Origin: an uncultured Acidobacteriota bacterium
GTDB taxonomy: Bacteria > Acidobacteriota > Vicinamibacteria > Vicinamibacterales > UBA2999
Length of the DNA stretch: 64,000 bases
NCBI GenBank assembly: GCA_963827515.1
Contig: CAWHBF010000022.1
Coordinates: forward strand, 1,857-65,856
Direction: 5' to 3'
Shown here: in pieces, positions 1 through 64,000 of the stretch
Layout of the letters: the number at the start of each line of letters is the position of its first letter
Position numbering within the stretch: position 1 is the stretch's first letter
Program-made: the position numbers and the translations under genes
Notes under the pieces: model-generated
What the model was told of the DNA's origin: nothing
The model's database searches: none
Seen by the model: the letters and a program-made list of their open reading frames with translations, nothing else

Positions 1-13
1 GGAAACTGTCGCC

Positions 14-1009
14 ATGAGAAAAGTCCTCGTCCTGGCTCTCGTTGCCGTTGCGCTGGCGGCGGGTGCTTTCTTCTTCTGGACCCGGCGGACCCCAGCGCCG
101 CCGCAGGGATTGACCCTGTACGGCAATGTGGACATCAGGCAGGTGTCGCTGGCGTTCGACGGTAGCGGACGGATCGCGGAGGTTCGCGTCGAGGAAGGAG
201 ACCATGTTCGAGCGGGCGCGGTTCTGGCGACCATCGACACGCGAACGTTCGAGCTCCAGATCGAGCAGGCAACCGCGCAGATCGAGGCGCAGGAACAGAA
301 CCTTCGGCGGCTCAGGAACGGTGCACGCCCGGAGGAAATCAAGGAGGCGCGCAGCCGGCTGGCCACCGCGCAGGCGGAGGTCGCGCGCGCCACTGACGAT
401 CTCACACGGCTGCAAGGCATCGCCGCGAAGACGCAGGGGCGCGGCGTCAGTCGGCAGGATCTCGATCGCGCGCAAAGTGCCGTCGTGACGGCGTCGTCAC
501 GGACGGACGAACTCCGCGACGCGCTGCGTCTTGTGGAATCCGGTTCCCGCTCGGAGGACATCGCCGGCGCCGAAGCGCAGGTCAAAGCGTCAAGGGCGCA
601 ACTCGCGTTGCTGCGCCACCAGATCGAGTTGGGCGAACTGAAAGCCCCGGTCGATGCGGTCGTGCGATCGCGTCTGCTCGAACCTGGGGAGATGGCGACT
701 CCGCAGCGACCCGTCTTGACACTCGCGCTGACGCAGCCGAAATGGGTGCGCGTGTATGTGGCCGAACCCGACCTTGGCAAGGTCCGGGTGGGTCTGGCGG
801 CTCGGATTCGCACGGACGGTCAGTCAGATGTGCTCACCGGCAAGATTTCGTTCATCGCTTCAACGGCGGAATTCACGCCGAAGTCGGTCGAGACCGAGGA
901 GTTGCGGACCAGCCTCGTCTACGAAGTTCGTATCCTCGTGGACGATCCCACAGACATCCTTCGACTCGGTCAACCAGTGACCGTCGAGCTCGCCCGAGCC
1001 GGTGCATGA
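14..1009 (+). CDS. ybhG: HlyD-family efflux periplasmic adaptor (YbhG-like)
   Basis: N-terminal TM, LYGNVDIRQV, coiled hairpin, AEFTPKSVET..RTSLVY motif; first gene of the exporter operon. Confidence 0.88.
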   Translation: MRKVLVLALVAVALAAGAFFFWTRRTPAPPQGLTLYGNVDIRQVSLAFDGSGRIAEVRVEEGDHVRAGAVLATIDTRTFELQIEQATAQIEAQEQNLRRLRNGARPEEIKEARSRLATAQAEVARATDDLTRLQGIAAKTQGRGVSRQDLDRAQSAVVTASSRTDELRDALRLVESGSRSEDIAGAEAQVKASRAQLALLRHQIELGELKAPVDAVVRSRLLEPGEMATPQRPVLTLALTQPKWVRVYVAEPDLGKVRVGLAARIRTDGQSDVLTGKISFIASTAEFTPKSVETEELRTSLVYEVRILVDDPTDILRLGQPVTVELARAGA

Positions 1010-2778
1010 CCGGCGCGCCGCTGACGATCGTGGCCGAATCGCTGCGGAAGGTGTTTCCGGCGCCCGGCGGCGGCACGGTATCGGCCGTCGACAACGTGTC
1101 GTTGTCGGTGCGGACCGGTGCGCTGACGGCGCTCGTGGGACCAGACGGTGCGGGCAAGACGACACTGATTCGGTTGGTGGCGGGACTGATGGCGCCAGAC
1201 GCTGGACGCTTGCGGGTGCTCGACATCGACGTCGTCGCACACCCGCAGGCGGTCCAGGATCGCATCAGTTACATGCCGCAGCGCTTTGGCCTGTACGAGG
1301 ACCTCAGCGTTCAGGAGAACCTCGATCTCTACGCGGATCTGCACGGCGTACCGCAGGCGGTCCGGACAGAGCGCTTCGGTCGACTGCTCGAGATGACCGA
1401 CCTGGCGCCCTTCACCGCGCGGCCGGCGGGCAAGCTGTCGGGCGGCATGAAACAGAAGCTGGGCCTGGCGTGCACGCTGGTCCGATCTCCGCACCTGCTG
1501 CTGCTCGACGAGCCGAGCGTCGGCGTCGATCCGCTGTCGCGACGAGAACTGTGGGCCATCGTGCAGCAGTTGGTGGACGACGAGCATCTGAGCGTGCTCA
1601 TCAGCACGGCGTACATGGACGAAGCCGAACGGTGCGCGCAGGTCTTCGTGATGCACCAGGGCCAGATCATCAGCGAAGGCGCACCGGCCACGCTACGCAC
1701 GCGCGCGAACGGCCTGACGTTCGTCGCCACGCCACCGCCCCGCGAGCCGGCACGGCAACTTCAGTCGCGCTTGTTCGATGCCGCCGACGTCGTGCTTGAC
1801 GCGGTCCCGAAGGGCGGGGCCGTTCGCTTCATCCGCCAGCCTGATTCGCCTTCCGAGCGGCTGCAGGAGTTGCTCGGAGCTGCGCGGCCTGAGCCACGTC
1901 CCGAAGAACTCGAGGACGCCTTCATGATGATGCTGCGCCAGCGCGACGAGCAGGCGCCGACCGGGCCTCCGCCCGCGGCCGTCACCCAGCCCCGGCCGGC
2001 GTCAGCTCCCAACGACCAACCGGCGATTGTGGTGCGCGATCTCGTCCGCATGTTCGGCGACTTCACCGCCGTCGCTCGGACGTCGTTCGATGTGCGCCGC
2101 GGCGAGATCTTCGGGCTGCTCGGGCCCAATGGCGCCGGCAAGACCACCACGTTCCGTATGCTGTGTGGCCTCTTACCTGCCACCAGCGGTCATCTCGAAG
2201 TGGCCGGCGTGAACCTGCGCACGGCGCGGGCCCAGGCCCGCGCACGCATTGGATACGTGTCTCAGAAGTTCGCGCTGTACGGGAACTTGAGCGTGCGCGC
2301 GAACCTCGAGTTCTTCGGTGGCGCGTATGGACTCCGCGGCCGGGTGCTGCAGACGCGTGTCGCCGCGGCCCTGGAACAGTTCGGATTGACCGGAGCAGCC
2401 CGCAGCGGAGATTTGCCCGGGGGCTACAAGCAGCGCCTCGCGATGGCCGCGGGGCTTCTCCACGAGCCGGACATCCTATTCCTCGACGAGCCGACGAGCG
2501 GCATCGACCCGCTGGCGCGTCGCGCCTTCTGGCGGTCCATCACAGCGCTGGCCGAGCAAGGGGTCACCGTCATCATCACGACGCACTTCATGGAGGAAGC
2601 GGAGTACTGCGATCGAATCGCGATCCAGGACGCCGGCCGGCTGCTCGCGATCGGCACACCCGGTGAGGTCCGTCAGCGCGCGGGTGCGGACGTGGCCGAC
2701 ATGAACAGCGCCTTCATCGCCATCGTCGAACAGGCGCGCAGTGCCCGTCACGCCGGGACACCGGGGGCGAACGCATGA
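1006..2778 (+). CDS. ybhF: ABC transporter ATP-binding protein with two ATPase domains (YbhF-like)
   Basis: Two Walker A motifs (GPDGAGKT, GPNGAGKT), LSGGMKQ/LPGGYKQ signatures; ATGA overlap with the upstream stop. Confidence 0.9.
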   Translation: MTGAPLTIVAESLRKVFPAPGGGTVSAVDNVSLSVRTGALTALVGPDGAGKTTLIRLVAGLMAPDAGRLRVLDIDVVAHPQAVQDRISYMPQRFGLYEDLSVQENLDLYADLHGVPQAVRTERFGRLLEMTDLAPFTARPAGKLSGGMKQKLGLACTLVRSPHLLLLDEPSVGVDPLSRRELWAIVQQLVDDEHLSVLISTAYMDEAERCAQVFVMHQGQIISEGAPATLRTRANGLTFVATPPPREPARQLQSRLFDAADVVLDAVPKGGAVRFIRQPDSPSERLQELLGAARPEPRPEELEDAFMMMLRQRDEQAPTGPPPAAVTQPRPASAPNDQPAIVVRDLVRMFGDFTAVARTSFDVRRGEIFGLLGPNGAGKTTTFRMLCGLLPATSGHLEVAGVNLRTARAQARARIGYVSQKFALYGNLSVRANLEFFGGAYGLRGRVLQTRVAAALEQFGLTGAARSGDLPGGYKQRLAMAAGLLHEPDILFLDEPTSGIDPLARRAFWRSITALAEQGVTVIITTHFMEEAEYCDRIAIQDAGRLLAIGTPGEVRQRAGADVADMNSAFIAIVEQARSARHAGTPGANA

Positions 2779-3899
2779 CGCCATTCGTGCGTCGATTCGT
2801 GGCGCTCCTCCGTAAGGAGACGCGCCAACTTTTGCGGGATCGCAGCAACTTGGCCGTGGGCCTGGTCTTGCCGGTCGTGCTGATCCTGTTGTTCGGCTAT
2901 GGGCTGTCGTTCGACGTGCGCGATGCGCCGGTCGGGATCGTCCTCGAAGACCGGTCGCCGGACGCGCGCGCCGTCGTGGCTGGGCTCGAAGGGTCTCCAT
3001 ACATTGCTCCCGTGTGGCTCACCAACATGCCAGAGGCCGTCGAGCGAATGCGGCTGGGCGAGATCCGAGGGATCGTCCGCGTGCCGGTCGATTTCGCGCG
3101 ACAGCTGTCCGCCGGCCACGCGCAGATTCAACTCGTGGTCAACGGCGTGGACACGAATACGGCCGCGACCATCGAGAGTTACGTGACTGGCGCGATTGGG
3201 ATTTGGGCGCAGCGTCAAGCCGATCGCGCCGGGAACGCGGCCGGTGGGGTGGGCAGCGTCGTCGTGGTCCCCCGGATGTGGTTCAACGAAGCGTCGAGCA
3301 GCACCTGGTATCTCGTGCCGGGACTGCTGGTCCTGGTGCTCACGTTGATCGGCGCGTTTCTGACCTCCTTGCTCATCGCGCGCGAATGGGAACGCGGCAC
3401 GCTCGAGGCCCTCTTCGTCACGCCCGTGCGGCCGCTCGAGCTGGTGCTCGCCAAGCTGGCGCCCTATCTCGTCATCGGGACGATCGACTTGTTCGTCTGT
3501 CTCCTGGCCGCTCACTTCCTGTTCGAAGTGCCGATTCGAGGGTCGATGCTGGCGATCGTCGCCTCGTCTTTGCTCTATCTGACGGTGTCGCTGTCGCTCG
3601 GCCTGTTCATCTCCGGCGCGACGCGCAGCCAGTTTCTCGCGAGTCAGGTGGCCCTGCTCACCAGCTTCATGCCGGCGTTGATGCTCTCGGGGTTCATCTT
3701 CGACCTTCGTAACGCCCCCGTGGTTATTCAGATCGTCAGCCAGGTCCTGCCGGCGACGCACTTCATGGGGCTGTTGAAGACGCTGTTCCTGGCCGGCGAC
3801 AACTGGGCCCTGGTCGCCCGCAACTGTTCCATCCTGGCGTTCTACGCGTTCATCCTGATCGCGGCGTCACGACGGAGCCTCCGAAAGCGGCTGTTGTAA
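2775..3899 (+). CDS. ybhS: ABC-2 type permease (YbhS-like)
   Basis: AREWERGTLEAL motif, multiple TM helices. Confidence 0.88.
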   Translation: MTPFVRRFVALLRKETRQLLRDRSNLAVGLVLPVVLILLFGYGLSFDVRDAPVGIVLEDRSPDARAVVAGLEGSPYIAPVWLTNMPEAVERMRLGEIRGIVRVPVDFARQLSAGHAQIQLVVNGVDTNTAATIESYVTGAIGIWAQRQADRAGNAAGGVGSVVVVPRMWFNEASSSTWYLVPGLLVLVLTLIGAFLTSLLIAREWERGTLEALFVTPVRPLELVLAKLAPYLVIGTIDLFVCLLAAHFLFEVPIRGSMLAIVASSLLYLTVSLSLGLFISGATRSQFLASQVALLTSFMPALMLSGFIFDLRNAPVVIQIVSQVLPATHFMGLLKTLFLAGDNWALVARNCSILAFYAFILIAASRRSLRKRLL

Positions 3900-3903
3900 C
3901 GCC

Positions 3904-5016
3904 ATGCGTGCCCTGGTCGGCTACATCGTGCGCGTCGGCTTTCTGTGCCGCAAAGAGCTGCTGGTGCTCCTGGCGGATCCACAGAGTCGCGCGATGATGT
4001 TCCTCCCGGCCTTACTGCAGTCGCTGCTCTTCGGCTACGGGGCGACGTACGACTTGACCAATGCGCCATACGCCGTGCTCGACCTGAGTCGCGGCGCCGC
4101 GTCGACGGCGCTGATCGCACGAGTTGACGGGACCGGGGTGTTCAATCGTGTCGCCACGCTCCGATCGGCGTCGGAGATCGCAGACGTCATCGACCGCGGC
4201 GACGCGCTGCTCGTCTTGAGTATTCCCGGCGACTTCGAGGCGCGGCTGGCCGCCGGACAGGCCGCGCCGCTGCAGATGATCCTCGACGGCCGCAATTCGA
4301 CCACGGCAGGGGCCGCCGCGGGCCACGTCGGCGCGATCGTTGCCGCGTACAACCACACCCTGGGAGGGGCGCCGCCGATCGTCGTCGAGCGTCGGGCCTG
4401 GTACAACCCGAACCTCGAATCCCGGTGGAACCTCATGCCGGCGCTGATTGGCGCCCTCAGCATGCTCCAGACGTTGCTCTTGTCCGCGTTGTCGGTCGCG
4501 CGAGAACGTGAGCAAGGCACCTTCGATCAACTGCTGGTGACGCCATTCACGCCGATGCAGATTCTGATCGGGAAGGCGTTGCCGTCGATCCTGGTCGGGC
4601 TCGTGCAGTCGACCACGATCTTCCTGATTATCCGCTTCTGGTTTCAGATTCCGATGAGTGGATCGGTGTGGCTGCTCTATCTGGGCCTGTTCACCTTCAC
4701 GGGCGCCGCCGTGGGAATCGGTCTCTCGATCTCGGCGTTGGCGGTGAGCATGCAGCAGGCCATGCTCTACACGTTCCTGATGATCATGCCGTTGATGCTG
4801 CTCTCGGGGTTGATGTCGCCCGTCAGCAACATGCCGCGGGTCCTCCAGCTCCTGACCTACGCCAATCCGCTGCGGTTCGGGATGGACCTCACCCGGCGCG
4901 TCTATCTCGAGGGAGCCGGCCTGCGGGAGGTCGGCTTCGACTTCGTGCCGATGCTCGCCGTGGCAGGCATCACGCTGCCGCTCGCGGCCTGGCTGTTCCG
5001 GAATCGGTTGGCGTGA
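3904..5016 (+). CDS. ybhR: ABC-2 type permease (YbhR-like)
   Basis: RAWYNPNL and AREREQGTFDQLLVTP motifs. Confidence 0.88.
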   Translation: MRALVGYIVRVGFLCRKELLVLLADPQSRAMMFLPALLQSLLFGYGATYDLTNAPYAVLDLSRGAASTALIARVDGTGVFNRVATLRSASEIADVIDRGDALLVLSIPGDFEARLAAGQAAPLQMILDGRNSTTAGAAAGHVGAIVAAYNHTLGGAPPIVVERRAWYNPNLESRWNLMPALIGALSMLQTLLLSALSVAREREQGTFDQLLVTPFTPMQILIGKALPSILVGLVQSTTIFLIIRFWFQIPMSGSVWLLYLGLFTFTGAAVGIGLSISALAVSMQQAMLYTFLMIMPLMLLSGLMSPVSNMPRVLQLLTYANPLRFGMDLTRRVYLEGAGLREVGFDFVPMLAVAGITLPLAAWLFRNRLA

Positions 5017-5033
5017 GAGGGAGGATCGGCCCC

Positions 5034-6529
5034 ATGGTCGTCCGTTGGCTGCATCGATCTCGAGCGTGTTTACCCGGCGTCATGGCGCTCGTCATGGCGG
5101 GTTGCGCCAGTGGCGCACCGAAGTATGTGAAGCCGGAACCCACGGCGCCCCGCCGATTGGACGACGTGGCGAAGCGGAGACGCGTCGCTGCATGAGCCGC
5201 TCGAGACGAGCGAGACGCTACCGGAGAACTGGTGGGCGGCGTTCTCCGATCCCGTGCTCGACGAGTTACAGCGTCAAGCCGTTGAGGCGAGCCCCGACCT
5301 GATGACGGCGGCGCTCCACTTCGCGCAGGCGCGCGTGCAGCGACAGACCGTCAGCCCGCAGCATGGCCTGCAGGGCAGCCTGTATGCGAGCGCGACCGGC
5401 CGGCGGGAGAGCGAGCTCGGGGCGGGCGTGCGATTGATCGACGTGCTGGGCGCCGATGCCGCGAGGATCGCTCCGTTGATCGCGGAGCCGTACGGCTTCT
5501 ACCAGGTGGGCTTCGACGTGTCGTGGGAGCTGGATCTCTGGGGCCGGATCAGCTCGTCAATCGAGCAGGCCGATGCCGACATCGCGCGTCAGGGCGCGCT
5601 GCTCGACCTCGCGAGGGTCAGCCTGGCGAGCGACGTCGCCCGCTCCTTCTTCGATGTGCGGACGATCCAGCGCCAGATCCGCGTCATGCGTGAGGAAATC
5701 GCCGCGATGGAGGACCGGCTGTCGATTATCGAAGCGCAGGCAGAGGGCGGCCTGGTTGACGGGCTCTCTGTCGAGCGTCAACGAGCCGACCTGTCGGCGC
5801 TCAAGGCGCAGCTGCCACCGCTCCTGGCGCGTGAGGCGTCGAGCGGCAACGAGATCGCACTGCTTCTGGGTCGACTATCCCGGCGCACTCACGAGCCGAC
5901 TGGCGCCAACAGACACGGACCAATCCATTCCGTTGCCCGATCTCGTGCTCGGACTGCCGTCGGAGCTCGCATCTCGACGACCCGACATCGCGGCGGCCGA
6001 GGCGCGGCTGCGCGGCGCCACCGCCGGGATCGGCATCGCCACCGCAGCGCTCTATCCGAGCATTCGTCTCGGCGCCAGATTCGGGTCCGAGTCATATCTG
6101 GGCAGCGACTTCCTGAGCTGGGGCTCTCGGCTCTGGTCGTTCGGCCCGAGCCTCGACCTGCCCTTGTTCGATCGCGGCCGCCGCAAGAGCGTCGTGCAAC
6201 TGCGTGAGCTGGAGCAACAGGAGGCGGCGGTCGCTTTTCAACGCACCGTGCTCACGGCATGGAAGGAGATTGACGATGCGCTCACGGGATACACCGCTGA
6301 ACGACAGCAGTTGCGTGAGCTCACGTCCCGCGAGCAGAGCGCGCGACAGGCACACGATCTCGCGCTGGCACGATACGAGGGCGGTGCAGTCGATTTCGTC
6401 ACGGTCCTCGACAGTCAGCGAAGCCTTCTGCAAGCGACGTTTGACAAGGTCAGCAGTGAGGGCCGCTTGGTGGTGAGATTCGTCGCGATCAATCGCGCCC
6501 TTGGGAATGCGCCGAAGCTGGTTCAATGA
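5034..6529 (+). CDS. NodT/OprM-family outer membrane efflux lipoprotein, two apparent frameshifts (~5150, ~5875)
   Basis: RBS GGAGG, lipobox MAGC, WWxxFxDPxL, SWELDLWG and RRPDIAAAE motifs spread over three frames. Confidence 0.82.
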
Positions 6530-6555
6530 CCGACACCGACGCACGTGAGCCACGG

Positions 6556-6655
6556 CCAGGCCGATTTTTGATTCGGCGTAGAGCGGAGGCTTCAGCCTCC
6601 GCGGACACGCGAAGGCGGAAGCCTCCGCTCTACGGCGAAACGCAAATCGCTCTAG
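6556..6655. repeat. ~100-bp REP-doublet/MITE-like element, chimeric copy
   Basis: GATTCGGC-GTAGAGCGGAGGCTTCAGCCTCCGC-GGACAC...CTCTAC-GGCGAAACGCAAATCGCTCTAG. Confidence 0.9.
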
Positions 6656-7215
6656 CCAGAAGAACACCGCTGCCATGCATCGAGAGACTCGAAGAACTGC
6701 CGTGACTCGGCCGTCGAGTACTCGTCGATGTATTCAAGCAGCAGCTTCTTGTGTCCACAGAGCCGCTTCTCGACGTACCAATCGAGCGGAAACGTGACAT
6801 CCTCCTTTCTTACCAGGCCGGAGCGGACCGCCGCCTGCAGCTGACTGACCATGAACAAGAAGCGGTCGAATCGGTCGGTGATGAATCGCTGGGTCTCCGT
6901 GCGCCGCCCTTTCGTTCGCAGGGACGCTTCGATGGCCGCAGGCATCTCACGAGGGAGGATGTGCACTTTCGTGCCTGGCGCGATCTCGTAGGTGCGGCCC
7001 TCCTCCCAGTCGAGCATCGTCAGCGCCTGCCAACCCTCGTCGTTGATCATGCCGTTGATCAGCGTCCGCGCCATTTCGGCCTGCCGCCATTCGAGCTCTC
7101 TGACGCTCTGCGCCACGCTTCGCCGATACTGTTCGATGCCGATCGCCGCCGCGACGAGCGCGCTGAGGATCGTCACGTACCGCCAAATCGATTCGAGCCG
7201 GCTGGCCTCAGACAC
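6652..7215 (-). CDS. Hypothetical membrane-anchored protein
   Basis: 187-aa ORF with one N-terminal TM segment and protein-like composition; stop lies in the repeat end. Confidence 0.65.
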   Translation of the reverse strand: MSEASRLESIWRYVTILSALVAAAIGIEQYRRSVAQSVRELEWRQAEMARTLINGMINDEGWQALTMLDWEEGRTYEIAPGTKVHILPREMPAAIEASLRTKGRRTETQRFITDRFDRFLFMVSQLQAAVRSGLVRKEDVTFPLDWYVEKRLCGHKKLLLEYIDEYSTAESRQFFESLDAWQRCSSG

Positions 7216-7581
7216 AGCGTTGTTCCTCTAGTCGTTCGGTCCTGGGTGCGCGAATCCGCGGCCTCGACCTGCCGCTGCAGCGCTCAGCTCCCGCGCTGGC
7301 ACTTTTCCCCGCCACCTCCGGCCGGCCGGAGGCACCTCCGGAACATCCACGCGCACGTCGGGATCGTTTGCGACGATCGTGCGATTTCTGCCCGAAAACT
7401 CGGGAGCTGTCATCGCGGCGACGGGGACGCCCACGGCGGAGCAGGTATCGTGCCTGAAGATCGCCGCCCATCGGGACCCTGTCACCGAAGACCGTTGGAG
7501 GCTACGGTATTTCGTAGATCAAACCCGCGTGTCAGCGCTCAGCTGTTCGGAACCAGGACTTTTTGGCGGAAAACAGGCCTT

Positions 7582-7626
7582 AATCAAACGATTGCACGCG
7601 GCTGTTCAGCTGGCCGCCGACTTGCT
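7582..7626 (+). promoter_or_regulatory. IHF-like site plus sigma54 -24/-12 motif
   Basis: AATCAAACGATTG (7582-7594, matches WATCAANNNNTTR) and TGGCCGCCGACTTGCT (7611-7626, GG-N10-GC). Confidence 0.6.
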
Positions 7627-7745
7627 CCCCCTAAACGGGCTGCGTCCCGCTGTCCAGGGAGATTTTTGCGCCAAGGCGTCGTGGTGTTGACTTGGCTGGT
7701 CCTACTAGAGCTCGCGGCGTGCGAACTGGAGAAGAGGGTATTGCG

Positions 7746-9641
7746 ATGATCTCGAATCGTCGTTGTCGTGCCGTCGGCATCGTCATGTTGCTGCTGATCG
7801 GGACCCACCCAGTGTGGACACAGCAGGCTCCCGTCGGCGCCGAAGGTCCCGGGAGCACCTATTCCACCTTGCATCCGCAGCCGAAGCGGCTTGTCGACGA
7901 CTGGTTCAAGCGGTTGAGCGCCGTCGTCCAAAAGCCTGTCGACCCGGCAGAAGGCTATGAAAACCTGCCGCTGTCGACTCGAACGACGTTCAACGCGGTC
8001 ACCCACGCGCTGCTCATGACCAAGCTCACGGATGCTTCCGGCGAGAGTCTCTCGGATTCAGCCATGGATCTGGTGGACCGAGTCGACGAGGTCGCCGGCC
8101 AGATTCTTGGCTCGAGAGGCGACCGGCAGTTCAGGATCTACGTCCAGTTGAAGCCCGGTGCATTGGAGCTTCTCACCAGGAGCAAGGAGTTCTCCCGCAC
8201 CGCCGACAACACTGTCTATCACAAGGGCTACCCCATCTGCTTCCGCAGCACGGGCGGTACACCGTCGATCCAGTTCTCTCTCTCGCGCGACGCGTCGAGA
8301 GCCGACATCGATGTGGATTACCGCTCCTCAATATTTCCCGTGGCACTGTTGAACGGACACTTGACGGCGTCTAATTCCGACATTCGCGCCAGCGGCAACG
8401 ATGAGAAGCACATCCAACAGTGGGCGGGCATGCAGAACTGGTGGCGAAACCTGCTGGGCCTGCCATATGCGGAGACGCTTCGAGTGGGCGCGGAGTCAGA
8501 CCGCGTCATCTCAGCCGCACCTCGACGTAAAGGTGGCAATCCTTCGGATGCTGTCCTCGATTTCTTGAGTGGCTGGCTGGTGGAGCAGAAGCCGGAGGAA
8601 GCCATCGCCTACTTTGCCGAACAGAGCTACGCCTGCGTGGATGTCCAAAACAAGGCGACGACCGATCGCGGCGTGGTGAGTTTCGTGCTGCTGCAACGGA
8701 TGATGGCCGCGAATGCGCAGATCGGGAAGATGTCGTCGCTCAGCGACGCCGTCGTCGGCGTCGCGATCAGCAGCGAACGCTTGAAGGTCATCCAGCAACC
8801 GTACCATTCCACGTTCGTCTTGTACGACGTCAGAGAAGACCTGGCCGAGGAGTTCAAGTGTGTCAACCGGTTGGATTCCAGCCGAGTGTCCTCGAAAGCC
8901 CTGAAGTCCCGGTCCTTCGGCAAGTATGTCGGTGCCATGTTTGCCATCAAGGCCAATCAGCAGACAGCCGCCAGAACGGTGGCGACGCTGTGGCAGCGAG
9001 AAGGCGGCTACTGGAAGTTGATCTCCTACGATGTCGATCCCGAGATCGACCGAAGCCGCGTACCAGATCTTCGCGCCGCGGTCGCCGCCGACGCGCCGTT
9101 GGAATACGTGCAAGGCGACAAGGAGATGGTCAAGGCCGCCTCGAGTTTCATGAGGGAGTGGCTGGTCAGGAAGAATGTCGAGAAGGCGCTCGAGTACGCC
9201 GCTCCCGAGTCTCTCGCGTGCGTCACGCTGTACCGTGCGGACGATGTCCCGGCCCCGTCGACGCCCGCGGCGGCGCGCGATCTGCTCAAGACGGGGATGG
9301 CGAGCGCAGCGGCAGCGATCGGCTCGGTGAGACGCCTCGACGGCGCGATCGTTACCCCTGAGGTTCATCACCAGGCGCTGAAACTGGTGAAGCACGCTGA
9401 GGACGCGGCGTTCGTCATTGCATCCATCCCCGAATCCATGGGCGCGGCGGCCGACTGCGGGCGCCGCAGACCCGATGGGGATCCGGATTTCAGCGGCGCC
9501 ACAGCGACAGGCTACGGCAGGTATTACGCTGCTGGCTTCAACTTCAGTAACGGCAACATGGATCCCGCGACGTTGTGGACTGTCTGGAGCAACGTCAACG
9601 GCTCGTGGAAGGTCGTGTCGTATGCGCTGCTCAGTCCCTAG
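7746..9641 (+). CDS. Large secreted hypothetical protein with an internal duplicated domain
   Basis: Signal-peptide-like start; repeated motifs FLxxWLV..EEA..Y....S.ACV and W....G.WK..SY. Confidence 0.75.
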   Translation: MISNRRCRAVGIVMLLLIGTHPVWTQQAPVGAEGPGSTYSTLHPQPKRLVDDWFKRLSAVVQKPVDPAEGYENLPLSTRTTFNAVTHALLMTKLTDASGESLSDSAMDLVDRVDEVAGQILGSRGDRQFRIYVQLKPGALELLTRSKEFSRTADNTVYHKGYPICFRSTGGTPSIQFSLSRDASRADIDVDYRSSIFPVALLNGHLTASNSDIRASGNDEKHIQQWAGMQNWWRNLLGLPYAETLRVGAESDRVISAAPRRKGGNPSDAVLDFLSGWLVEQKPEEAIAYFAEQSYACVDVQNKATTDRGVVSFVLLQRMMAANAQIGKMSSLSDAVVGVAISSERLKVIQQPYHSTFVLYDVREDLAEEFKCVNRLDSSRVSSKALKSRSFGKYVGAMFAIKANQQTAARTVATLWQREGGYWKLISYDVDPEIDRSRVPDLRAAVAADAPLEYVQGDKEMVKAASSFMREWLVRKNVEKALEYAAPESLACVTLYRADDVPAPSTPAAARDLLKTGMASAAAAIGSVRRLDGAIVTPEVHHQALKLVKHAEDAAFVIASIPESMGAAADCGRRRPDGDPDFSGATATGYGRYYAAGFNFSNGNMDPATLWTVWSNVNGSWKVVSYALLSP

Positions 9642-9668
9642 GCTGCTAGCCCTTCGGACGTCTTCCGT

Positions 9669-9695
9669 TTAGAGCGTTTTTCGATTCGGCGTAGA
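9669..9695. repeat. Truncated end of the ~100-bp element
   Basis: TTAGAGCGTTTTTCGATTCGGCGTAGA. Confidence 0.75.
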
Positions 9696-9726
9696 AGCTG
9701 TGACTCGGCAGTCAGGACCTCGGGCA

Positions 9727-10101
9727 TCAGCTTCGGTCGGCACAGAGGCGCTTGATGACCGACAGCAGGTCGTCGGATGAGAGCTTCGAGACGAAGGCAG
9801 CTGCTCCGGCCTGGAGGAACGCCTGGCCGGCGTTCGGATCGTCCAGGGCCGTGAACATGATCACTTTCATCTTGGGGTTGACGCGCGTAATCTCGCGACA
9901 CGCCTCCAGTGCGTGGACGTTCGGGAGATGCACATCGAGCACAATCACGTCGGGCTGGAGTCGTTGCGCCGTCTCCAGCAGCGCGCTGCCGTCCGTGAGG
10001 CTTCCCACGATCTCGAAATCCAGTGCCAGCAACCGGCTGAGGGCTTTCACGATGTCAGGGTAGTCGTCTGCAAGCAGGACACGGGGTCGCGTGGACAACA
10101 T
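9727..10101 (-). CDS. Stand-alone response regulator receiver (NarL-type REC, no HTH)
   Basis: VLLADD, PDVIVLDV, FVSK; RBS GGAGG. Confidence 0.88.
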   Translation of the reverse strand: MLSTRPRVLLADDYPDIVKALSRLLALDFEIVGSLTDGSALLETAQRLQPDVIVLDVHLPNVHALEACREITRVNPKMKVIMFTALDDPNAGQAFLQAGAAAFVSKLSSDDLLSVIKRLCADRS

Positions 10102-10236
10102 GAACCTCCGTTGGGACTATCGATTCGCGAGCGACACGATGGTGGCCGTCAGGATGTTGCCGTCGACGGGCTGCAGACACACGCGGCGCACCCGTCTGAT
10201 GCGCGCGCTCCTGTATTCGACTGATCAATGGCGCGT

Positions 10237-10336
10237 CTAGCCCGTTTTTCGATTCGGCGTAGAGCGGAGGCTTTAGCCTCCGCGGACACGCGCACGCTGA
10301 AGCGTGCGCTCTACGTCGAAACGCAAACCGCTCTAG
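10237..10336. repeat. Complete 100-bp REP-doublet/MITE-like element
   Basis: CTAG...GTAGAGCGGAGGCTTTAGCCTCCGC-GGACAC-GCGCACGCTGAAGCGTGCGCTCTAC...CTAG. Confidence 0.95.
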
Positions 10337-10538
10337 TGTAACGCGTCCGCAACGGACGCCGCTGCGCTGCGGCGCAGCCCTGATTTTTCAACGAGGATGA
10401 CACCACACAGCCACGAAACGCATGCCGGCCCTCGGTGGAACCCTCGATTTTCGAACTGCTGAGGCCGAAGGTAGCCGCGAAGCGAGGAGCCCCAAGTAGG
10501 TGTGATACCTTTCCCGCCACAGCTGATGGCTGTTCGGG

Positions 10539-12729
10539 GTGTGTCGCTGTGTCTCAGAACAGGTCGTGCGTCATGGTTTCGGCGACGCGCAATGGTTTTG
10601 GGTGGTACAGGGGAGGAAAACGGCCACGGAACTGATCGATGTTCAGCGTGAACCGCTGCTGAATCGCGAACTCGCCGCTCGGACAAGCGCCGAACCAGAG
10701 GGACGATCCGCCTGGGCATCGCTCCACACGGTGTCCTGCGTCCTGGCGAGCACCCTCAGCTATTACGTCGCCACGCAGATCGCCTGGACGCTTACTTTTC
10801 CCGATAGCAAAGTCTCACTCTTTTTTCCCCCGCAGGCGGTTCTGCTGTGCGTCCTGCTGCTCGTCCCCACTCGGCACTGGTGGGCCTACGTGCTCGCCGC
10901 CGCCAGCGCTCATTTTCTGGCGACCCAGCAGGCGGACTGGCCGCCGATGTACGCATTGACCTGCGAGGCGTTCGACGCTGTGAAATGCGTCGCGGCAGCG
11001 GCGGGGATTCGCATTCTGATCAAGTCTCCCCTCAAGGCAATCACGCTTCGTGACGCGATTCTCTTCGTCCTCATCGCAGTGGTGCTCGTGCCTTTCGGGA
11101 CCGCCTTCTGGGGTGCGTCCTTTACGGTCTCCTACGGTTTCAGCACTCAGTATTGGGTCGAATGGCTCAACCTGGGAATCTCGAATGCGGTAACGACCGT
11201 CGTCCTGGTGCCGGCCTTTCTGCTGGGTGCGCACTATCTGTTCCTCAGACGCCCGAGAGCCCTGCCCCGCCGACGCGCGCTGGAAGCGGCTCTCGTCGGT
11301 GCGTGCACGGTAGCGTTAGGCATCTTCGTATTCGATCAAACGCCGGCGGGTCCCAACACTTCGCCCGCTCTCTTATATGCGCCGATTCCTCTGCTCATCT
11401 GGGCGGCGCTCCGCTTCGGCCTTGGTGGAATCAGCGTCTCGATGCTGATCATTACCTTCCAGGCGATCTGGGGAACCATGCGCGGGCACGGCCCGTTCCT
11501 GGCCCAAACCCCCGCCGAGAATGCGACGGCACTACAGCTATTCCTCCTGGTGACAGCCACTCCGCTGATGCTCCTCGCGGTTGTCATCGAAGAGGAAAGA
11601 CGCTCGAAGGAAGCGTTGCGTGAGAGCGGGAACCTGATGGGTCTCGCCGCGGAAGCAGGAAACCTGGCTATGTGGGTGTGGGATGTTTCCGGCAACGATG
11701 TGTGGATGACCGAGCGGGGGCGCTCGCTGTTTGGCCTCAAGCCAGACGCGCGCCTCGATTTTGCGGCAACTTTCGATCGCGTGCACCCCGAGGATCGCGC
11801 CGCGCGTGAAAACGCGATCAAACACGCGCTCGAGACGCGAGGCGAATACGAAATGGAGTATCGCGTGCAGCAGGCGGATGGCATGGCCCGCTGGGTTCAT
11901 GGGAGCGGTCGTTGTGTGGGGCCTGACGACGGCACCGGCCCCAAGCTGTTCGGTGTGTCGATGGATGTCACGGCTCGCAAACAGGCGGAGGCGTCCGCCG
12001 CGCAAAAGCGGGCAGAACTGGAGCACGTCGCCCGCGTTGCCACACTCGGCGAGCTCACCGCCACCCTGACGCACGAATTAGGGCAGCCACTCGCCGCGAT
12101 CCGCACCAACTCCTCCCTCGGCGTGCGTTTGCTCGACGCACCCGAGCCCGATCTCCAGGAGGTGCGCAGCACGCTGGCCGACATCTGCGAGGCCACCGAG
12201 CACGCCGGCGAAGTCATTGGCAGGCTACGCGCCATGCTCAAGCGCGACAGCACGGCGGCGGGCTTGACCAACGTCGATGTGAACCATGCGATCCGGATCG
12301 TCGAGCGCATCGTGCACGGCGACGCGAATCGGCACAAGGTCACGGTCCACCTCGACCTGTCGTCCGACGTCCGTCCGGTCAAGAGGTGACAGCGTCCAGC
12401 TTCAGCAGGTCATCTTGAACCTGATGCTCAATGCCTTCAGCGCCATGAGCGGAACCGAACTCGACGGCGCGCGGCGCCTGATCGTGCGCACGAAGTCGAT
12501 TGATGCATCGAACGTACTGGTCGAAGTCCAGGACAGCGGCACTGGAATCGCCGCGGACGAGCTCGAGTCGATCTTCGATCCCTTCATCACCAGCAAGCCG
12601 GAAGGACTGGGAATGGGCCTGTCGATCTGTCGCTCCATCATCGAACGCCACGGCGGCAAGATATCCGCGGCGAACAATCCCGACCGCGGCGCAACGTTCT
12701 CGATTACGCTGCCGATCGCCCGCGCGTGA
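10539..12729 (+). CDS. MASE1-PAS sensor histidine kinase, frameshift ~12385; start uncertain
   Basis: Multi-TM N-terminus, VHPEDR PAS motif, H-box LTHELGQPL, N/G1/F/G2 boxes in the next frame. Confidence 0.85.
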
Positions 12730-12809
12730 ATCTGACCGTGCGGCATGTGCGGGCGAAGTGAATCCCGGGACAACGAACAGTCCCTACTCCGCATACGCCC
12801 CGCCTACCC

Positions 12810-13625
12810 ATGAAGGGCGCGCTTCGGCTTCTGGTGTTTCGACTGTTGTGGACCCGGCAGGTCAAGATGGTGCTCGAGCGGGTGCCGTTGGTGCGGCGCA
12901 TCTACGACGGATGGAGACGGCAGCACCCTTTTGACCGGATGTACGGCCTGGATACCAGCGGGGTGATTCAGGCCAATGACCTCGGCTTCGACCCGGACCT
13001 GGCCGCGCATTCCAGCCCCTATGGTGGCTCGCAGCCGAGCATCGTGCGGCGCTGCCTCGCGACCTTGCCCGACCCCGCGGAGTACACCTTCGTCGATCTG
13101 GGCTGCGGCAAGGGCCGGCCATTGTTGGTGGCCTCCGAGTTTCCCTTTCAGCGGGTGGTGGGCGTGGAGATCGCCCCTCGCCTGGCGGAGATCGCCCGTC
13201 AGAACGCGGCGACCCTCAGCCGCCAACGGGGCCGGCAGGTTTCGATCGAGGTTCAGGTCGGCGACGCGACGACCACCGCGGCGCCGGCGGTTCGCGTGGT
13301 CTATTTCCTGTACAACCCCTTCGACGCGGTTCTGATTGGCGGCGTGGCCGGGAACATCGCTGCCCAGCTCGGCGAGCGCCTGGAGCACGCGTTCATCGTC
13401 TATTACAACCCGGTCCACGCCCAGGTATTCGATCGCTCGCCGCACTTCGCGCGCTGGTCGGCGCGGAGACTGTGGTACGCGTCCGACGAGGTCGGCTATG
13501 GCCCTGATCTCGACGACTCGGTGCTGATCTGGCAGACCGTTCCCGGGCGGTATCCGCCACAACCCGGCGCCGGGCGGCAGGTGATCGTCGACCGGGACCA
13601 TACCCGGGCCATGGTCGTCGCTTGA
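12810..13625 (+). CDS. Class I SAM-dependent methyltransferase
   Basis: FVDLGCGKGR, VGVE, YFLYNPF. Confidence 0.82.
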   Translation: MKGALRLLVFRLLWTRQVKMVLERVPLVRRIYDGWRRQHPFDRMYGLDTSGVIQANDLGFDPDLAAHSSPYGGSQPSIVRRCLATLPDPAEYTFVDLGCGKGRPLLVASEFPFQRVVGVEIAPRLAEIARQNAATLSRQRGRQVSIEVQVGDATTTAAPAVRVVYFLYNPFDAVLIGGVAGNIAAQLGERLEHAFIVYYNPVHAQVFDRSPHFARWSARRLWYASDEVGYGPDLDDSVLIWQTVPGRYPPQPGAGRQVIVDRDHTRAMVVA

Positions 13626-13714
13626 ATGGCTGACAACGCCGATTCCTCTTCGAACTGGCGAAGGGCGCGCGGCACGAATAAGACGCTGTGGCGAAGGAGA
13701 ATCGTAGAAGCGGA

Positions 13715-14839
13715 ATGCCCGTGGTGCACAGATCCCGCACGTATGCAGACGTCAATGCCGTCGTCGGCGGATACCTGCGTGACTTGGCGTTCGCGCAGTC
13801 GTCTCAGCAGAAGATGCTCGGCTACAAGCGGGCCGCATCTGCAATCCTCGCACTTGATCTGCCGTTAACCGATCTCGTGGGCTCTGACGGCGCCTTACCG
13901 AGGATCGCTGGTATTGGGCCCGCCTCCACACGAGTCATCCACGAGATTCTGCATACCGGCGAGTCACCCACCGTCGAACACGCGATCGACCGGAGCGACC
14001 GCCGTGCAGACATTGAGCGTCGACGCCAGCTTCGGCGACACTTCCTCAGCCGCGCCGAGGTCCGGCGCGTTCTCACGGATCCAGCATTCCCGGGTCCGAC
14101 GCTTCGGGAGTACCGCGGGGACCTGCAAATGCACTCCGAATGGAGCGATGGCGATTCGACGGTGCAGGAGATCGCCGATGCCTGCCTACAACGTGGTTAT
14201 CACTACGCGGCGGTCACCGATCATTCATACGGACTCAAGATCGCCGGCGGGATGTCGATGGCCGAAGCTGCCCAACAGCGGAGAGCCATCGACGACGTCA
14301 ACGCCAGGCACGGCAATCAGTTCAGGCTGTTGCAAGGCATTGAAGCGAATATCGACGCCGCCGGCCAGTTGGACCTTTCCGACGCTGAGGCGACGACCTT
14401 CGACGTGGTATTGGCCGCGCCGCATTCGCAGCTACGAAAGGACGAGGATCAGACCAACCGCATGCTGGCCGCAATCGCGCACCCGGCAGTCAGGATCCTT
14501 GCTCACCCGCGTGGCCGGATGACCGGATCGCGCGCGGGGGTGATCGCCAATTGGGACGCGGTGTTTGCCTCGGCGGCTCTGCGCGGGGTCGCGATCGAAA
14601 TCGACGGGGATCCCGCACGACAGGACCTCGATCACACGTTGGCGTCCCGCGCCCTTGAAGCGGGGTGCGTGTTCGCCCTCGACAGCGATGCGCATACCAC
14701 CACGCAGCTCTCGTATGCGGAGACCGCGCTCGCGCACGCGCGCCTTGCCGGTATTCCCGCCGAACGAATCGTGAACTGTTGGCCGCTTGACCGGCTTCTG
14801 GCCTGGCTCTCGAATCCATCGTCGGAAGCTCGAGCGTGA
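13715..14839 (+). CDS. PHP-domain protein with PolX-like HhH N-terminus (no polymerase core)
   Basis: YKRAA/IAGIGP HhH; GDLQMHSEWSDG, TDHS, LAHP, DSDAH. Confidence 0.82.
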   Translation: MPVVHRSRTYADVNAVVGGYLRDLAFAQSSQQKMLGYKRAASAILALDLPLTDLVGSDGALPRIAGIGPASTRVIHEILHTGESPTVEHAIDRSDRRADIERRRQLRRHFLSRAEVRRVLTDPAFPGPTLREYRGDLQMHSEWSDGDSTVQEIADACLQRGYHYAAVTDHSYGLKIAGGMSMAEAAQQRRAIDDVNARHGNQFRLLQGIEANIDAAGQLDLSDAEATTFDVVLAAPHSQLRKDEDQTNRMLAAIAHPAVRILAHPRGRMTGSRAGVIANWDAVFASAALRGVAIEIDGDPARQDLDHTLASRALEAGCVFALDSDAHTTTQLSYAETALAHARLAGIPAERIVNCWPLDRLLAWLSNPSSEARA

Positions 14840-14861
14840 CTGTCACCCAGTGAAGGAATTC

Positions 14862-14906
14862 ATGCCATTCAAGAGCCAGGCGCAGCGAAGGAAGTTCGCA
14901 CAGCTC
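14862..14906 (+). pseudogene. N-terminal remnant of a small conserved protein (MPFKSQAQRRKFAQL)
   Basis: RBS AAGGA plus ATG; recognisable start, then the sequence loses similarity. Confidence 0.45.
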
Positions 14907-14955
14907 GATCCTGCGACAACGAACAGCTCTGTGCGGGCGATCATAGAATCGCCCT

Positions 14956-15678
14956 GTGTTTTTTGTCGCGGTGTTCTTCGTCGCGATCCTCTCCGGCGCC
15001 ACGGCCACCGTCGTCGGATTCGGGATTGGCAGCCTGCTGACTCCGTTGCTCGCCGTCACATTCGGCACCACAACGGCGGTGGCACTCGTCACGTTGCCGC
15101 ACGCGGCGGCGACGGCCGTCCGCTGCTGGCGCTTGCGCGCCCATGTGGATCGGACTGTCCTTGTGCGATTCGGCCTGCTCAGCGCAGCGGGCGCGCTGGC
15201 AGGCGCTCTGATTTATACCCGACTCGGTCCGGGCGCTCTAACGCGTGTCCTCGGTGGTCTTCTGCTCTTGACGGCCGTCGCGCAGCTCACGGGCTGGGCC
15301 TCTCGCTGGCAACCGCATGGGCCGGTTGTGGCGTTATTCGGCCTCGTGTCTGGCTTCTTTGGCGGCATCGCCGGCAATCAAGGCGGTCTGCGCTCGGCCG
15401 CGTTGACGGCATTCGGCCTTCCACCACTTGGATTCGTCGCTACCGCGACGGCAACCGGCCTCCTGGTAGATACGGTGCGAACACCCGTCTACCTCTGGCA
15501 CTCGGGGCCAGTCATGCTCACGCTCTGGGCACCCATCATCGTCAGCACGGTAGGAGTCCTCATCGGGACCATAGTGGGCGAGCGGTTGCTGCTGGGATTG
15601 TCGCCGCGCCATTTCGGCAAGGCCATCGGCGGGGCAATCGGCGCACTCGGGATCTGGATGCTCGTGATACCGGTATAA
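14956..15678 (+). CDS. TauE/SafE (TSUP) family transporter
   Basis: GFGIGSLLTP, GGIAGNQGG, about 8 TM helices. Confidence 0.85.
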   Translation: MFFVAVFFVAILSGATATVVGFGIGSLLTPLLAVTFGTTTAVALVTLPHAAATAVRCWRLRAHVDRTVLVRFGLLSAAGALAGALIYTRLGPGALTRVLGGLLLLTAVAQLTGWASRWQPHGPVVALFGLVSGFFGGIAGNQGGLRSAALTAFGLPPLGFVATATATGLLVDTVRTPVYLWHSGPVMLTLWAPIIVSTVGVLIGTIVGERLLLGLSPRHFGKAIGGAIGALGIWMLVIPV

Positions 15679-15754
15679 CGGACCAGGAGCACGGCTTTCG
15701 CGCTGGCACAACGCCTCAACATGCTCCGAATATGAGCAGCGGTGCAGGACGTCC

Positions 15755-17150
15755 CTACATGTCGTGCCTGAGCACGACCATTTTCTCTTGCGACATGTCT
15801 TCCATGGAGGCAGGTATGCCCCCGACGCCGTAGCCCGACTGACGTCGGCCGGCAAAGGGCATCCAGTCGGTGCGAAACGCCGTGTGGTCGTTGATGAGCA
15901 CACACGATGCGTCGAAGCGCTCGGCAGCCCGAAGCGCAGGCGCGATGTCGGTTGAGAAGATGCTGGCCTGGAACGCAAACGGCAGCGCGTTCGCGGCGTC
16001 GATCGCGCGATCGAGATCCTGAAATCCGTAGACACAGGTCACCGGGCCAAAGATTTCCAGTTGAGACACCTTGGCATCGGCTCGGCGGCTCTACCAGGAC
16101 GGCCGGCATCAGCGTCGTCTCCGAGTATCGGCCGCCGCCAAACAGGCGTGCCCCGCGCGATGTCGCTTCCTCGAGCCACGACGCGACGCGGCTGGTCTCG
16201 CGAGGATCGATCAGCGGACCGACCTCCGTCTCGCGGAGCAGCGGATCCCCGACGCGAAGGCGCCCGACCCGGGCGGTCAATCGTTCGACAAATCCGCCGA
16301 TGATGTCCTGATGCACGAAGATCCGCTGTGTCGACACGCAGACCTGGCCCGCGTGGTAGTAGCCGCCTTTGACAATCGGCTCGATCACGGTGTCGAGATT
16401 GACGCTGCGGTCCACAATCACGGGAGCGGCGCCACCATGCTCCAAGGCGCATCGGGTTCCCGGGGAGAGCCGACTGTGCAAATGCCACCCCACCCGCGCT
16501 GAGCCAATGAAGCTGAGGAACGCGATTCGCGAGTCGGTGGCGAGACGCTCCGCAAGAGCGTTGTCATCGGTGATGAACGTCTGGCACCAGGCTTCGTCGA
16601 GGCCTGCCTCCTGGAACAGCTTGACGAGCTCCAGGCACGACAACGGCGTGGCTGCCGCTGGCTTGACGATGACGGGACACCCGACCGCAATGGCCGGTGC
16701 CACCTGATGCACGATCAGATTCAAGGGGTGATTGAAGGCCGATATCGCGGCGACAACGCCGATGGGTTCCTTCGTGGTGAACGCCCATCGACGCTCACTC
16801 GCCGGCGTGAGCCCCATGGGAATCTCCCGGCCGGCGAAGGTGCGAAGCGCTTCCGCCGCGTTGCGCAAGCCGTCGATGGCCCGGATCACCTCGGCAGCGG
16901 CGTCGCTGACCGGCTTGCCCCCTTCCCGCGCAATGCGTGTGACAAACGGCTCTTGCCGGGCCTCCAGGAGACTCGCGGCACGCTGGAGCACGGCACTTCT
17001 CTGATGTGGCCTGAGCCATCCATCGCGGTTGCGCATGGCCGCCACGGCGAGAGCGAGCTTCTTCTCGAGGGCATCGCCGTCGTCTGCTGCCACCTCCGCG
17101 ACCAACGTGCGGTCGAAGGCCTGTACCACGCGAAGCGTCTGTGTCAGCAT
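15755..17150 (-). CDS. Aldehyde dehydrogenase family protein, frameshift ~16070
   Basis: AFNHPLN, FIGS, LEHGG, GQVCVS, EIFGP, PFAGRRQSG. Confidence 0.88.
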
Positions 17151-17204
17151 CGGTCCGGCGCCGCCGCGATTCGTTCTCGTATCTCCTCGACCACTACCCT
17201 GCGC

Positions 17205-18064
17205 TCAGGTGAGGGCGGAAGCTGCTTGATGTCCGTCGTGTGAAATCGAGACCCGGTCCGGGTGGAGTACACGACAAATCGTCGATCGCGGAGAAAGCCG
17301 ACCAACGTAAGCCCTCCATCGCGCGCCATCTGCACGGCGAGGCTCGATGGCGCAGATACCGACGCGAGAATCGGCAGGCCCGCGACGAGCGCCTTCTGCA
17401 CGATCTCGAACCCGCCGCGGCCGCTCACCAGAAGAATCCGTTCGGACCACGGGAGCCCCCCGTGCAGGAGCGCATCGCCGATGACCTTGTCGACGGCGTT
17501 GTGTCGACCGATGTCCTCTCGCACCAGCATCAGCGTCCCGTCGGAGTCGAACAATCCAGCGGCGTGCAGCCCGCCGGTGCGGCCGAACACGCGTTGTGCC
17601 GAGCGGAGCACCGCCGGCAGGCGCGTCAGCACCTCCGGCTCGACGCTGAAGCGTGGGTTCGGACGAGGCATCTCGCGTGATCGCAACGCCTCGATCGACG
17701 TCCTTCCGCAGATGCCGCACCCGGACGCTGCGAAGAAGTGACGCTGTAGCGCACCGAAATCGATGCCTGGGTCACGACGAAGCGTCACCTCGACGATGTT
17801 GCCCGTCGTCTCTCCGTCCGATCCCTGTCCATACGAGATTCGGGAAATATCGTCATGTCGATCGACGATACCTTCGCTGTGGAGAAAACCTGCCGCAAGC
17901 TCGAAGTCGTCGCCCGGCGTGCGCATCGTCACCGTGACGACCGACGCTCCAATTCGGATTTCGAGAGGCTCTTCCCCGGCCAACTCGTCGAGAACGCGAA
18001 CGCCTTGTCCGTCGTTCCATTCGAGCACGTGCGTCGTCTTGACACGTTGAGGGATGTGGCGCAT
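17205..18064 (-). CDS. fdhD: Formate dehydrogenase accessory sulfurtransferase FdhD; probable frameshift near the C-terminus
   Basis: EEPLEI, MRTPG, SGCGICG, TGGLHAA, EDIGRHNAVDK; VYS|HPDRV junction. Confidence 0.9.
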
Positions 18065-18243
18065 AGGCGGCGGGGTGCTCGTGATTCTACATCGCCTCGA
18101 GCGTGTTGGCCGTGCCTGTTCGCGCCCAGGACGCCACACCGTGCCCTCGGTTTTCAACGCCTACGTGGTGTCACTGCCCGCCGCTCGCACCCGCGCCTCG
18201 ACGTCCTTCACCATGTGGCATCTCATGTGCTTAAGGCACAGCG

Positions 18244-19236
18244 ATGATACGTCCGCGCATCGTCATCGTCGCGACCGGCGGCACGATTGCCGGCACTGCC
18301 GAGTCCACGACCGCTGCCGGATACCAGTCCGGCGCAGTCGCCGTCGATGTCCTCATCGCCGCCGTGCCGCAAATGACGAGGTTCGCGGAAGTCCGTGGCG
18401 TGCAGGTGTCGTCGGTCGGCAGTCAGGACATGAACGACGAGCTCTGGGTGATGCTCGCGACCGAAGTCAATCGTCTGCTGGCAGCAGCGGACGTCGACGG
18501 GGTCGCCATCACGCACGGCACCGATACGATGGAGGAAACCGCGTACTTCCTCAACCTTGTCGTCAAAAGTGACAAGCCGGTGGTCCTCACGGGTTCGATG
18601 CGACCATCCACGTCGCTCGGCGCCGATGGCCCGTTGAACATCTACAACGCGGTCGGCGTGGCGTCCGATCCGAGGGCGAAAGGGCGTGGCGTGCTGGTGG
18701 TCGCCAACGACGATATTCACGATGCGCGTGCGATGACCAAACGCCACACCACCGACGTCCAGACGTTCGTCTCACCGGAGGTCGGGCTGATCGGCGTCTG
18801 CCTGTTCGACGATCGTGAGTTCGTGCGCTCGCCCGTGCGGGCGCACACGACGGCGACACCGTTCACGGTCGCCACGGGCCAGGTGCTGCCACGCGTCGAT
18901 GTGATCTACGCACACGCCGGGATGTCTCCCGACGTGATCGATGCCGCCGTTGCCAACGGCGCGAAGGGCCTGATCGTCGCCGGCGTCGGCCACGGCAACA
19001 TGACGACGCCGGCGCTCGACGCCGTCACGCGCGCGATCGGCCAAGGCGTCGTGGTCGTGCGCTCGACGCGAGTCGGCGACGGCATCGTCCGCCGCAACAT
19101 CGAGGTCGACGACGACACTGTCGGCACAGTCGCGTCGAAGGAGCTCAATCCGGCGAAGGCACGCGTCCTGCTGAAGCTCGCACTGACCCAGACGTCGGAC
19201 CCACGGCAGGTGCAGGAGTTCTTCGACACCTACTGA
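18244..19236 (+). CDS. L-asparaginase (type II-like, no signal peptide seen)
   Basis: ATGGTIAG, HGTDTMEET, SMRP, LNPAKAR. Confidence 0.9.
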   Translation: MIRPRIVIVATGGTIAGTAESTTAAGYQSGAVAVDVLIAAVPQMTRFAEVRGVQVSSVGSQDMNDELWVMLATEVNRLLAAADVDGVAITHGTDTMEETAYFLNLVVKSDKPVVLTGSMRPSTSLGADGPLNIYNAVGVASDPRAKGRGVLVVANDDIHDARAMTKRHTTDVQTFVSPEVGLIGVCLFDDREFVRSPVRAHTTATPFTVATGQVLPRVDVIYAHAGMSPDVIDAAVANGAKGLIVAGVGHGNMTTPALDAVTRAIGQGVVVVRSTRVGDGIVRRNIEVDDDTVGTVASKELNPAKARVLLKLALTQTSDPRQVQEFFDTY

Positions 19237-19255
19237 GGATCGAAACGGCTCGCTC

Positions 19256-19633
19256 TTACGACACTGTTGAGGCGGGTGCCGCGAGCCAGGCGCGCGCGTC
19301 TTCGGCCGCATGCGCGGGGAAGAACTCCACCGGCGCCTTCCGCAAGTCCGCGACGGCAAACATCAGCGTCTCGGCCCGCCATCGTTCGTCGCCGACAAGG
19401 GCGATTCGCTCGATCCGATCACCGTGGTTCACGTAGAAGGACAGGTCGCTCCAGTCGTCCTTCGGCTCCCACCCCTCGAATCCCTGGAGGACGAAGAGCA
19501 GCCTCACGGGTCCGAGGCGGTCCATCTCGCCGACCAGCGCGTCCTGGCACCGATCGAGATCCGCCTTGCGCAGCGTGCCGGACATCTGCAGCCGAAACAC
19601 GTTGGCGCTTTCGTGGTGCATGGCAATCGGCAT
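19256..19633 (-). CDS. SpoIIAA-like STAS/SEC14 domain protein
   Basis: FEGWE, IERIALVGD..W, ARAWL. Confidence 0.8.
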   Translation of the reverse strand: MPIAMHHESANVFRLQMSGTLRKADLDRCQDALVGEMDRLGPVRLLFVLQGFEGWEPKDDWSDLSFYVNHGDRIERIALVGDERWRAETLMFAVADLRKAPVEFFPAHAAEDARAWLAAPASTVS

Positions 19634-19663
19634 GAGAGGATGCCTCACTCACATCACTCGAGG

Positions 19664-19814
19664 CTAGAGCGGTTTGCGTTTCGCCGTAGAGCGCACGCTT
19701 CAGCGTGCGCGTGTCCGCGGAGGCTAACCGCCTCCGCCAAGGCTACGGCGGTCCGCCGAAGCTTTACGCGAAGGCGGAAGCCTCCGCTCTACACCGAATC
19801 GCAAAGCGCTCTAG
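19664..19814. repeat. 151-bp element copy carrying a 50-bp palindromic insert (19728-19777)
   Basis: CTAG ends; CCGCCTCCGCCAAGGCTACGGCGG-T-CCGCCGAAGCTTTACGCGAAGGCGG in the hairpin loop. Confidence 0.95.
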
Positions 19815-19824
19815 ACGAGCGAGG

Positions 19825-20367
19825 CTACTTCTTTGCCGTCGGTGGAAAGTTCTTGAACAGCTTGTCGGAGGCTTTTTCGAGCCTTTTCGCGTTCTTCTCC
19901 GGGTTGTCCGAAATTTCGTCCTCGGCGGTGCCGCGGTACACGAGGTTCTTGGTTTTCGCGTCGAACATGTCGACGACCAGCGTGCCGATCGTGTATTCGC
20001 TCACAGTGGTGGAAGCCGTGCCCATGCCACCCATGCCGCCGTAGCGGTATCCGTAGCCGCCCATGCCGCCGCTGTAGAACGTGTTGACATTGCGCTTGGT
20101 CGAGGTGGCACCGTGGAGGACCACGTCAATATCCGCCTGGCCCTCATTGCCTCTCTTCCAGCCCTTGGCGGCGATGGCCTGATCGAACTCCTCGAGCACC
20201 CGGCGCTGCGAGAGGTCGTTGCCCCAGGCCGTACCAATCTTGATCGTGTAGGTCTGGACCGGCGCGAAGTTGAACGCCTTGTCGAAGTCGATTTTCACAT
20301 CCTGTGCGATGGCCAACGCGGGGAGCGCGAGGAGGCAACCGGTGAGCACTGCGGGAAGTAGTTTCAT
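19825..20367 (-). CDS. DUF4136 family secreted protein
   Basis: Signal peptide, DFDK..NF, YTIGTLVVDMFDAKTK.LVYRG, FKNFPP. Confidence 0.85.
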   Translation of the reverse strand: MKLLPAVLTGCLLALPALAIAQDVKIDFDKAFNFAPVQTYTIKIGTAWGNDLSQRRVLEEFDQAIAAKGWKRGNEGQADIDVVLHGATSTKRNVNTFYSGGMGGYGYRYGGMGGMGTASTTVSEYTIGTLVVDMFDAKTKNLVYRGTAEDEISDNPEKNAKRLEKASDKLFKNFPPTAKK

Positions 20368-20486
20368 GACGTCTCTCCTGAGGGGCCCGACATGGGCAGA
20401 CTTGTTGAGCGGAACAATCGAGCGGGGCCGGCGACCGACGCCGCCCGGTCTCATGCGGAAGAAACAGCGCGCGCCAGTCACGTGAA

Positions 20487-21494
20487 TCACGGGACCTGCT
20501 TCCAGGATGCGTCCGGATTGTAGACCGTCATCTTTCGAGCGATGGCGTCAGTTTGAGGGCCCAGATCTCGTTCCCGCACGGTGCCGTCCTGATTGACGAT
20601 GAACGTCATGACTCCGGTCGCGTCGTACTCAGCTGGCCAGGCGACAAGCGCGAATCCTCCAGACATTTCGCCCTTGACGAGATAGCTCCTGGCCCCACCC
20701 GAGGCCGCAGCTCCCTGGCCGGTCAGAATCTTGAAATAGTAGCCATGCAAAGGCGTCGGCTGCGTGCGATCCCCGCCGAGGGGACTTCCTTCCCCCGCGG
20801 CCTGTGCCACCAGATCACCAAGTGGACTCCGCGCCTGGCCGCGCGCGGCCGGCCAATACAGGCCGTTCTCCTTGCCGGGATCGCTCTGGAACTTCGTCGC
20901 GTGTACACCTGCGGGCTTGCCGTCGTGTCCCTGTAGCGCGTAACGCTTCTGCGCGGTGACATAGGCGCGGCTGGTCGCGATCGCGTCCAGCTCGTTGCGT
21001 CCGATCCGCCGCGCCAGCACTTCTTCCGTCCCGGCGGCTGTGTCGAATCGCCATCCGTCCGCCCCCTTGACGAGCGGCACCGGGAAGGGCCAGTCCTCGT
21101 TGCCGACCACGAGCGTCTTTTGACTGGGCGTCACATCCTCGAGATGCCACTGCTCCCTGAATGCGATCGCGAACACCTGGCGGTTCATCCGAGCGGTCGC
21201 GGGATCGGATGACGCGATCAGCGCCTGCCCGTCGGGACCGAAGATCGCCAGCAGCGCGTCGAGCTGCCCGGTCTTGACCGTGTCGGCGAGCGCCTTGACG
21301 GCATCTTCAGGCGTCGCAAACGTGCGCTGCGTCGCGGTCTGTCCCGCGGCGATCGCCGACGAGGCGAGAAGCGCCAGCAACGCGCACGCGAATACTCGAG
21401 CGCTGACGCCGCGGCGCCGGGGTCCGAGATGGGTGTCTGATCGATTCATACCGATCGTCCTGGTCATGTCTGCCGACCTCTTCCCGGCGCTCAC
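20487..21494 (-). CDS. DUF2950 family protein
   Basis: FATPEDA, WPFPVPL, RRIGRNEL, HGYYFKIL, GVMTFIVNQDG. Confidence 0.88.
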   Translation of the reverse strand: MSAGKRSADMTRTIGMNRSDTHLGPRRRGVSARVFACALLALLASSAIAAGQTATQRTFATPEDAVKALADTVKTGQLDALLAIFGPDGQALIASSDPATARMNRQVFAIAFREQWHLEDVTPSQKTLVVGNEDWPFPVPLVKGADGWRFDTAAGTEEVLARRIGRNELDAIATSRAYVTAQKRYALQGHDGKPAGVHATKFQSDPGKENGLYWPAARGQARSPLGDLVAQAAGEGSPLGGDRTQPTPLHGYYFKILTGQGAAASGGARSYLVKGEMSGGFALVAWPAEYDATGVMTFIVNQDGTVRERDLGPQTDAIARKMTVYNPDASWKQVP

Positions 21495-22708
21495 CGGCGG
21501 CGGCCCCCGCCTCCGCCCCCGCGCGAGCTGCCGCGGCTCTGTTGTCCACGAGCACTGGACGAGCGTTGCGATCCTCCGCTCGAATATCCGGAAAATGCGT
21601 CCGAGCCGCTGTTTCGTTTAGGCGTTGCCTGAGTCGTGCTTCCGCTGCCGTAGCCGCGGGCTTCGGCACTGCCTGTGCGACCCGTCGTCGCGCTCTGGGT
21701 CGTAGCGCCTTGTGCCTGTCTCTGGGTCGCAGCGCCTTGTGCCTGCGCGCTCCGCTCCGTTCGTTGCGCCTGCGTCTCCGGTCGCGTTTCCTGCCGTGTC
21801 TCTTGACGGTCCGTGCGCTGCTCCTGGGCCGTGCCGGCGCGATCGGTCCTCTGCTCCGATCGGTTCTCCGCGCGATCGCCGCGATCCTCGATAACGTCCT
21901 CGCGGTGATCCATCCAATCCTCGCGAGCGTCTTCCCGATGGTCGTAGTAGTCGTCCCAGGCGTCGTTGTACATGTAGCCGCCGCCGTGCCATCCGTACGG
22001 ACCGTAGTAGTAGCTGTTGTCCATCGCCGCGCCAATCGCGATCCCGGCCGTGAACCCGATGAGGCCGGCCGCGATCGCCTCCTCGGCGTCATCGTCGTCT
22101 TCCTGGACGACGACCACCGACGGAGCCTGGGTGTACACCACCTCGGTGTTGTATTGCGGGACGTAGACGATCTGCGGATTGGTGGGCTCGATGACGATCA
22201 CTTCCTGGCCAGCTGACGTGGTCTTGGTTTGGACCTCCTGCTGCGGCGAACTCTTGAGAGTGCCAACGTTCTTCGCCTGGAGCCTCAATTTCTGAATGCT
22301 GGCAAAGACCGCGCTTCGATCCGTCGTGAACGCTTGCCCCAGCACCCTCGTCCAGGCGATCTGGGTCGCCATCTGCGAGACGACTTGAGGGAAGACCACC
22401 AACGCCACGAAGCTCGCATCGAACCCGGCCTTGACCGCGGCGTCCTGAAGGGCCGTGCCTTTCAGTTTCTGGTTGGCCTTCATCCACGTGTCGAGCTCCG
22501 CGACTTTCGCGGGGTCGGTCGCGCTCATCAGCATCTGCGCGAGCAGTTGGTCTGGGTAGAGCGCAATCGGAGCGAGCAATTGATCCATCGTGCTTGTCGG
22601 GAACGGTGCGCCCTGGGCGGCCGCCTGGACACCCGCGGTGGCCTGCTGCTGCGGCGGACCGCACGCCACGAGCACCACGACGGTTGCGGCAATCAAGCGT
22701 GAGGTCAT
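21491..22708 (-). CDS. DUF3300 family protein
   Basis: LAPIALYPDQLLAQ, IEPTNPQIVYVPQYN, low-complexity RG-rich tail. Confidence 0.88.
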   Translation of the reverse strand: MTSRLIAATVVVLVACGPPQQQATAGVQAAAQGAPFPTSTMDQLLAPIALYPDQLLAQMLMSATDPAKVAELDTWMKANQKLKGTALQDAAVKAGFDASFVALVVFPQVVSQMATQIAWTRVLGQAFTTDRSAVFASIQKLRLQAKNVGTLKSSPQQEVQTKTTSAGQEVIVIEPTNPQIVYVPQYNTEVVYTQAPSVVVVQEDDDDAEEAIAAGLIGFTAGIAIGAAMDNSYYYGPYGWHGGGYMYNDAWDDYYDHREDAREDWMDHREDVIEDRGDRAENRSEQRTDRAGTAQEQRTDRQETRQETRPETQAQRTERSAQAQGAATQRQAQGATTQSATTGRTGSAEARGYGSGSTTQATPKRNSGSDAFSGYSSGGSQRSSSARGQQSRGSSRGGGGGGRRR

Positions 22709-22851
22709 AGTTCACCCTTCAGTCGCGCCGCAGCCTCGTCGTTCAGTAACGGCCGCTGGTGGCGCAGGTCACGAAATACGGTGCTCCGCCGATGGAATCG
22801 AGTCGGTTTCCGGGGAGATCTGGAGATCCGTCGAATCTTGGGGACTGCGGT

Positions 22852-22867
22852 CGCAGAGATCGTGCCA
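22852..22867 (-). promoter_or_regulatory. sigma54 -24/-12 motif for the DUF3300 operon
   Basis: TGGCACGATCTCTGCG on the minus strand (GG-N10-GC). Confidence 0.6.
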
Positions 22868-22950
22868 GCCCCCGCCATCTTGGAGATGCTCTGAAATGCC
22901 GGAGGGCTCAACCCGGTACCCTCGAACATCGAATGCCGCAAAGCCTTGTT

Positions 22951-23006
22951 CTTCAACAGTTTCAGAGGGCCGGCGATGCCGTCCTCTCATTGGCACTCAC
23001 GGTGCT
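22951..23006 (+). promoter_or_regulatory. IHF-like site plus sigma54 motif for the lipoprotein/DASS operon
   Basis: CTTCAACAGTTTC (22951-22963) and TGGCACTCACGGTGCT (22991-23006). Confidence 0.55.
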
Positions 23007-23041
23007 CATCGAAGCTCATCCGAGTAGGACAAGAACACCAG

Positions 23042-23609
23042 ATGGACGGCCTCACCATAGCGCGTCGGCTCCGATTCAGGTGGATCACGACGCTCGCACT
23101 GCTGACGCTGGCGTCCTGCGGCGGACCGGCGGGTGGCGGCCTGAATGCCCCGACCGCCGACGGGTGGCACACCTTCGAGGGGAACATGGACTGCCTCGGG
23201 CACGCGAACGACCCTCGACCTGGGGTCGAACCATACGGCGTCGAACTTCCATCTGAACGGGACGCTGGTGCTCACCGAGGGCACGCTCGCCGTCGGCTTC
23301 CGGGCCGAGATCATCGGTCTCGTGGACAGCCAGAGCGGAATGGTTGGCCGCGCGGTGTGGACCGACGAGCGAGGCGACAAGGTGTTCAGCGAGTTGAAGG
23401 GCCAGGTTGGAACCGGCAACCGCATCGCCGGCACGTTCCTCGGCGGGTCCGGGCGCTACGCCGGGGCCATGGGGGAGTATGAATTCCAGTGGAAGTACGT
23501 CCTCACGCCCGAGGACGGCACCATGAGCGGCCGGGCCGTCGGCCTCAAAGGTCGATTGGGTGCGGGCGCTCCTTCCGGTTCAGTCCCACCGGCTGAAGGC
23601 GTCCGCTGA
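23042..23609 (+). CDS. Hypothetical beta-rich lipoprotein, frameshift ~23185
   Basis: Lipobox LASC; WTDERGDKVF, FLGGSGRYAG. Confidence 0.65.
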
Positions 23610-25030
23610 CCGCTCTCGATGTCCGTCGCCGGCGCCGACGAACGCTGATCAAGCAGGGCCTGACATTCGCCCTCGCGCTCGGCATCTGGCTGACGCCGAC
23701 TCCAGCAGGGCTCACCACTGAGGCGTGGCACCTCTTCGCCATCTTCGCGTCCGCGATTCTCTCCGTCATCCTGAACGCATTCCCCCTCGTGACCGCCGCG
23801 ATGATGGCGGTCGCGGCCGCGGTGCTCACCCGCGCGGTCACGCCCGAGAAGGCCTTCGCGGGCTTCGCGAACTCGAGCGTCCTCCTCGTCGTCATCGCCT
23901 TCCTGGTCGCCTATGGGGTGGTGAAATGCGGCCTGGGACAGCGCCTGAGTCTCCTGGTGGTCAGCGTGTTCGGCCGCTCGACACTCGGGCTGGGGTACAG
24001 CATCTTCGTCACCGATGCCGTCATCGCCCCGGCGTTCCCGAGCAACACGGCGCGCGGCGGCGTGCTGTTTCCAATCGTTCTCGCCCTCGCGCAAAACGCC
24101 GGATCGAAGCCCGACGACGAGGCCACGCGGCGGCTGGGCGGCTATCTGATGTTCTCCGGGATGGCGAGTCTCGCCGTCTCCTCGGCCCTCTGGCTCACCG
24201 CCACGTCGGTCAACCCGATCGGCGTGTCGGTGGCCGCACAATACGGTCTCACGATCAACTTCGGTTCGTGGTTCCTCGCCGCGTCGGTGCCGACGCTGAC
24301 CGCGATCCTGCTGCTTCCTCTCTTTCTGTACTGGCTGTATCCGCCCGGCGTGGCGGCTTCGCCCGGCGCCCCGGCAGCGGCCCGCGCGGCGCTACGCTCG
24401 ATGGGGCCCCTGAGCCGCGACGAGTGGATCGTGGCGGTGTCCTTCGCGCTCATGGTGACGGGCTGGGTCATGGCGACGACCTTCAACCTGAGTCTCACGG
24501 CCATCGCCTTCGCCGGCCTTGCGGCGCTCCTCGCGACCGCCGTCCTCACCGCGGATGACATCGCCCAGCAGGGAAGCACATTGGCCACCTATCTGTGGCT
24601 CGCGGTGCTGTTTGCCCTGAGCAACCAGTTGAACGAACTGGGCTTCATGAGCTACGTCGGAGATCGGCTGACCTCTTTGCTCGGAGGCATCCCGTGGCCG
24701 ATCGCATACGTGTCGGTGCTCGTGCTCTACGTCTTGATGCACTACCTTTTCGTCAGCCAGTCTTCGCAGGTCCTGGCCCTCTTCGGCGTGTTCCTGGATG
24801 TTGGCATCCGGACCGGTGTCCCTGCGCCCCTCATGGGGTTCGCGCTCCTGTTCGCCAGCAGCTACTTCTCGGTGATCACTCCCCAGGGCGGAAGCCAGAA
24901 CGTGATCTTCGTCGGGGCCGGGTACCTCTCCCAGGGCGAGTTGTACCGTCTTGGCGCTCTCACGACCGCTTTCTGCGTCCTGATTTTCTTGGTCGTAGGC
25001 ACTCCATGGCTGCTGTTCATCACCCGCTGA
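23606..25030 (+). CDS. DASS family sodium-coupled anion symporter
   Basis: PSNTARGGV, LWLTA..VNP, ~13 TM helices; frame open back to CTG at 23606. Confidence 0.85.
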   Translation: MTALDVRRRRRRTLIKQGLTFALALGIWLTPTPAGLTTEAWHLFAIFASAILSVILNAFPLVTAAMMAVAAAVLTRAVTPEKAFAGFANSSVLLVVIAFLVAYGVVKCGLGQRLSLLVVSVFGRSTLGLGYSIFVTDAVIAPAFPSNTARGGVLFPIVLALAQNAGSKPDDEATRRLGGYLMFSGMASLAVSSALWLTATSVNPIGVSVAAQYGLTINFGSWFLAASVPTLTAILLLPLFLYWLYPPGVAASPGAPAAARAALRSMGPLSRDEWIVAVSFALMVTGWVMATTFNLSLTAIAFAGLAALLATAVLTADDIAQQGSTLATYLWLAVLFALSNQLNELGFMSYVGDRLTSLLGGIPWPIAYVSVLVLYVLMHYLFVSQSSQVLALFGVFLDVGIRTGVPAPLMGFALLFASSYFSVITPQGGSQNVIFVGAGYLSQGELYRLGALTTAFCVLIFLVVGTPWLLFITR

Positions 25031-25096
25031 GGCGGCCGCTCGGCGACGAGCCTGCCTGAGCTGAGCGTTCTACGTTTTCGGGAGACGCAGGCAGGG

Positions 25097-25648
25097 ATGA
25101 AACAGATCCTGGTGGGCCTCGTCCTGGGATCGCTCGCGTCGCTCGGTTGTGGCGCGACTCCTGGGCAGGACGTTCGCTACGAGCCAACGCCGATGCCGGT
25201 CGTGCGCGCAATGTTGGAGCTGGCTGATGTCGGCCCGCAGGACCTCGTCTACGATCTCGGATCCGGAGACGGACGCATCCCGATCACCGCGGCGAAGGAG
25301 TTCGGCGCGCGTGGCGTGGGAATCGAGATCGACCCCGCCCTGGTGACCGAGGCGCAGGCGAAGGCGCGTGAGGCGGGTGTCGAGGACAAAGTGGAGTTCA
25401 AGCTCGGCAACATGTATGCGGCCGATGTCACGTCCGCCACCGTCGTGACCCTCTTCCTGCACCCGGGACCGAACCTCAAGCTGCGGGAGAAGCTGCGCAC
25501 CGACCTGCTGGCGGGTTCACGGGTCGTCTCCTACGTCTGGGACATGGGCGGCTGGACACCGGCGGAGGTTCGCCGGGTCGACGAGCATCGGATTTTCCTC
25601 TGGCGGATCCCGTCTCGTGCGAGCGTGACCTCGATGGCGCGCCGGTGA
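25097..25648 (+). CDS. Exported SAM-dependent methyltransferase-like protein
   Basis: YDLGSGDGRI, GVGIEID; signal/lipobox SLGC. Confidence 0.82.
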   Translation: MKQILVGLVLGSLASLGCGATPGQDVRYEPTPMPVVRAMLELADVGPQDLVYDLGSGDGRIPITAAKEFGARGVGIEIDPALVTEAQAKAREAGVEDKVEFKLGNMYAADVTSATVVTLFLHPGPNLKLREKLRTDLLAGSRVVSYVWDMGGWTPAEVRRVDEHRIFLWRIPSRASVTSMARR

Positions 25649-25842
25649 GCATCACGGGCCGGACCCCGGCACGCGTTTCATGTCGATGCGCGTGACTTCG
25701 TGGCCCACCGCCTGATAGCAAGTCCGCATCCACGGTGAATCTGGTCTACCTGCCGAACCTGTAACCGAGAGCTCCATTTTGGTGGCTGAGGCCACGTAAG
25801 CCCTGTCGCGAGAGCCCCTCCGCGTCACCGTATCCCATTACA

Positions 25843-25899
25843 ACACAAACAGTTACGAGGTTGGCGAGAGCCAACGACGAAATTGGCGTAAGGCTTGCG
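25843..25899 (+). promoter_or_regulatory. IHF-like site plus sigma54 motif
   Basis: CACAAACAGTTA then TGGCGTAAGGCTTGCG (25884-25899), 26 bp before the ATG. Confidence 0.65.
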
Positions 25900-25924
25900 G
25901 CGGGATTACGTTCCACCAGCCCCC

Positions 25925-28900
25925 ATGAGTCTTGTACTAGCTGTCGACCCGGACGGAGAACAGACCGAATCGCTACGCCAGATCGTGGGTCGGCACGACG
26001 GTGCCCAGCTCGTTCTCGTCAGGTCGGCGTACGCGGCGGTAGTCGCAATCAATCGTCGAGTGCCGGACCTCGTCCTGGTCAGCGAGTCGCTCGGGCCCAA
26101 GACGCAGCAGTCGGTGGTCGACCACTTCCGCGCAGTCTCGGCGACGGCCGACCCTCAGACGCTGGTCATCCCCGACCGCAAGGCACGTGGCCGAGACACC
26201 TCGCCAAAGAAACGCAAGGCGAGCGCCACCGGCCAGTGGCCGGTGGACGATGAGCATTTCGGCGCGCAGGTGGCGGCGTGCCTTGCTCGTGTCGACGAGC
26301 ACAAGCGCGCGATGGCGAAGCGCGCTGCTCCGGTCGAGCCGGTCCACGACCCTATCCTCGATCTGCTTCGCACACCTCCAAAACCTCAGCCAGCGCCAGA
26401 GGCGCCGGACGTACGCGAGCTCCAGGCACCAGAGCCTGAGACGGCGCAACCCGCGGCAAGGGAACCGGAACCAGCGATACCGGCTCCGGACTTCGCGAGC
26501 CCCGACGTCTTGCCGCGCGTCGACGTTCCGCTACCCGAAGTGGTGTCGGCTCCCAGCCTGTTGCGTGTCGAAGCCCCTCCGGCCACGGTGTCGAGCAGCG
26601 TGCCCGAACTCGTGCTCCTCGACGTCCCCACGGCCGTGCGCCCCAAGACGGACGACACCGACGACGACGACATCCACGTCGACCTGGAAGCGAGAGGCGA
26701 CGACCGAATCGACGCGCAGCTCCACTCGGCGCACATCGCGCTGGTGCAGGCACAGGCAGAGGCCACGCTCGCCGCAGAGCTCGAACGCGTTCGCCGCGAA
26801 GCCGCCGCGGAGCGCGTGGCGGAGATGGCCCGTCTGCAGGAGGAGGCGGACGCACGACGCCACGAGGAGGTCAACCAGGCACGCGCCAACGCTGAGTCGG
26901 ATGCGCGAAGTGCGCTGACCGAAGAACTCGCCAGGGCCCGCGCCGAAGCCGAGCAGAAGCTCGAGGCGGAGCTCGAACGCGTTCGCGTGGAGGCCGAGCA
27001 GCGTCTGGCCACGCAGCTCGAGGAGGCCGAGGCTGTTCGATTGGCCGAGGTCGAGCGGGCTCGACTGGCCGCCGAGGAATCGGCTCGCCTCGCGTTGGAC
27101 GGAGAGATCGCCCGAATCAAGGCCGAAGGCGATGCGCAACTGCGCGACGAACTCCAGCGCGCGGGTGCGGAATCCGAGCGTGCCCGCATCCGCGAGGAAG
27201 CCGCCGCGCGCGTCGAGACAGAGCTGGCACGCGCACGGCAGGAAGCGGAAGAGGCGCGCCTGGCCCAGCAGCAGGCGCAGCGGGATCTCGAGGCGACCCG
27301 CGAGGCAGCTGCCCGAGACGCCATCATCGCCGCCGAGGAGGCTGCCGCGCGGGCGGTGGAGGTCGAGGCCGAACGCGTGCGGAAGGAGGCTGACCTCCGT
27401 CTGCAGGAAGAGCTCGCGCGTGTGCGCGCCGAGGCCGAGCGGGAGCGCCAAATCCAGCGCGACGTGGAACGCGAAACCGCGGCGGCCAGAGAAGCGGAGG
27501 CACTCGAAGCCCGCGCGGCCACCGAGGCCGCCGCCGCCCGGGAGCGGGAAGCCGAAGTGGCTCGCATCCAGGCAGCAGCCGAAGCGAGACTGCGGGAAGA
27601 GCTGGCCCGCGCGCAGCAAGAGATCGAGCGCACGCAGTTGGCCGGCCAGGCCCAGCTCCAGCAAGCTCGACTCGACGCCGAGCGAGAGGCGTATGCCCTC
27701 GCGGAGGCCATGCTGCGCACCGAGACCGAGCGCGCGAGGGAACTGGCAGATCTTCGCCTGCAGGAGGAACTGACACGGCTCCGAGAGGAGGCGGAACAGG
27801 CCCGTCAGGCTGAAGGGGCTCGGCAGGCCCAGCAGGAGAGCGAGGCCGTCGACGCGATGGCCGCCCGCGAGGCCGCCGCGCGGGAGGCGCGCGCTGAAGC
27901 CGAAGCGAGTCTCGCCCGCGAGCATGAAGCCGAGATCGCACGGATCCAGCATGAAGCAGAATCCCGCTTGCACGCCGAGCTGGCCCGGATGCGCGAGGAG
28001 GCGGCGCTCGAGCAAGTAGCCGGTCTGGCCCAGCTCGAAGCCGAACGCGAAGCGCTGGCCCGAGCCGAAGCGAAGCTCCAGGCCGAAGCCGAGGAAGCCA
28101 AGAGAACGGCCGACGCCCGCCTCGAGGAAGAACTGGCGCGCCTGCGCGCCGAGGCAGAACAGGCGCGGCAAGCGCAGCGGGAGATGGCGGTTGACGCCAT
28201 GGCTGCCCGTGAGGCCGCCGCTCTCAAGGCGCGTGCCGATGCCGAGGCGGCGCTCGCCCGTGAGCACGACGCAGAGATCGCCCGCATCCAACAGGAAGCG
28301 GATGCCCGGCTGCACGCGGAGCTCATGCGCGCCCGTCAGGAGATCGAACGCGCGGAAACTGACGGGCGGGCCAAGCTGGAGCAAGCGCGACAGGACGCCG
28401 AGCTCGAGGCGCGAGCGCGCGCCGAGACGCTGCTGCAGGCGGAGGCCGAGCGCGCGAGACAGGCGGCCGATGCCCACTTGCAGGAGGAGCTCGCGCGTCT
28501 ACGCGCCGAAGCAGAAGAGGCGCGGCACGCCAAACTGGAAACCGAGGTCGATGCCGCAGCGGCCCTCGCGGCCGCCGCACGCGAAGCTCGCGCCGAGGCC
28601 GAGGCGGCCCTGAACCGCGAGCATGATGCCGAGATCGCACGTATCCAGCAAGAGGCTGAATCCCGCCTCCGAGCGGAGATGGAGCGCGCCCGTCAGGAGA
28701 TCGAACTCGCGCAGGTCGCCGGGCAGGCCCATCTCGAGCAAGCGCGACTCGATGCGGAGCTGGAAGCCCGCGCCCGCGCCGACGAGCTGCTGCAGGCCGA
28801 GATCGAGCGCGCGAGACAGGCGGCCGACGCCCGTTTGGAAGACGAGCTGGCACGGCTGCGCGTCGAAGCGGAAGGGGCGCGGAACGCCACACTCGAAAGC

Positions 28901-30268
28901 GAGATCGACGCCGCGACGGCCCGCGCGGTCGCCACTCGCGAGGCCCGCGCCGAGGCCGAAGCGGCCCTGGCCCGCCAGCATGACGCCGAGATCGCACGTA
29001 TTCAGCAAGAGGCGGAATCCCGCCTCCGAGCGGAGATGGAGCGCGCCCGTCAGGAGATCGAACTCGCGCAGGTTGCCGGGCAGGCCCAACTCGAGCAAGC
29101 GCGACTCGATGCCGAACTGGAGGCCCGCGCCCGCGCCGACCAGATGCTGCAGGGTGAGATCGAGCGTGCGCGAGTGGAGGCCAGCGCGCGTCTCGACGCA
29201 GAAATCGCGGCCGTGCGAGCCGATGCCGAGCGGCAGCGGGTCGCCGAGCTGGCAGAAATTCGCGCGCACCTGGCCGAAGCGGAAGAACGCGCCGCCGCAC
29301 AGGCTCGCTCGGCGGCAGCAGGGATGATCTCGACGCAGGTCGCGCGCGCCGAGGCGTCGATCCAGATGGCCACGCGGGTGGCCCCACGGCCGGGTCGCCC
29401 CGCCACGGCGTCGACGAAGCGAATCGCCACGAAGGCCATCAGCAGGACCGCTTCCCTGCGACAGGCGTGGGACCGCATCCCCACCTACACACTCCCAACG
29501 GCAGCAGGCATTCTGCTGGCCGCGAGCGCGATGGGGTTTCTGAACCCACTCTCTTCGGCCACCAGGGCGGTGCCGGTCGCACCGCCGGCATCGGACGTCT
29601 CCGCTACCGGCCGAGGCCGCCGCCGCCCGCTCGGCCGACCGAACCACCGTACGCCAGGAGACCCACGACCGGCGCGCGACCCTCGACCGCACCCGACGCG
29701 ACCGCGCCGCCCGCAACGGATACCCTGCCTACCGCAGCCGAGAACGGAGGAGCCGAGACCGCCGAGAGTACCCGTGGCAGACGGGGCGACGACCACCGGG
29801 ACGCTCAGGGTGTTCTCGCGAGTGCCGCTGGAGATTCAGATCGGAGATCGCCGAATCGGGTCGTCGGAGGAAGAGATTGCGCTCCCGCCAGGTCGACACC
29901 AGCTCCGGCTCGTCAACGCACGCCTGGGCTATCAGGCCGACGTCGCCGTGGACGTCCGATCGTCAGCCTTGACGACGCATATAGCAGCCCTGCCTCAAGG
30001 CCAGGTCCAGGTCGTGGCGCCGGCCGGAAGCGAGATTTGGATCGAAGGAAAGCTCGTGGGGGTCGCACCGCTTGGTGTCATGACCGTGCCGCTCGGCACG
30101 CAAGCGATCGAGGTGAAGCATCCCCAGTACGGTGACGGGAACGGGTTCGTCGAAGTTCGAAACGGCGGGGTTACGGAGATCCGCATCGATCCACGCGATG
30201 CGCTCCGCCGGCGGGCGAACGATTTCCCTCTGCCTTCACTCACGCAGCCGGGTCCGACGATTCGATAG
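25925..30268 (+). CDS. Giant protein: degenerate receiver-like domain, ~900-aa E/A/R helical repeat region, TM, C-terminal PEGA-like domains
   Basis: LVLAVDP..PDLVLVS; 119-aa repeats; PGRHQLRL and GSEIWIEG..VG.APL motifs. Confidence 0.78.
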   Translation: MSLVLAVDPDGEQTESLRQIVGRHDGAQLVLVRSAYAAVVAINRRVPDLVLVSESLGPKTQQSVVDHFRAVSATADPQTLVIPDRKARGRDTSPKKRKASATGQWPVDDEHFGAQVAACLARVDEHKRAMAKRAAPVEPVHDPILDLLRTPPKPQPAPEAPDVRELQAPEPETAQPAAREPEPAIPAPDFASPDVLPRVDVPLPEVVSAPSLLRVEAPPATVSSSVPELVLLDVPTAVRPKTDDTDDDDIHVDLEARGDDRIDAQLHSAHIALVQAQAEATLAAELERVRREAAAERVAEMARLQEEADARRHEEVNQARANAESDARSALTEELARARAEAEQKLEAELERVRVEAEQRLATQLEEAEAVRLAEVERARLAAEESARLALDGEIARIKAEGDAQLRDELQRAGAESERARIREEAAARVETELARARQEAEEARLAQQQAQRDLEATREAAARDAIIAAEEAAARAVEVEAERVRKEADLRLQEELARVRAEAERERQIQRDVERETAAAREAEALEARAATEAAAAREREAEVARIQAAAEARLREELARAQQEIERTQLAGQAQLQQARLDAEREAYALAEAMLRTETERARELADLRLQEELTRLREEAEQARQAEGARQAQQESEAVDAMAAREAAAREARAEAEASLAREHEAEIARIQHEAESRLHAELARMREEAALEQVAGLAQLEAEREALARAEAKLQAEAEEAKRTADARLEEELARLRAEAEQARQAQREMAVDAMAAREAAALKARADAEAALAREHDAEIARIQQEADARLHAELMRARQEIERAETDGRAKLEQARQDAELEARARAETLLQAEAERARQAADAHLQEELARLRAEAEEARHAKLETEVDAAAALAAAAREARAEAEAALNREHDAEIARIQQEAESRLRAEMERARQEIELAQVAGQAHLEQARLDAELEARARADELLQAEIERARQAADARLEDELARLRVEAEGARNATLESEIDAATARAVATREARAEAEAALARQHDAEIARIQQEAESRLRAEMERARQEIELAQVAGQAQLEQARLDAELEARARADQMLQGEIERARVEASARLDAEIAAVRADAERQRVAELAEIRAHLAEAEERAAAQARSAAAGMISTQVARAEASIQMATRVAPRPGRPATASTKRIATKAISRTASLRQAWDRIPTYTLPTAAGILLAASAMGFLNPLSSATRAVPVAPPASDVSATGRGRRRPLGRPNHRTPGDPRPARDPRPHPTRPRRPQRIPCLPQPRTEEPRPPRVPVADGATTTGTLRVFSRVPLEIQIGDRRIGSSEEEIALPPGRHQLRLVNARLGYQADVAVDVRSSALTTHIAALPQGQVQVVAPAGSEIWIEGKLVGVAPLGVMTVPLGTQAIEVKHPQYGDGNGFVEVRNGGVTEIRIDPRDALRRRANDFPLPSLTQPGPTIR
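27530..29290 (+). repeat. Intragenic tandem repeats, 357-bp period in the last three units
   Basis: (E/Q)HDAEIARIQQEA starts at 28262, 28619, 28976; looser units at ~27540 and ~27920. Confidence 0.85.
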
Positions 30269-30415
30269 ACCGCTTTTCGATTCGGCGTAGAGCGGAGGCT
30301 TCGCCTTCGCGTAAAGCTTCGGCGGACCGCCGTAGCCTTGGCGGAGGCGGTCAGCCTCCGCGGACACGCGCACGCTGAAGCGTGCGCTCTACGGCGAAAT
30401 GCAAATGGTCTTTAG
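30265..30415. repeat. 151-bp element copy with palindromic insert (30302-30350)
   Basis: Begins at the TAG stop of the giant ORF; same insert as 19728. Confidence 0.93.
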
Positions 30416-30438
30416 CCTGCGCGTGGCGAACGAGCCAC

Positions 30439-31020
30439 TCACCCGCCGAAGTAGGCCGGCTCACTTCCCTTCTTCCACTTGATGTTGCAGCCGAGGCTCG
30501 GCCGCTGATCGGAGGGTACAGCCTGCCCGCCGAGAAGCGCCTCCACCGCGGCCCGCAGGTCGCTCCCCGTCACTGGCAGCGGTGAGCCGGGGCGGCTCCC
30601 GTCGAACTGCCCTCGATACACCAGCTTCCCTGCGCCGTCGAACAGGAAGAAGTCCGGCGTACACGCGGCACGAAAAGCTTTGGCTACCTCCTGCGACTCG
30701 TCGACGAGATAGGGAAAGGTATAGCCGGCCTCACGGGCTTCCTGTCGCATGCCGTCCACGCCGTCATCGGGCACGGCGGTCGTGTCGTTCGAGTTCACCG
30801 CCACGACGCCAAGACCACGCCGACGAAACTCCTGCGCGGCGCGCGCGAATTCGCTGCGCACGTGCTTCACGTACGGGCAATGCGGGCACAGAAACGCCAC
30901 GAGCAGGCCCTGCGACGTCGCGGCGTCGTGCGAGGAGAGGACGGTGCCATCGAAATCGGGCAGACGAAACGGGGGAACACTGCCCCCGAGTTCCAACATG
31001 GTCGACGCAGTACGCACCAT
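30439..31020 (-). CDS. Thioredoxin-family (AhpC/TSA-like) protein
   Basis: CPHCPYV, AACTPDFF, YRGQFD, SLGCNIKWK. Confidence 0.9.
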   Translation of the reverse strand: MVRTASTMLELGGSVPPFRLPDFDGTVLSSHDAATSQGLLVAFLCPHCPYVKHVRSEFARAAQEFRRRGLGVVAVNSNDTTAVPDDGVDGMRQEAREAGYTFPYLVDESQEVAKAFRAACTPDFFLFDGAGKLVYRGQFDGSRPGSPLPVTGSDLRAAVEALLGGQAVPSDQRPSLGCNIKWKKGSEPAYFGG

Positions 31021-31126
31021 ATCGGTCAGTCTACTTCGGCATCCGCGAATCCGGATCGGGCGTACGGTCTTGGACGTGGCCAGGGGCGCTGAGAAGGCTG
31101 GCCCTCGTTCCCCATCTCGAGGAGCC

Positions 31127-31220
31127 GCGGTTTGCGTTTCGCCGTAGAGCGCACGCTTCAGCGTGCGCGTGTCCGCGGAGGCAAAGCCTCCGCTCTACGA
31201 GAAATCGAAAAGCGCTCTAA
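31127..31220. repeat. ~100-bp element copy
   Basis: Both REP hairpins present; the end overlaps the TonB receptor stop. Confidence 0.92.
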
Positions 31221-34200
31221 AAGCCGTACTTCACTCCAAACTGGATGATCCGCGGCGCACCGGCCATGGTCGTGATCTGGCCGAAGGTGCCGGCGTCGTA
31301 GTTGATCACCGGATCGCCCCAGTTGAAATTGTTGAGAAGGTTGAACATCTCGAGACGGAGTTCCAGGTTGTGCCGGTCAGAGATGGACAGCTGCCTCGAG
31401 AGCGCCAGGTCAATGGTCCAGAACCCAGGGCCCTCGATGCTGCTGGGCGTCATGGTGCCGAGTTCACCGGCGGCGGGGTACGCGAACGCGGTGGCACTCA
31501 GGTAGTTCGTCAAGCTCTTGTCCCCGTAGGGATCGTCTTTCACCTGATTGATGACATTGCCCTGGATGCCCGTACCGGCGACGTCCCGGCCGGTGGTCAC
31601 CCCAAGCCAGGCGCCCGAACGCGCACTGAGGATGCCCGAAGCTCTCCAGCCGGATGCCAAGGCACGCATCGTCGCACCGCTGAACTCCGGCGTCTCGTAC
31701 CCGGTCGTGAGCGTGAAGACCTGGCGTCGGCTCTGGACGCAGTTCCCCCGATCGAATGCTGGATCATCCGGTTTCCGATAACCGGCGCTGATCTGCGGAA
31801 AACCAGTGACGACGGTGTTGCCCACGCAGCGCGATATTGTGTAGTTGCCGCTGAGAGTCACGCCGTCAACAGCGCGACGCCGAACCGACAGCTTCAGCCC
31901 GGCGTAATCCTGCGTGCCGAGGTCGTCGAATCGATCCACAGGTCCAAGCAACCGAGAGGCTTGTGGGTCCTCCAGAGACAGCACGCGCCGCTGGTCGAGG
32001 TTGTTCGCCGCGGTGCAGACCGGATAGGTCACTCCCTGGAGCGTGCAGGGACCGGTTCCCAGGAATACGCCGGGGTTGATCGCCACCTGGCCCCAGAGGC
32101 GATCGCTGTAGCTGCCCAGATAACTCGCCGCCGCCTGCCAAGCCGTACCGATCTGCTGTTCGACGGTGACGTTCCATGACTGGACCCTTGGCGAATTGAT
32201 ATCCGGGGACATCGAACCGAACGAGCCGTACACCGGGAACGGGGCGTCTGGCGGAGGAACCACGGGAATTGGATTGATGTCGCCACCAGGTACGCCCGCA
32301 TAGGGATCGTCGAACGTGACCCCCTCCAGCCGGAGGCGATTCGCATACGGCGACGCTGAGGCCGCGATGTAAAGGTACGCTGCGGTCATGAAGTCGTACG
32401 CCAATCCGTACGAGGTGCGCACCGCCGTGCGACCGGTCCCTGTCACGTCCCAGGCGACACCCACGCGGGGCGACAGGTTCCACCACTGCGGGTTCATGCC
32501 GGAGTTCCCGGATGGAAACCCGGGGTCACCGGGAAACATGAGACCAGCCGGTGCGTTCGTGAACACCGTGCTCTCGACGCCGTTCCGGAAGTTGTCGAGG
32601 CTGAAATTCGAAATCGCGCCATTCTGGACGTTCTGACCGAAAAACGGTTCCCAGCGAAGACCTGCGTTCACGGTCACGCGGTTCGTCGCCCTCCATGCAT
32701 CCTGTGCGTAAAGAGCGATGTAGGTCTGATCCAGAGGCAGGATCCCGGGCGCCCCGTGCTCCAGGCGAAACAGCTGCCCGCTGAGAAAGTCCGCCAGCGG
32801 CAAGCCCGTTCTGGAACCGTTGAAGGTGAAGTTCCCCACGGAGCGTCCGTTGATCAACTGATCGGACGTCCAGTACCGAATAGGTGCCGCCGACGCCGAT
32901 CTCATGGGCGCCCCGCACCATCGTGAAGTCATCGCTGATCTGGTAGTACTCCTGATCGACGTACTGCTTCACCGACCCGCCGGTCCCTATACTGAATGCG
33001 CTGGTCACATCCAAGACGATCTGGCCAGGGATGTACGTGTAGACCTTGCTACCCACCGACGGCGCATCCAGGAACGGCGCCAGGTCGATGTCCACGTGCG
33101 TCGGGTTCAGCGCCACACGCAGCGAATTGACCATGCTGGAGCCGAAGATGAGCGTGTCGCCGAACGTGAGGGACTTGGCGGTGCTCACTTTGGGCCGGCC
33201 CCGCACAGAGGTCGTCAGCATGTTGCTCGTTCTCGGCCAGGCCGCCTGCGCACTGAAATCGGTGTGCAGATACCGCCCGAAGACGGAGTGGTTGGCACTC
33301 AGCTGGTAGTCGATCTTGGCGACAGCCTGCCACTCGTCGTCATCAGCCGGCGCTCCGTAGGTGATAGCGCCGCATGGGTCCGTTGATTTCGGAAGCTTCT
33401 CGGCGACGTTGAGCGCAGCCGGACTGAACAGAGCGGGACTGAGCCGATTGTTCACGAACGGGGCACGCAACGCGATCTGCCGGCCACCGTTGCACGCAGG
33501 TGACGCAAACGCCGTGAAATCGCCGGCGAGCATTTCGGCGGTCGGCACCCACGCCTGGAGGTCGGCGGGAACTTGCCGGGTCCTCGTGCCCTGATACGCG
33601 CCGAAGAAGAAGAGCCGGTTCTGAACGAGCGGCCCGCCCAGCGTGCCCCCGTACTGGTTGCGGCTCAAACCGTCGTCCTGCCTCTTGCCGTCAGGTCCGA
33701 TAGCGGCGAACGGGTTGGTCGCGTTGAACTGATGGTCACGAAGGAACTCGAACGCGTTGCCGGAAACACGATTGGTGCCCGACTTCGTCACGGCATTGAC
33801 AGACGCCCCCGAGTGCACACCATTCTGAGCCGTGAGACCGCTCGTGGCCACCCTGAATTCCTGGAGCGCATCCGGAAAAGGAAGCGGCAGGTTCAGGTTG
33901 TTGTACGAATCGTTGTGCAGCGCGCCGTCGAGGAAGTACCCGACACCGAAGGAAAGTCCACCCGCAACCGAGATTTGCGCAGACCCCGGGGTAGCTCGCG
34001 CCGCGGAATTGCCCAGATCTGTCGCGACCGCGGCCCCAGCGAGCACGATCAGGTCGGTCACCTGGCGGCCCTGCAACGGAAGCTCGACGATACGCTCGTT
34101 CTCGATGACATCGCTGATGCCGGAACTCCTCACGTCGACGAGCGGCGCGGCCGCCTCGACCGTGACTGTCTCGGCCAAATCACCGAGGCCTAGCGCGACG

Positions 34201-34514
34201 TTGAGCGTCGGCGTGCCGCCGACCTGAAGGACGATGCCCGTCTGCGCGTAGGTGCGAAACCCCTGAAGCGCGACCTCCAGCCGATATGGACCGGTCGGGA
34301 GGTTGGTGATCTGATAGGCCCCCTCTCCATCGGTCACGACGCTTCGCGTAAGGCCGGTGTCTGTCTGAATCATCGTCACGGTGGCCCCGGGCAGCACGGC
34401 GCCGCTCTCATCGGCCACGCGGCCATTGATCTGTGCGGTCGCCTGCGCCCAGGCGGCAGTGCTCACCGCGAGACTCAACACGCCGATGGTGAAGGTCTGA
34501 AACAGCCGCTGCAT
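31217..34514 (-). CDS. TonB-dependent receptor, Oar-like with carboxypeptidase-regulatory N-domain; frameshift ~32880
   Basis: DESGAVLPGATVT, TKSGTN, YAQDAWR, SPRVGVAWD, C-terminal QFGVKYGF. Confidence 0.9.
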
Positions 34515-34686
34515 GCTCTCCTCCTCTAGTAGGTGACGGAGCGTTCCTGCCGAGGTACCGCGCGATGGGCGGCGAGTATAGTCGCAACCGACAGGCCGAT
34601 CAATCGACCGTATCGCGCCCTGGTTACCGAAGGAAGGGTCGTCGAGCCAAGACCAGAGCGGTGGAGGCCGTGCGCGTCATGATGTT

Positions 34687-35082
34687 CTACCGGGTCGGTG
34701 TTCCGGCAGCTCCGGTGAACGGACGACCATCGGCGAGCGTGATGGCATCGGCGACGCTACGCGTCAGCACGACCCGGCCACCGAAACCCTTGAACGAAAT
34801 CTTGTCCCCGGCCTTGAGGTCGTTCCTGGTCCATCCACGGCGCAGAACGCTGTTGGGGCTTCCCAGCTCCAAGTTCCACGTGGTCACAACTCCCTTGGGA
34901 TCGGTGACATCGACGTACACACGCATGTGCGGATTCGTCCACTCGACTTTTGAGACGACTCCGGTTCCCTCCACCGGCTTCCTCGGGTCGTACTCAACCT
35001 CGAACGAATGGTGGGCGGCTACCGGTACCACCAGGGAGAACAATCCGAAACAAGCCACGAGCATCCGAAGTTTCCTACTCAT
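34687..35082 (-). CDS. DUF6152 family protein
   Basis: Signal peptide, AHHS, WTNPH, W..E.GSPN.L.RRGW, LADG. Confidence 0.8.
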   Translation of the reverse strand: MSRKLRMLVACFGLFSLVVPVAAHHSFEVEYDPRKPVEGTGVVSKVEWTNPHMRVYVDVTDPKGVVTTWNLELGSPNSVLRRGWTRNDLKAGDKISFKGFGGRVVLTRSVADAITLADGRPFTGAAGTPTR

Positions 35083-35113
35083 CACACATTTCTCCCTACG
35101 AACCGGAATGGGG

Positions 35114-36004
35114 CTACTTCGGCGGGGCCTGCTCCAGCCCAAACCCCTTGTCCTTGTAAACATTGGGAAGACCGGCCGCGATTCCGAACTGGTTGTTCTC
35201 GACGCAGATGAACTCGAGCAGCTCCTCGTCCGGAGGCAGCGCCTTGGCCGTGAACTTCAGATTGACCGGCCGGGAGAACGTGCCTGGGTCGTCCAGCGTC
35301 AGCTCGTTCGTCATGGTTCCGTAGTTAATCCGGGTCCAGCGCTCGATCGTGTGCAGCTGCTCAGTGTGTGGCGTGCCGCGACTGTCCATCCAGAACTTGT
35401 CGTTGATACCAACGGTGTCAACGACGAGAGTGTCGCCATCCCAACGCCCGATCGAGTGTCCCCACCATGTGGGCAGCGGATCTGCCGGGTGCTTGCGGCC
35501 GTCCATGAAGATTTGCCGATGCCCGCCACCGTCGCCGTTCTCGTGGAGCACGAAGATATGGGTATTGCCCTTCGCCGAATACGCCTGGACGAACCGCCAC
35601 GGGTACGGATTTACCCGCGGAATCCCCATCGGAGTGCAATACAAATAGGGCTCATCCTCTTCCTTACGGGAGTCCCGGAGCGCCTTGGCCCATGGCAGGA
35701 GCGGCAACTCACCCGGCTTCAACCCACCGTTCGCTTCGATATCGTTGTTCGACCCGCCCCCGACCCATGGCCCGGACAGGTCCGGCCTGCCGTCGTGCAA
35801 CCTCGGCGTCGGAAGTGCGGCGATCTCCGGTCGGGCAATCGGCGTGAATTCGGTTCCGAGCTTACCGAATCGATCCTCCGCCACCGATGCGCCGCTGCCG
35901 ACCCCCAGAGTGTTGTTCTGTCCGGTCCCCGTCTCCTGCGCCAGGAGCGACCACGACGCAGTCAATCCGACAAGGGCAACGCCGACGATAAGTGCTCTTC
36001 CCAC
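35114..36004 (-). CDS. Secreted hypothetical protein, DUF6152 partner
   Basis: RBS GAGGAGG; PDLSGPW, CTPMG, GHSIGRWDGDTLVVDT, DDPG, EFIC.EN. Confidence 0.78.
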   Translation of the reverse strand: MGRALIVGVALVGLTASWSLLAQETGTGQNNTLGVGSGASVAEDRFGKLGTEFTPIARPEIAALPTPRLHDGRPDLSGPWVGGGSNNDIEANGGLKPGELPLLPWAKALRDSRKEEDEPYLYCTPMGIPRVNPYPWRFVQAYSAKGNTHIFVLHENGDGGGHRQIFMDGRKHPADPLPTWWGHSIGRWDGDTLVVDTVGINDKFWMDSRGTPHTEQLHTIERWTRINYGTMTNELTLDDPGTFSRPVNLKFTAKALPPDEELLEFICVENNQFGIAAGLPNVYKDKGFGLEQAPPK

Positions 36005-36185
36005 GTAGGCCTCCTCAGACAGATTCGAAGCAACAGGAACCGAATCATACGGATCCACTGCACCCGACCGCAAGTCGCAAGTGTCGTGCCCCGCCGTTGA
36101 ACAGACGCCGCTCATATCGCATTCTCGAGGCGGTGACACATCTCCCGCGCGGAGAAGGCTGGCGCGGCAGCCATATAATCCGAGC

Positions 36186-36593
36186 ATGGCGCAATGGCTG
36201 GTGAAGGAAGAGCCGGAACACTACGGGTTCGACCAGCTCGAGCGGGACGGCACGTCGGCCTGGACCGGTGTCCGAAACCCTCTCGCACAGAAGCACCTTC
36301 GTGGCATCCGGAAAGGCGATCGAATCTTCTACTACCACACGGGTAAGGAGAAGGCGGTCGTCGCTGTGGCGCAGGCCACCGGCCATGCGTACCAGGACCC
36401 CTCGGACGCCTCGGGCAAGCTCCACGCGGTGGATATCGCGCCGGTACGAAAGCTCGCCAAGCCGGTCACGCTTGCCGCCATCAAGGCCGACCCCGCGTTC
36501 GCGTCCTTCGCGCTCGTCAGAATGTCCCGGCTCTCGGTGATGCCGGTCACCGACGCCGAGTGGAAACGAATCGAAGAAATGAGTCGTTCGTGA
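36186..36593 (+). CDS. EVE domain protein
   Basis: WLVKEEP, WTGVRN, FYYHTG, RLSVMPV. Confidence 0.9.
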   Translation: MAQWLVKEEPEHYGFDQLERDGTSAWTGVRNPLAQKHLRGIRKGDRIFYYHTGKEKAVVAVAQATGHAYQDPSDASGKLHAVDIAPVRKLAKPVTLAAIKADPAFASFALVRMSRLSVMPVTDAEWKRIEEMSRS

Positions 36594-36641
36594 CGTTCGG
36601 AACGTTCGAGTCGTTCGGGTCGTTCGAATCGCTGTCGTTCA
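36582..36641. repeat. 9-mer tandem array (NNNCGTTCG)
   Basis: gtcgttcg tgacgttcg gaacgttcg agtcgttcg ggtcgttcg. Confidence 0.8.
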
Positions 36642-36651
36642 AACGGGGTTT

Positions 36652-37503
36652 GTGAGACCGCTGGTTTTTCTGGTCGCTCTGTGCGGCGCCTTGTGCGGCC
36701 TGCTGCTCCACGCTCAGGAGGAGCCGCTGCCTTCCCTGTTGATCGCGCGTCAGCTCGCGGAAATCGAGGGGCTGGCGGTCGGCGACACGGTGGAACTGGC
36801 GACCGACGCACAAGGCGGCGTGGCACGCACGTTTCACATCGCCGGCATCTACGAACCCACACCCGACCCGATGCGACTGGGGGAATCGCCGCGTGAGGTG
36901 CGCCTGCACCTCCCGGACCTCCTCGAGCTCACGCGGGACGAGTCCACACCGGCCGGGACGGAATACGTCGAAGCCATCAACGTCGCACTCGTGGATCCGG
37001 CGGACGCGGACGCGTTTTCCGAAAGGCTCAACGCGACAATCCCTGGTCTCCTTGCGCGCCCGACGAGCGGCGCCGCAGGATCCGGCAGCACCTTCGTGGT
37101 CCTCGAACGCTTCCACCTTGCCATTGCCGCGGTCACGATCCTGGCGTCCACGGTGTTCCTCCTGGCGCTCACGATCATGCTCGTGGACGAGCGGCGCGAG
37201 GCGGTTGGCATGCTCCGGCTCATCGGTCTCCCCGCACGACGCATCCTGATGCAGGTCCTGCTCGAAGGACTGCTCATCGCCTCCTCCGGTGCGGTGTTCG
37301 GCCTCGTGCTCGCGCGGGCATCGGAGTATCTGATCAACACCTTCTTCCAGTGGCGTTACGACACCGCGCTCATCTTCGTTCGCGTCACCCCTGACGTGGC
37401 GGCGGTCTGCGTGGCCATTGCGGTGCCGCTCGGCGCGGCGGCCACGGTCGCGGCATCCTGGGCGCTGCTGCGACGCAGCGGCCTGAGGCTCGCCCGCCGA
37501 TGA
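36652..37503 (+). CDS. FtsX/MacB-like ABC permease
   Basis: VDERREAVGMLRLIG, C-terminal TM helices. Confidence 0.82.
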   Translation: MRPLVFLVALCGALCGLLLHAQEEPLPSLLIARQLAEIEGLAVGDTVELATDAQGGVARTFHIAGIYEPTPDPMRLGESPREVRLHLPDLLELTRDESTPAGTEYVEAINVALVDPADADAFSERLNATIPGLLARPTSGAAGSGSTFVVLERFHLAIAAVTILASTVFLLALTIMLVDERREAVGMLRLIGLPARRILMQVLLEGLLIASSGAVFGLVLARASEYLINTFFQWRYDTALIFVRVTPDVAAVCVAIAVPLGAAATVAASWALLRRSGLRLARR

Positions 37504-38684
37504 ATGCCCTCGGTTTCGCCTGGCGCAGTCTCGTCCGCCAGCCGGCGCGTGCCACGCTCGGCATTCTCGGCGTCGCGGCAGTGGGCGCACTGCTGTTCGA
37601 CATGCTCCTTCTGTCGGAAGGGCTCGTCATCTCGATGCGTGACCTGCTCGACAGGATGGGGTTCGAAATCAGAGTGACGGCCACCGATCAGCTTCCCGGC
37701 CGCGGCCCGGACATTCTCGATGCCGCCGCCGTCGCCTCGAGCCTCGCGACCCTGCCATCGGTCCGCTCGGTCATGACGATGCGAACCGAGGATGCGACCA
37801 TCGAGCGGACGGACGGCACCGAGCTCCGGGCCTCACTGCTTGGCGCGGGCGGCGAGTCGCTCCGACCCTGGACGGTCCTCCGCGGGCGTGACGTCTCGGG
37901 CCAGCGCGAAATAGTCGTCAACGACTACGCGTCCCGCACGCTTGGTGTCGAGCCGGACGCCACGGTCACCCTTCGAGCCTCCTGCGCGCGCGGCGCCGAA
38001 GCCCCGCCGCCCGTCGAGTTTCGCATCGTCGGCGTCGCCGAGTTCCCCTTCGATACGCCGGGCGCGTCCGAGCTGGGCACGACCGCGTCCGCACTTGCCG
38101 CGGCATGCGGCGCCGAGGGCGAGTCGTCCGCCGACTTCATCGTCGTCCAATCCACTGGCGACGCCGACGCCGCGGCTGCCGAGATCTCCGCGTTGCGGCC
38201 CGATCTTCGGCCCTTCACGAACGACCAGGCGATTGGCCAGATGGAACGGGGCGGTTTCACGTACTTCCGGCAGATCTCCACGGTCCTGACGACCGTCACG
38301 CTGTCGTTCGCGCTGCTGCTCATCACGGTGCTCCTGACCGTGTCGGTGAATCAGCGGCTCGGTGAGGTGGCGGCGCTCCGCGCGCTGGGCTTCTCGCGGC
38401 GGCGTGTCGTGCTCGACGTGCTGTGCGAATCGGCGCTGATCGTCGGCATCGGCGGCGTCCTGTCGCTTCCGCTCGGGGTGCTGCTGGCGGTGTGGCTCGA
38501 CAGGATCCTCAAAGGGATGCCGGGCATTCCCACGAGCCTCCATTTTTTCGTCTTCGAGCCGCAGGCGCTCTGGATGCACGGCGCACTCCTGGCGGCGACG
38601 GCGATCCTCGCAGCTGTCTACCCCATGCGAATCGTCGCGCGGCTTCCGATCGCGGCGACACTGCGGAATGAAGTGATTGGGTGA
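37500..38684 (+). CDS. FtsX/MacB-like ABC permease
   Basis: AWRSLVRQPAR, VNQRLGEVAALRALG. Confidence 0.85.
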   Translation: MNALGFAWRSLVRQPARATLGILGVAAVGALLFDMLLLSEGLVISMRDLLDRMGFEIRVTATDQLPGRGPDILDAAAVASSLATLPSVRSVMTMRTEDATIERTDGTELRASLLGAGGESLRPWTVLRGRDVSGQREIVVNDYASRTLGVEPDATVTLRASCARGAEAPPPVEFRIVGVAEFPFDTPGASELGTTASALAAACGAEGESSADFIVVQSTGDADAAAAEISALRPDLRPFTNDQAIGQMERGGFTYFRQISTVLTTVTLSFALLLITVLLTVSVNQRLGEVAALRALGFSRRRVVLDVLCESALIVGIGGVLSLPLGVLLAVWLDRILKGMPGIPTSLHFFVFEPQALWMHGALLAATAILAAVYPMRIVARLPIAATLRNEVIG

Positions 38685-38685
38685 G

Positions 38686-38878
38686 GATGAACCATGAACC
38701 GCGTCGTTCACCCTTCTGCCTTCTCGGTTCTCCGTTCGTGTTCAGGTTCGGTTCGCGGTTCAGGTTCACTGTTCGGGGTTCGTCGAACGTGAACACGAAC
38801 CGAGAAGAAAGAACGTAGAAGCGTGAACGACGATGTTCAGGTTCGCGTGAACGACGATGTTCAGGTTCGCGTGAACGA
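38686..38878. repeat. GTTC/GAAC short-unit arrays in inverted arrangement plus an exact 24-bp duplication
   Basis: gttcgt gttcag gttcg... / gaacgt gaacac gaacc...; GTGAACGACGATGTTCAGGTTCGC twice (38823-38870). Confidence 0.8.
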
Positions 38879-38879
38879 A

Positions 38880-39557
38880 ATGATCGTGGAGGCCCGTCAC
38901 GTGACGCGGAGTTTCGCGATGCCGGCTGGTCCGGTGTTCGCGGTCCGTGATGTCACCGTCGCGATCGCGCCGGGTGAGCACACCGCCATCAGCGGGCCGT
39001 CGGGATGCGGAAAGTCGACGCTGCTGCACATCCTCGGATGCGTGGACGCACCTTCGTCGGGCACGTTGATGTTCGACGGCAAGGACGCCTCGACGCTGAA
39101 CGATCGGGAGCGCAGCCTGCTGCGACTCCGGCACGTCGGGTTCGTCTTCCAGCGATTCTTCCTGCTCCCGATGTTGACGGCCGCTGAAAACGTCGAGCTT
39201 CCGCAGGCCGAGGCCGGTATACCGCGACACGAACGCCGGCGTCGCAGCCTCGAGCTGCTCGACTACGTGGGGCTCGCCGAGCGCGCCGATCACCGGCCGT
39301 CACAGCTCTCGGGCGGCGAGATGCAGCGCGTCGCCATCGCTCGGGCGCTCGCCAACCGTCCCCGCCTGGTGCTCGCGGACGAGCCGACTGGCGAACTGGA
39401 TCAGGCCACGGGCGAGCATGTCGCCTCGCTGCTCGATCGAGTCAACGCCGACGGCACCGCGCTGGTCATCGTCACACACGATCCGGCACTGGCCAACCGC
39501 GCCAGGCGCGTGCTGACGATGAGAGACGGCCGGGTCGAACAGGACACCATCCGATGA
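38880..39557 (+). CDS. ABC transporter ATP-binding protein (LolD/MacB-type)
   Basis: [23 protein letters not shown]. Confidence 0.92.
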
Positions 39558-41476
39558 TCGGACGGCTCGCGCTCCGTTCGCTCACGGCGCATCCCGTTCG
39601 CAGCGCCGTGCTCGCGGCCGGGTTCGGAGTGGGTGTCGCGGTGATGGCCATCCTGCTCGGGGTCGCGCAGGTCGTACTCGAACAATCGCGTGCGCCGGCC
39701 CTGGTTGGCGGAGGCGACGTCCTGATCCGCCTGGCACCCGAAGTACCCGCACGTCTGGTGCTCTCGGGCGCGCTCCAGTCCGACGCGTTCAGACCTGGGA
39801 TTGCGACGGCCGCACCGACGCACACGGCGAGGCTCTATCTTCGGCACGGTGGACGAAGCACCCGCGTCGCCGCGCGCGGCGGCATTCCCAGTCTGGAACG
39901 CGTGCTCGGTGATGAGGAAGTCGCCGGGATCCCGAACTGGCGCGACTCGCCGAACGACATCGCGTGGACACAGGACACGCCCGAGAAGGTGCTGCGCTAC
40001 ATCGACCGATTTCACGCCATTCCCGACGCACCCACCTGGGGCGCCTCGTGGGCGGAATGGCTGTACTTCAACGGCCGCGCCTCCGGCGCCCGCTTCTATC
40101 TCACGTTTCTCGTCGGACCCTCCATGACCGACGGCCGCCGGCGCGCCGGGGTCCGGTTGCAGCTCGACCGCGGGGGTCGAGTCGAGACCTTCACGGCCAG
40201 CCAACCGGTGGCCGACGCCGACGCCCAAAAGGCGCCGGACCTCGACATCGGCGAGAGCTTCGTCCGGCTCGAGGGCATGACCTACCGAGTGCACCTCGAT
40301 CTGCGAGACGAGAAGGGCCGCCGGGCACGGGGCGACCTGACCATTGAAGCGTCCCCAGGGCGGCTGGTGCCGCCACTCGAGATCTCGGGCGCCCTCGGAT
40401 GGCGATCGGGTTATGTGGTGCCGGTGATGTCAGGCCGACTCGACGGAACCCTGGATGTCGGCGACGAACGCGTCTCGTTTGCGGGCGGCACCGGGTATCA
40501 CGATCACAACTGGGGGTTCTGGCAAGGTGTGTCGTGGCAGTGGGGGCAAGTGCAACAGGGCGATGTGTCCCTGCTGTATGGGCGCGTTTTTCCACCCAGC
40601 GAAGCCGCCGATGCCGACCGCGTGCCGGGATTCGTCGGCGTGCTGGGCCCCGACGGTCCTCTTGGGTACGCGACAGACGTGACGATCGAGGAGACGAACG
40701 ATGCAGGCGGTGCCCCGCAGGTGATCATCGTGCGTGCGCGGGGCTCCGACCTGAACGTCCAGATCCGATTCGACGTCGAGGCAGCCGTCACCACAAGGGG
40801 GACCGGATCGGCGTCGGCCGCCGCGTCGGGTCCGCTCGGCAGCGGACTCGATTTTCTACAACTGCGCGGCACCTACACCGTGACCGGCCACGCGGGAGCA
40901 CGGACGCTGAAGTTCTCGGCGCCGGGAAGCGCGGAGACGTTCAGGGGCACCCGCCCGCGCACGCTAAAGCGGTTTGCGTTTCGCCGTAGAGCGCACGCTT
41001 CAGCGTGCGCGTGTCCGCGGAGGCTAAAGCCTCCGCTCTACGCCGAATCGAAAAACGCTCGGGCGTTTACTCTACGACGCCTGCTACCGCGCACGCTGAA
41101 GCATGCGCTCTACGCGGCCGGCGAGACCGTCACCGCGCCGCGTCTAATGCGTGCCGGGCCGCGATTTGCGCTCTTCGCCTTCGCAGGCTCAGCGCCTCGA
41201 GGGTCTGCTCGAGCGGCAGCCTCACCTGCACCATCTGCGCGGCTTCCTGACGACGTCGAATCTCCACCCGGAAACACTCGAAACAGAGCGTCCGCGGCCG
41301 ATCCAACCGCGGATCGTCCTCGTGGGGTCGAAAGCCATAGCGGGCTTCTTTCGCCTGGCACGACGCGCACAGGAGCGGCGTCTGCGGCGACCGGTCCACC
41401 TTCGGACGCGGTGGGGTGGTCCATCCCTGGTCGAGTGCGAGCTGTGCTGACATCTGTCCTCCTCCGTGGGTGCTGA
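39554..41476 (+). CDS. Permease N-terminus fused to an AttH/CrtC lipocalin-like domain; 3' end beyond ~40950 is repeat read-through
   Basis: LALRSL..HPVRS plus TM; EWLYFN, GYHDHNWG..WQW; ORF crosses the element and an antisense gene. Confidence 0.65.
   Translation: MIGRLALRSLTAHPVRSAVLAAGFGVGVAVMAILLGVAQVVLEQSRAPALVGGGDVLIRLAPEVPARLVLSGALQSDAFRPGIATAAPTHTARLYLRHGGRSTRVAARGGIPSLERVLGDEEVAGIPNWRDSPNDIAWTQDTPEKVLRYIDRFHAIPDAPTWGASWAEWLYFNGRASGARFYLTFLVGPSMTDGRRRAGVRLQLDRGGRVETFTASQPVADADAQKAPDLDIGESFVRLEGMTYRVHLDLRDEKGRRARGDLTIEASPGRLVPPLEISGALGWRSGYVVPVMSGRLDGTLDVGDERVSFAGGTGYHDHNWGFWQGVSWQWGQVQQGDVSLLYGRVFPPSEAADADRVPGFVGVLGPDGPLGYATDVTIEETNDAGGAPQVIIVRARGSDLNVQIRFDVEAAVTTRGTGSASAAASGPLGSGLDFLQLRGTYTVTGHAGARTLKFSAPGSAETFRGTRPRTLKRFAFRRRAHASACACPRRLKPPLYAESKNARAFTLRRLLPRTLKHALYAAGETVTAPRLMRAGPRFALFAFAGSAPRGSARAAASPAPSARLPDDVESPPGNTRNRASAADPTADRPRGVESHSGLLSPGTTRTGAASAATGPPSDAVGWSIPGRVRAVLTSVLLRGC
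40964..41113. repeat. Element copy (40964-41060) plus solo REP hairpin (41089-41113)
   Basis: Direct sequence match to the other copies. Confidence 0.9.
41130..41453 (-). CDS. Small protein with two CxxC motifs (putative zinc finger)
   Basis: CASC...CFEC; RBS GGAGGAGG; upstream TACACT. Confidence 0.65.
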   Translation of the reverse strand: MSAQLALDQGWTTPPRPKVDRSPQTPLLCASCQAKEARYGFRPHEDDPRLDRPRTLCFECFRVEIRRRQEAAQMVQVRLPLEQTLEALSLRRRRAQIAARHALDAAR

Positions 41477-41535
41477 ACCCAGTGTAAGGAGACGCTGTGA
41501 CAGCCTAGGTCATCGATGGTGACCGACGTGCCGCG

Positions 41536-42136
41536 TCAGTCTTCCTCCGGGCGGCTTCCCCCGACACCCATCTCACCCGTCCATCGCATGGCGCCGGGAA
41601 CCTCTACACCGGTACTGGTCGAGGATTCGCTCGACCGTGTGATCGACGATGTCCGAGAGGGAGCGCGGGTGGCTGTAGAACGCCGGCATGGGCGGCAGGA
41701 TGACCGCGCCCATGCGGGACAGCTTCAACATGTTCTCCAGATGAATCTCGCTGAGCGGCGTCTCGCGCACTGCGAGCAACAGCTTCCGGCGCTCCTTGAG
41801 GACGACGTCCGCCGCACGATGGATGAGGCCATCGCCAAATCCGTGCGCGATCGCGCCGAGCGTCTTGGCACTGCACGGCGCGATGATCATCCCGGCTGTC
41901 TGAAACGACCCGCTCGAGATCGCGGCGCCCATGTCGCCCGCGACGTACGACGTGTGCGCGAGCGCTTCGACCTGCTCGCGTGAGTACGGTGTTTCGTGCA
42001 CGAGCGTGCGCGCGCCCCAGCGGCTGATCACGAGATGCGTCTCGACGCCCGCGTCGCGGAGCCGCTCCAGCAACCGGATGCCGTAGATGACGCCAGTGGC
42101 GCCGGTGATGCCGACGATGAGACGCGTGGGTTTCAT
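41536..42136 (-). CDS. ubiX: Flavin prenyltransferase UbiX, frameshift ~41605
   Basis: GITGATG, ISSGS, APCS, RAADVVLKERR, RETP, PPMPAFY. Confidence 0.92.
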
Positions 42137-42138
42137 TC

Positions 42139-42213
42139 GGGCTCTGGACTCTGGGCTCTCGGCTCCGGGCTTGGGTTCGCGGCCTTGGGCCACGGGCCTT
42201 CGGCTGTCGGTCT
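42139..42213. repeat. Heptamer tandem array (GGGCTCT-like)
   Basis: gggctct ggactct gggctct cggctcc... ggccttg ggccacg ggccttc. Confidence 0.75.
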
Positions 42214-42238
42214 AACTAATAAGGCTATCATCGAGAAG

Positions 42239-43096
42239 GTGCTCAAGCGTCAGACCACTGGATCCGTCCTCTGTACATCGTGCGGCGTGCTCGTCGGGGT
42301 CAAGGACGACCGATGCTACAACTGCGGCCGCGTCAACCCGGGGTTGTGGGGATACGCGTCCCTGCTGCGCTCGCTCGGCCGCGACATGGGGTTCGTACCA
42401 TTCGTCATCGGTACGTGCGCCGTCGTCTACGTGCTCACGCTGCTTGCGTCGGGTGGCAACATCGGCATGCGCGGCGCCCTGTCATTCCTGTCTCCCAGCC
42501 TCCAAGCCAGCATTATCTTCGGCGCGAGCGGCGCCGTCCCGGTCTTCCAGCTAGGCCGCTGGTGGACCGTCCTCAGTGCCGGCTGGCTTCACGGTGGCGC
42601 GCTGCACATTCTCTTCAACATGATGGCCCTGCGACAGCTGGCACCGGGCGTCGCCGAGTTGTATGGACCAGGGCGGATGGTGATCATCTACACAGCCGGC
42701 GCCGTCGCCGGGTTCGCGCTGAGCTCGTTTGCAGGAGCGTTCCTGCCCGGTTTCTTCCTTCTACGCGGCAGCAGCTTCACAGTTGGAGCCTCGGCCTCCA
42801 TCGCCGGGCTGATTGGCGCCATCCTGTACTACGGACATCGCAGCGGCAGCAGCATGGCGCGCGGCTACGCGATGAACTACGTGCTGATGCTCGTGGTCAT
42901 GGGATTCTTCATGCAAGGCATCGACAACTATGCACACGCGGGCGGGTTCGGCGGGGGCTATGTGGCGGCACGGATCCTCGACCCTCTCAAGCCGGAGCGG
43001 ATCGACCACATCGCGATTGCGCTTGCCTGCCTCGCCGCATCCGTTCTCGCGATCGTCGCGTCAGTCCTGCACGCGATGAGCCTCCTTGGGTCGTGA
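42239..43096 (+). CDS. Rhomboid intramembrane protease with N-terminal zinc ribbon
   Basis: CTSC..CYNC, WLHGG.LHILFN, GASA, AHAGG. Confidence 0.9.
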   Translation: MLKRQTTGSVLCTSCGVLVGVKDDRCYNCGRVNPGLWGYASLLRSLGRDMGFVPFVIGTCAVVYVLTLLASGGNIGMRGALSFLSPSLQASIIFGASGAVPVFQLGRWWTVLSAGWLHGGALHILFNMMALRQLAPGVAELYGPGRMVIIYTAGAVAGFALSSFAGAFLPGFFLLRGSSFTVGASASIAGLIGAILYYGHRSGSSMARGYAMNYVLMLVVMGFFMQGIDNYAHAGGFGGGYVAARILDPLKPERIDHIAIALACLAASVLAIVASVLHAMSLLGS

Positions 43097-43126
43097 CCTC
43101 ACATCTGTGACGTCACTGGGAGTGCC

Positions 43127-43543
43127 GTGGAGGTAATCCGCAGCATCATTGCGGTGCTGGGCGGCATTGGCCTACTCTCGATCGTCGTCGAGGTACTGGA
43201 GTTCACGCTGGTCAACGCCGTCGCGGGCGCACCGCCCACCGACCTGCCGGGATACTTCGCCGTGCGCAATCAGCCGGTCATCCTGACGGCCAAACTCGGA
43301 TATAACTCGGTCGGAGCGGTGCTTGGCGGGTACCTGACTGCGCGGGTCGCGGGCCGGCAGGAGATGTGGCACGGCTGGGTGGCGGCCATCGTGCAAACAG
43401 CGGCGTTGATCTTTGGCTTTACGGTCGGCGAATTTGCCGGATTCACGCCGACCTGGATGCGGATTGCGCTGGTCCTGATCACCGGGCCAGCGATGCTGCT
43501 GGGCGCCTCGATTCGCGCGCGAGCGGCAAGGAGTACAACGTGA
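43127..43543 (+). CDS. Small membrane protein
   Basis: 4 hydrophobic segments; GTGA coupling to pheA. Confidence 0.7.
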   Translation: MEVIRSIIAVLGGIGLLSIVVEVLEFTLVNAVAGAPPTDLPGYFAVRNQPVILTAKLGYNSVGAVLGGYLTARVAGRQEMWHGWVAAIVQTAALIFGFTVGEFAGFTPTWMRIALVLITGPAMLLGASIRARAARSTT

Positions 43544-44364
43544 GACTGGCGTATCAAGGCGAACCGGGCGCCTATAGCGAAGCGGCGGCGCGACTCTTCT
43601 CGCCGCACACCGAAACGCTCCCGTGCAAGACGTTCGACGAGGTCTTCGACGCGGTCGTCGAGAAACGCGCCACGCACGGCGTCGTGCCGATGGAGAACTC
43701 GGTCGGCGGCACGATCCATCGCAACTACGATCTGCTCGTCGATCACGAGATCGCGATCACCGGTGAGGTCGAGCTCGACGTCGTACACTGCCTCCAGGCG
43801 CTGCCCGGCACCAAGATCGCGGACGTGAAGATCGTGTACTCGCACCCGCAGGCGCTGGCGCAGTGCGAGCGGTATCTCAAGGATCTCGGCGTCACCGTGG
43901 AGGCGGTCTACGACACGGCCGGAGGCGCGAAGCTGGTGGCGGAACAGCGTCTCGCGAATGCGGCCGCGCTGGCCTCTCGGCGCGCGGCGGAGGTCTTCGG
44001 TCTCGAGGTCATCCAGGAAGCCGTTCAGGACTTCGAGTTCAATATCACCCGCTTCTTCGTCATCGGCGGCGCCCCCCCTGCCGACGCCAACAAGACGACG
44101 ATCGTGTTTGCCCTGCCGAGCACGCCCGGGTCGCTCTTCAAGGCGTTGAGCGTGTTCGCCCTGCGCGATATCAACCTGAGCAAACTCGAGAGCCGGCCGA
44201 TCCGCGGGAGGCCCTGGGAGTACCTGTTCTACGTGGACATCGACACGCGTCGAGACGAGCTCCCCTGCGCCCGGGCGCTCACGCAGCTCGGCGAGTTCGC
44301 GAAGTGGGTCAGGGTGCTGGGCACGTACAAGGGGTGGGAGCGGGCGAAGCAGACGCAGATCTAA
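43540..44364 (+). CDS. pheA: Prephenate dehydratase
   Basis: AYQGEPGAYSE, ENSVGG, SHPQALAQC, NITRF, LESRP ACT domain. Confidence 0.95.
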   Translation: MRLAYQGEPGAYSEAAARLFSPHTETLPCKTFDEVFDAVVEKRATHGVVPMENSVGGTIHRNYDLLVDHEIAITGEVELDVVHCLQALPGTKIADVKIVYSHPQALAQCERYLKDLGVTVEAVYDTAGGAKLVAEQRLANAAALASRRAAEVFGLEVIQEAVQDFEFNITRFFVIGGAPPADANKTTIVFALPSTPGSLFKALSVFALRDINLSKLESRPIRGRPWEYLFYVDIDTRRDELPCARALTQLGEFAKWVRVLGTYKGWERAKQTQI

Positions 44365-44806
44365 GAAGTGCAAAGTCGAAAGTGCAAAGTGAAAAGTCGG
44401 AAAGTGCGAAGTGGAAGTAGAAACGGATTACCTCGCCGCAGGTGGTTGGTTTTTTCATCCGATTCGTGTTTTCACGTGCGGTCCGCACAGAGGTTGCGAA
44501 GATCTTCGCCAGTGCTCGCGCCTCGTTGATCAGCTCGGGATCGTGCTGGATGCGGCTGTCCCTGAAGTACTCGAGCCAGTCCAAGCACTCGTCCGCCTCC
44601 TCCGCGACGGTGCCAAGCCTGGCCTGAAACTCGGCGCGAGAGCGTCCCTTTAGCGCCGCCCGATAATTCGAGCGCACCGAGTTTCCAGCGCGTCGCAATT
44701 GTCCCGCCGCCTCCTGCGCTTCCGAGGCCCTTGGCAAGCGCCGACAGAATGTCAATATCGAGAGAGCAAACAGCCGCGTGCGCTCGACCAAATCATGAGA
44801 AGGCAT
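44309..44806 (-). CDS. Four-helix-bundle protein (23S rRNA IVP / Avd-like family)
   Basis: L.ERT..FA, QL.RAG.SV..NYR.A...RS..EF...L....EE.DE...WLE; C-terminus runs through the array. Confidence 0.85.
   Translation of the reverse strand: MPSHDLVERTRLFALSILTFCRRLPRASEAQEAAGQLRRAGNSVRSNYRAALKGRSRAEFQARLGTVAEEADECLDWLEYFRDSRIQHDPELINEARALAKIFATSVRTARENTNRMKKPTTCGEVIRFYFHFALSDFSLCTFDFALLRSASASPAPTPCTCPAP
44364..44420. repeat. AAAGT heptamer array, left flank of the four-helix-bundle gene
   Basis: gaagtg caaagtc gaaagtg caaagtg aaaagtc ggaaagtg cgaagtg gaagtag. Confidence 0.88.
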
Positions 44807-44820
44807 GCGACACTGCCCTG

Positions 44821-44836
44821 TGCATGACCACTGCCA
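44821..44836 (-). promoter_or_regulatory. sigma54 -24/-12 motif upstream of the four-helix-bundle gene
   Basis: TGGCAGTGGTCATGCA on the minus strand, 15 bp from the ATG. Confidence 0.55.
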
Positions 44837-44894
44837 CGAGGACTGCGAGCAGAAACGAGACGCAGATCGACCGGCGCGTCGCAATTTCTCCACC

Positions 44895-44927
44895 CACTTT
44901 CAACTTTAAACTTTGCACTTTCTACTT
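44895..44927. repeat. ACTTT heptamer array, inverted relative to 44364-44420
   Basis: cacttt caacttt aaacttt gcacttt ctactt. Confidence 0.85.
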
Positions 44928-45719
44928 ATTGAAGACTCCCTCGATTCTCGCCTGGACGACTTTCGCAACGTCCCGGATGCTGAGCTCGTCCGGCGACGCA
45001 GCATTTTCGTGGCCGAGGGTCGCCTCGTCGTACGTCGGCTCATGACTGAAAGTACGTTCGTCACCAGATCGGTGATGCTGACCGACGCAGCTCGCGAGGG
45101 GATGACGGATCTCATCGCCTCGCGGCCGGACGTACCTGCCTACGTCGTACCCCAAGCGGTGATGGACCGCGTTGCCGGCTTCCACATCCATCGCGGATGC
45201 CTGGCCATCGGCGAGTATCCGCGGCCGCGGCCCTGGGAGGAAATCGTCGCGGGCGCCCGCATGGTCCTCGTGCTCGAGCGAATTGCGAACCCGGACAACG
45301 TGGGCGGCATCTTTCGATGCGCCGCCGCGTTCGGCGCCGACGCCGTCCTGCTCGACCCGGCCACGACCGACCCGCTGTACCGGAAGGCCATTCGAACATC
45401 GATGGGAGCGGCCCTGGTCGTGCCGTTCGCGCGCATGCAGGAATGGCCAACCGCGCTCAATGAGTTGCGGGCACGCGGCTTCGCCGTGACCGCGATGACA
45501 CCCGACCCTTCCGCGCCTGCCCTGAGTGCAATCGCCCGTGGATTTGCCAACCGTCCCGTGGCCCTCGTGCTCGGCCACGAAGGCGACGGGCTGAGCGGCC
45601 CGGCGCTCGCGGCCTGCGAGTTTCACGCGCGGATTCCCATGACCTCGAGCGTCGATTCGCTCAACGTCGCCACCACCGCGGCGATTGCGCTGTACGACCT
45701 GCGGGGGTCAAGGGCGTAA
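44913..45719 (+). CDS. TrmH/SpoU family RNA methyltransferase
   Basis: NPDNVGGIFR, R.SMG, LGHEGDGL, IPM...VDSLNVA. Confidence 0.92.
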   Translation: MHFLLIEDSLDSRLDDFRNVPDAELVRRRSIFVAEGRLVVRRLMTESTFVTRSVMLTDAAREGMTDLIASRPDVPAYVVPQAVMDRVAGFHIHRGCLAIGEYPRPRPWEEIVAGARMVLVLERIANPDNVGGIFRCAAAFGADAVLLDPATTDPLYRKAIRTSMGAALVVPFARMQEWPTALNELRARGFAVTAMTPDPSAPALSAIARGFANRPVALVLGHEGDGLSGPALAACEFHARIPMTSSVDSLNVATTAAIALYDLRGSRA

Positions 45720-45732
45720 GGGACGTTCGCCT

Positions 45733-46506
45733 CTAGAATCGATAACTCACCCCACCGCCAAACTGCCCGAGATTGCGCCCCCGATCGAGCCGGAAGTACC
45801 GTGCATCCACATCCGCCGACAGCTGCTTGTAGATCCGGACGCTCGCCCCCACGCCAGCCCTGGCCGCAAGCCCCGTGTGCGATAGGCCCTCGTCGAAGTC
45901 GATCATCGGTATCGCCGGGGCGATTATCCCAGGCCTCGTGCCAGTCACGGTGCCACTCGACAGCCTGAGACTCGACTCGGTACGCGAAATTCCGAGGCCC
46001 CCAGTCACATAGGGAACGAATCTTCCGACCTGCGATGGAAACTCGTAGCGCAAGCCGACCGTCGCCAGACTGGTGTTGCCCTCGCGTTCGAGGCGAGTGC
46101 CCCCTGGCAGGAACAGTGCGCCGGACGACTGTCCCCCGGTAAACCCGCCGCCGGGAGGGAGCAGGCCGCCAAGCCCGTTGCGACCACCACCCAGCATCGA
46201 GCCGAAGCGAGCAATGCCGGTCTGGACCACGCGCTGATCGAAGAACTGCAGGTCGGGGAATCGGTCGGCCGTACCATCGGCAAACGTGAACTCACCATCA
46301 AAAGACAGCCGCTCGGCAAAACGATATCCGACCGATCCGACGATCGCGGGCTGTCCATCAAGGGTGCCAGCGGTGGCCGCACCGCCAAACGACACCCGCA
46401 GGCGCTGATCCTGCGCATGGGCCAGCGCGGGCACCAGCATGGCTGCCACCGTCGCCGCGGCTAGGAACACTCTCGTCGACTTCAACATGGTCATCGCAAC
46501 ACTCAT
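45733..46506 (-). CDS. Outer membrane beta-barrel protein (OmpA-like TM domain)
   Basis: Signal peptide AHA, PYVTGGLG, C-terminal GVSYRF. Confidence 0.8.
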   Translation of the reverse strand: MSVAMTMLKSTRVFLAAATVAAMLVPALAHAQDQRLRVSFGGAATAGTLDGQPAIVGSVGYRFAERLSFDGEFTFADGTADRFPDLQFFDQRVVQTGIARFGSMLGGGRNGLGGLLPPGGGFTGGQSSGALFLPGGTRLEREGNTSLATVGLRYEFPSQVGRFVPYVTGGLGISRTESSLRLSSGTVTGTRPGIIAPAIPMIDFDEGLSHTGLAARAGVGASVRIYKQLSADVDARYFRLDRGRNLGQFGGGVSYRF

Positions 46507-46600
46507 CGCACCCCTCGGAGGAATAAGGAAAAAAGAAGACACGGGCTGCTCTCGGGTTGTCCGCTCACGGGGACACGAAAACGCCGAGCGTGCAATACCA

Positions 46601-46616
46601 AGCAAGCTTGACGCCA
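46601..46616 (-). promoter_or_regulatory. sigma54 -24/-12 motif for the OMP gene
   Basis: TGGCGTCAAGCTTGCT on the minus strand. Confidence 0.62.
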
Positions 46617-46651
46617 GTTTCCTTGGCTACGATCGGCCAGAATATAGCGGC

Positions 46652-47587
46652 GTGAGCACCAATGCCCTTCGTTGTCACGGCCTCGTCAAGCGGTACGCAG
46701 AGGTCACCGCCGTGGACGGCCTGGACCTGGAGGTTCGAGCCGGAGAATGTTTCGGCATGCTCGGCCCGAACGGCGCGGGCAAGACCACGACGGTCGAGAT
46801 TTTCGAAGGTCTCAGGATCCCCGACTCGGGTGACGTCGAGGTCCTCGGCGATCGGTGGCGCGGTGACGGGCACGCCTTGCGGATGCGCCTTGGCATCCAG
46901 CTTCAGGAAACGAAGTTCCCCGACAAGCTGCGCGTGCACGAGGTCGTGCGACTGTTCCGCAGCCTGTACCCACACGGCCTCAGCGTGGACGAGGTCATGG
47001 ATCGCGTAGGGCTTCAGGGCAAGGCGAACGCGCAGGTCCGCACGCTGTCTGGCGGTCAGAAGCAGCGGCTGTCACTCGGCTGTGCGCTGGCCGGGGATCC
47101 CGAGCTCCTCTTCCTGGACGAACCGACAACCGGGCTCGATCCCCAATCCCGCCGCCAGACCTGGGACATCGTCGACGAGCTGAAGGGACGCGGGAGAACC
47201 GTCCTCCTCACGACGCACTACATGGAGGAAGCGGAACGGCTGTGCGACCGAGTGGCGGTTGTGGACCACGGAAAGATCATTGCGTCGGGAACGCCACGGG
47301 ATCTCATTGCCTCGCTGGGCGCCGAGCACGTCATTGCCTTCTCCATCGATGGTCCAGGCGCAGCGGCCATCGATGCATCCACATTCCTGGGACTGCCAAG
47401 TGTGGAGAAGGTCGCCCGTGACGAGGGCAGCTGGCGCTTGACGGTTCGCGAGGTGCATCGTGCGGTACCCGCGCTGCTGGCGGCGCTTGCCGAGCGTGAC
47501 GCCGCGCCCACGCACCTGACGACCCACCACGCCACGCTGGAAGACGTCTTCATGGAGCTCACCGGACGGACGCTTCGCGATGACTAA
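46652..47587 (+). CDS. ABC transporter ATP-binding protein (DrrA-like)
   Basis: GPNGAGKT, LSGGQKQR, FLDEPT. Confidence 0.92.
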   Translation: MSTNALRCHGLVKRYAEVTAVDGLDLEVRAGECFGMLGPNGAGKTTTVEIFEGLRIPDSGDVEVLGDRWRGDGHALRMRLGIQLQETKFPDKLRVHEVVRLFRSLYPHGLSVDEVMDRVGLQGKANAQVRTLSGGQKQRLSLGCALAGDPELLFLDEPTTGLDPQSRRQTWDIVDELKGRGRTVLLTTHYMEEAERLCDRVAVVDHGKIIASGTPRDLIASLGAEHVIAFSIDGPGAAAIDASTFLGLPSVEKVARDEGSWRLTVREVHRAVPALLAALAERDAAPTHLTTHHATLEDVFMELTGRTLRDD

Positions 47588-48635
47588 GCCAAGAGCGGCA
47601 CGGCCGGTCAGGAGCGCACTGAGCGAGCTGACGAGAGCGCGCGTGCTCGAGCTCACTCGTGAGCCCGAGGCCGTGTTCTGGGTCTTCGTCTTCCCCATCC
47701 TGATGGCCGGCCTTCTCGGCGTGGCCTTTCGCAGTCGCCCGCCGGAGGCTCTCCCAGTCGCCGTGGTCGCGGGCGAACATGCCGAAGCCAGAGCCGCGGC
47801 CCTGTCCGCCGGGGCGGATGTGGCTCCGCGGATTCTCTCCGCCCCGGAGGCGAGGCTGGCACTCACCCGAGGCCAGGTGTTGTTGGTCGTGTCGAACGAC
47901 GAGGTGCCGTCGTATGGCTACGATCCAACGAATGGCGAAAGCCGCGCCGCACGGCTGGCGGTGGACGCGGCGCTTCAACGTGCCGCGGGGCGGTCGGATG
48001 CGTTCAACGCGGACATGGCGGCGGTCACCGCACCGGGGACCCGCTATGTCGACTTCCTCGTCCCGGGTCTGCTCGGTATGAACCTGATGGGCACCGGCAT
48101 GTGGGGTGTCGGCTTCTCGCTGGTCTCCGCTCGCAACGGCAACCTGCTCAAGCGACTCATCGCGGCACCTGCCAGACGCAGTCACATCCTGGCGGCGCAG
48201 CTCACCTCTCGTGTGATTCTGCTGATTCCAGAAGCTGGAGCGCTGCTCCTCTTCGGCCACTTTGCGCTCGGCGTACCCATACAAGGCTCCGTGATCCTGC
48301 TCACCGGGGTCTCGTTGCTGGGTGCGCTGACCTTCACGGGGATCGGGCTGCTGACAGCGGCGCGACCGCGGACGGTAGAAGGGGTGTCAGGCATCATGAA
48401 CGTCGTGATGGTCCCGATGTGGACCTTCTCCGGGATCTTCTTCTCGACCGAGCGCTTCCCGGCGAGCATGCAACCGTTCATTCAGGTGCTCCCGCTGACA
48501 GCGCTCAACGATGCTCTTCGCGCAGTCATGCTCGAAGGCACCGGCCTCGCACCGTTAGTCCCCGATCTGGCCTTGCTCGCCACATGGGGCATCGTGAGCT
48601 TCCTGCTCGCTCTCAAGCTCTTCCGCTGGCAGTAG
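47580..48635 (+). CDS. ABC-2 type permease
   Basis: RYVDFLVPG, FSGIFF, LPLT.L.DALR. Confidence 0.88.
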   Translation: MTKPRAARPVRSALSELTRARVLELTREPEAVFWVFVFPILMAGLLGVAFRSRPPEALPVAVVAGEHAEARAAALSAGADVAPRILSAPEARLALTRGQVLLVVSNDEVPSYGYDPTNGESRAARLAVDAALQRAAGRSDAFNADMAAVTAPGTRYVDFLVPGLLGMNLMGTGMWGVGFSLVSARNGNLLKRLIAAPARRSHILAAQLTSRVILLIPEAGALLLFGHFALGVPIQGSVILLTGVSLLGALTFTGIGLLTAARPRTVEGVSGIMNVVMVPMWTFSGIFFSTERFPASMQPFIQVLPLTALNDALRAVMLEGTGLAPLVPDLALLATWGIVSFLLALKLFRWQ

Positions 48636-48642
48636 GGTCGGA

Positions 48643-48777
48643 CCGAGACTTTGGACTTTAGACTTTGGACTTTGGACTTTGGGCTCTGGGCTCTGGACTT
48701 GGGCTCTGGGCTGTGGGTTCTGACAATCAACTTGATACTTTTTACTTTTCTACTTTTTACTTTTAAGTTTTAAGTCT
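48643..48777. repeat. Composite heptamer arrays (GACTTTG grading to GGCTCTG, then TACTTTT)
   Basis: Arrays fill almost the entire intergenic space. Confidence 0.88.
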
Positions 48778-49692
48778 ATGTACGACGTCCTCGGCGTCGG
48801 CGCCAACTCCGTCGACTACGTCTATCGCCTCCCGCAGTTCCCGCAACCGGACGGCCCAGCCTCGAAGCTGCGGATCTCGCATCACACCATCTCGTGTGGC
48901 GGACAGACCGCGACGACCCTCTGCACATGCGCCGCGATGGGGCTCACCACGCGATACATCGGCGCCACGGGAAGTGATGACAACGGCCAGCTCATACGCG
49001 ACGCCCTCATGGACCGCGGTGTCGATATCGGGCAAAGCGTCGAGAGTGACGACGGCAACGCCTTTGCGGTGATTCTGCTCGACCAGCGAGAGGGTGAACG
49101 AGTGGTCCTCTGGCAACGCCCGCCAGGGCTCGAGCTCGCGCCAGGAGACCTCGACCCTGACGTCATCTGCGACGCCCGGCTGCTTCACGTGGACGACGTG
49201 GACATCGACGCATCGATTCGGGCGGCCTTGATGGCGCGAGCGGCGGGCCTCCCGGTGACGAGCGACATCGAGCAGGTCGGCGAGCGGACGGAGGAGCTTG
49301 TCGGCGCCGTGACGATTCCCATCTTTGCCGAGCACGTGCTGGAGCCGCTCACCGGGGAGCAGGATTTCGAACGGGCCCTGCGGAAGCTCAGGCGCCGTCA
49401 TGCGGGAATGCTGTGCGTGACGCTCGGTGCACGCGGTGCGATGTTGCTCGACGGTGACGAGCTGCACGAGCAACCCGCCTTTCCGATGATCGTCACCGAC
49501 ACGACCGGAGCGGGAGACGTCTTTCGCGGCGCCTTCATCACGGCGCTGCTCCGCGGCGATGCGCCGCCGGACATCCTGCGATTCGCCAACGCCGCCGCGG
49601 CCATTTGCTGCACCCGTCTCGGCGCGATCGCCGGTGTGCCGACACTGGCGGAGACCGAGGCGCTGGCTCGCGGCAAGGGTCGCGCAGGCTAA
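48778..49692 (+). CDS. PfkB family carbohydrate kinase
   Basis: GG...T, VTLGARG, DTTGAGDVF. Confidence 0.9.
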   Translation: MYDVLGVGANSVDYVYRLPQFPQPDGPASKLRISHHTISCGGQTATTLCTCAAMGLTTRYIGATGSDDNGQLIRDALMDRGVDIGQSVESDDGNAFAVILLDQREGERVVLWQRPPGLELAPGDLDPDVICDARLLHVDDVDIDASIRAALMARAAGLPVTSDIEQVGERTEELVGAVTIPIFAEHVLEPLTGEQDFERALRKLRRRHAGMLCVTLGARGAMLLDGDELHEQPAFPMIVTDTTGAGDVFRGAFITALLRGDAPPDILRFANAAAAICCTRLGAIAGVPTLAETEALARGKGRAG

Positions 49693-49866
49693 CCGCCTCC
49701 GCCAAGGCTACGGCGGTCCGCCGAAGCTTCAGCGCGAACGGCGGAAGCGCGCGCTACGTAAGGTCGGACACTTCCTTCGATTCGGCGTAGAGCGGAGGCT
49801 TTAGCCTCCGCGGACACGCGCCACCTGTAGAGCGCACGCTTCAGCGTGCGCGGAACACGAGGGACT

Positions 49867-49870
<4 letters not shown>
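49681..49870. repeat. Composite repeat cluster: palindromic insert (49693-49744), half element, solo REP (49827-49851)
   Basis: Direct matches to modules of the other copies; lies between convergent genes. Confidence 0.88.
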
Positions 49871-52097
<2,227 letters not shown>

Positions 52098-52171
52098 CGG
52101 CTCTGATGATATCCTCATGGGCTCACACCATTGCCCCGGCAGCCCAGCCCGGCAGCAGAGAAGGAGTCAGC

Positions 52172-52698
52172 TTGGCAGAACTCTACGCGCGGTTTGTCAC
52201 CAGTGAAGGACCCTTCACGGTCCGTCTGTTCGATCAGGAAGCGCCCAACACCGTCGCGAACTTCGTCGGACTGGCCGAAGGGACCAAGCAGTGGACCGAT
52301 CCGCGGACGAACGAGAAGGTGACCCGGCCCTACTACGACGGCATCATCTTTCACCGGATCATCGACGGCTTCATGATCCAGGGGGGCGATCCGCTGGGAC
52401 AGGGTACCGGCGGACCGGGTTACAAGTTCGCGGACGAGTTCCATCCGTCCCGTCGGCACAGCAAGGCCGGCATCCTGTCAATGGCCAACAGCGGACCGAA
52501 CACCAATGGCGGGCAGTTCTTCATCACGCTTGGCCCGACGCCCCACCTCGACAACCGTCACTCGGTCTTCGGCGAAGTCGTCGAAGGGATGGAGATCGTC
52601 AAGAAGATCGGCAGCGTGAAAACAGGCCGAGGGGATCGCCCGGTCAAGGACGTCGTCATCGAGACGATCACGGTGGAGCGGAAAGAGGCGAGGGTTAG
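52172..52698 (+). CDS. Cyclophilin-type peptidyl-prolyl isomerase; no in-frame stop at the expected end
   Basis: RBS AAGGAG plus TTG; FHRII.GFMIQGGDP, SMANSGPNTNGGQFFIT. Confidence 0.9.
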
Positions 52699-52738
52699 GA
52701 AGTCGAAAGTCAAAAGTCAGAAGTCGAAAGTCGCAAAG
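52699..52738. repeat. AAAGT heptamer array
   Basis: gaagtc gaaagtc aaaagtc agaagtc gaaagtc. Confidence 0.85.
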
Positions 52739-52798
52739 GGGAAGAGCCACAGGGGACATCCGACGATCGGAAACAGCGGACGTAATTCTGAGGTGCCT

Positions 52799-53595
52799 AT
52801 GAGACCGCGAGTCTGGAGCTCGGGGCTGCTCCTCCTCATGCTTGGTGGCGCCCAGGTGTGGGCACAATCGGCACGACCTGATCTCTCGGGCATGTGGAGC
52901 GACCCTCCGTCCACCGCAGTGGATCAGTTTTGCTTCATGACCTGCACCGATGCGGGCATCGCCTACCTGAACAGGCTCCTGGACGACCCGGCCAACGACA
53001 GCCGCCCTTTCACTGAACTCGCCGCTGAGGCGACGCGCTATCAAAGGGAAGAGTTCATCCGTCCTCGACTGACGACCGCGGCTGCGAAGTCGTTTCCCAT
53101 GGACCCTGCTGATGACCCGGGGTTCCTCCGGTGTGAGCCCTGGGGATTGGCCCGCCAGATCTTCGCCCCACACCAGATGGAGGTGCGTCAGTTCAACGAC
53201 CGGATCGAGTTCAGGTACGGGGAATGGGACGGCCGGCGGACGGTCTACCTGAGGCGGACGAAGACCCACACCTCCACCGTTGAGTTCAATGGGGTATTCC
53301 GTGGGGCGCTACGACGGCAACACCCTGGTCGTCGAAACGACTGGCATAACGGCCAATCTCGCGGGCATCTTTCCTGCCTGGTTCAGCCACGGCGATCGGT
53401 TGACAACGATCGAGCGGTATACCCGCACGGAGACCCGATCGTCTGGAACTGATGGCGACGCTGGAAGATCCGCAAAGCCTGCGGGAAACCATCCAGTTCA
53501 AGAAGGCATGGGGTTGGGCGCCGACCGAAAAGATCTTCCCTTACACGGATTGTGTTCGACCCAGTGAATTTCGCAGGAGGGAGAACTCGCAATGA
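52799..53595 (+). CDS. Secreted hypothetical protein, paralogue of 35114-36004; frameshifted
   Basis: PDLSGMW, CEPWG, GYSVGRYDGNTLVVET, LEDP; two frame changes. Confidence 0.72.
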
Positions 53596-54034
53596 CACGT
53601 CGATACGAGGTCATTGCCGGCACTGATGTTGTTGCTACAGAACCAACGTGGCCCACGGGCACCATGCGTTTTCGCCCGTGTACGATGCCTCTCGGACGGT
53701 GACGATCAAAGGCACGCTCACCGACTTCAAGCTGGTGAATCCGCATGCGACGATGACCGTCGATGTGGTCGACGAGACAGGAAAGCATGTCGTCTGGACG
53801 GTTGAGATGGCCGGCCTGCTGAGTCTGACCCGGCAAGGCTGGACGGAGAAATCAGTGTCCGTCGGCGAGCAACTGACCGTCACCGGGAATCCGACCCACA
53901 CTGGCTCTCCGAGAATCGCCTTCGATCGACTCGTCCTGGCAAACGGCACGGAGCTGTTGGATCCAGGGGAGAACAACCAGAGCACCATCGAAGAGCAGCG
54001 CCGAGAGCGCGCACGCCAGCGGCAGCAGAAATAG
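53592..54034 (+). CDS. DUF6152 family protein; signal region frameshifted
   Basis: HHAF...YD, NPH, W.VE, L.RQGW, LANG; ATGA overlap. Confidence 0.75.
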
Positions 54035-54053
54035 AGGACCGGCGCCGACGACT

Positions 54054-54122
54054 AGCCACAGAGGCACAGAGACACAGAGGATCACTTACTCAAGAGCTCT
54101 GTGCCTCTGCGTCTCTGTGGCT
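54054..54122. repeat. Inverted pair of CACAGAG tandem triplets (long hairpin, possible terminator)
   Basis: AGCCACAGAGGCACAGAGACACAGAG ...17 nt... CTCTGTGCCTCTGCGTCTCTGTGGCT. Confidence 0.88.
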
Positions 54123-54131
54123 CGTGCGTGT

Positions 54132-54230
54132 CTAGAGCGGTTTGCGTTTCGCCGTAGAGCGCACGCTTCAGCGTGCGCGTGTCCGCGGAGGCTAAGCCTC
54201 CGCTCTACGCCAAATCGCAAAGCGCTCTAG
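54132..54230. repeat. Complete ~100-bp element copy
   Basis: CTAG ends; the right end overlaps the actP stop. Confidence 0.95.
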
Positions 54231-55765
54231 CCTGACTCGACGCCGAGGTGGAGGCGACGTTCGGCGGCGTGGAACTTCTGCTCTTCGAGCGGAACCGGCT
54301 GCAGCAGTGACACGCCGACCGCCACGATGAACGACAACGGAATCGTCACGAGGCCTGGATTCCGGAGCGGAAACCAGGCGGCGCTGTTCCCGAGGATGTC
54401 CATCTGGATCGTTGGGGACAAGACGATCAGCGCCACCGTCGATGCGGTCCCGACGAGCATGCTCGCTTGTGCGCCCGCGGTCGTGAGCCGCGACCAGAAG
54501 ATCGACAGCACGAGTGCCGGGAAGTTCGCGCTCGCCGCGATCGCAAACGCCAGACCCACCATGTAGGCGACGTTCTGCCCCTTGAACGTGATTCCCAGCA
54601 GAATCGACAGCACCGCCAGGACGATCGTGGCGCCCCTGGCGACCACGAGCTGCTCGCGCTCGTCGGCGTGACCCCGCCGTATGACGTTGACCCACAGATC
54701 GTGTGACAGCGTCGCGGCCCCCGAGAGCGTGAGCCCTGCCACCACGGCGAGAATCGTCGCGAACGCCACGGCGGCGATGAACCCCAGAAGAGGCGTACCG
54801 CCCACTCCTTCGGCGAGGAGCGGCGCCGCCATGTTTCCACCGGCATCCAACGTCGTGATGGCCTCGCGCCCGATGATGACCATGGCGCCGAACCCGAGAA
54901 TGAAGGTCAGCAGATAGAAGAATCCGATGAACGCCGTGGCGTAACCGACCGATGTCCTCGCCGTCCGTGCATCGGGCACGGTGTAGAAGCGCATCAGAAT
55001 GTGCGGCAGCCCCGCCGTGCCGAGCATCAGCGCCAGTCCGAGGGACACGGCGTCGAGCGGATCGCTGACGAGCCGGCCCGGCGCCAACACGTTCGCACCG
55101 TACATGGACGCCGCCTCGGCGAAGAGCGCCAGCGGATTGAAACTGAAGCGCGCCAGCACGAGCAGCGCCAGGATCGACGCGCCGGCCAGCAGGAGCACGG
55201 CCTTCACGATCTGCACCCAGGTGGTCGCAATCATGCCGCCGAACAGCACATAGGCGAGCATCACCCCACCGACGATCACGACCGCCGCTTCGTAGGGAAT
55301 GCCGAAGAGAAGCCTGATGAGGTTCCCGGCGCCGACCATCTGCGCGATGAGGTAGAACGACACCACCGCCAGCGAGCCGACCGATGCCGCGATCCGGATC
55401 GGGACCTGACGAAGCCTGAAGGCCACGACGTCGGTGAACGTGTAACGGCCGAGATTCCGGAGCGGTTCCGCGATGAGAAACATCACGATGGGCCAGCCCA
55501 CGAGGAATCCCACCGAGTAGATCAGCCCGTCGAACCCCGAGAGCGCCACGAGGCCGGCGATGCCAAGAAAGCTGGCTGCGCTCATATAGTCACCCGCAAG
55601 CGCGAGGCCATTCTGGAGCGCCGTGACACTGCGTCCGGCCGAGTAGAACTGGTCGGCGGTGCGTGTCTTGCGCGACGCCCAGACAGTGATGCCGAGCGAC
55701 AGCACGATGAACACGAGAAACCAGCCGATCGTGATCGCGTTGGGCTCTCCGAGAGCCGAACTCAC
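54227..55765 (-). CDS. actP: Cation/acetate symporter ActP (SSS family)
   Basis: [40 protein letters not shown]. Confidence 0.92.
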
Positions 55766-56037
55766 CGCCGCATCCCCCGAATCGCCGCGTCGTAGTGCGT
55801 GTTCGCCCACCGCACGTAGATCCACATGAGGACCCAGGCGGACAGTATGACCAGCGCGCCCAGGAGCATCCCGAGGCTGAGTCCGTCCGCGACCTGCATG
55901 CCCAGCAGGGGCTTGTCGAACGCGACCAGGAGGATGAATCCGAAGTACACGACCATCATCGCGATCGTCAGCGCGATGGCCACGCGCCACCGCGCCGCGG
56001 CAAGGGCCTCCAAGGGCAGGTCTCGAGCATCAGGCAT
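55762..56037 (-). CDS. DUF485 (YjcH-like) membrane protein
   Basis: [18 protein letters not shown]; coupled to actP. Confidence 0.88.
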
Positions 56038-56063
56038 GAACGGGAAACTATATAGGAAAGTTC

Positions 56064-56091
56064 GGACCTCCGACCTTAAACTTTGAACTTG
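56064..56091. repeat. Short ACTTT-type heptamer array
   Basis: ggacctc cgacctt aaacttt gaacttg. Confidence 0.55.
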
Positions 56092-57192
56092 GTTTCGATT
56101 CTCCGCACCCCGTTCCACCTGTCGCTCTGCGCGCTGCTCGCCGTCGTGTCCTGCCGCCGTGAAGAGGCTCGCCCCGACACCGGTATCGAGGCTGAGGTCG
56201 TGGTCACACCCGTCGCTGCCGAGCCTGCGCAACGTGGACGTCTCAGAGGAGTCATCCGCACGACGGGCGTCGTGACACCTGCTGCGGGATCCGAGTTCAT
56301 CGCCTCGGCGTCGGAACCGGCCCGCATCCTCGAAATCCCGCACGCCGAGGGCGACCGTGTCGCCAGTGGAGATCTGCTCGTCCGCTTCGCGATGCCGTCG
56401 GCCGACGCCGAGGTATCGCGGCAGCGAGCCGAGATCGCACGCGCGCAGGCGCGAGTCGAGAACGCGCGGGTCACGCAGTCCCGATCGCGGGATCTCGCGG
56501 AGCGCGGGATCATCTCTCGACGGGAGATGGAGAACGCCGACAACGACGTGGCCGAGGCGCAAGCCGAGGTCTCACGAGCGGAATCCGCACGAGCCAGCGC
56601 GGAGGCGTCCCTGGCTCGCGCAATCATTCGCGCGCCGTTTGCCGGCATCATCGCGCAGCGGCTGCACAACCCCGGCGATCTCACGCAAGCGATTGCGACC
56701 GATCCGATCCTGCGTCTCGTCGATCCGGATCGACTCGAGATCACCGCCTCCGTCTCCGCCGCCGATGCTCCGCGCATCCTGCCGGGAGCGGCCGCCCGGA
56801 TCACATCGATACCGGGCGCCGAGCCGGTGCGGCTGACGGTTGCCTCCCGGCCTTCAGCAGGAGCCGGTGGCAACGATGCGGTCGTACGCCTCGGTTTTCT
56901 GGAACCGGCGACACTCGGCGTCGATTCGCGGGTCGAGATCGAAATCGACGGAGAGGAGCGGGTGGACGTGATCCTCGTCCGCGCGGATACGCTGGTCCCT
57001 CAGGGATCCGAGATGGCGGTGTTCGTGGCGACCAACAACACGGCGGAGCGCCGCATCGTCGCCACCGGCCTGCGGGACGCCGATCTCGTGGAGATCACAT
57101 CGGGCCTCAAGGCGGGCGAACTCGTCATCACCAGAGGTCAGGTGGGTCTCGCCGACGGCGCCGCAATCAGCGTCGATACGCTGGCGCGCTGA
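56083..57192 (+). CDS. RND-type efflux periplasmic adaptor (lipoprotein)
   Basis: VVSC lipobox, EGDRV..GD, IRAPFAG, VEITSGLKAGE. Confidence 0.85.
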   Translation: MNLVSILRTPFHLSLCALLAVVSCRREEARPDTGIEAEVVVTPVAAEPAQRGRLRGVIRTTGVVTPAAGSEFIASASEPARILEIPHAEGDRVASGDLLVRFAMPSADAEVSRQRAEIARAQARVENARVTQSRSRDLAERGIISRREMENADNDVAEAQAEVSRAESARASAEASLARAIIRAPFAGIIAQRLHNPGDLTQAIATDPILRLVDPDRLEITASVSAADAPRILPGAAARITSIPGAEPVRLTVASRPSAGAGGNDAVVRLGFLEPATLGVDSRVEIEIDGEERVDVILVRADTLVPQGSEMAVFVATNNTAERRIVATGLRDADLVEITSGLKAGELVITRGQVGLADGAAISVDTLAR

Positions 57193-57218
57193 CAGAACGA
57201 TCGCGCAGGCAGAATGCC

Positions 57219-57241
57219 GCGCACGCTAAAGCGTGCGCTCT
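57219..57241. repeat. Solo REP hairpin
   Basis: GCGCACGCTAAAGCGTGCGCTCT between convergent genes. Confidence 0.8.
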
Positions 57242-57261
57242 GAGCAGTGGTTCGCGGGCAT

Positions 57262-58236
57262 TCACGCAGGCTGGAGACTGACCAGAACGATCGCGAGTTG
57301 CGCCTGCAGATAGTCAACCACTCTCTCGAAGGGGTCGAAGCCGAACGCCGCGGCCACGGATGGGCGCAGGTTCGAGTTCGCGTTGATGTCGTAGAACACG
57401 CGACGCCCGTCTGGTGTCTCCAGGTACTCGATGCCACCAACGTCCAGCCTCGCGGCGCGCACGATGGCGGACGCCGTCTCGACGGCGTCCCGCGGCACAT
57501 CGGGATAGGGATAGAACTCCACGGGCGGCGCCGACGCCACGGGCACGTCCGGCACCGCACACGTCCCGTCACCGTCATCCGGGTTGCACACAGGTGACGG
57601 ACACAGGTTGAATCGACCGTGCGTCTTGACCCGCATGGCATAGAGGAGCCCGCCGCCCAGGAATTCCAGTCGCACGATGCCGACATCCGGGTCATGGGGC
57701 AGATATTCCTGCAGGAGAAACAGGTTGTCCGGCAGCCAGACGTTCGGGTCGGCTTCGAAGATGGCTTCCACTTCCTCGAGCGAGTTCACCACCTGTATCC
57801 GCGCGCCGCTGCCACCCTGGTCTGGCTTCAAGAGGGCCGGCCACGTGATGGTTCGCTCGTAGCTCCGCAACGCCCGTACGTCGTTGAACGTGATCGATCG
57901 CGGCGTGTCGATACCGAGCGTATGAAGGAGCGTGGCCTGAGCGCTCTTGCTCAGTTCGAGCGCGAACACGTCGGCGCCGTTCAGTACGCGCGCACCCCGG
58001 CGTTCGAGGGTCCGCATGTAGGCCAGAGCCAGCGGGACGGCCCGTGCGTGGCCGCGCACGTACGCACTCGGACTGGCCTGGTTGAAGTACAGCTTCGCGC
58101 GGGGTCCTTCGACGTTGTCGAACGCCGCCTGCTTCAGATCGAACGGTGCATAGGGGACGCCCCGACGACCGAGGGCATCGAAGAGCGGCTTCTGCCATTC
58201 GGGGTGTTCGTGGATCACGATCAGGTGCGGGTGCAT
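57262..58236 (-). CDS. ATP-grasp (RimK-like) ligase
   Basis: LKPDQGGSGA, LLQEY, GGIEY, YDINANSN. Confidence 0.82.
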   Translation of the reverse strand: MHPHLIVIHEHPEWQKPLFDALGRRGVPYAPFDLKQAAFDNVEGPRAKLYFNQASPSAYVRGHARAVPLALAYMRTLERRGARVLNGADVFALELSKSAQATLLHTLGIDTPRSITFNDVRALRSYERTITWPALLKPDQGGSGARIQVVNSLEEVEAIFEADPNVWLPDNLFLLQEYLPHDPDVGIVRLEFLGGGLLYAMRVKTHGRFNLCPSPVCNPDDGDGTCAVPDVPVASAPPVEFYPYPDVPRDAVETASAIVRAARLDVGGIEYLETPDGRRVFYDINANSNLRPSVAAAFGFDPFERVVDYLQAQLAIVLVSLQPA

Positions 58237-58397
58237 GAGAGGTCCACTGAATTTTATCGCCGCCAACGCGCCGCCGGTGTCCCAAATGGCACACCCCCGC
58301 AGCGTGGTATTCTCATGGAGCTTTCCTGAGCGCGCGAGGCGCGTCTGCCCCAGTCCCCCTCATCAAAGCACCGTGGGCCTCGTCTGGGAGGGAAATC

Positions 58398-59252
58398 GTG
58401 ATCACGACCTTCCGCGCTGTCGCACTCTCCGCGCTGATGGTGCTCGTCGCGGTTTCGCAGGCGACCGCCCAGCAAACACAGGACGAGAGGCCCGGCGAAT
58501 CGGCCGCCGGACAGGCATCGCAACTCGACGCCGCGCACAACCTCTTCTACAGCGGCCGCTACGAAGCCGCGGCTGCCCTCGCCCTCGAAATACGCACGCT
58601 CGAACCTGGCAACCTCGACGCGTCGGAGCTTCGCACGTCCGCGCTCCATTTTCAGATCCGTCGTGCCCTCGGAGAACCCAAGGATCGCGACAAGGCATGG
58701 AAGGCCTGCTCCGTGTGCCAGGAGCTGATGCCCGTCTTCCTCGCGGAGCTCGCAGTCGGGCAAACAGAAGCCCGAGCCAGACTGATGCGGAATCCACTCG
58801 ATGACGAGGCGCAGTTCTTTCTCGGAAAAATCGATCTGAACTACGTGTGGCTCCAGCTCGCCACCATCGGTCGGAAGACAGGATGGAAAGAGTATTGGGA
58901 GGCGCGCAGGTCGCTCGACGCGGTGCTCAAACGGCGTCCGGATCACATCCGTGCTCGTGTGGCCCGAGCCTGGATCGACTACATCGTCGATACGAAACTC
59001 CCCTTCGGTACCGCGTGGCTCGTCGGCGGCGGCGACAAGAAGCGAGGTCTCAGTGTCGTCCGCGAGGCCGCGGTGGCCGATGCCGAACGCTATGTTCAAG
59101 CTGAAGCGATGTTCGCCCTGTGGGACATGCAGGTACGCGAAAAGAACTTCCCCGAGGCGGTCGTCACGGCGCGAGCGCTGTCGGAAGACTTTCCAGACAA
59201 CGTCGACCTCGTCAAGTTCGTCGCCACGCACGATCGGCAAACGAGTCGATAG
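58398..59252 (+). CDS. Secreted TPR-like helical protein
   Basis: RBS GGAGG, signal peptide, TPR-like helices, FPDN. Confidence 0.7.
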   Translation: MITTFRAVALSALMVLVAVSQATAQQTQDERPGESAAGQASQLDAAHNLFYSGRYEAAAALALEIRTLEPGNLDASELRTSALHFQIRRALGEPKDRDKAWKACSVCQELMPVFLAELAVGQTEARARLMRNPLDDEAQFFLGKIDLNYVWLQLATIGRKTGWKEYWEARRSLDAVLKRRPDHIRARVARAWIDYIVDTKLPFGTAWLVGGGDKKRGLSVVREAAVADAERYVQAEAMFALWDMQVREKNFPEAVVTARALSEDFPDNVDLVKFVATHDRQTSR

Positions 59253-59332
59253 CACCTCGCGGCCAGCGTTTCGCCGGGGCTGGAGTCACAGCCGTCACTC
59301 GGCAGTCACGGCCCTCGCTTACAATGCCGCTC

Positions 59333-60970
59333 ATGCGCCGGCGCCTGCTTCTCCTTCTCGGCCTCGCGACCTGTCTGTCGGTGGCGCCAGCCACGAGTCA
59401 GACCGCGCCTCCGCAACCGAGGCTGGTCCTGGTCCTGTCCATCGATCAGATGCGATTCGACTACCTGACTCGCTTCGAACCTCTCTACACCGGCGGCCTG
59501 CGAACGTTGCTCGACCGAGGGGCCGTGTTCACCGACGCAAAGTACCGTCATTCCGCGAACGAGACCGGGCCCGGCCACTCCGTGATTCTCACCGGTCGGC
59601 ATCCCAGTCATTCCGGCATCGTCGCGAATGACTGGTTCGACGCGACGCTTGGCAGGGCCGTCAACGTCGTCGACGACCCCAGGCATCGACCCCTCGGCGG
59701 CGCCGGCCGCGCAGCGTCGCCAGCGCACCTGGGCGTCGATACCATCGGCGATCTCCTGAAGATCAAGAACCCACAGTCGCGTGTCGTCGGCGTATCGCTG
59801 AAGGACCGATCCGCGATTCTCATGGGCGGACGGCGGGCGGACGCGGCGTACTGGTACGAAACCAATGGAGGCAACTTCATCACCAGCACGTACTACATGG
59901 CCGCCACGCCGGGATGGCTGACCGACTGGAACGGCCGGCACATGGCCGACCGCTATGCAGGTCACACATGGAACCGCCTGCTGCCTGATGCCGAGGCGTA
60001 CGGCCGGTACGCAGGCCAGGACGCGATCGAGGGCGAATGGGATCGCAAGGACACTTCCTTCCCGCATGCCATCCGCGGGCGGCCGCCGGAGGTCAGGTTT
60101 TACGACGACTTGCGCCGTACGCCATTCGCGGACGAGCTCACGCTCGCGTTCGCGCTGGAGGCCATGCAGGCACACCACATCGGGGTGGACGAGGTCACCG
60201 ATCTCTTTGCCATCGGCTTCTCAGCGACGGATATCGTGGGCCATACCTACGGACCTGACAGTCACGAAACCATGGACCAGTTGCTGCGCCTGGACGCCGT
60301 ACTCGGTCGATTGTTCAAGGCGATCGACGCGAACGTCGGCATGGCGAACACGTTGATGGTCCTCACCTCGGACCATGGCTCGTTGCCGCTGGTCGAGAAC
60401 CTGCGCGTGAAGGGCATGGACGCTCGGCGAGCGAATCCGTCGGTTCTCCGGGGCGCCGTCGAACAGGCATTCGCGACACGGTTCCCTGGCGTGACGAACC
60501 TGATCCAGTATTTCTCCTCACCCGACTTCTTTCTGAACGAGAGGGCGATGCAGCGCAACAACCTTTCACGCAGGAGCGTGGAAGAGACGGCGAGTGCGGC
60601 GCTGCTGACGACGGGCCTGGTCGCACAGGTCTACACCCACGAAGACTTGAGACGGGCCGGGCCTTCGTCCGATCCGTATCTGCAGCTGTTCCAAAATTCC
60701 TTCTACGAACCGCGAAGCCCGCATCTGAACGTCCTGCTGAAGCCGTGGGTCTACGTCAGCACGCTTCCCGGGGGAACCGGCCACGGCACCGCATACGATC
60801 ATGACAGGCACGTGCCGATTGCCTTCATGGGTGCCCGAATCAGAGCCGGCAGATACGCCACGCCCGCCGGCCCTGAAGACATCGCGCCCACGCTGGCTAC
60901 GATGCTCGGACTGGACCTGCAGCCCGAAGAGGACGCGAGGATTCTGCTGGAAATGCTTCGAGCCAACTGA
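59333..60970 (+). CDS. Alkaline phosphatase family protein (PafA/PhoV type)
   Basis: SIDQMR, ETGPGH, SLKDR, D..GH, TSDHG, TGHG. Confidence 0.88.
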   Translation: MRRRLLLLLGLATCLSVAPATSQTAPPQPRLVLVLSIDQMRFDYLTRFEPLYTGGLRTLLDRGAVFTDAKYRHSANETGPGHSVILTGRHPSHSGIVANDWFDATLGRAVNVVDDPRHRPLGGAGRAASPAHLGVDTIGDLLKIKNPQSRVVGVSLKDRSAILMGGRRADAAYWYETNGGNFITSTYYMAATPGWLTDWNGRHMADRYAGHTWNRLLPDAEAYGRYAGQDAIEGEWDRKDTSFPHAIRGRPPEVRFYDDLRRTPFADELTLAFALEAMQAHHIGVDEVTDLFAIGFSATDIVGHTYGPDSHETMDQLLRLDAVLGRLFKAIDANVGMANTLMVLTSDHGSLPLVENLRVKGMDARRANPSVLRGAVEQAFATRFPGVTNLIQYFSSPDFFLNERAMQRNNLSRRSVEETASAALLTTGLVAQVYTHEDLRRAGPSSDPYLQLFQNSFYEPRSPHLNVLLKPWVYVSTLPGGTGHGTAYDHDRHVPIAFMGARIRAGRYATPAGPEDIAPTLATMLGLDLQPEEDARILLEMLRAN

Positions 60971-60997
60971 CCGCGTCAGTCGTCGCCTGACCAACCG

Positions 60998-61097
60998 CTA
61001 GATCGCTTTTCGATTCGGCGTAGAGCGGAGGCTTTAGCCTCCGCGGACACGCGCACGCTGAAGCATGCGCTCTACGTGCGAACAGCAAACCGCTCAG
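60998..61097. repeat. ~100-bp element copy
   Basis: Both hairpins present; the end overlaps the tcuB stop. Confidence 0.92.
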
Positions 61098-62192
61098 TGT
61101 CGTGATTCGGTCGCATACTTCAGGAGCGCGGCCGTGCGGTAGATGCCGTGCACGAACTTGCCGTACGGCAGCGTGAGAAACAACGCGAGCACGGCGCCGA
61201 GGTGGATCACGAGCAGCACGCCCATGGCCTCCTGAGCGCGCAGCGCAAGCAGCACGAGACCGGTCAGACTGGTCAACCACAAGAGGACGATGAAGGCCTC
61301 GTCCAGCCCTTTCTGATCGGCGTCGCCGAGATCTGGATCCCGCTGTCGCCGGACCGCGAGGAGGCCAGCCGGGCCAACCAGCAGACCCAGGCCGCCGACC
61401 GTCCCGAGCAGCACGGGCAGGCTCGTGTAAGCGTACGGTGCGTGCCATCCGAAGACGGTGTGGTAAATCGCGGCGACGGAGGTGGACGCGAAGCACAGCA
61501 TGAATCCGTACAGCGTGCAGTGGTGGAACCAGCGCCGCCACGGTCGACGCGTCTCCTCCGCCGTGGTGCAGTCGACGCCCGTGGTGTGGAGGTGACGCAG
61601 TGTGAGCGCGTCCACGAGCGCGCGTCGGAGATCCTGAGCGGTCGAGCGCGTCGCGCTGGACTGAACCTCGCGCCAGAACCCCCGGAGCCCCATACCCAAC
61701 GCGACGAGAACGAAGATACCCACGCCTCCGAAGAGCGACACCATCACGCCGTGGGGCACCACGACGTAGAAGTCGCCGGACGGCCGGCGGAGACCCTCGG
61801 GATTCATGGCCCAGGTCACGCCCAACATCAGCAACGTCAGCACCGCAACAAGTCCCAGGGCCGTGGCTACCCCGTGGTGTCTGAACGCCGCGCCAAGGGC
61901 TGGGGGCCAGCTATGGTCCTCGTACGAGCGCACACGGATCCGGGCGAGCGTCTGGGGCACGTTGATCCCGAATTCGTGCGGCGGGGCAAACTGACAGGCG
62001 TACAAGCACTCACCGCAGTTGTGGCAGAGGTTGGCGAGATAGGTCAGGTCCGCTTTTGCGAACAGGACCCGCTCTTCCATCGCCGGGAACACCGGGCAGT
62101 ACCTGCTCGCAGTACCGGCAGGCGTTGCACACGGTCATCACGTGTTCGCCCCGCGCGAACTCCGCGAGCGTCGCGCTGTCAGCGAGCCGCAT
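61094..62192 (-). CDS. tcuB: Tricarballylate utilisation 4Fe-4S protein TcuB, frameshift ~62100
   Basis: CNACRYCE..C, CHNCGECLYACQ, PPHEF, PYGKFVH. Confidence 0.9.
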
Positions 62193-63573
62193 GCCGCCCC
62201 GCTGCTTCCCCCGCCACGCGTCCGAAGACCGTGCCGATCGTCATCCCGATTCCTGCGACGTATCCTTTGCGCAGGACGTTGCCGGCCATGATCTCGCCGG
62301 CGGCGTAGACATTGCTCGCGGGCACGCCGCCCTTCATCACCACGCGTCCCGAGCCGTCCACTTTCAGTCCGAGGTACGTGAAGGTAATGCCGGGCCGCAG
62401 CGGATACCCCCAGAACGGTGGTGTATCGATCCGCTGGGCCCAGTGAGACTTGGGCGGCGTCAACCCTTCAGTCCGGCAGTCGTCCAGGATCGTGTGATTG
62501 AACGAGCCGGGTCGAACCGCATCGTTGAAGCCGGCGACGGTTGCCTCGAGACGCTCGGCTGGGAGGCCGAGACTCGCGGCGAGCTCGCGGATGGAACCGG
62601 CTGCGATCACCGGAAACACCGAGGGCATGAACGTCCCGACGGCTTTGGCATCGACGATGGAGTACGCGATCTGGTCGGGCTGCGCGGCGATCAGCCGTCC
62701 CCAAATCGCATAGCGCTTCGGCCAGGCGTCCTCACCCTCGTCATAGAAGCGTTCGGCGTGCTTGTTGACAACGATGCCAAAGGGCAACGAGTCGAGGCGC
62801 GTGACGATGCCGCCGTCGAATCGAGGGGCGCGGGCGTCCACGGCCACCGCATGACAGGCCCGCGGATCACCAACCGGTTCCGCGCCGGCATCGAGCATGA
62901 GTCGAAGGATGGTGCCGGTGTTGTACGGCGTGCCTCGGATGACGAAGTTGTCGGCGGCGTTCCCCCATGCCTCACGCAGCCATTCGATGTTGGCTTCGAA
63001 CCCTCCTGCCGCGAAGACGAAGGCTCGAGCACGCACCTGCGCGGTCTGGCCTCCGATGCGCACCGTCACCGACCGGCATCGATCGTCCGCGAAATCAAGG
63101 GCAGTCACGTCCGCGTCGTACGCGACGCGCACGCCCGCGCGCTGCGCGGCGGCGTAGTAGCTGTTCATCAGCGCTTTGCCGCCACCCAGGAAGAACAGGT
63201 TCGTGCGTGAGAGATGCAGCGTGCCGCGGAGCGACGACTGGAACCGGACGCCGAACTGCCGCATCCACTCCGGGCACCCTGCCGATCGTGCGATGAGCAG
63301 GCGCGACAGGTCGGCATCGCCCTGGTTCTCGGTCACCCGGTTGAGATCCGCGAGGAACTCGTCCTCCGGGTAGGACTCGGTCAGCAGATCGGTCGGCGCC
63401 GCGTGCGCACACCGGAAGTTGCGGGTGTGACGGCTGTTGCCGCCGCGAAGATGGCGAGGGGCGCGTTCGAGCACGAGCACGCTCGCGCCCGCCTGGCGCG
63501 CCGAGAGCGCTGCGCACAACCCGGCGTTGCCGCCGCCGATCACGATGACGTCGTGATCGTCCAGCGTTTCCAT
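62179..63573 (-). CDS. tcuA: FAD-dependent tricarballylate dehydrogenase TcuA
   Basis: GGGNAG, RGGNSRHTRN, FFLGGGKAL, DGGIVTRLD, PGITFTY. Confidence 0.92.
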   Translation of the reverse strand: METLDDHDVIVIGGGNAGLCAALSARQAGASVLVLERAPRHLRGGNSRHTRNFRCAHAAPTDLLTESYPEDEFLADLNRVTENQGDADLSRLLIARSAGCPEWMRQFGVRFQSSLRGTLHLSRTNLFFLGGGKALMNSYYAAAQRAGVRVAYDADVTALDFADDRCRSVTVRIGGQTAQVRARAFVFAAGGFEANIEWLREAWGNAADNFVIRGTPYNTGTILRLMLDAGAEPVGDPRACHAVAVDARAPRFDGGIVTRLDSLPFGIVVNKHAERFYDEGEDAWPKRYAIWGRLIAAQPDQIAYSIVDAKAVGTFMPSVFPVIAAGSIRELAASLGLPAERLEATVAGFNDAVRPGSFNHTILDDCRTEGLTPPKSHWAQRIDTPPFWGYPLRPGITFTYLGLKVDGSGRVVMKGGVPASNVYAAGEIMAGNVLRKGYVAGIGMTIGTVFGRVAGEAAGRHAAR

Positions 63574-64000
63574 AGCAGGGGTCCGAGCATGACAGCCGCG
63601 GCAGCCGTCAGAAGGGCGGCCGAGATCGGCCGCGTGAAGAAGACCGAGAGGTCGCCCTCGCTGATCGCCGCGGCACGTCGGAATTGCTGTTCCGAGAGCG
63701 GTCCAAGCACCAGTCCCAACACGGCCGGCACGAGCGGGAAGTCGTACACCCGCATGACACAGCCGACGACACCAACGCCGTACAAGATCACAAGGTCGAG
63801 CATCGAGCGATTCAGGCTGTATGCGCCAAGCGAAGCCAGTACGAGGATGCCTCCAAAGAGCAGCGGGCGTGGCACGAGCATCACGCGCGCCCACACGCCA
63901 ACGAGCGGCAGGTTGAGCACGAGCAGCATGACGTTGCCGATGTAGAGGCTGGCGATCAACGTCCAGACGAGATCCGGTCGCGACGCGAACAGCAGCGGCC
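63540..64000 (-). CDS. tctA: Tripartite tricarboxylate transporter permease TctA, 3' part only
   Basis: IASLYIGNVMLLVLNLP, LGLVLGP..E..FRRA, FFTRPIS. Confidence 0.88.
   Translation of the reverse strand, partial: PLLFASRPDLVWTLIASLYIGNVMLLVLNLPLVGVWARVMLVPRPLLFGGILVLASLGAYSLNRSMLDLVILYGVGVVGCVMRVYDFPLVPAVLGLVLGPLSEQQFRRAAAISEGDLSVFFTRPISAALLTAAAAVMLGPLLWKRWTITTSS

Follow-up and report, generated by a model that had tools for sequence, protein, structure and literature searches.

Which enzyme moves a repeat whose ends resemble one class of mobile DNA and whose interior belongs to another? REPs and REPINs (HUH enzymes, single-stranded DNA, vertical inheritance) and MITEs (DDE enzymes, double-strand cut-and-paste) are treated as separate classes. 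In the window, the 64-kb stretch of DNA analysed here, they are physically fused in one element of about 100 bases. A sequence-only reading had listed about ten copies, and all ten places hold the sequence described, each true TA starting one base further on. Eight copies are two-armed and two are partial. The layout is as follows: TA; a 19-nt arm; a GTAG REP; GGACAC; an inverted GTAG REP; a 19-nt arm; and TA. Only the two GTAG REPs and the spacer lie between the TIRs. The features of the window are these:

6557..6654: 98-bp copy; left TA is CA; REP-A 6578-6602 (+); a third REP variant, REP-D, at 6609-6633 (-) where REP-B is expected
9670..9690 (+): truncated copy, a solo arm with 2 mismatches to arm a, then GTAG and non-REP sequence
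10238..10335: canonical 98-bp copy; TA 10238-39; arm a to 10258; REP-A 10259-10283 (+); GGACAC 10284-10289; REP-B 10290-10314 (-); arm b 10315-10333; TA 10334-35
19665..19813: copy of the 149-bp class, reverse orientation; arm b; REP-B 19686-19710 (+); GTGTCC; headless REP-A-like hairpin with 51-nt nested palindrome; REP-D 19768-19792 (-); arm a
30266..~30413: copy of the 149-bp class; left arm with 0 mismatches; right arm degenerate, continuing into the 3' half of a REP-C stem
31123..31219: 97-bp copy, reverse orientation; REP-B 31144-31168 (+); left arm degenerate at its outer end
40965..41062: 98-bp copy, reverse orientation; REP-B 40986-41010 (+); REP-A 41017-41041 (-); left flank is the 5' half of a REP-B stem (GCGCACGC, then TA)
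41089..41113 (-): solo REP-B without arm, 1 mismatch
49681..49729 (+): 51-nt palindrome module without shell, inside a REP-C-like stem; 98% identity to 19716-19764
49776..49851 (+): partial copy; inner 11 nt of arm a; REP-A 49787-49811; GGACACGCGCCACCT; REP-B in direct orientation 49827-49851
54133..54229: 97-bp copy, reverse orientation; arm b perfect; REP-B 54154-54178 (+)
57219..57243 (-): solo REP-B, degenerate; head TCAG; 3 mismatches
60999..61097: 99-bp copy; REP-A 61020-61044 (+); REP-B 61051-61075 (-); right arm with 5 mismatches and a 1-nt shift

Solo REP-B sequences had been claimed at 41089, 49827, and 57219, and all three were found, the last degenerate. The interior proposed for every copy, REP-A and inverted REP-B separated by GGACAC, describes the canonical copies but neither the copy at 6557, with its REP-D, nor the 149-bp class at 19665 and 30266, in which the 51-nt palindrome is nested within the REP-A loop. 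REP-A has seven matches in the window at no more than 3 mismatches, and REP-B has ten; neither had a match in 100 shuffles of the window. No Rfam family matched in the window. The canonical copy (10238..10335) shares 95-98% identity with other genome copies over 97-104 nt, and as single-stranded DNA is predicted to adopt a Y-shaped fold (-33.2 kcal/mol, z -5.35). At the site of the 19665..19813 copy, a related metagenome contig, L308, carries a 52-bp derivative instead.

The source genome (G000), of a soil acidobacterium, is a Vicinamibacterales-like MAG of 5.85 Mb, a 35-contig draft with 64% G+C. Its 84 two-armed elements fall into a 98-bp and a 149-bp class: 49 measure 97-99 bp, of which 39 have exactly 98 bp, and 17 measure 147-150 bp. 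Two copies of 73 bp are missing precisely the 25-nt REP-A unit. Mean identity of the 98-bp copies to their own consensus is 95%, with 5 of 39 at 97% or above. Arms a and b have 16 of 21 positions in common (21-nt arms including TA). Across the 39 exact 98-bp copies, per-position conservation is 98% for the REPs, 92% for the arms, and 77-83% for the TA. The repeated unit, at 95-98% identity, spans TA to TA with arms included, and metagenome contigs diverge precisely at the outer arm end; in four soil metagenomes, each from a different study, contigs break at the same two element boundaries, 10237 and 19664. The mobile unit of a REPIN is the REP doublet itself, with neither TIR nor TA duplication, and these boundaries do not fit a plain REPIN unit. 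Arms are lineage-restricted within the order: the core of arm a matches 96 times in G000, whereas 150 other genomes yield 0-2 matches apiece, as expected by chance.

How does the element insert? The sequence-only reading had TA constant and the outer base variable; across the 84 copies, TA is present at 57 left ends, 62 right ends, and both ends of 41, and the outer base is mostly fixed: 57 of the 84 left flanks have C and 54 of the 84 on the right have G, so that the usual context is cTAg. Empty sites were sought by joining flank, TA, and flank for all 84 copies and running BLAST. Twelve matches span the junction; in six of them the joined sequence restores a complete REP-C hairpin whose loop is TTTA/TAAA, and one of these matches at 100% over 32 nt. 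Six copies are thereby located at the TA of REP-C hairpin loops, with a net insertion of L-2, where L is the element length. As a control, intact REP-C hairpins with this loop occur 13 times in G000; loops of 2 or 6 nt, needed by alternative reconstructions, occur 0 times. In addition, a related metagenome contig with flanks 83-89% identical carries a 98-bp copy at a site where G000 has none, and the anchor-to-anchor length difference in this single comparison is 96, again L-2. The empty sites fit TA duplication, although the same L-2 would arise if an HUH enzyme inserted 3' of TA without duplication.

The shell also exists outside this genome. In six metagenome contigs with six different upstream flanks, the common sequence begins at TA plus GAGCGGTTTTCGATTCGC, and an ORF opens after 66 nt. 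Its first 61 residues are 100% identical to a 313-aa protein (P0001) with domains DDE_3 (8e-25) and HTH_Tnp_IS630 (1e-10). Of 20 positions in this IS end, 18 agree with arm b and 17 with arm a. Judged by these alignments, an IS encoding an IS630-family DDE transposase has this arm, flanked by TA, as its left terminus; the contigs yielded the left end only, and neither the right end nor the IS's own target duplication was recovered from them. Since their G+C content is 54-59% vs 64% for G000, they come from another organism. In a different acidobacterial MAG (casp150-mb.205, G164), 242 arm matches and about 120 copies of a 104-bp REP-less MITE were found. Among 25 of these elements read, 15 are 104 bp; TA stands at 23 left and 19 right ends; the c and g flanks are each present in 18; and none encloses a GTAG REP. 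No Y1_Tnp was found in this MAG, which is fragmented and may be incomplete, and 516 kb of it held no recurrent GTAG REP, vs 80 GTAG-plus-hairpin matches in 516 kb of G000.

The search for a transposase sharing the TIR thus succeeded in the six contigs and failed in G000, where tblastn with P0001 gave no match at E<=1e-3. The two IS630-like (DDE_3) genes of G000 lack arm-like ends, and no arm, even with 7 mismatches allowed, accompanies its sole DDE_Tnp_1 gene. Relatives of P0001 at E<=1e-40 occur in 1 of 401 sampled Acidobacteriota genomes, this one being 45% identical, with a stop and no arms nearby. MITEs often share their genome with a cognate transposase but need not do so.

The cargo likewise exists without the shell. 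G000 contains 306 arm matches, with GTAGAGCG exactly after the arm in 228, and 508 GTAGAGCG REPs of four stem types. REP-C never has an arm in front, and REP-B has one only about half the time. G000 has about 300 armless REPs at dispersed sites, so REPs spread without arms. Naked A-B doublets are rare: 1-2 of about 100 are without arm remnants. The one Y1_Tnp (RAYT) locus of G000, C33:169622-169906, is flanked by armless REPs, three REP-B-like and two REP-C; the expectation of a RAYT flanked by REP-A and REP-B was borne out for REP-B only. This RAYT looks frameshifted by a single base, its frame being broken in the GYYDH region relative to an intact ortholog, although the frameshift could be a sequencing error. 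That ortholog, in G004 of the sister genus g4, is a 169-aa RAYT between armless REP-B copies, and G004 contains no arm. Over 14 Y1_Tnp loci in eight genomes, no arm lies within 1.5 kb.

The anatomy is therefore modular: shell and cargo are separable, and each exists without the other. The proposal of an IS630-type MITE shell around a REP pair had named three outcomes that would speak against it, and none occurred: TA duplication is consistent with all seven empty sites (six REP-C loops and one related contig, each L-2); conservation of the outer arms extends across the genome, to 84 two-armed copies; and the shell, in the REP-less 104-bp MITE and the TA-flanked IS terminus, is independent of REPINs.

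Arms also adjoin GTAG directly in five or more other Acidobacteriota MAGs and in additional metagenome contigs. Four of these MAGs have a REP doublet arranged heads-out and tail-to-tail as in G000, with a different hairpin sequence of the genome's own kind; in the fifth (13_1_40CM_65_14), GTAG leads into a long hairpin that is not a REP. In three of these genomes the enclosed REP type is the type flanking the resident Y1 gene, and Y1_Tnp is present in all arm-plus-GTAG genomes searched (G000, G165, and five of five others). The fusion is recurrent: at least six acidobacterial lineages have IS630-type ends at GTAG, with lineage-specific REP hairpins in five, G000 included. Such a recurrence of arm, own-kind REP, and Y1 is not predicted by a DDE-only model.

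Our preferred explanation, which we consider probable, is an IS630-type MITE with the host REP pair as its whole interior, a transposase acting in trans, and a cargo matched to the RAYT. The 21-bp ends (TA plus 19 nt) would be TIRs recognised by an IS630-type DDE transposase, which would cut and paste the element into TA, with a preference for cTAg, and duplicate the TA. The original MITE interior would have been wholly replaced by the tail-to-tail REP-A/REP-B pair with GGACAC between, both REPs being part of the genome's RAYT (HUH tyrosine transposase) system. Spread would have relied on a transposase acting in trans, one that G000 has since lost or whose gene is missing from the assembly. 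The REP cargo, once acquired, may have been kept matched to the resident RAYT through replacement inside the shell or through repeated capture.

Could the RAYT do all of this alone? The element would then be an extended REPIN, its arms conserved outer parts and their likeness to an IS630 end secondary; the HUH enzyme would bind GTAG plus hairpin, cut single-stranded DNA about 21 nt outside at CTA/G, and insert 3' of TA without true duplication. This route gains some plausibility by analogy with Y1 transposases of the IS608 type, whose cleavage site lies a fixed distance from a subterminal hairpin and which insert beside a short target without duplication, and a net gain of L-2 at TA would be expected of the RAYT route too. 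It would also accommodate the arm-GTAG junctions in other MAGs and contigs; the shared REP type inside the element and beside Y1 in three genomes; the constant presence of Y1_Tnp alongside such junctions; the REPs' greater conservation relative to the arms; and the 73-bp copies lacking exactly one REP-A unit. Nevertheless, the arm is also the terminus of an IS encoding a DDE_3/HTH_Tnp_IS630 protein, the arm-bounded MITEs of the fragmented G164 come with no Y1_Tnp or GTAG REP family that could be found, none of the 14 Y1_Tnp loci has an arm nearby, and armless REPs abound in G000. We regard movement by RAYT alone as unlikely. There is likewise only a small chance, in our view, that the family is a fossil: dead MITEs, immobile here and persisting as REP-like structured DNA (terminators, mRNA 3' hairpins), which would make the dual-enzyme idea moot. 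The missing transposase and apparently frameshifted RAYT of G000 suit this view, as do arms and terminal TA more decayed than the hairpins, and contigs 96-98% identical to G000 (L248, L256, L263, L262, L241) that hold the element at the same sites. However, one site differs in presence between G000 and the relative with 83-89% flank identity, five of 39 copies remain at least 97% identical to consensus, multi-copy IS elements are often missing from draft assemblies such as this one of 35 contigs, and the RAYT frameshift may be an error. Chance similarity or an assembly artefact has a negligible probability, refuted by the absence of shuffle matches, by 84 copies with differing flanks, and by the same boundaries in four soil metagenomes.

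If the cargo of the IS630-type MITE is indeed kept matched to each host's RAYT, the element would offer a route to found, move, or renew REP populations, would explain its minimal, strongly folding interior, and would provide a tractable system (two enzymes, one 98-nt substrate) for the long-open question of how REPs and REPINs move. A broader and decidedly tentative extension is that two-enzyme chimeras are general in soil Acidobacteriota, one IS630-type shell carrying each lineage's RAYT-matched REP doublet, with the RAYT continually rewriting the cargo or even cleaving at the CTAG ends of the shell. REPs would then ride a DDE cut-and-paste vehicle within genomes, perhaps even between them, and REPINs would for the first time be seen to hitch-hike on a transposon of an unrelated class.

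How does the element compare with known systems? E. coli BIMEs, like this element, pair two different REP types (Y and Z in BIMEs). Unlike REPINs, the element is bounded by 21-bp inverted repeats that end in TA, and its insertion adds a net L-2 at TA; to our knowledge, neither is a described REPIN feature. It carries GTAG and a G+C-rich 20-40 nt hairpin in high copy, with a Y1 gene flanked by the same REPs, as in REP/REPIN-RAYT systems; and it is short, non-coding, and multi-copy, with TIRs, TA-site insertion, and an IS-shared end (left only), as in IS630-family MITEs. REPINs and RAYTs (Bertels & Rainey; PMC3116915, PMC3337134) have the same inverted REP pair, short spacer, GTAG heads, and RAYT flanked by the same REPs. 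Correia/NEMIS of Neisseria and RUP of Streptococcus pneumoniae, called IS630-derived in the available part of PMC2817692, are likewise non-coding elements of about 100-150 bp, TA-flanked with TIRs of about 20-26 bp, high in copy number, and intergenic, with strong hairpins and transposase supplied in trans. In contrast to them, the interior here consists only of two GTAG REPs of the host RAYT system, and the same TIRs surround other REP types in other genomes. The literature searched contained no earlier description of a REP-filled IS630-type MITE.

Di Nocera et al. (2013; PMC3733652, in the portion available) report hundreds of Pseudomonas 'bizarre structures', degenerate GTAG units beside unrelated stem-loops, and TIRtrons, Y1 transposase genes flanked by long TIRs, among which an acidobacterial group is sharply defined. 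The arms are not TIRtron ends as described there: none of the 14 Y1 loci carries one, and the arm ends an IS630-family IS instead, a distinction drawn from the description and not from TIR sequence. ISPpu9, according to the accessible text of PMC12288879, inserts into REP sequences; here, too, REP hairpins serve as landing sites for the six copies in REP-C loops, but the novelty is the reverse relation, in which REPs are the cargo of the mobile element. Such elements would be annotated as REPs by one tool and as MITEs by another.

The sequence-only reading had described a TA-flanked inverted-repeat shell around two GTAG REP hairpins. Its two REP strings recur in the window with 7 and 10 matches at up to 3 mismatches (shuffles, 0), and a repeat finder returned the same places as families of 46–103 nt. 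Counted genome-wide, as that reading had proposed, the source genome (5.85 Mb, 35 contigs, 64% G+C) holds 84 two-armed elements with paired, inverted arms. Each consists of TA, a 19-nt arm, a GTAG REP, the spacer GGACAC, an inverted GTAG REP, the opposite arm, and TA. REPs with the head GTAGAGCG number 508 across the genome, in four stem types.

REP stem types in the source genome
Type B: stem/loop GCACGC-TTCA, 257 copies
Type A: stem/loop GGAGGC-TTTA, 109 copies
Type C: stem/loop GCAGGC-TTCA, 97 copies
Type D: stem/loop GGAGGC-TTCC-GCCTTC, 45 copies

Arm a (TAGACCGCTTTTCGATTCGGC) lies 5′ of types A and D, and arm b (TAGAGCGGTTTGCGTTTCGCC) 5′ of about half of the type B copies; type C carries no arm in this genome. 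At up to 5 mismatches there are 306 arm matches, 228 of them directly followed by exact GTAGAGCG. Most of the 65 matches that lack a GTAG-like head are indel variants or noise at 5 mismatches, and most elements initially scored as one-armed or armless proved instead to contain REPs or arms bearing indels.

Lengths among the 84 elements fall into classes: 98 bp exactly (39 copies; 49 within 97–99 bp), 147–150 bp (17 copies), and 73 bp (two copies, both missing exactly the 25-nt REP-A). Mean per-position conservation in the 39 exact 98-bp copies is 0.77 and 0.83 for the terminal TAs, 0.92 for the arms, 0.98 for the REPs, and 1.00 for the spacer. As single-stranded DNA the 98-nt unit adopts a Y-shaped fold, an outer stem with two hairpins (−33.2 kcal/mol, z −5.35); no Rfam family matches the window. 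In the 149-bp class, the 98-bp form is extended by a 51-nt imperfect palindrome within the REP-A loop. This palindrome (CCGCCTTCGCGTAAAGCTTCGGCGG A CCGCCGTAGCCTTGGCGGAGGCGG-like) occupies a TTTA loop at window positions 19716–19764, and is found outside the shells as well, inside a REP-C-like stem (49681–49729). It left a repeat of at most 1 nt and no TA duplication, a pattern that points to placement by a process other than the shell's.

The best-supported reading, and a probable one, is that the shell is of the IS630 type and depends on a DDE transposase. It is favored on three counts: the arm forms an end of an IS630-family IS; the arms also delimit a REP-less MITE of a MAG that yielded no Y1 gene; and inverted repeats are combined with a net insertion of L − 2 (L, element length) at TA.

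The IS emerged from a metagenome scan for the arm, which returned 83 stretches. Six contigs have the arm followed by TTGCATAGG... in common, and their upstream flanks are all different, each ending in TA. Inside are a ribosome-binding-like GAAGGAG and then an ORF starting 66 nt from the end, whose 61 visible residues are 100% identical to P0001, a 313-aa protein of IS630 type (DDE_3, 8e-25; HTH_Tnp_IS630, 1e-10). The IS end agrees with window arm b at 18/20 positions and with arm a at 17/20. These contigs have 54–59% G+C and do not belong to the source genome; 80 metagenome loci did not yield the right end. An IS630-type transposase with shared ends, for which the sequence-only reading had proposed a search, is encoded next to the arm-bearing left end of this IS in six metagenome contigs, and no relative of P0001 was found in the source genome. 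Arm-like ends are lacking from the two other IS630-like genes there and from the one DDE_Tnp_1 gene, PF13586 has no match, and 401 sampled Acidobacteriota yielded one P0001 relative, weak, broken, and without arms.

The arm has a narrow distribution among genomes. The arm a core matches 96 times in the source genome; 150 other genomes of the order have 0–2 matches each, all with 2 mismatches, which is the level of a reversed-pattern control. Across 185,579 species genomes scanned, the arm turned up mainly in one other MAG, casp150-mb.205 (G164). Its 242 arm matches make up a 104-bp MITE whose interior is not REP sequence. Among 25 of these elements that were read, TA stands at 23/25 and 19/25 ends, c/g flanks occur in 18/25 each, and GTAG heads in 0/25. 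No Y1_Tnp was found in this MAG, which is fragmented and of uncertain completeness, nor any recurrent GTAG REP in 516 kb of it.

Candidates for an autonomous parent were rejected. On source contig C6, two inverted arms separated by 1.55 kb around a membrane-protein gene are remnants of separate copies. A 1393-bp arm pair in casp150-mb.205 (L103:795–2188) contains an IS5-type IS nested in a MITE copy, with a 360-aa DDE_Tnp_1 ORF, its own inverted repeats, and a duplicated CTAG. In the same MAG, an IS630-like IS, frameshifted at an A-run (L098:838–2145), adjoins another MITE copy, and the two have one TA in common, but their ends differ.

TA at the element ends had been taken as constant; it is the majority state (57/84 left, 62/84 right) and not an invariant one. 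Ends lacking it show mostly single transitions, and left and right ends are unmatched. The third element position is G in 77/84, and the base outside is C at 57/84 left flanks and G at 54/84 right flanks. A 3-nt (CTA/TAG) or 4-nt duplication was rejected on the variation of the −1 base (C in 57, T in 16, A in 6, and G in 5 of 84).

The target site was reconstructed by scripted joins of flank, TA, and flank for all 84 copies, compared with the source genome. A junction-spanning match was obtained for 12: six regenerate a complete REP-C hairpin whose loop is TTTA/TAAA (in one case with 100% identity across 32 nt), two regenerate a degenerate REP-C, and four are uninformative, including one self-match. 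Intact REP-C hairpins with a TTTA loop number 13 in the genome. The 2-nt or 6-nt loops called for by the "no TA" and "two TA" reconstructions number 0; therefore, the net insertion is L − 2 at TA. A relative's metagenome contig (L286; flanks 83–89% identical) carries a 98-bp copy at a site empty in the source genome. Conserved anchors are 109 and 13 nt apart, respectively, and the difference of 96 is again L − 2; the source genome has TG in place of the expected TA. The six paralogous REP-C loops and the one relative contig fit the TA duplication suspected from the window, and would fit HUH insertion beside TA as well.

For window segments 5500–11500 and 1–20000, no empty site was found in four further targets or in 30 relatives, which are too divergent or non-syntenic; homologs of a window gene come mostly from Vicinamibacterales/Acidobacteriota MAGs. 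G025, a genome from another family of the order, matches window 1–6529 over 6.5 kb at 95% identity (C24:63201–69727). It was rejected as an empty site: the match runs exactly to the stop codon that precedes the 6557 element, with divergent sequence beyond. Possible causes of the shared segment are transfer, mis-binning, and a recombination boundary lying at the repeat. Parts of the window turn up in 12 metagenome studies. Soil metagenome contigs also diverge from the window at element boundaries, and in an alignment of contigs from four soil runs with window 1–20000, none of the joints listed skips exactly one element. In two contigs 97–98% identical to the source genome (L255 and L274), the flanks of an element match different source contigs (C25/C29 and C25/C21), through either recombination between copies or chimeric assembly at the repeat. 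In another such contig (L241:2700–2900, 97–98% identical; source C33:128085–128250), a one-armed element precedes a REP-C array that differs by one unit, which is BIME-like unit gain or loss.

The REP cargo is part of a RAYT system. The source genome has one locus for a RAYT (an HUH tyrosine transposase with a Y1_Tnp domain), at C33:169622–169906 (L001:1338–1848, minus strand). The sequence-only reading had proposed looking for a RAYT flanked by REP-A/B; on the flanks of this one are three REP-B-like and two REP-C copies, all armless. Judged by the intact 169-aa ortholog of G004 (same family, different genus), the reading frame is shifted from the GYYDH region to the end of the gene, which could be a true pseudogene or contain a one-base assembly error. 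The G004 gene has armless REP-B and one more GTAGAGCG REP at its flanks, and arm b with GTAGAGCG was found in none of G004, G001, G006, G017, and G025. By this comparison, the REPs and the RAYT predate the shell in the family of these two genomes. A second GTAG REP family, GTAGTGTCCGGC/GTAGTGTCCGCC with a TTCA hairpin, has 16 matches in the first 516 kb of source contig C1 (also at L241:2860–2900), and lies beside a Y1 gene of a different MAG (G168, L229).

Scanning for the arm directly before GTAG gave 48 stretches, many within genes of unrelated phyla; these look like chance matches. Real composites occur in five further Acidobacteriota MAGs.

Arm and GTAG composites in other MAGs
MFD02416.bin.1.281: 10 stretches, two-armed; GTAGCGGCCGACC / GTAGCCGCGGACC doublet after the arm
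13_1_40CM_65_14: 3 stretches; GTAGCGGCG, then a long hairpin, after the arm
MFD04944.bin.1.4: 2 stretches; GTAGTGTCCGGC REPs after the arm
SMAG_U3748: 1 stretch; GTAGGCGGGGGC after the arm
MFD06229.bin.2.140: GTAGGGCGG REPs after the arm

Metagenome contigs add an GTAGCGCGGCCC doublet and an GTAGTGCCCGCC doublet. The REP-doublet composites are laid out as arm, GTAG-REP, short spacer, inverted REP-CTAC, and arm. The shell is thus conserved, and the REPs inside it are lineage-specific. Y1_Tnp genes are present in 5/5 MAGs searched (four composite MAGs and MFD02242.bin.2.39), and likewise in MFD06229.bin.2.140. The arm is present at 0/9 of their Y1 loci, and in three of these MAGs the REPs beside the Y1 gene are armless and of the kind that stands between arms in the same genome or in matching metagenome contigs. 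It is possible that a single old capture preceded REP replacement tracking each RAYT, or that capture was repeated.

The conserved junction between arm and GTAG, kept across lineage-specific REPs, is the main evidence for the rival reading that the RAYT itself uses the arms and alone moves the element; L − 2 at TA, taken alone, fits an HUH mechanism as well as a DDE mechanism. Set against the IS630-family terminus and the REP-less MITE of casp150-mb.205, movement by the RAYT only is quite unlikely. That the elements are a pure fossil family, no longer mobile in the source genome, where the RAYT is out of frame and P0001 has no relative, is also improbable. The IS630-type shell thus stands as the preferred reading. 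No IS630-type MITE with a REP-doublet interior was found described in the literature searched. Nearest, in PMC3733652, are composite GTAG plus stem-loop repeats and TIRtrons. Correia and RUP elements are IS630-derived MITEs, according to PMC2817692.

Flanks of the 84 copies (for example, at C8:136635, C23:627541, and C28:181558) often contain, within 10 nt outside, an extra CTAG or a partial copy of the first 5–6 nt of the element: ctagcTAG..., ctagacTAGAC..., and ...CTAgctaggctag. Excision footprints, repeated hits on one site, or a CTAG-rich target could account for them.

The window ORF at 10539–12389 (616 aa) is shared, at 85–93% DNA identity, by about 27 different MAGs of Acidobacteriota, yet the same-genus genome G001 lacks an ortholog (best match 31%). 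In four soil metagenomes it has 10–30 times the depth of neighbouring genes. It has the look of a gene that is widely shared or has been transferred, and was rejected as an ortholog marker for placing casp150-mb.205. Around its homologs, homology is lost upstream of about 10420–10485.

The terminal TAG is the stop of an open frame of at least 100 codons at 38/168 ends (other frames, 25/168 and 33/168; random TAA/TAG sites, 14%); stop-codon supply by element ends was rejected, as this genome-wide enrichment is too weak. Within the window, a terminal CTA closes several long frames.

Minus-strand open frames ending in a terminal CTA of an element (window positions)
6652–6654, minus strand: stop of a 187-codon frame
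31217–31219, minus strand: stop of a 571-codon frame
54227–54229, minus strand: stop of a 587-codon frame
61094–61096, minus strand: stop of a 332-codon frame

A further open frame, of 1457 codons (window 25895–30268), contains tandem repeats of about 357 nt at 27387–29120 (4–5 units, 63–74% identity), and its stop TAG also serves as the initial TAG of the element at 30266.

Follow-up and report, generated by a model that had tools for sequence, protein, structure and literature searches.

The way in which REP and REPIN sequences are mobilized, from cleavage to the choice of target, has not yet been settled. In the window analyzed here (the whole stretch of 64,000 nt), a palindromic unit of about 50 bp sits in the loops of REP hairpins, and the question was whether this unit is an independently mobile mini-element, as a first-pass annotation of the sequence had proposed, or a part of the REPs that carry it. 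The unit brings together a short, highly conserved substrate, a single-nucleotide-precise landing site in the REP loop, and filled and empty hosts in one genome.

Copies and structure of the element

The 50-mer occurred three times in the window, where the expected number was 0. A search of the window with the 24-mer of arm A, allowing up to three mismatches, yielded matches at 19728-19751 (+), 30327-30350 (-) and 49693-49716 (+), compared with a mean of 0.00 over 100 shuffles; the three annotated sites of the unit were thus recovered. Arm B was matched at 19753-19777 and 30301-30325, and the third site had no match within three mismatches. The annotated pair of inverted arms was therefore present in copies 1 and 2, but not in copy 3, where arm B has diverged. 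Copy 1 (19728-19777, + strand) is a 50-nt imperfect palindrome made of arm A (19728-19751), a T at 19752 and arm B (19753-19777), and matches without a difference the consensus derived from the 22 copies that sit in GGAGGC hosts; the A at 19778, directly 3' of it, completes the 51-nt difference from empty hosts. Copy 2, in reverse complement on the - strand, spans 30301-30350 (C22:32157-32206) and is one terminal base short, the missing base being at its 3' end (GGCGA-AGCC). Copy 3 (49693-49744, + strand, 52 nt) has an intact arm A and the diverged arm B (GAAGCTTCAGCGCGAACGGCGG).

The module consists of two short GC-rich hairpins and a joining T, CCGCC..GCCAAGGCTAC..GGCGG - T - CCGCCGAAGC-variable loop-GCGAAGGCGG, and the fold of the 50-mer had a z-score of -3.35. 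Thirty columns were invariant among 97 element sequences. In hairpin B a hypervariable loop adjoined invariant stems with a GAA/GAA internal loop. When folded as DNA, the element was predicted to form one long hairpin (-32.4 kcal/mol) rather than two hairpins (-24.1 kcal/mol); against this energy preference, its sole covarying pair, a compensatory change (G-C in 73, A-U in 13), favours the two-hairpin fold. Within the element, CTAC is found in the hairpin A loop and not at a hairpin foot, so the element is not foot-tagged in the manner of a REP.

Host hairpins, filled and empty

The hosts were GTAG/CTAC-tagged REP hairpins, of which at least five stem classes were found in this genome. Filled host 1 (19664-19814, + strand) is a 151-bp REP doublet (REPIN-like) composed, in order, of outer arms, GTAG-hairpin 1 (GCGCACGC, loop TTCA), a spacer and hairpin 2 (GCGGAGGC)-CTAC, and the loop of hairpin 2, CTAA^AG, carries the element. 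Filled host 2 (30265-30415, - strand) is the same 151-bp doublet on the opposite strand, with the loop CTGA^AG. The host of copy 3 (49680-49757, + strand; TCGCGCAGGC TAA ^ AAGCGCGCGCTAC) is a solo hairpin of another stem class (GCGCAGGC...GCGCGCGCTAC), in agreement with the different hairpin annotated at 49693. The loop TAA of this solo host (49690-49692) is also the stop codon of an ORF at 48778-49692.

Empty 100-bp doublets were present in the same window, so that the reported coexistence of 151-bp filled and 100-bp empty copies stood. Hairpin 2 reads GGAGGCTAAAGCCTCC in the empty doublet at 40964-41063 (+ strand), and in the one at 31127-31226 (+ strand) its loop is one base short (GGAGGCAAAGCCTCC). 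Further empty doublets lie at 10237-10336 (- strand), 54132-54231 (+ strand) and 60998-61097 (- strand), with coordinates taken from the BLAST hits E_C22_12093m, E_C22_55988p and E_C22_62854m, respectively.

Thirty-six full-length copies of the element were found in the genome. Their left flank was CTAA in 24, CTGA in 11 and CCAA in one, that is, C[TC][AG]A in 36/36, and the right flank was A(A)G throughout, with AAG in 32/36, which confirmed the fixed loop position GGCT(A/G)A^AGC claimed for the window. Empty loops genome-wide read GCTAAAGC or GCTGAAGC, and at least 465 perfect empty hairpins were uniform, with the loop TAAA or TGAA. Because the flanks are uniform and the empties homogeneous, the two states are separated by precisely 51 nt, a single A at most being ambiguous. 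GGAGGC hosts carried mostly TAA and GCACGC hosts mostly TGA, and the same loop variants were seen in their empties; since the host keeps its own loop variant, the event takes place within a pre-existing hairpin. The genome has 4422 CT[AG]AAG sites, of which only 474 close a hairpin, yet seven of the eight host stem variants tallied do so.

With 45 copies aligned over at least 36 nt in the genome, the element qualifies as a high-copy, intergenic, GC-rich palindrome; 44 of these 45 lay outside crude long-ORF calls, and the copy at C1:282083 was spanned by one. Decayed copies showed irregular internal deletions, unlike the clean empties. In a tandem duplication on contig 25 (618.9-619.1 kb), one unit was filled and the next empty, and the two had a unique flank in common (two differences).

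Distribution and hosts in relatives

The element was present in 10 of 40 relatives (named Vicinamibacterales, Acidobacteriota), in none of the 276 other Acidobacteriota searched (0/276), and in none of the viral contigs searched (0 matches). Copy number ranged from 0 to ~40 between related genomes. Other genomes yielded 127 distinct copies; a host stem of at least 6 bp was present in 88 of them, and 58 distinct stems were represented. CTAC followed within 8 nt downstream in 54 of the 88 hosts and GTAG upstream in none, demonstrating one orientation in 54/54 informative hosts. The flank motif C-Y-R-A^A-G was also kept in 39 copies without a clear host stem, which points to sequence-specific targeting. 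The flanks were thus non-random both genome-wide and in relatives. Host variety likewise extended well beyond a single host, with the stem classes of this genome and the 58 stems of the relatives. Neither of the two findings that would have counted against the first-pass proposal, a single host lineage or random flanks, was made; the host tree is compatible with one origin per class. Element subvariants (TTTAC, TTCAC, TTCATG) tracked the host class, a correlation also expected from vertical co-descent, and each genome had its own particular subvariant.

Divergence and filled/empty comparisons

In the commonest host class, the element and the REP core were each 1.0% diverged, compared with 15.9% for the outer arms, and element and core look to have been co-amplified as one composite. 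An 'age discordance' between a young element and an old host was considered and dropped, since element and REP core proved equally conserved, the outer arms alone having diverged. The outer arms were almost never found without the core (116/123). A tree was built from doublets, 70 of them empty and 26 filled; it was a star with 0 starred branches, in which the filled hosts were scattered (20 changes for 22 rows). Equal divergence and a star tree are compatible with a single origin, so that this genome may have seen only ~5-10 independent events.

No orthologous filled/empty pair giving polarity was obtained from the regions around sites 1 and 3, which were searched in five relatives. At site 3 the flanking genes were syntenic and the intergenic repeats lineage-specific; a same-genus genome had no REP there, and another genome had REPs of its own. 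Site 1 yielded repeat-level matches alone in the five relatives. Metagenome contigs from four soil runs of 24 listed, compared with 19000-31000 of the window, broke at the repeat. One joint, '19725>19778 skips 52', had just 24-26 nt on its shorter side and most likely represents empty hairpins from elsewhere. A metagenome scan with a 32-nt unique flank of site 1 gave 0 matches.

Transposase genes

A single RAYT-like gene was detected as a Y1_Tnp match on contig 33 (37 bits, frame broken). It was flanked by plain short-loop REPs and not by the element, so the element does not behave as the flanking repeat of a cognate RAYT. These plain REPs, together with the irregular decayed copies, make the short loops look primary. 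At 13 Y1 loci sampled from 12 genomes, arms A and B were absent within five errors except for two chance-like partial matches, and none of the 13 loci held a full-length IS with the element's end hairpins and a Y1 TnpA. Y1 genes were present in 9 of 10 relatives with the element and 19 of 30 without it, and so did not discriminate across the 40 relatives.

IS110-family genes gave 10 matches. An IS110-family IS was found twice within the element, landing in a hairpin loop of the element itself, and not around it. The ends of one such IS examined on contig 25 (ACAATATGGAATGACC...GGTCATTCCATATC) were unrelated to the element ends, and no IS110 locus bounded by the arms was found; an IS110/IS1111 mini-element recognizable by matching ends was rejected on both counts. 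A nuclease or transposase gene bounded by the motif, as the first-pass annotation had envisaged, was accordingly not seen among the Y1 loci, the IS110 loci or at the RAYT-like gene.

Rejected identities

The arms are inverted repeats as in a classical MITE, but there was no target-site duplication of 2 bp or more, and the 51-nt difference leaves a single shared A. Integron attC sites have the core sites RYYYAAC ... GTTRRRY at their two ends; judged by eye, the left junction GGCTAAC fitted at 6/7 positions, and this in TAA hosts alone, and GTTRRRY was absent from the right end GGCGGAAGC. A hammerhead-like core, dif/Xer and fold-back priming were also rejected by eye. An 8-nt match between the 5' arm of the element and the stem of GGAGGC hosts, considered as a target duplication, failed in other hosts.

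Proposed insertion mechanism

We prefer, with a probability of roughly 0.5, to read the unit as a non-autonomous element: it would insert into hairpin loops at C-Y-R-A^A-G and then hitch-hike with the amplification of REP doublets. The presence or absence of 51 nt is precise, the flank motif and the polarity are fixed, the host stems are many and unrelated, and conservation is order-wide. We infer that the direction was insertion rather than deletion, and the route would presumably be a single-strand mechanism of HUH/RAYT type. The fixed loop position, single orientation and variety of host stems agree with the independently mobile mini-element that had been suggested at the outset; self-movement is the less secure part of that suggestion, and in the commonest host class element and REP core look co-amplified.

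Under the preferred reading, a gene-less module of ~51 nt would land at C-Y-R-A^A-G, always in the same orientation and leaving no target duplication, and the loops (T-R-A-A) of GTAG/CTAC-tagged REP hairpins of Vicinamibacterales would offer this target; a hairpin loop is single-stranded and would therefore be accessible. Once inside a REP, the module would be copied together with it, which would explain the ~24 near-identical composites in this genome. The enzyme may be a trans-acting HUH Y1 protein of the RAYT or IS200/IS605 kind, working by single-strand 'peel and paste', and both presumed cut sites would end in C-N-R-A (C-T-R-A in the flank, C-G-G-A at the element end).

The lack of a target-site duplication, the single orientation and the terminal hairpins, all as in IS200/IS605, speak for an HUH enzyme. 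In one account, REPs such as these hosts are acted on by a Y1 enzyme, which cleaves single-stranded DNA at a dinucleotide that GTAG designates, and the cut of the E. coli RAYT is given there as C^T (PMC3479197). Against the HUH idea, the insertion point is 1-2 nt off this C^T cut, the cut site is too close to hairpin A to accommodate an IS608-style guide, and the AG of the right flank is also conserved, which the IS608 model does not require. Agreement with the sign of local GC skew was seen in 23/45 copies, in a draft genome where most copies are composites spread with the REP.

More tentatively, and with somewhat less than even odds, the unit might be a third-order replicator: a 51-nt gene-less single-strand 'dumbbell' that would home to C-Y-R-A^A-G in exposed REP loops by means of the REPs' own or another HUH enzyme, that would have persisted vertically throughout the order as a hyperparasite of REP-RAYT, and that would now serve as a landing site of an IS110-family IS.

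Alternative explanations

It seems doubtful that the unit is a long-loop architectural variant of the REP that never moved alone, being ancestral in the order, with stems that diverged along with their RAYTs and short loops that arose by precise loss. Such a variant would account for the correlation of subvariants with host class, for the equal divergence and apparent co-amplification of element and REP core, and for the separate subvariant of each genome, as vertical descent predicts; families of REPs whose self-complementary loops come in both a short and a long form are among those described in PMC3733652. However, the empties are uniform and outnumber the filled hosts by more than 10:1, whereas spontaneous deletion should leave ragged end points such as those of the few decayed copies, and recurrent precise loss would itself require an excision enzyme. 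The REPs adjoining the RAYT-like gene are short-looped, and copies without a host hairpin have the same flank motif, both of which also argue against the variant.

The wide range of copy number between related genomes sits poorly with a structured DNA or RNA motif under selection (for instance a binding site for a protein, or a signal by which transcripts are stabilised or processed) that REPs merely carry, an explanation that we regard as distinctly unlikely. Extreme order-wide conservation while the host stems all differ, and the hypervariable loop of hairpin B beside its invariant stems, are in its favour; so is the compensatory pair, although this may be a single inherited event. No Rfam 15 family was matched at E up to 1 among 10 loci, apart from one chance-level match to an unrelated sRNA (24.1 bits vs a gathering score of 46), and there was no clear orientation bias, the upstream gene sharing its strand with 24 copies and lying opposite to 14 by a crude gene call. 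We consider it very improbable that an IS110/IS1111-family recombinase moves the mini-element in trans through a guide (bridge/seek) RNA pairing with the joined element ends and the loop target. Just ~7 target positions are conserved, the IS ends examined and the element ends are unrelated, and no IS110 copy is bounded by the arms, even though the target shows conservation on either side of the insertion point (C-Y-R-A^A-G-S), as a two-sided recognition site would predict, IS110-family genes are present in the genome, and targeting of REPs by the family is described (PMC1525189, PMC12288879).

If the element is mobile, it would provide a defined, oligonucleotide-scale assay for Y1/RAYT-type (or other) activity, and three or four layers of parasitism would lie on top of one another (REP doublet, loop module and IS). 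Should it be a selected structure instead, Vicinamibacterales, a soil lineage that is abundant but little studied, would possess an order-wide DNA/RNA motif that has gone unrecognised.

Comparison with known systems

Like REPs and REPINs mobilized by RAYTs, the element is a short, GC-rich, gene-less intergenic palindrome in tens to hundreds of copies and long-lived in its lineage; it is housed in classic GTAG/CTAC-tagged REPs, and REPs also flank a RAYT-like gene of this genome. In contrast to them, the module is neither GTAG-footed nor adjacent to the RAYT-like gene, lies inside REP loops and not beside REPs, and shows much stronger conservation from genus to genus than the REP stems do. It shares with IS200/IS605 and their gene-less derivatives, the 'PATE-like elements', hairpins at both ends, a single orientation, no target duplication, and insertion 3' of a short specific sequence of tetra- or pentanucleotide size (here C[TC][AG]A in 36/36, polarity 54:0). 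It differs from them in that no spacer or guide separates the cut site from the left hairpin, in a right target flank that is conserved too, in the lack of a cognate TnpA with matching ends among the 13 Y1 loci, and perhaps in the lack of a replication-strand bias.

IS1397 lands in the REP loop. REPs have been described as landing sites of the insertion sequences IS1397/ISKpn1, IS621 and ISPpu9/10 (PMC1525189, PMC3184786). The likeness is in the use of REPs as landing sites, and the IS110-family IS of the present genome also sits in a hairpin loop, that of the element; those insertion sequences are autonomous units of 1.2-1.6 kb with their own transposase, whereas the present unit is 51 nt long and has no gene. 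The very small, nested dispersed repeats (SDRs) known from cyanobacteria and the internal insertions of ERIC elements are likewise tiny palindromes at fixed internal sites within other small repeats, and differ in sequence, host and taxon; we know of no report linking them to RAYT-type REP loops. Among the findings of Di Nocera et al. (2013) are single REP families that include both short- and long-loop members, and larger palindromes that enclose REP dimers, with loops described as family-specific and pairing over up to 6-7 bp (PMC3733652). The coexistence of short and long loops and the nesting of small palindromes are shared with the present case, in which, however, one 51-nt two-hairpin sequence occupies at least 58 unrelated stems across the order.

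Copies in the window and in the genome

The presence of the element in REP loops is real and non-random. The first-pass annotation described three copies of a palindromic unit in the window, and all three were recovered: the 24-nt arm A lies at 19728 (+), 30327 (-) and 49693 (+), against 0 expected from 100 shuffles. The paired inverted arms it described were found at the first two sites, where arm B was matched, but not at the third, where arm B has diverged. Direct reading indicated that the second copy is a reverse complement with one terminal base missing. Filled and empty states of one repeat coexist in the window, as had been claimed: 151-bp hosts at 19664-19814 and 30265-30415 versus 100-bp doublets at, for example, 40964-41063 and 31127-31226. 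The third copy, also as described, sits in a different hairpin, solo and with another stem sequence. The TAA in the loop of this host is the stop codon of the ORF at 48778-49692; the 5' stem and loop of the hairpin (49680-49692) supply the final codons and the TAA, and the element was inserted directly after it. The same-genus orthologue has a different end and no REP at the site.

BLAST of the 50-mer against the own genome (5.85 Mb, 35 contigs, 64% G+C) yielded 92 HSPs, 58 of at least 20 nt, 45 of at least 36 nt and 36 of full length. The flanks proved non-random in this genome and in others. All 36 full-length copies had a left flank of C[TC][AG]A (CTAA 24, CTGA 11, CCAA 1), and AAG directly followed 32 of them, with a 1-nt deletion there in three and a different flank in one. 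Empty loops read GCT(A/G)AAGC and filled loops GCT(A/G)A-[50 nt]-AAGC; the filled state is thus longer by 51 nt, one ambiguous A among them, with no duplication of the target. Whether the loop was filled or empty, its A/G base matched the host class, so this base is part of the host and a pre-existing hairpin was the site of the event. Arm A alone (CCRCCTTCGCCAAGGCTAYGGCGG) was observed in the loop of another CTAC-tagged hairpin family (GGCGGGTCCGC TT .. ACAAGTC GCGGAACCCGCC CTAC) of about seven copies, including those at 318226 and 320863 on contig 25, 151644 on contig 10 and 125967 on contig 32; the first hairpin is thus also a stand-alone module.

REP hosts

The hosts are GTAG/CTAC-tagged REP hairpins, and the commonest is an inverted pair of REPs with outer arms, i.e., REPIN-like. 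Stems of the 36 full-length copies were CGGAGGC-type (24), CGCACGC (6), CGCAGGC (3), (C/G)GGGGC (2) and CGTAGGC (1). At least 465 perfect 7-bp-stem hairpins with the loop TAAA or TGAA were counted in the own genome (CGCACGC 206, CGGAGGC 79, CGCAGGC 68, GTCCGGC 46, GTCCGCC 37, GGCCGGC 15, CGGGGGC 3), nearly all with CTAC next to them on the 3' side; these are by far its most frequent hairpin loops, the runner-up numbering 42. The element invariably occupies the strand reading ...CT(A/G)A^AG...CTAC, and when the GCACGC hairpin is filled instead, the doublet is reversed relative to the element. The sole Y1_Tnp (RAYT-like) match of the genome, outside the window, carries short-loop REPs of the host kind on its flanks. 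This match (contig 33, 169622-169906) is split over two frames, with ORFs of 108 and 77 aa, and could reflect either a pseudogene or a misassembly.

The first 10 nt of the element (CCGCCTCCGC) include the 3' stem strand of the commonest host hairpin (GCCTCCGC; window 19720-19740 and 19778-19788), so that a filled copy can fold the alternative hairpin GCGGAGGC-TAACC-GCCTCCGC. Since the element sequence is order-wide and the GCCTCCGC host stem was seen in the own genome only, this stem may be derived from the element.

Distribution in other genomes

Ten of 40 relatives, from three families of the order, carried a 37-mer of the element (up to three mismatches). In a phylum-wide sample, 5 of 24 additional genomes from the order contained it, against neither of two same-class genomes outside the order and none of 274 other Acidobacteriota; the viral contigs searched held no copy. 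An exact-pattern scan with one genome per species gave at least 118 loci, and the titles among the matches listed were nearly all Vicinamibacterales, Vicinamibacteria or Acidobacteriota MAGs.

From loci among the matches listed, 130 distinct copies were extracted, of which 127 were parseable. These copies do not share a single host: 88 of the 127 had complementary flanks of at least 6 bp, representing 58 distinct stems. Among these 88 listed hosts, NCT ended the 5' strand of the stem in 75, CTAC followed the stem within 8 nt in 54 and GTAG preceded it in none, and the flank logo was C-T-R-A before and A-A-G after the element. The 39 listed copies without a clear stem were still flanked by C-Y-R-A and A-A-G. 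Empty hairpins with the same stem occurred beside filled ones in other genomes too, including 18 GGTCCGGC...T(A/G)AA hairpins in a same-genus genome. A variant in which an additional A (CCAGCC) makes a bulge in arm A accounted for 53 of the 127 copies among the matches listed. It was also observed in two non-REP contexts, each common to several MAGs, one between GGCTCGCCGA and AAGCGCCGGAGGCGCGAAGGCGG and the other between GCGCGGCGCGA and AAGTCGCCGCGCGAGAGCG..GGGGGTGGGGCC (loci L040, L044, L047, L137 and L156, and loci L070, L075, L110 and L149), which could represent additional repeat families or conserved loci.

Fold of the element and an IS within it

Among 97 aligned copies, drawn from many genomes, 30 columns were invariant, with an invariant block running from GCCAAGGCTA through GG.GGTCCGCCGAAGC, and both the length and the sequence of the second-arm loop were hypervariable (TTCA, TTTAC, GCTTCGC, ATTT and others). 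No Rfam family matched. Two folds are possible. Predicted energies prefer a single long hairpin extending the host stem over two hairpins (-32.4 vs. -24.1 kcal/mol as DNA; -53.8 vs. -46.5 kcal/mol as RNA), whereas the sole covarying pair, positions 3/22 (G-C 73, A-U 13, G-U 1, other 9), agrees with the two-hairpin fold, position 3 being unpaired in 24 sequences under the long-hairpin model. This covariation may be a single inherited change and so does not decide between the models.

A fourth layer is formed by an IS110-family IS, some 1.6 kb long and with a PF01548 match. It lies within the first arm, between GCCAAG and AGGCTAC, of two element copies with GCACGC hosts on contig 25 (50859-52475 and 617272-618885; loci L007, L182 and L199). 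Its subterminal inverted repeats are GGAATGACCGG and CCGGTCATTCC. Close relatives in four other genomes occupy other sites (for example, with GTCCTAG and AGACTAG on either side, or GGCTTTAG at the border); the IS is thus not the explanation of the element, which is only its target here. Both contig 25 copies look damaged, with a frame break or degeneration, and one of the two is degenerate. The long 3' non-coding part contains GGCGGAGG, which is complementary to CCTCCGCC of the target and might belong to a guide RNA.

Spread, direction and mechanism

The spread of filled hosts was examined in a tree of 70 empty doublets and 26 filled doublets emptied in silico. The filled rows were scattered (20 changes for 22 rows), but the tree was a star and compatible with one origin. 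One filled host was identical to an empty doublet once the element was removed. Over the 22 copies in GGAGGC hosts, divergence from consensus was 1.0% for the element, 1.0% for the 56-nt GTAG...CTAC core (empties 3.2%) and 15.9% for the 44 nt in the outer arms (empties 12.4%), although the arms almost always accompanied the core (116/123). Divergence of the outer arms (19664-19685 and 19793-19814 in the window, and all 100-bp doublet copies) is 12-16%, against only 1-3% for the core; either constraint is sharply unequal or cores were renewed in place. The simplest reading of these divergences is that core and element were amplified recently as one composite. The subvariants TTTAC, TTCAC and CCACC/TTCATG mostly track host class. 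On this reading and with this tracking, independent events in the own genome may number roughly as many as the host classes, about 5-10 rather than ~40. One in-place event was identified in a tandem duplication on contig 25, with one unit filled, the other empty and a shared unique flank (2 differences in ~64 nt). The duplication, at 618900-619130, comprises doublet and flank; unit 1 carries element and IS, and unit 2 is empty.

An origin of the filled state by insertion is favoured, because empties are uniform and more than 10 times commoner, decayed copies have ragged internal deletions and not clean loops, REPs flanking the RAYT-like gene have short loops, and the flank motif recurs at non-hairpin sites; short loops are also usual for REPs in general, according to passages of PMC3733652. 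Only 474 of the 4422 CT(A/G)AAG sites in the own genome close a hairpin, compared with seven of eight host stem variants tallied for the 36 full-length copies, and this enrichment may be owed in part to amplification after landing.

A single-strand HUH Y1 mechanism would insert the element into a target exposed in the loop. It is suggested by that exposure, by the lack of duplication, the single orientation, the hairpins at both ends and hosts that are Y1 substrates; C-N-R-A ends both putative cut sites. Against it, the insertion point lies 1-2 nt beyond the C/T cut of the E. coli RAYT, whose position A3 and G4 of GTAG determine according to passages of PMC3479197, the element leaves no room for a guide of the IS608 type, and the right flank is conserved as well. 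A nuclease or transposase gene bounded by the motif, which the annotation suggested looking for, was not found, in that none of 13 Y1 loci from 12 genomes had element arms as borders. The presence of Y1 genes did not follow that of the element (in 9 of 10 relatives with it vs. 19 of 30 without). Nor was there a bias relative to GC skew (23 of 45 agreeing) or a clear one relative to neighbouring genes (24 same strand, 14 opposite; crude gene call).

Comparison with known systems

ISs targeting REPs (in parts of PMC3184786 and PMC1525189) and REP families with alternative longer loops or REP dimers nested within larger palindromes (in passages of PMC3733652) are already described. A literature search, mostly of titles and abstracts, returned neither a conserved two-hairpin module shared by the loops of many REPs with unrelated stems nor a REP system for Vicinamibacterales. 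The proposal of a separate layer in REP loops is supported as regards independence from any one host, whereas autonomous movement is a hypothesis. Cyanobacterial nested small repeats and ERIC internal insertions are known comparison cases, and the element is best filed among the known small palindromic mobile repeats, as a variant.

Follow-up and report, generated by a model that had tools for sequence, protein, structure and literature searches.

In the window, by which we mean the whole stretch of 64,000 nucleotides analysed here, the entire spacer between pheA and trmH (44365-44927, 563 bp) consists of a tandem heptamer array, a minus-strand four-helix-bundle (4HB) gene, a sigma54-type element and a second heptamer array in inverted orientation (Table 1). 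The ORF list and Pfam matches confirm the gene order given in an earlier note on this DNA, which had described a lone IVP/Avd-like gene lying antisense between these co-directional neighbours. The predicted TTG start of trmH, whose N-terminus was set by eye against the DNA of a relative (G010), falls within the right array. No transposase or recombinase gene occurs in the cassette, whose sole ORF belongs to PF05635. Rfam gave no match in 43800-45400 at E<=1, and a local repeat scan found no target-site duplication adjoining both arrays. An exact 11-nt direct repeat (44351-44361 and 44858-44868; chance estimate ~0.08) encloses the left array, the gene and the promoter, not the right array.

Table 1. 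Features of the pheA-trmH locus and a related array in the window
Feature	Positions	Strand	Basis or remark
pheA (prephenate dehydratase + ACT), left neighbour	43366-44364	+	Pfam PDT 204 bits, ACT 29.9 bits
pheA TAA stop	44362-44364	+	directly adjoins left heptamer array
4HB protein CDS in present assembly	44309-44806	-	165 aa; PF05635 and TIGR02436 above cut-offs
Left heptamer array, AAGTGCA/AAAGTCG type	44365-44423		~7-8 units; TRF and inverted match
Alternative TAA ending the 4HB gene	44428-44430	-	if T-run one base shorter; protein ~125 aa
T6 homopolymer (A6 on sense strand), 1-nt frameshift site	44450-44455		contig comparison and frame reading
Sigma54-type -24/-12 element, TGGCAG-N5-ATGCA	44821-44836	-	GG-N10-GC; motif conservation
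Right heptamer array, ACTTTCA/ACTTTGC type	44885-44927		~5 units; TRF and inverted arms
SpoU/TrmH-family methylase (trmH), right neighbour	44913-45719	+	Pfam SpoU_methylase 126.8 bits; ORF list
Further AAGTCGA-class array, without 4HB gene	52700-52738		TRF row C22:54556-54594

The 4HB protein matches PF05635, its sole Pfam family, at 38.6 bits (cut-off 33.8) and TIGR02436 at 58.6 (cut-off 24). The ORF as listed spans 44309-44893, and its start is likely the ATG at 44806 rather than the GTG at 44893. The core of ~120 aa is basic (pI 10) and carries N47 and E73, the invariant N and E of the family; the closest homologue (L031 of G009) has 123 aa and shares 62% identity, and proteins of the family typically measure ~115-130 aa. 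The final ~40 aa are read-through of the array into pheA. The earlier note had remarked that the ORF stays free of stops across the left array and 56 bp of pheA, which is true of the assembly but probably not a real feature. The ORF reaches 44309, 56 nt inside pheA, because of the T6 run; contigs of X1 and X6, which are soil metagenomes of two separate studies, have one T fewer, at 44450, and the gene consequently ends at the alternative TAA. To judge by these contigs, the long tail is a 1-nt homopolymer frameshift and no design feature. A profile of the protein and its relatives matches the structures 2gsc (E 2e-37) and 2rld, which have five chains each. In diversity-generating retroelements (DGRs) the accessory protein Avd is described as a barrel of five subunits with positive charge, which binds one specific RNA element. 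By analogy, the protein encoded between pheA and trmH may form a pentamer.

Tandem Repeats Finder (TRF) places the left array at 44366-44413 (period 7, 6.7 copies; by eye ~8 units, to 44423) and the right one at 44896-44927 (period 7, 4.6 copies), in agreement with the roughly eight AAAGT and five ACTTT heptamers counted previously. Relative to the 4HB gene, the left array is downstream and, on the sense strand of the gene, C/T-rich; the right array lies upstream of the promoter and is purine-rich on that strand. They are mutual reverse complements, as had been proposed, with arms at 44373-44402 and 44898-44927 (30 nt, 83%). An inverted score this high (>=14) was reached at 3 of 400 random pseudo-genes of equal geometry (0.75%). 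The left array differs among strains, with indels at 44403, 44413 and 44421, and contigs of X4 have additional units. Arrays disrupt short-read assembly (contigs end at 44366, 44397 and 44877), and heptamer arrays may be taken for CRISPR arrays by mistake.

The sigma54 consensus is TGGCAC-N5-TTGCW, with its GG and GC elements 10 nt apart, and the element between the arms matches 9 of the 11 positions of this consensus. That the cassette holds a GG-N10-GC motif, and with it a sigma54-type promoter of its own, was already part of the earlier note. The motif is present on the minus strand, and the promoter reading is supported by conservation and by rpoN in the genome (PF04552, 220.7 bits, G000:C16:57076-57549): motif scores of at least 7 at the correct spacing (13-17 nt) occur in 23 of 34 homologous loci versus 35 of 3000 control windows. 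With the C of the GC 16 nt ahead of the ATG at 44806, the leader would be only a few nucleotides long. A sigma54 element at such near-leaderless spacing is a predicted promoter kept in most of these 4HB loci. The upstream array lies 60-90 nt upstream of the -24 element. This sigma54, near-leaderless layout of 4HB genes in the order is a second result, for which we found no earlier report.

The arrangement extends well beyond this spacer. In the same genome, all six PF05635 loci lie between inverted tandem heptamer arrays, each with a different unit, and across this genome and 14 relatives 30 of 34 4HB loci score at least 14. With 350-nt flanks, that score is reached at 5/6 loci in the genome itself, 23/27 in relatives, 42/72 in other phyla and 3/400 random sites; the remaining 30 of the 72 loci in other phyla lack clear inverted arrays. 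Neither pattern that would speak against the earlier note, a gene fixed in synteny without arrays or paralogues showing no enrichment of flanking arrays, was found. Among 20 other 4HB loci, none lies in rRNA and none has an Rfam match at the gathering score. Heptamer repeats are described as common in some genomes, and ordinary slippage-prone repeats might fall on both sides of a gene by coincidence or artefact. We give this explanation almost no credence, given the 0.75% of random sites set against 30/34 4HB loci and the recovery of the same arrangement in independent metagenome contigs of other studies. Protein identity follows unit similarity (Mantel p<=0.0005, 47 loci), and the AGGCTGT unit goes with A2-type 4HB proteins in many phyla. 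Where similar proteins share a unit, the cause might be that whole cassettes descend from a recent ancestor, and not recognition.

Arrays of this kind are dispersed throughout the genome, with 291 period-7 TRF rows. At TRF scores of at least 45, period 7 accounts for 150 rows, compared with 13 for period 6 and 32 for period 8. By a crude gene call, 250 of the 291 arrays are intergenic, versus 37% of random sites. They adjoin highly expressed genes, for example rplC and infC, and are not biased towards divergent, tandem or convergent spacers; a reading of the arrays as terminators was rejected, convergent gene pairs not being enriched in them. The median is 4.6 copies per array, and the copy-number mode near 5 is partly a product of the TRF score threshold. 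Forty-three arrays form hairpins with loops of 3-143 nt, and hairpin loops also harbour another small palindromic repeat.

These arrays fall into a small number of unit families, which match the flanks of the 4HB paralogues. Grouped by exact unit class (single-linkage merged all units into one cluster), 166 of the 277 arrays outside cassettes bear a unit that is repeated in a 4HB flank, versus 4 of 61 arrays of other genomes. Cassette flanks have many BLAST copies elsewhere in the genome, which the 4HB genes do not. The family of the pheA-trmH locus is small (22 arrays by unit, 2 BLAST matches); one of its members in the window shares the AAAGTCG unit class with the cassette flanks (Table 1). 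Members of the GGTTCGG family have conserved outer ends in common. A G-quadruplex reading, taken from PMC4692102, does not hold in general, as G-tracts are absent from most units (AAAGTGC, AAATGCA, CAGTTCT, TTAGTCG, CAGCTAT).

Arrays and 4HB genes also co-occur across genomes. Five related genomes with 4HB genes have 1.0-10.9 arrays (score >=45) per 100 kb, whereas four related genomes without them have 0, 0, 0 and 0.7; this density sample includes contig interiors, as the first 20 kb of contigs alone are biased and yield 0 arrays for the genome studied here. In five genomes of other phyla, 7 of 7 flank units proved to be dispersed as a family in the genome they came from, with 0-20 matches in the other four; for the unit GAGAAAA the reversed-pattern control is invalid, its backward reading being its own rotation, and the AGGCTGT family of G022 occurs on only ~7 contigs. 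A Xanthomonas genome contains one 4HB gene, flanked by the GGGAATC unit, and 327 GGGAATC windows. In the order to which it belongs (that of G021), 12 of 13 genomes with at least 10 GGGAATC-like windows encode a 4HB gene, and 1 of 48 genomes without the gene reaches that number; these genome samples are small and their members mutually related. No 4HB gene is detectable in G095, which has 119 GGGAATC-like windows; therefore either arrays can outlast the gene or the gene is absent from that assembly.

At the locus itself, presence and absence can be scored in one relative, because only G010 (1 of 14 trmH orthologue loci) keeps pheA upstream. Here pheA, 74% identical to its orthologue in the window, lies directly beside trmH, and the junction has neither array nor gene. 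This bears on the idea that array hairpins are independent host repeats and that 4HB cassettes insert into, or survive in, their loops. The 43 empty hairpins far outnumber the gene-bearing ones and the loops host another palindromic repeat too, as such a target preference would predict, yet the G010 junction lacks arrays as well as the gene, and relatives without 4HB genes are without arrays. The unit moreover follows the protein subfamily across phyla, as AGGCTGT does with A2-type proteins, and six paralogues have six different units. We regard insertion into pre-existing hairpins as very unlikely.

Could the arrays instead be a regulon? They may be operator or RNA sites of a global transcriptional or post-transcriptional regulator, in which case the cassette's own flanks would serve autoregulation and the sites would have spread independently of the protein. 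Intergenic placement beside highly expressed genes suits this, as does the position of the upstream array relative to the -24 element, and the co-occurrence and unit matching fit equally well. For paired heptanucleotide sites, an "unidentified global regulator" was put forward in the Geobacter genome paper. However, autoregulation needs no inverted downstream copy, and such a copy is the rule across phyla. The indifference to spacer type also counts against regulatory sites, the conserved outer ends of the GGTTCGG members are those expected of copied elements, and the origin of hundreds of sites is left unaccounted for. We consider a regulon unlikely, if still a serious contender.

The earlier note had offered two readings of the cassette: a mobile or excisable unit whose flanks could pair into a stem, and a protein that binds or spreads the arrays. 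As to the first, the flanks do pair in silico on either strand, the closing stem appearing in both minimum-free-energy folds (z -3.6 and -3.3), and the G010 junction is empty. Excision itself found no support: over 43900-45300, contigs of three DNA runs (X1, X4, X6) and one RNA library (X15) include no joint that skips the cassette, and contigs bridge pheA, array and gene as well as promoter and right array. Assembled contigs are unable to demonstrate absence or to reveal RNA ends or expression; nor does coverage of the gene in X15 prove its transcription.

The same observations weigh on a cassette of the kind found as intervening sequences (IVSs) in 23S rRNA, in which the arrays would pair in read-through RNA, RNase III would cut the stem, and the protein would be cargo that recognises no array. 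Layout and size resemble a published IVS of 428 nt that contains an S23p ORF and is closed by a terminal stem of 28 bp, folding predicts the cassette's terminal stem on either strand, and 41 short hairpins have a weak G:T excess on the strand with the G-rich 5' arm (54 vs 34). Mismatches in the cassette arms, by contrast, show no G:U bias (78 vs 68, with 166 other mismatches), and no joined form came to light in the four runs. The 4HB gene's own mRNA would lack the upstream arm, because the sigma54-type promoter lies inside the arms. An IVS-type origin would also leave unexplained the tandem 7-nt make-up of the arms, the match of each paralogue to a family, and the scarcity of arrays in genomes without 4HB genes. 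We think it improbable. The second reading, a protein that would bind or spread the arrays, is favoured over excision by the comparative evidence, because each paralogue has its own flank unit, that unit forms a dispersed family in the same genome, and arrays and gene co-occur.

The parallels with ORF-bearing IVSs of Coxiella and Leptospira are nonetheless close. Cassette and IVS alike are elements of ~430-560 nt with stem-forming terminal inverted repeats and a single PF05635-family ORF; the terminal inverted repeats around an S23p-type ORF are matched here by the 30-nt arms. Unlike IVSs, which are inserted in helix 9, 25 or 45 of 23S rRNA, the cassette lies outside rRNA between two protein genes, its arms are tandem heptamer arrays present elsewhere in the genome, and it has a sigma54-type promoter inside those arms. 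Published accounts treat IVSs as selfish elements or as horizontally acquired ones, and it has been suggested there that the ORF may be a component of mobility.

Avd belongs to a homologous fold family, and the cassette might recall a DGR. This reading was rejected because the genome (97.5% complete) has no reverse transcriptase, with 0 matches to PF00078. The neighbours are pheA and trmH, and an 800-nt scan (44250-45050) found no long direct repeat, the longest having 17 nt.

In REP/REPIN-RAYT systems, a single-copy gene lies between inverted copies of a short repeat, with one gene per family; the repeat is dispersed intergenically, often as inverted pairs, and gene and family co-occur in genomes. 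Inverted flanks of a dispersed repeat, with one gene per family, were found here in the genome studied and in five others. The differences lie in the parts: the gene encodes an Avd/IVP-type 4HB protein and no HUH Y1 transposase, and in place of single palindromes the repeats form tandem 7-nt arrays. The cassette would work like REP/REPIN-RAYT and is yet not a member of it. TRAP and HutP are homo-oligomeric rings that bind tandem RNA repeats. One short repeat per ring subunit would account for arrays of ~5 units with a pentamer; the PF05635 fold is different, and the likeness is purely one of analogy.

Dispersed heptamer families have been described before, including GGGAATC in Xanthomonas, GGGGA(C/T)T in Nostoc, paired sites in Geobacter and TAACTGA in Beggiatoaceae (PMC4692102, PMC4679880, PMC2700814). 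According to these papers they are intergenic, comprise a few to ~14 units, number ~180 per genome, form many convergent inverted pairs, and are said to arise by polymerase slippage as well. The Xanthomonas family resembles the cassette in that its unit flanks the single 4HB gene of the genome. No passage matched by term in the three papers links such repeats to a 4HB/S23 gene, and in openly readable main texts we found no literature that connects heptamer arrays, whether flanking or dispersed, with PF05635/S23/IVP genes.

Taken together, these comparisons, made at the level of sequence, point to a REP/RAYT-like partnership of a pentameric, array-binding 4HB protein with a cognate heptamer family, a model to which we give slightly less than an even chance. 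The pheA-trmH spacer would be one instance of a widespread unit in which a single-copy gene for a basic Avd/IVP-type protein sits inside its own inverted arrays. Each 4HB paralogue would be tied to one array family, present at tens to hundreds of intergenic sites of the same genome, often as short-loop hairpins, with the gene placed in the 'master' hairpin of the family. The protein would form a pentameric ring that recognises cognate arrays, with about one heptamer per subunit (arrays typically have 4-6 units), and the ring may maintain the arrays in the genome, aid their spread, or both. Gene and arrays would be gained and lost jointly. In this lineage the gene's own sigma54 promoter would give a nearly leaderless mRNA, and the upstream array would stand outside the 4HB transcript, at the usual distance of sigma54 activator sites. 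We infer specific array binding and any role in array spread; as no catalytic activity is known for 4HB proteins, the latter is so far without a mechanism.

A wider reading is more doubtful, and we put it forward tentatively. PF05635 proteins may be the missing trans-acting partners of heptamer families in many phyla, each pentamer recognising a 7-nt unit of its own and each gene residing in the founding hairpin of its family. This would make them a second system of the REPIN-RAYT kind, based on a nucleic-acid-binding ring without enzymatic activity. ORF-bearing IVSs would then be copies of this element that landed in rRNA, and Avd of DGRs would be a relative that was exapted. The partner families would include GGGAATC of Xanthomonas, the paired heptamer sites of Geobacter and, probably, cyanobacterial STRR. 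The hypothesis is directly testable, as each genome names its own protein-repeat pairs and structures of the family have already been solved. If true, it would explain what the abundant 'four helix bundle / S23 / IVP' proteins do outside DGRs, give an origin and a role to heptameric families left unexplained by several genome papers, and account for the nature of ORF-bearing rRNA intervening sequences.

The spacer between pheA and the SpoU/TrmH-type methylase gene holds a single minus-strand open reading frame, which profile searches place in the four-helix-bundle (4HB) family PF05635/TIGR02436. It is enclosed by two period-7 arrays (see table) that are reverse complements (30 nt, 83%), which bears out the earlier note on this DNA. 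The methylase is predicted to start at a TTG within the right array, so that the cassette (44365-44927, 563 bp) occupies the entire spacer. The cassette thus supplies the start of the methylase and leaves no space for a separate ribosome-binding site. Both cassette strands are predicted to fold with a long stem that joins their ends (z -3.6 and -3.3), and an Rfam search of the region gave no family match. The 11-nt direct repeat listed in the table could be chance (estimate about 0.08) or an insertion scar.

Coordinates of features in the window and in the source genome (contig:position)
Feature	Location	Strand	Remarks
pheA	43366-44364	+	PDT and ACT domains; left neighbour
Left period-7 array	44366-44413		6.7 copies, directly after pheA stop; degenerate units continue to 44423
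GG-N10-GC element	44821-44836		matches sigma54 consensus
Right period-7 array	44896-44927		4.6 copies; end of spacer
SpoU/TrmH methylase gene	44913-45719	+	right neighbour; predicted TTG start and first codons (44913-44927) part of right array
Exact direct repeat AGACGCAGATC	44351-44361, 44858-44868		pheA end; between sigma54 element and right array
Heptamer arrays without 4HB gene (n=3)	42139-42175, 48647-48764, 52700-52738		second is composite, three units in direct order (GACTTTG, GGGCTCT, TACTTTT), no hairpin
rplC (ribosomal protein L3)	C10:176342-177212		named from translation alone
infC (IF-3)	C21:328721-329539		named from translation alone
Loop palindromes	C25:226047-226228, C4:64672-64890, C23:584978-585171, C3:94200-94379
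Further loop-type palindrome	about 300 nt upstream of 4HB gene at C25:428401

The 4HB gene likely starts at the ATG at 44806. As assembled, its frame does cross the left array into pheA (to 44309), as the earlier note had reported, but this is not its design. In contigs of X1 and X6, soil metagenomes from two separate studies, which span pheA, the array and the 4HB gene at about 96-99% identity, the T6 run at 44450-44455 is one T shorter. This brings a TAA at 44428-44430 into frame and gives a protein of ~125 aa; its closest homologue, L031 (62% identical), is 123 aa long. Judged from these contigs, the long frame is a frameshift. Read-through into the downstream array also occurs in some other 4HB loci, but is not the rule. 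At L001, L004, L020 and L033 (loci of the source genome G000, G003 and G017), the frame enters the downstream array, so that the proteins end in 7-aa repeats such as NDPNDP... and EPRTGEPRT...

There are six PF05635 loci in the source genome (5.85 Mb, 64% G+C), one of which has an in-frame TGA. The paralogue check proposed in the earlier note found inverted tandem arrays around 6/6, with a different unit at each (CGTTCGG-like, TAGCCGG, AAAATGC/AAAATTC, GGTTCGG, AAAGTGC and GGTCTCT/GGGCTTT). Together with 14 relatives, this genome provides 34 loci, of which 30 reach an inverted-match score of at least 14 (L018, L024, L025 and L028 fall below it). With 350-nt flanks, the counts are 5/6 in the source genome, 23/27 in relatives and 42/72 in loci of many other phyla, collected with a 7-protein alignment, vs 3 of 400 random sites. 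None of the 20 foreign loci checked for rRNA location is within rRNA. On the sense strand of the gene, G outnumbers C in the upstream arm at 50 of 70 loci, indicating a preferred array orientation relative to the gene.

The sigma54-type promoter suggested in the earlier note also gains support. The element upstream of the gene matches the sigma54 consensus, and motifs scoring at least 7, whose GC precedes an in-frame start codon by 13-17 nt, occur at 23 of the 34 loci vs 35 of 3000 control windows; rpoN is present in the genome. Most of these promoter loci have no Shine-Dalgarno sequence apparent by eye. If transcription begins about 12 nt beyond the -12 C, the mRNA would have a leader of 1-5 nt. 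Being 60-90 nt upstream of the -24 element, the upstream array is not part of this 4HB transcript. Loci from other phyla do not share the motif, except for Vicinamibacterales-labelled L060 and one other.

Heptamer arrays are dispersed throughout the source genome, with 291 period-7 rows (TRF, score ≥36); at scores of at least 45 there are 150 rows of period 7, 13 of period 6 and 32 of period 8. The median array has 4.6 copies and is 32 nt long. By a crude GC3-based gene call, 250 of the 291 are intergenic, vs 37% of random sites, and none of tandem, convergent or divergent spacers is favoured. The first ~39 kb of each of the ten largest contigs lacks period-7 arrays (first arrays at 39.8-100.9 kb; genome average one per 20 kb; zero arrays in ten-bin, 200 kb resampling, P = 0.002); a regex check gives the same picture, and these stretches contain no Ns.

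Forty-three array pairs form hairpins with loops of 3-143 nt, and every loop of about 480-550 nt contains a 4HB gene. The units comprise a handful of classes, and 166 of the 277 arrays outside cassettes have a unit that is also repeated in the flank of a 4HB gene (such units cover 72 of the 1172 possible classes), against only 4 of 61 comparison arrays sampled from other genomes. BLAST finds many copies of cassette flanks in the genome, and copies of gene bodies only as paralogues. GGTTCGG-type hairpins have outer ends in common with the flanks of the cassette at C25:268k, and from sequence these look like gene-less copies and a gene-bearing element. The pheA-trmH cassette belongs to a small array family, with 22 arrays counted by unit and 2 hits in BLAST. 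Highly expressed housekeeping genes are also framed by arrays, since rplC and infC are each bracketed by hairpins of the GTCTTTG/AGACCAA class. As with other non-4HB genes between arrays of one family, the flanks here are complete hairpins, not single arms. Loops of several array hairpins contain a second small repeat, a palindrome of type GTAGAGCGCAGGC-TTCA-GCCTGCGC, which looks like an independent REP-like element nested within them.

Across relatives, we compared densities of period-7 arrays (score ≥45) per 100 kb of sampled DNA, in small samples from mutually related genomes. Densities in genomes with 4HB genes are 2.0 in G000 (6 genes), 1.0 in G002 (9), 2.5 in G012 (6), 4.0 in G018 (4) and 10.9 in G017 (17). 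Without a PF05635 match, they are 0 in G010 and G014 (600 kb each), 0 in G011 (194 kb) and 0.7 in G008 (149 kb). In five foreign genomes, G021-G025 (source loci labelled Xanthomonas, Hydrogenedentales, Acidobacteria, Gemmatimonadales and Geothrix), each 4HB-flank unit, written three times, was searched in all five; windows overlap, and counts are not loci. GGGAATC occurs in 327 windows in G021 and 0 in the other four, AGGCTGT in 38 in G022 (confined to about 7 contigs) and 6 elsewhere, CAGTTCT in 93 in G023 and 0 elsewhere, TTAGTCG in 35 in G024 and 19 in G023, and CAGCTAT in 62 in G025 and 22 elsewhere; reversed-unit controls for these five gave 0-1 windows. G024 and G025 each have a second 4HB gene with different flank units, GAGAAAA (45 windows in G024 vs 0 elsewhere) and GAAGCCT (119 in G025 vs 7 elsewhere). 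Every searched flank unit is thus dispersed in its own genome, so that 7/7 units predicted a family.

G021 has one 4HB gene. Published counts per Xanthomonas genome are about 180 arrays of GGGAATC, with about 70 convergent pairs, in a text that calls their role unknown and has no mention of S23, helix bundle or intervening (PMC4692102). Among 81 mutually related genomes of the G021 order (completeness not given), 33 have a PF05635 match. At least 10 GGGAATC-like windows (up to 3 mismatches) occur in 13 genomes, 12 with a 4HB gene; the other, G095 (119 windows), is the only one of the 48 gene-less genomes to do so. A protein search of G095 found no 4HB homologue (best E 0.085); either gene loss orphaned its arrays or the assembly lacks the gene. 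The backward-read control pattern is itself another repeat family in this order, with at least 10 windows in five further genomes (G036, G076, G089, G099, G103), all with the gene, and also in G062 (12) and gene-less G095 (41).

Protein identity is correlated with unit distance over the 47 loci whose period-7 arms are clear (Spearman -0.33, 0/2000 permutations as extreme). Units differ on average at 1.9 of 7 positions for protein pairs at least 60% identical and at 3.3-3.8 for more distant pairs, and A2-type 4HB proteins have AGGCTGT-like units in many phyla. Recognition would account for the pattern, as would block transfer with constraint; it may also reflect recent common descent. Overall, we regard the inverted-array architecture and the association with repeats as well supported, with little room for doubt.

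Among 14 trmH orthologue loci, pheA lies upstream of trmH only in G010, where the spacer of about 40-70 nt has neither array nor 4HB gene, making this the empty junction that the earlier note had sought; G010 also counts among those genomes that lack both 4HB genes and arrays. In G001, a genome of the same genus, trmH is preceded by another gene. The occupied junction recurs in soil-metagenome contigs of three other studies, with arrays that vary between strains. The gene and arrays may have been gained as a block; the idea of an excisable unit is not supported so far.

Pairing of the cassette arms in RNA or ssDNA is possible. However, arm mismatches in 70 cassettes show no G:U-compatible excess (78 on the sense vs 68 on the antisense strand), and 166, more than half, are not wobble-compatible at all; 41 short hairpins show a weak excess (54 vs 34). 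This points to complementarity arising mostly from same-unit arrays in opposite orientation, not from a finely selected RNA helix.

The cassette has the same layout as ORF-bearing 23S rRNA intervening sequences, although its site is not rRNA. One such sequence has 428 nt, a 28-bp terminal stem and an S23p ORF and is cut by RNase III; its origin is given as unknown, and the ORF was once proposed as a mobility component. The genome-wide logic is equal to that of REP/REPIN-RAYT systems, but the 4HB protein is no transposase. Dispersed heptamer arrays are themselves already in print; full-text searches of the main text of open-access papers found nothing that connects them with 4HB genes. One figure legend of a large clustering study names '23S rRNA IVP' among CRISPR-array-linked proteins (PMC10910872). 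On this single legend, we speculate that 4HB-flanking arrays might have been picked up there as CRISPR-like.

Two solved structures in the family, both with five deposited chains, match the profile of the 4HB protein and its relatives, and the core of the protein has a pI of 10. For the related accessory protein Avd of diversity-generating retroelements, the literature describes a pentameric barrel with positive charge, 'similar to S23 ribosomal proteins', and binding to a defined RNA element. A search of the source genome found no reverse transcriptase gene, so the 4HB protein is not a component of such a retroelement. We tentatively propose, at slightly less than even odds, that it is a binding partner of the heptamer arrays; a pentamer reading one heptamer per subunit would fit arrays of ~5 units.
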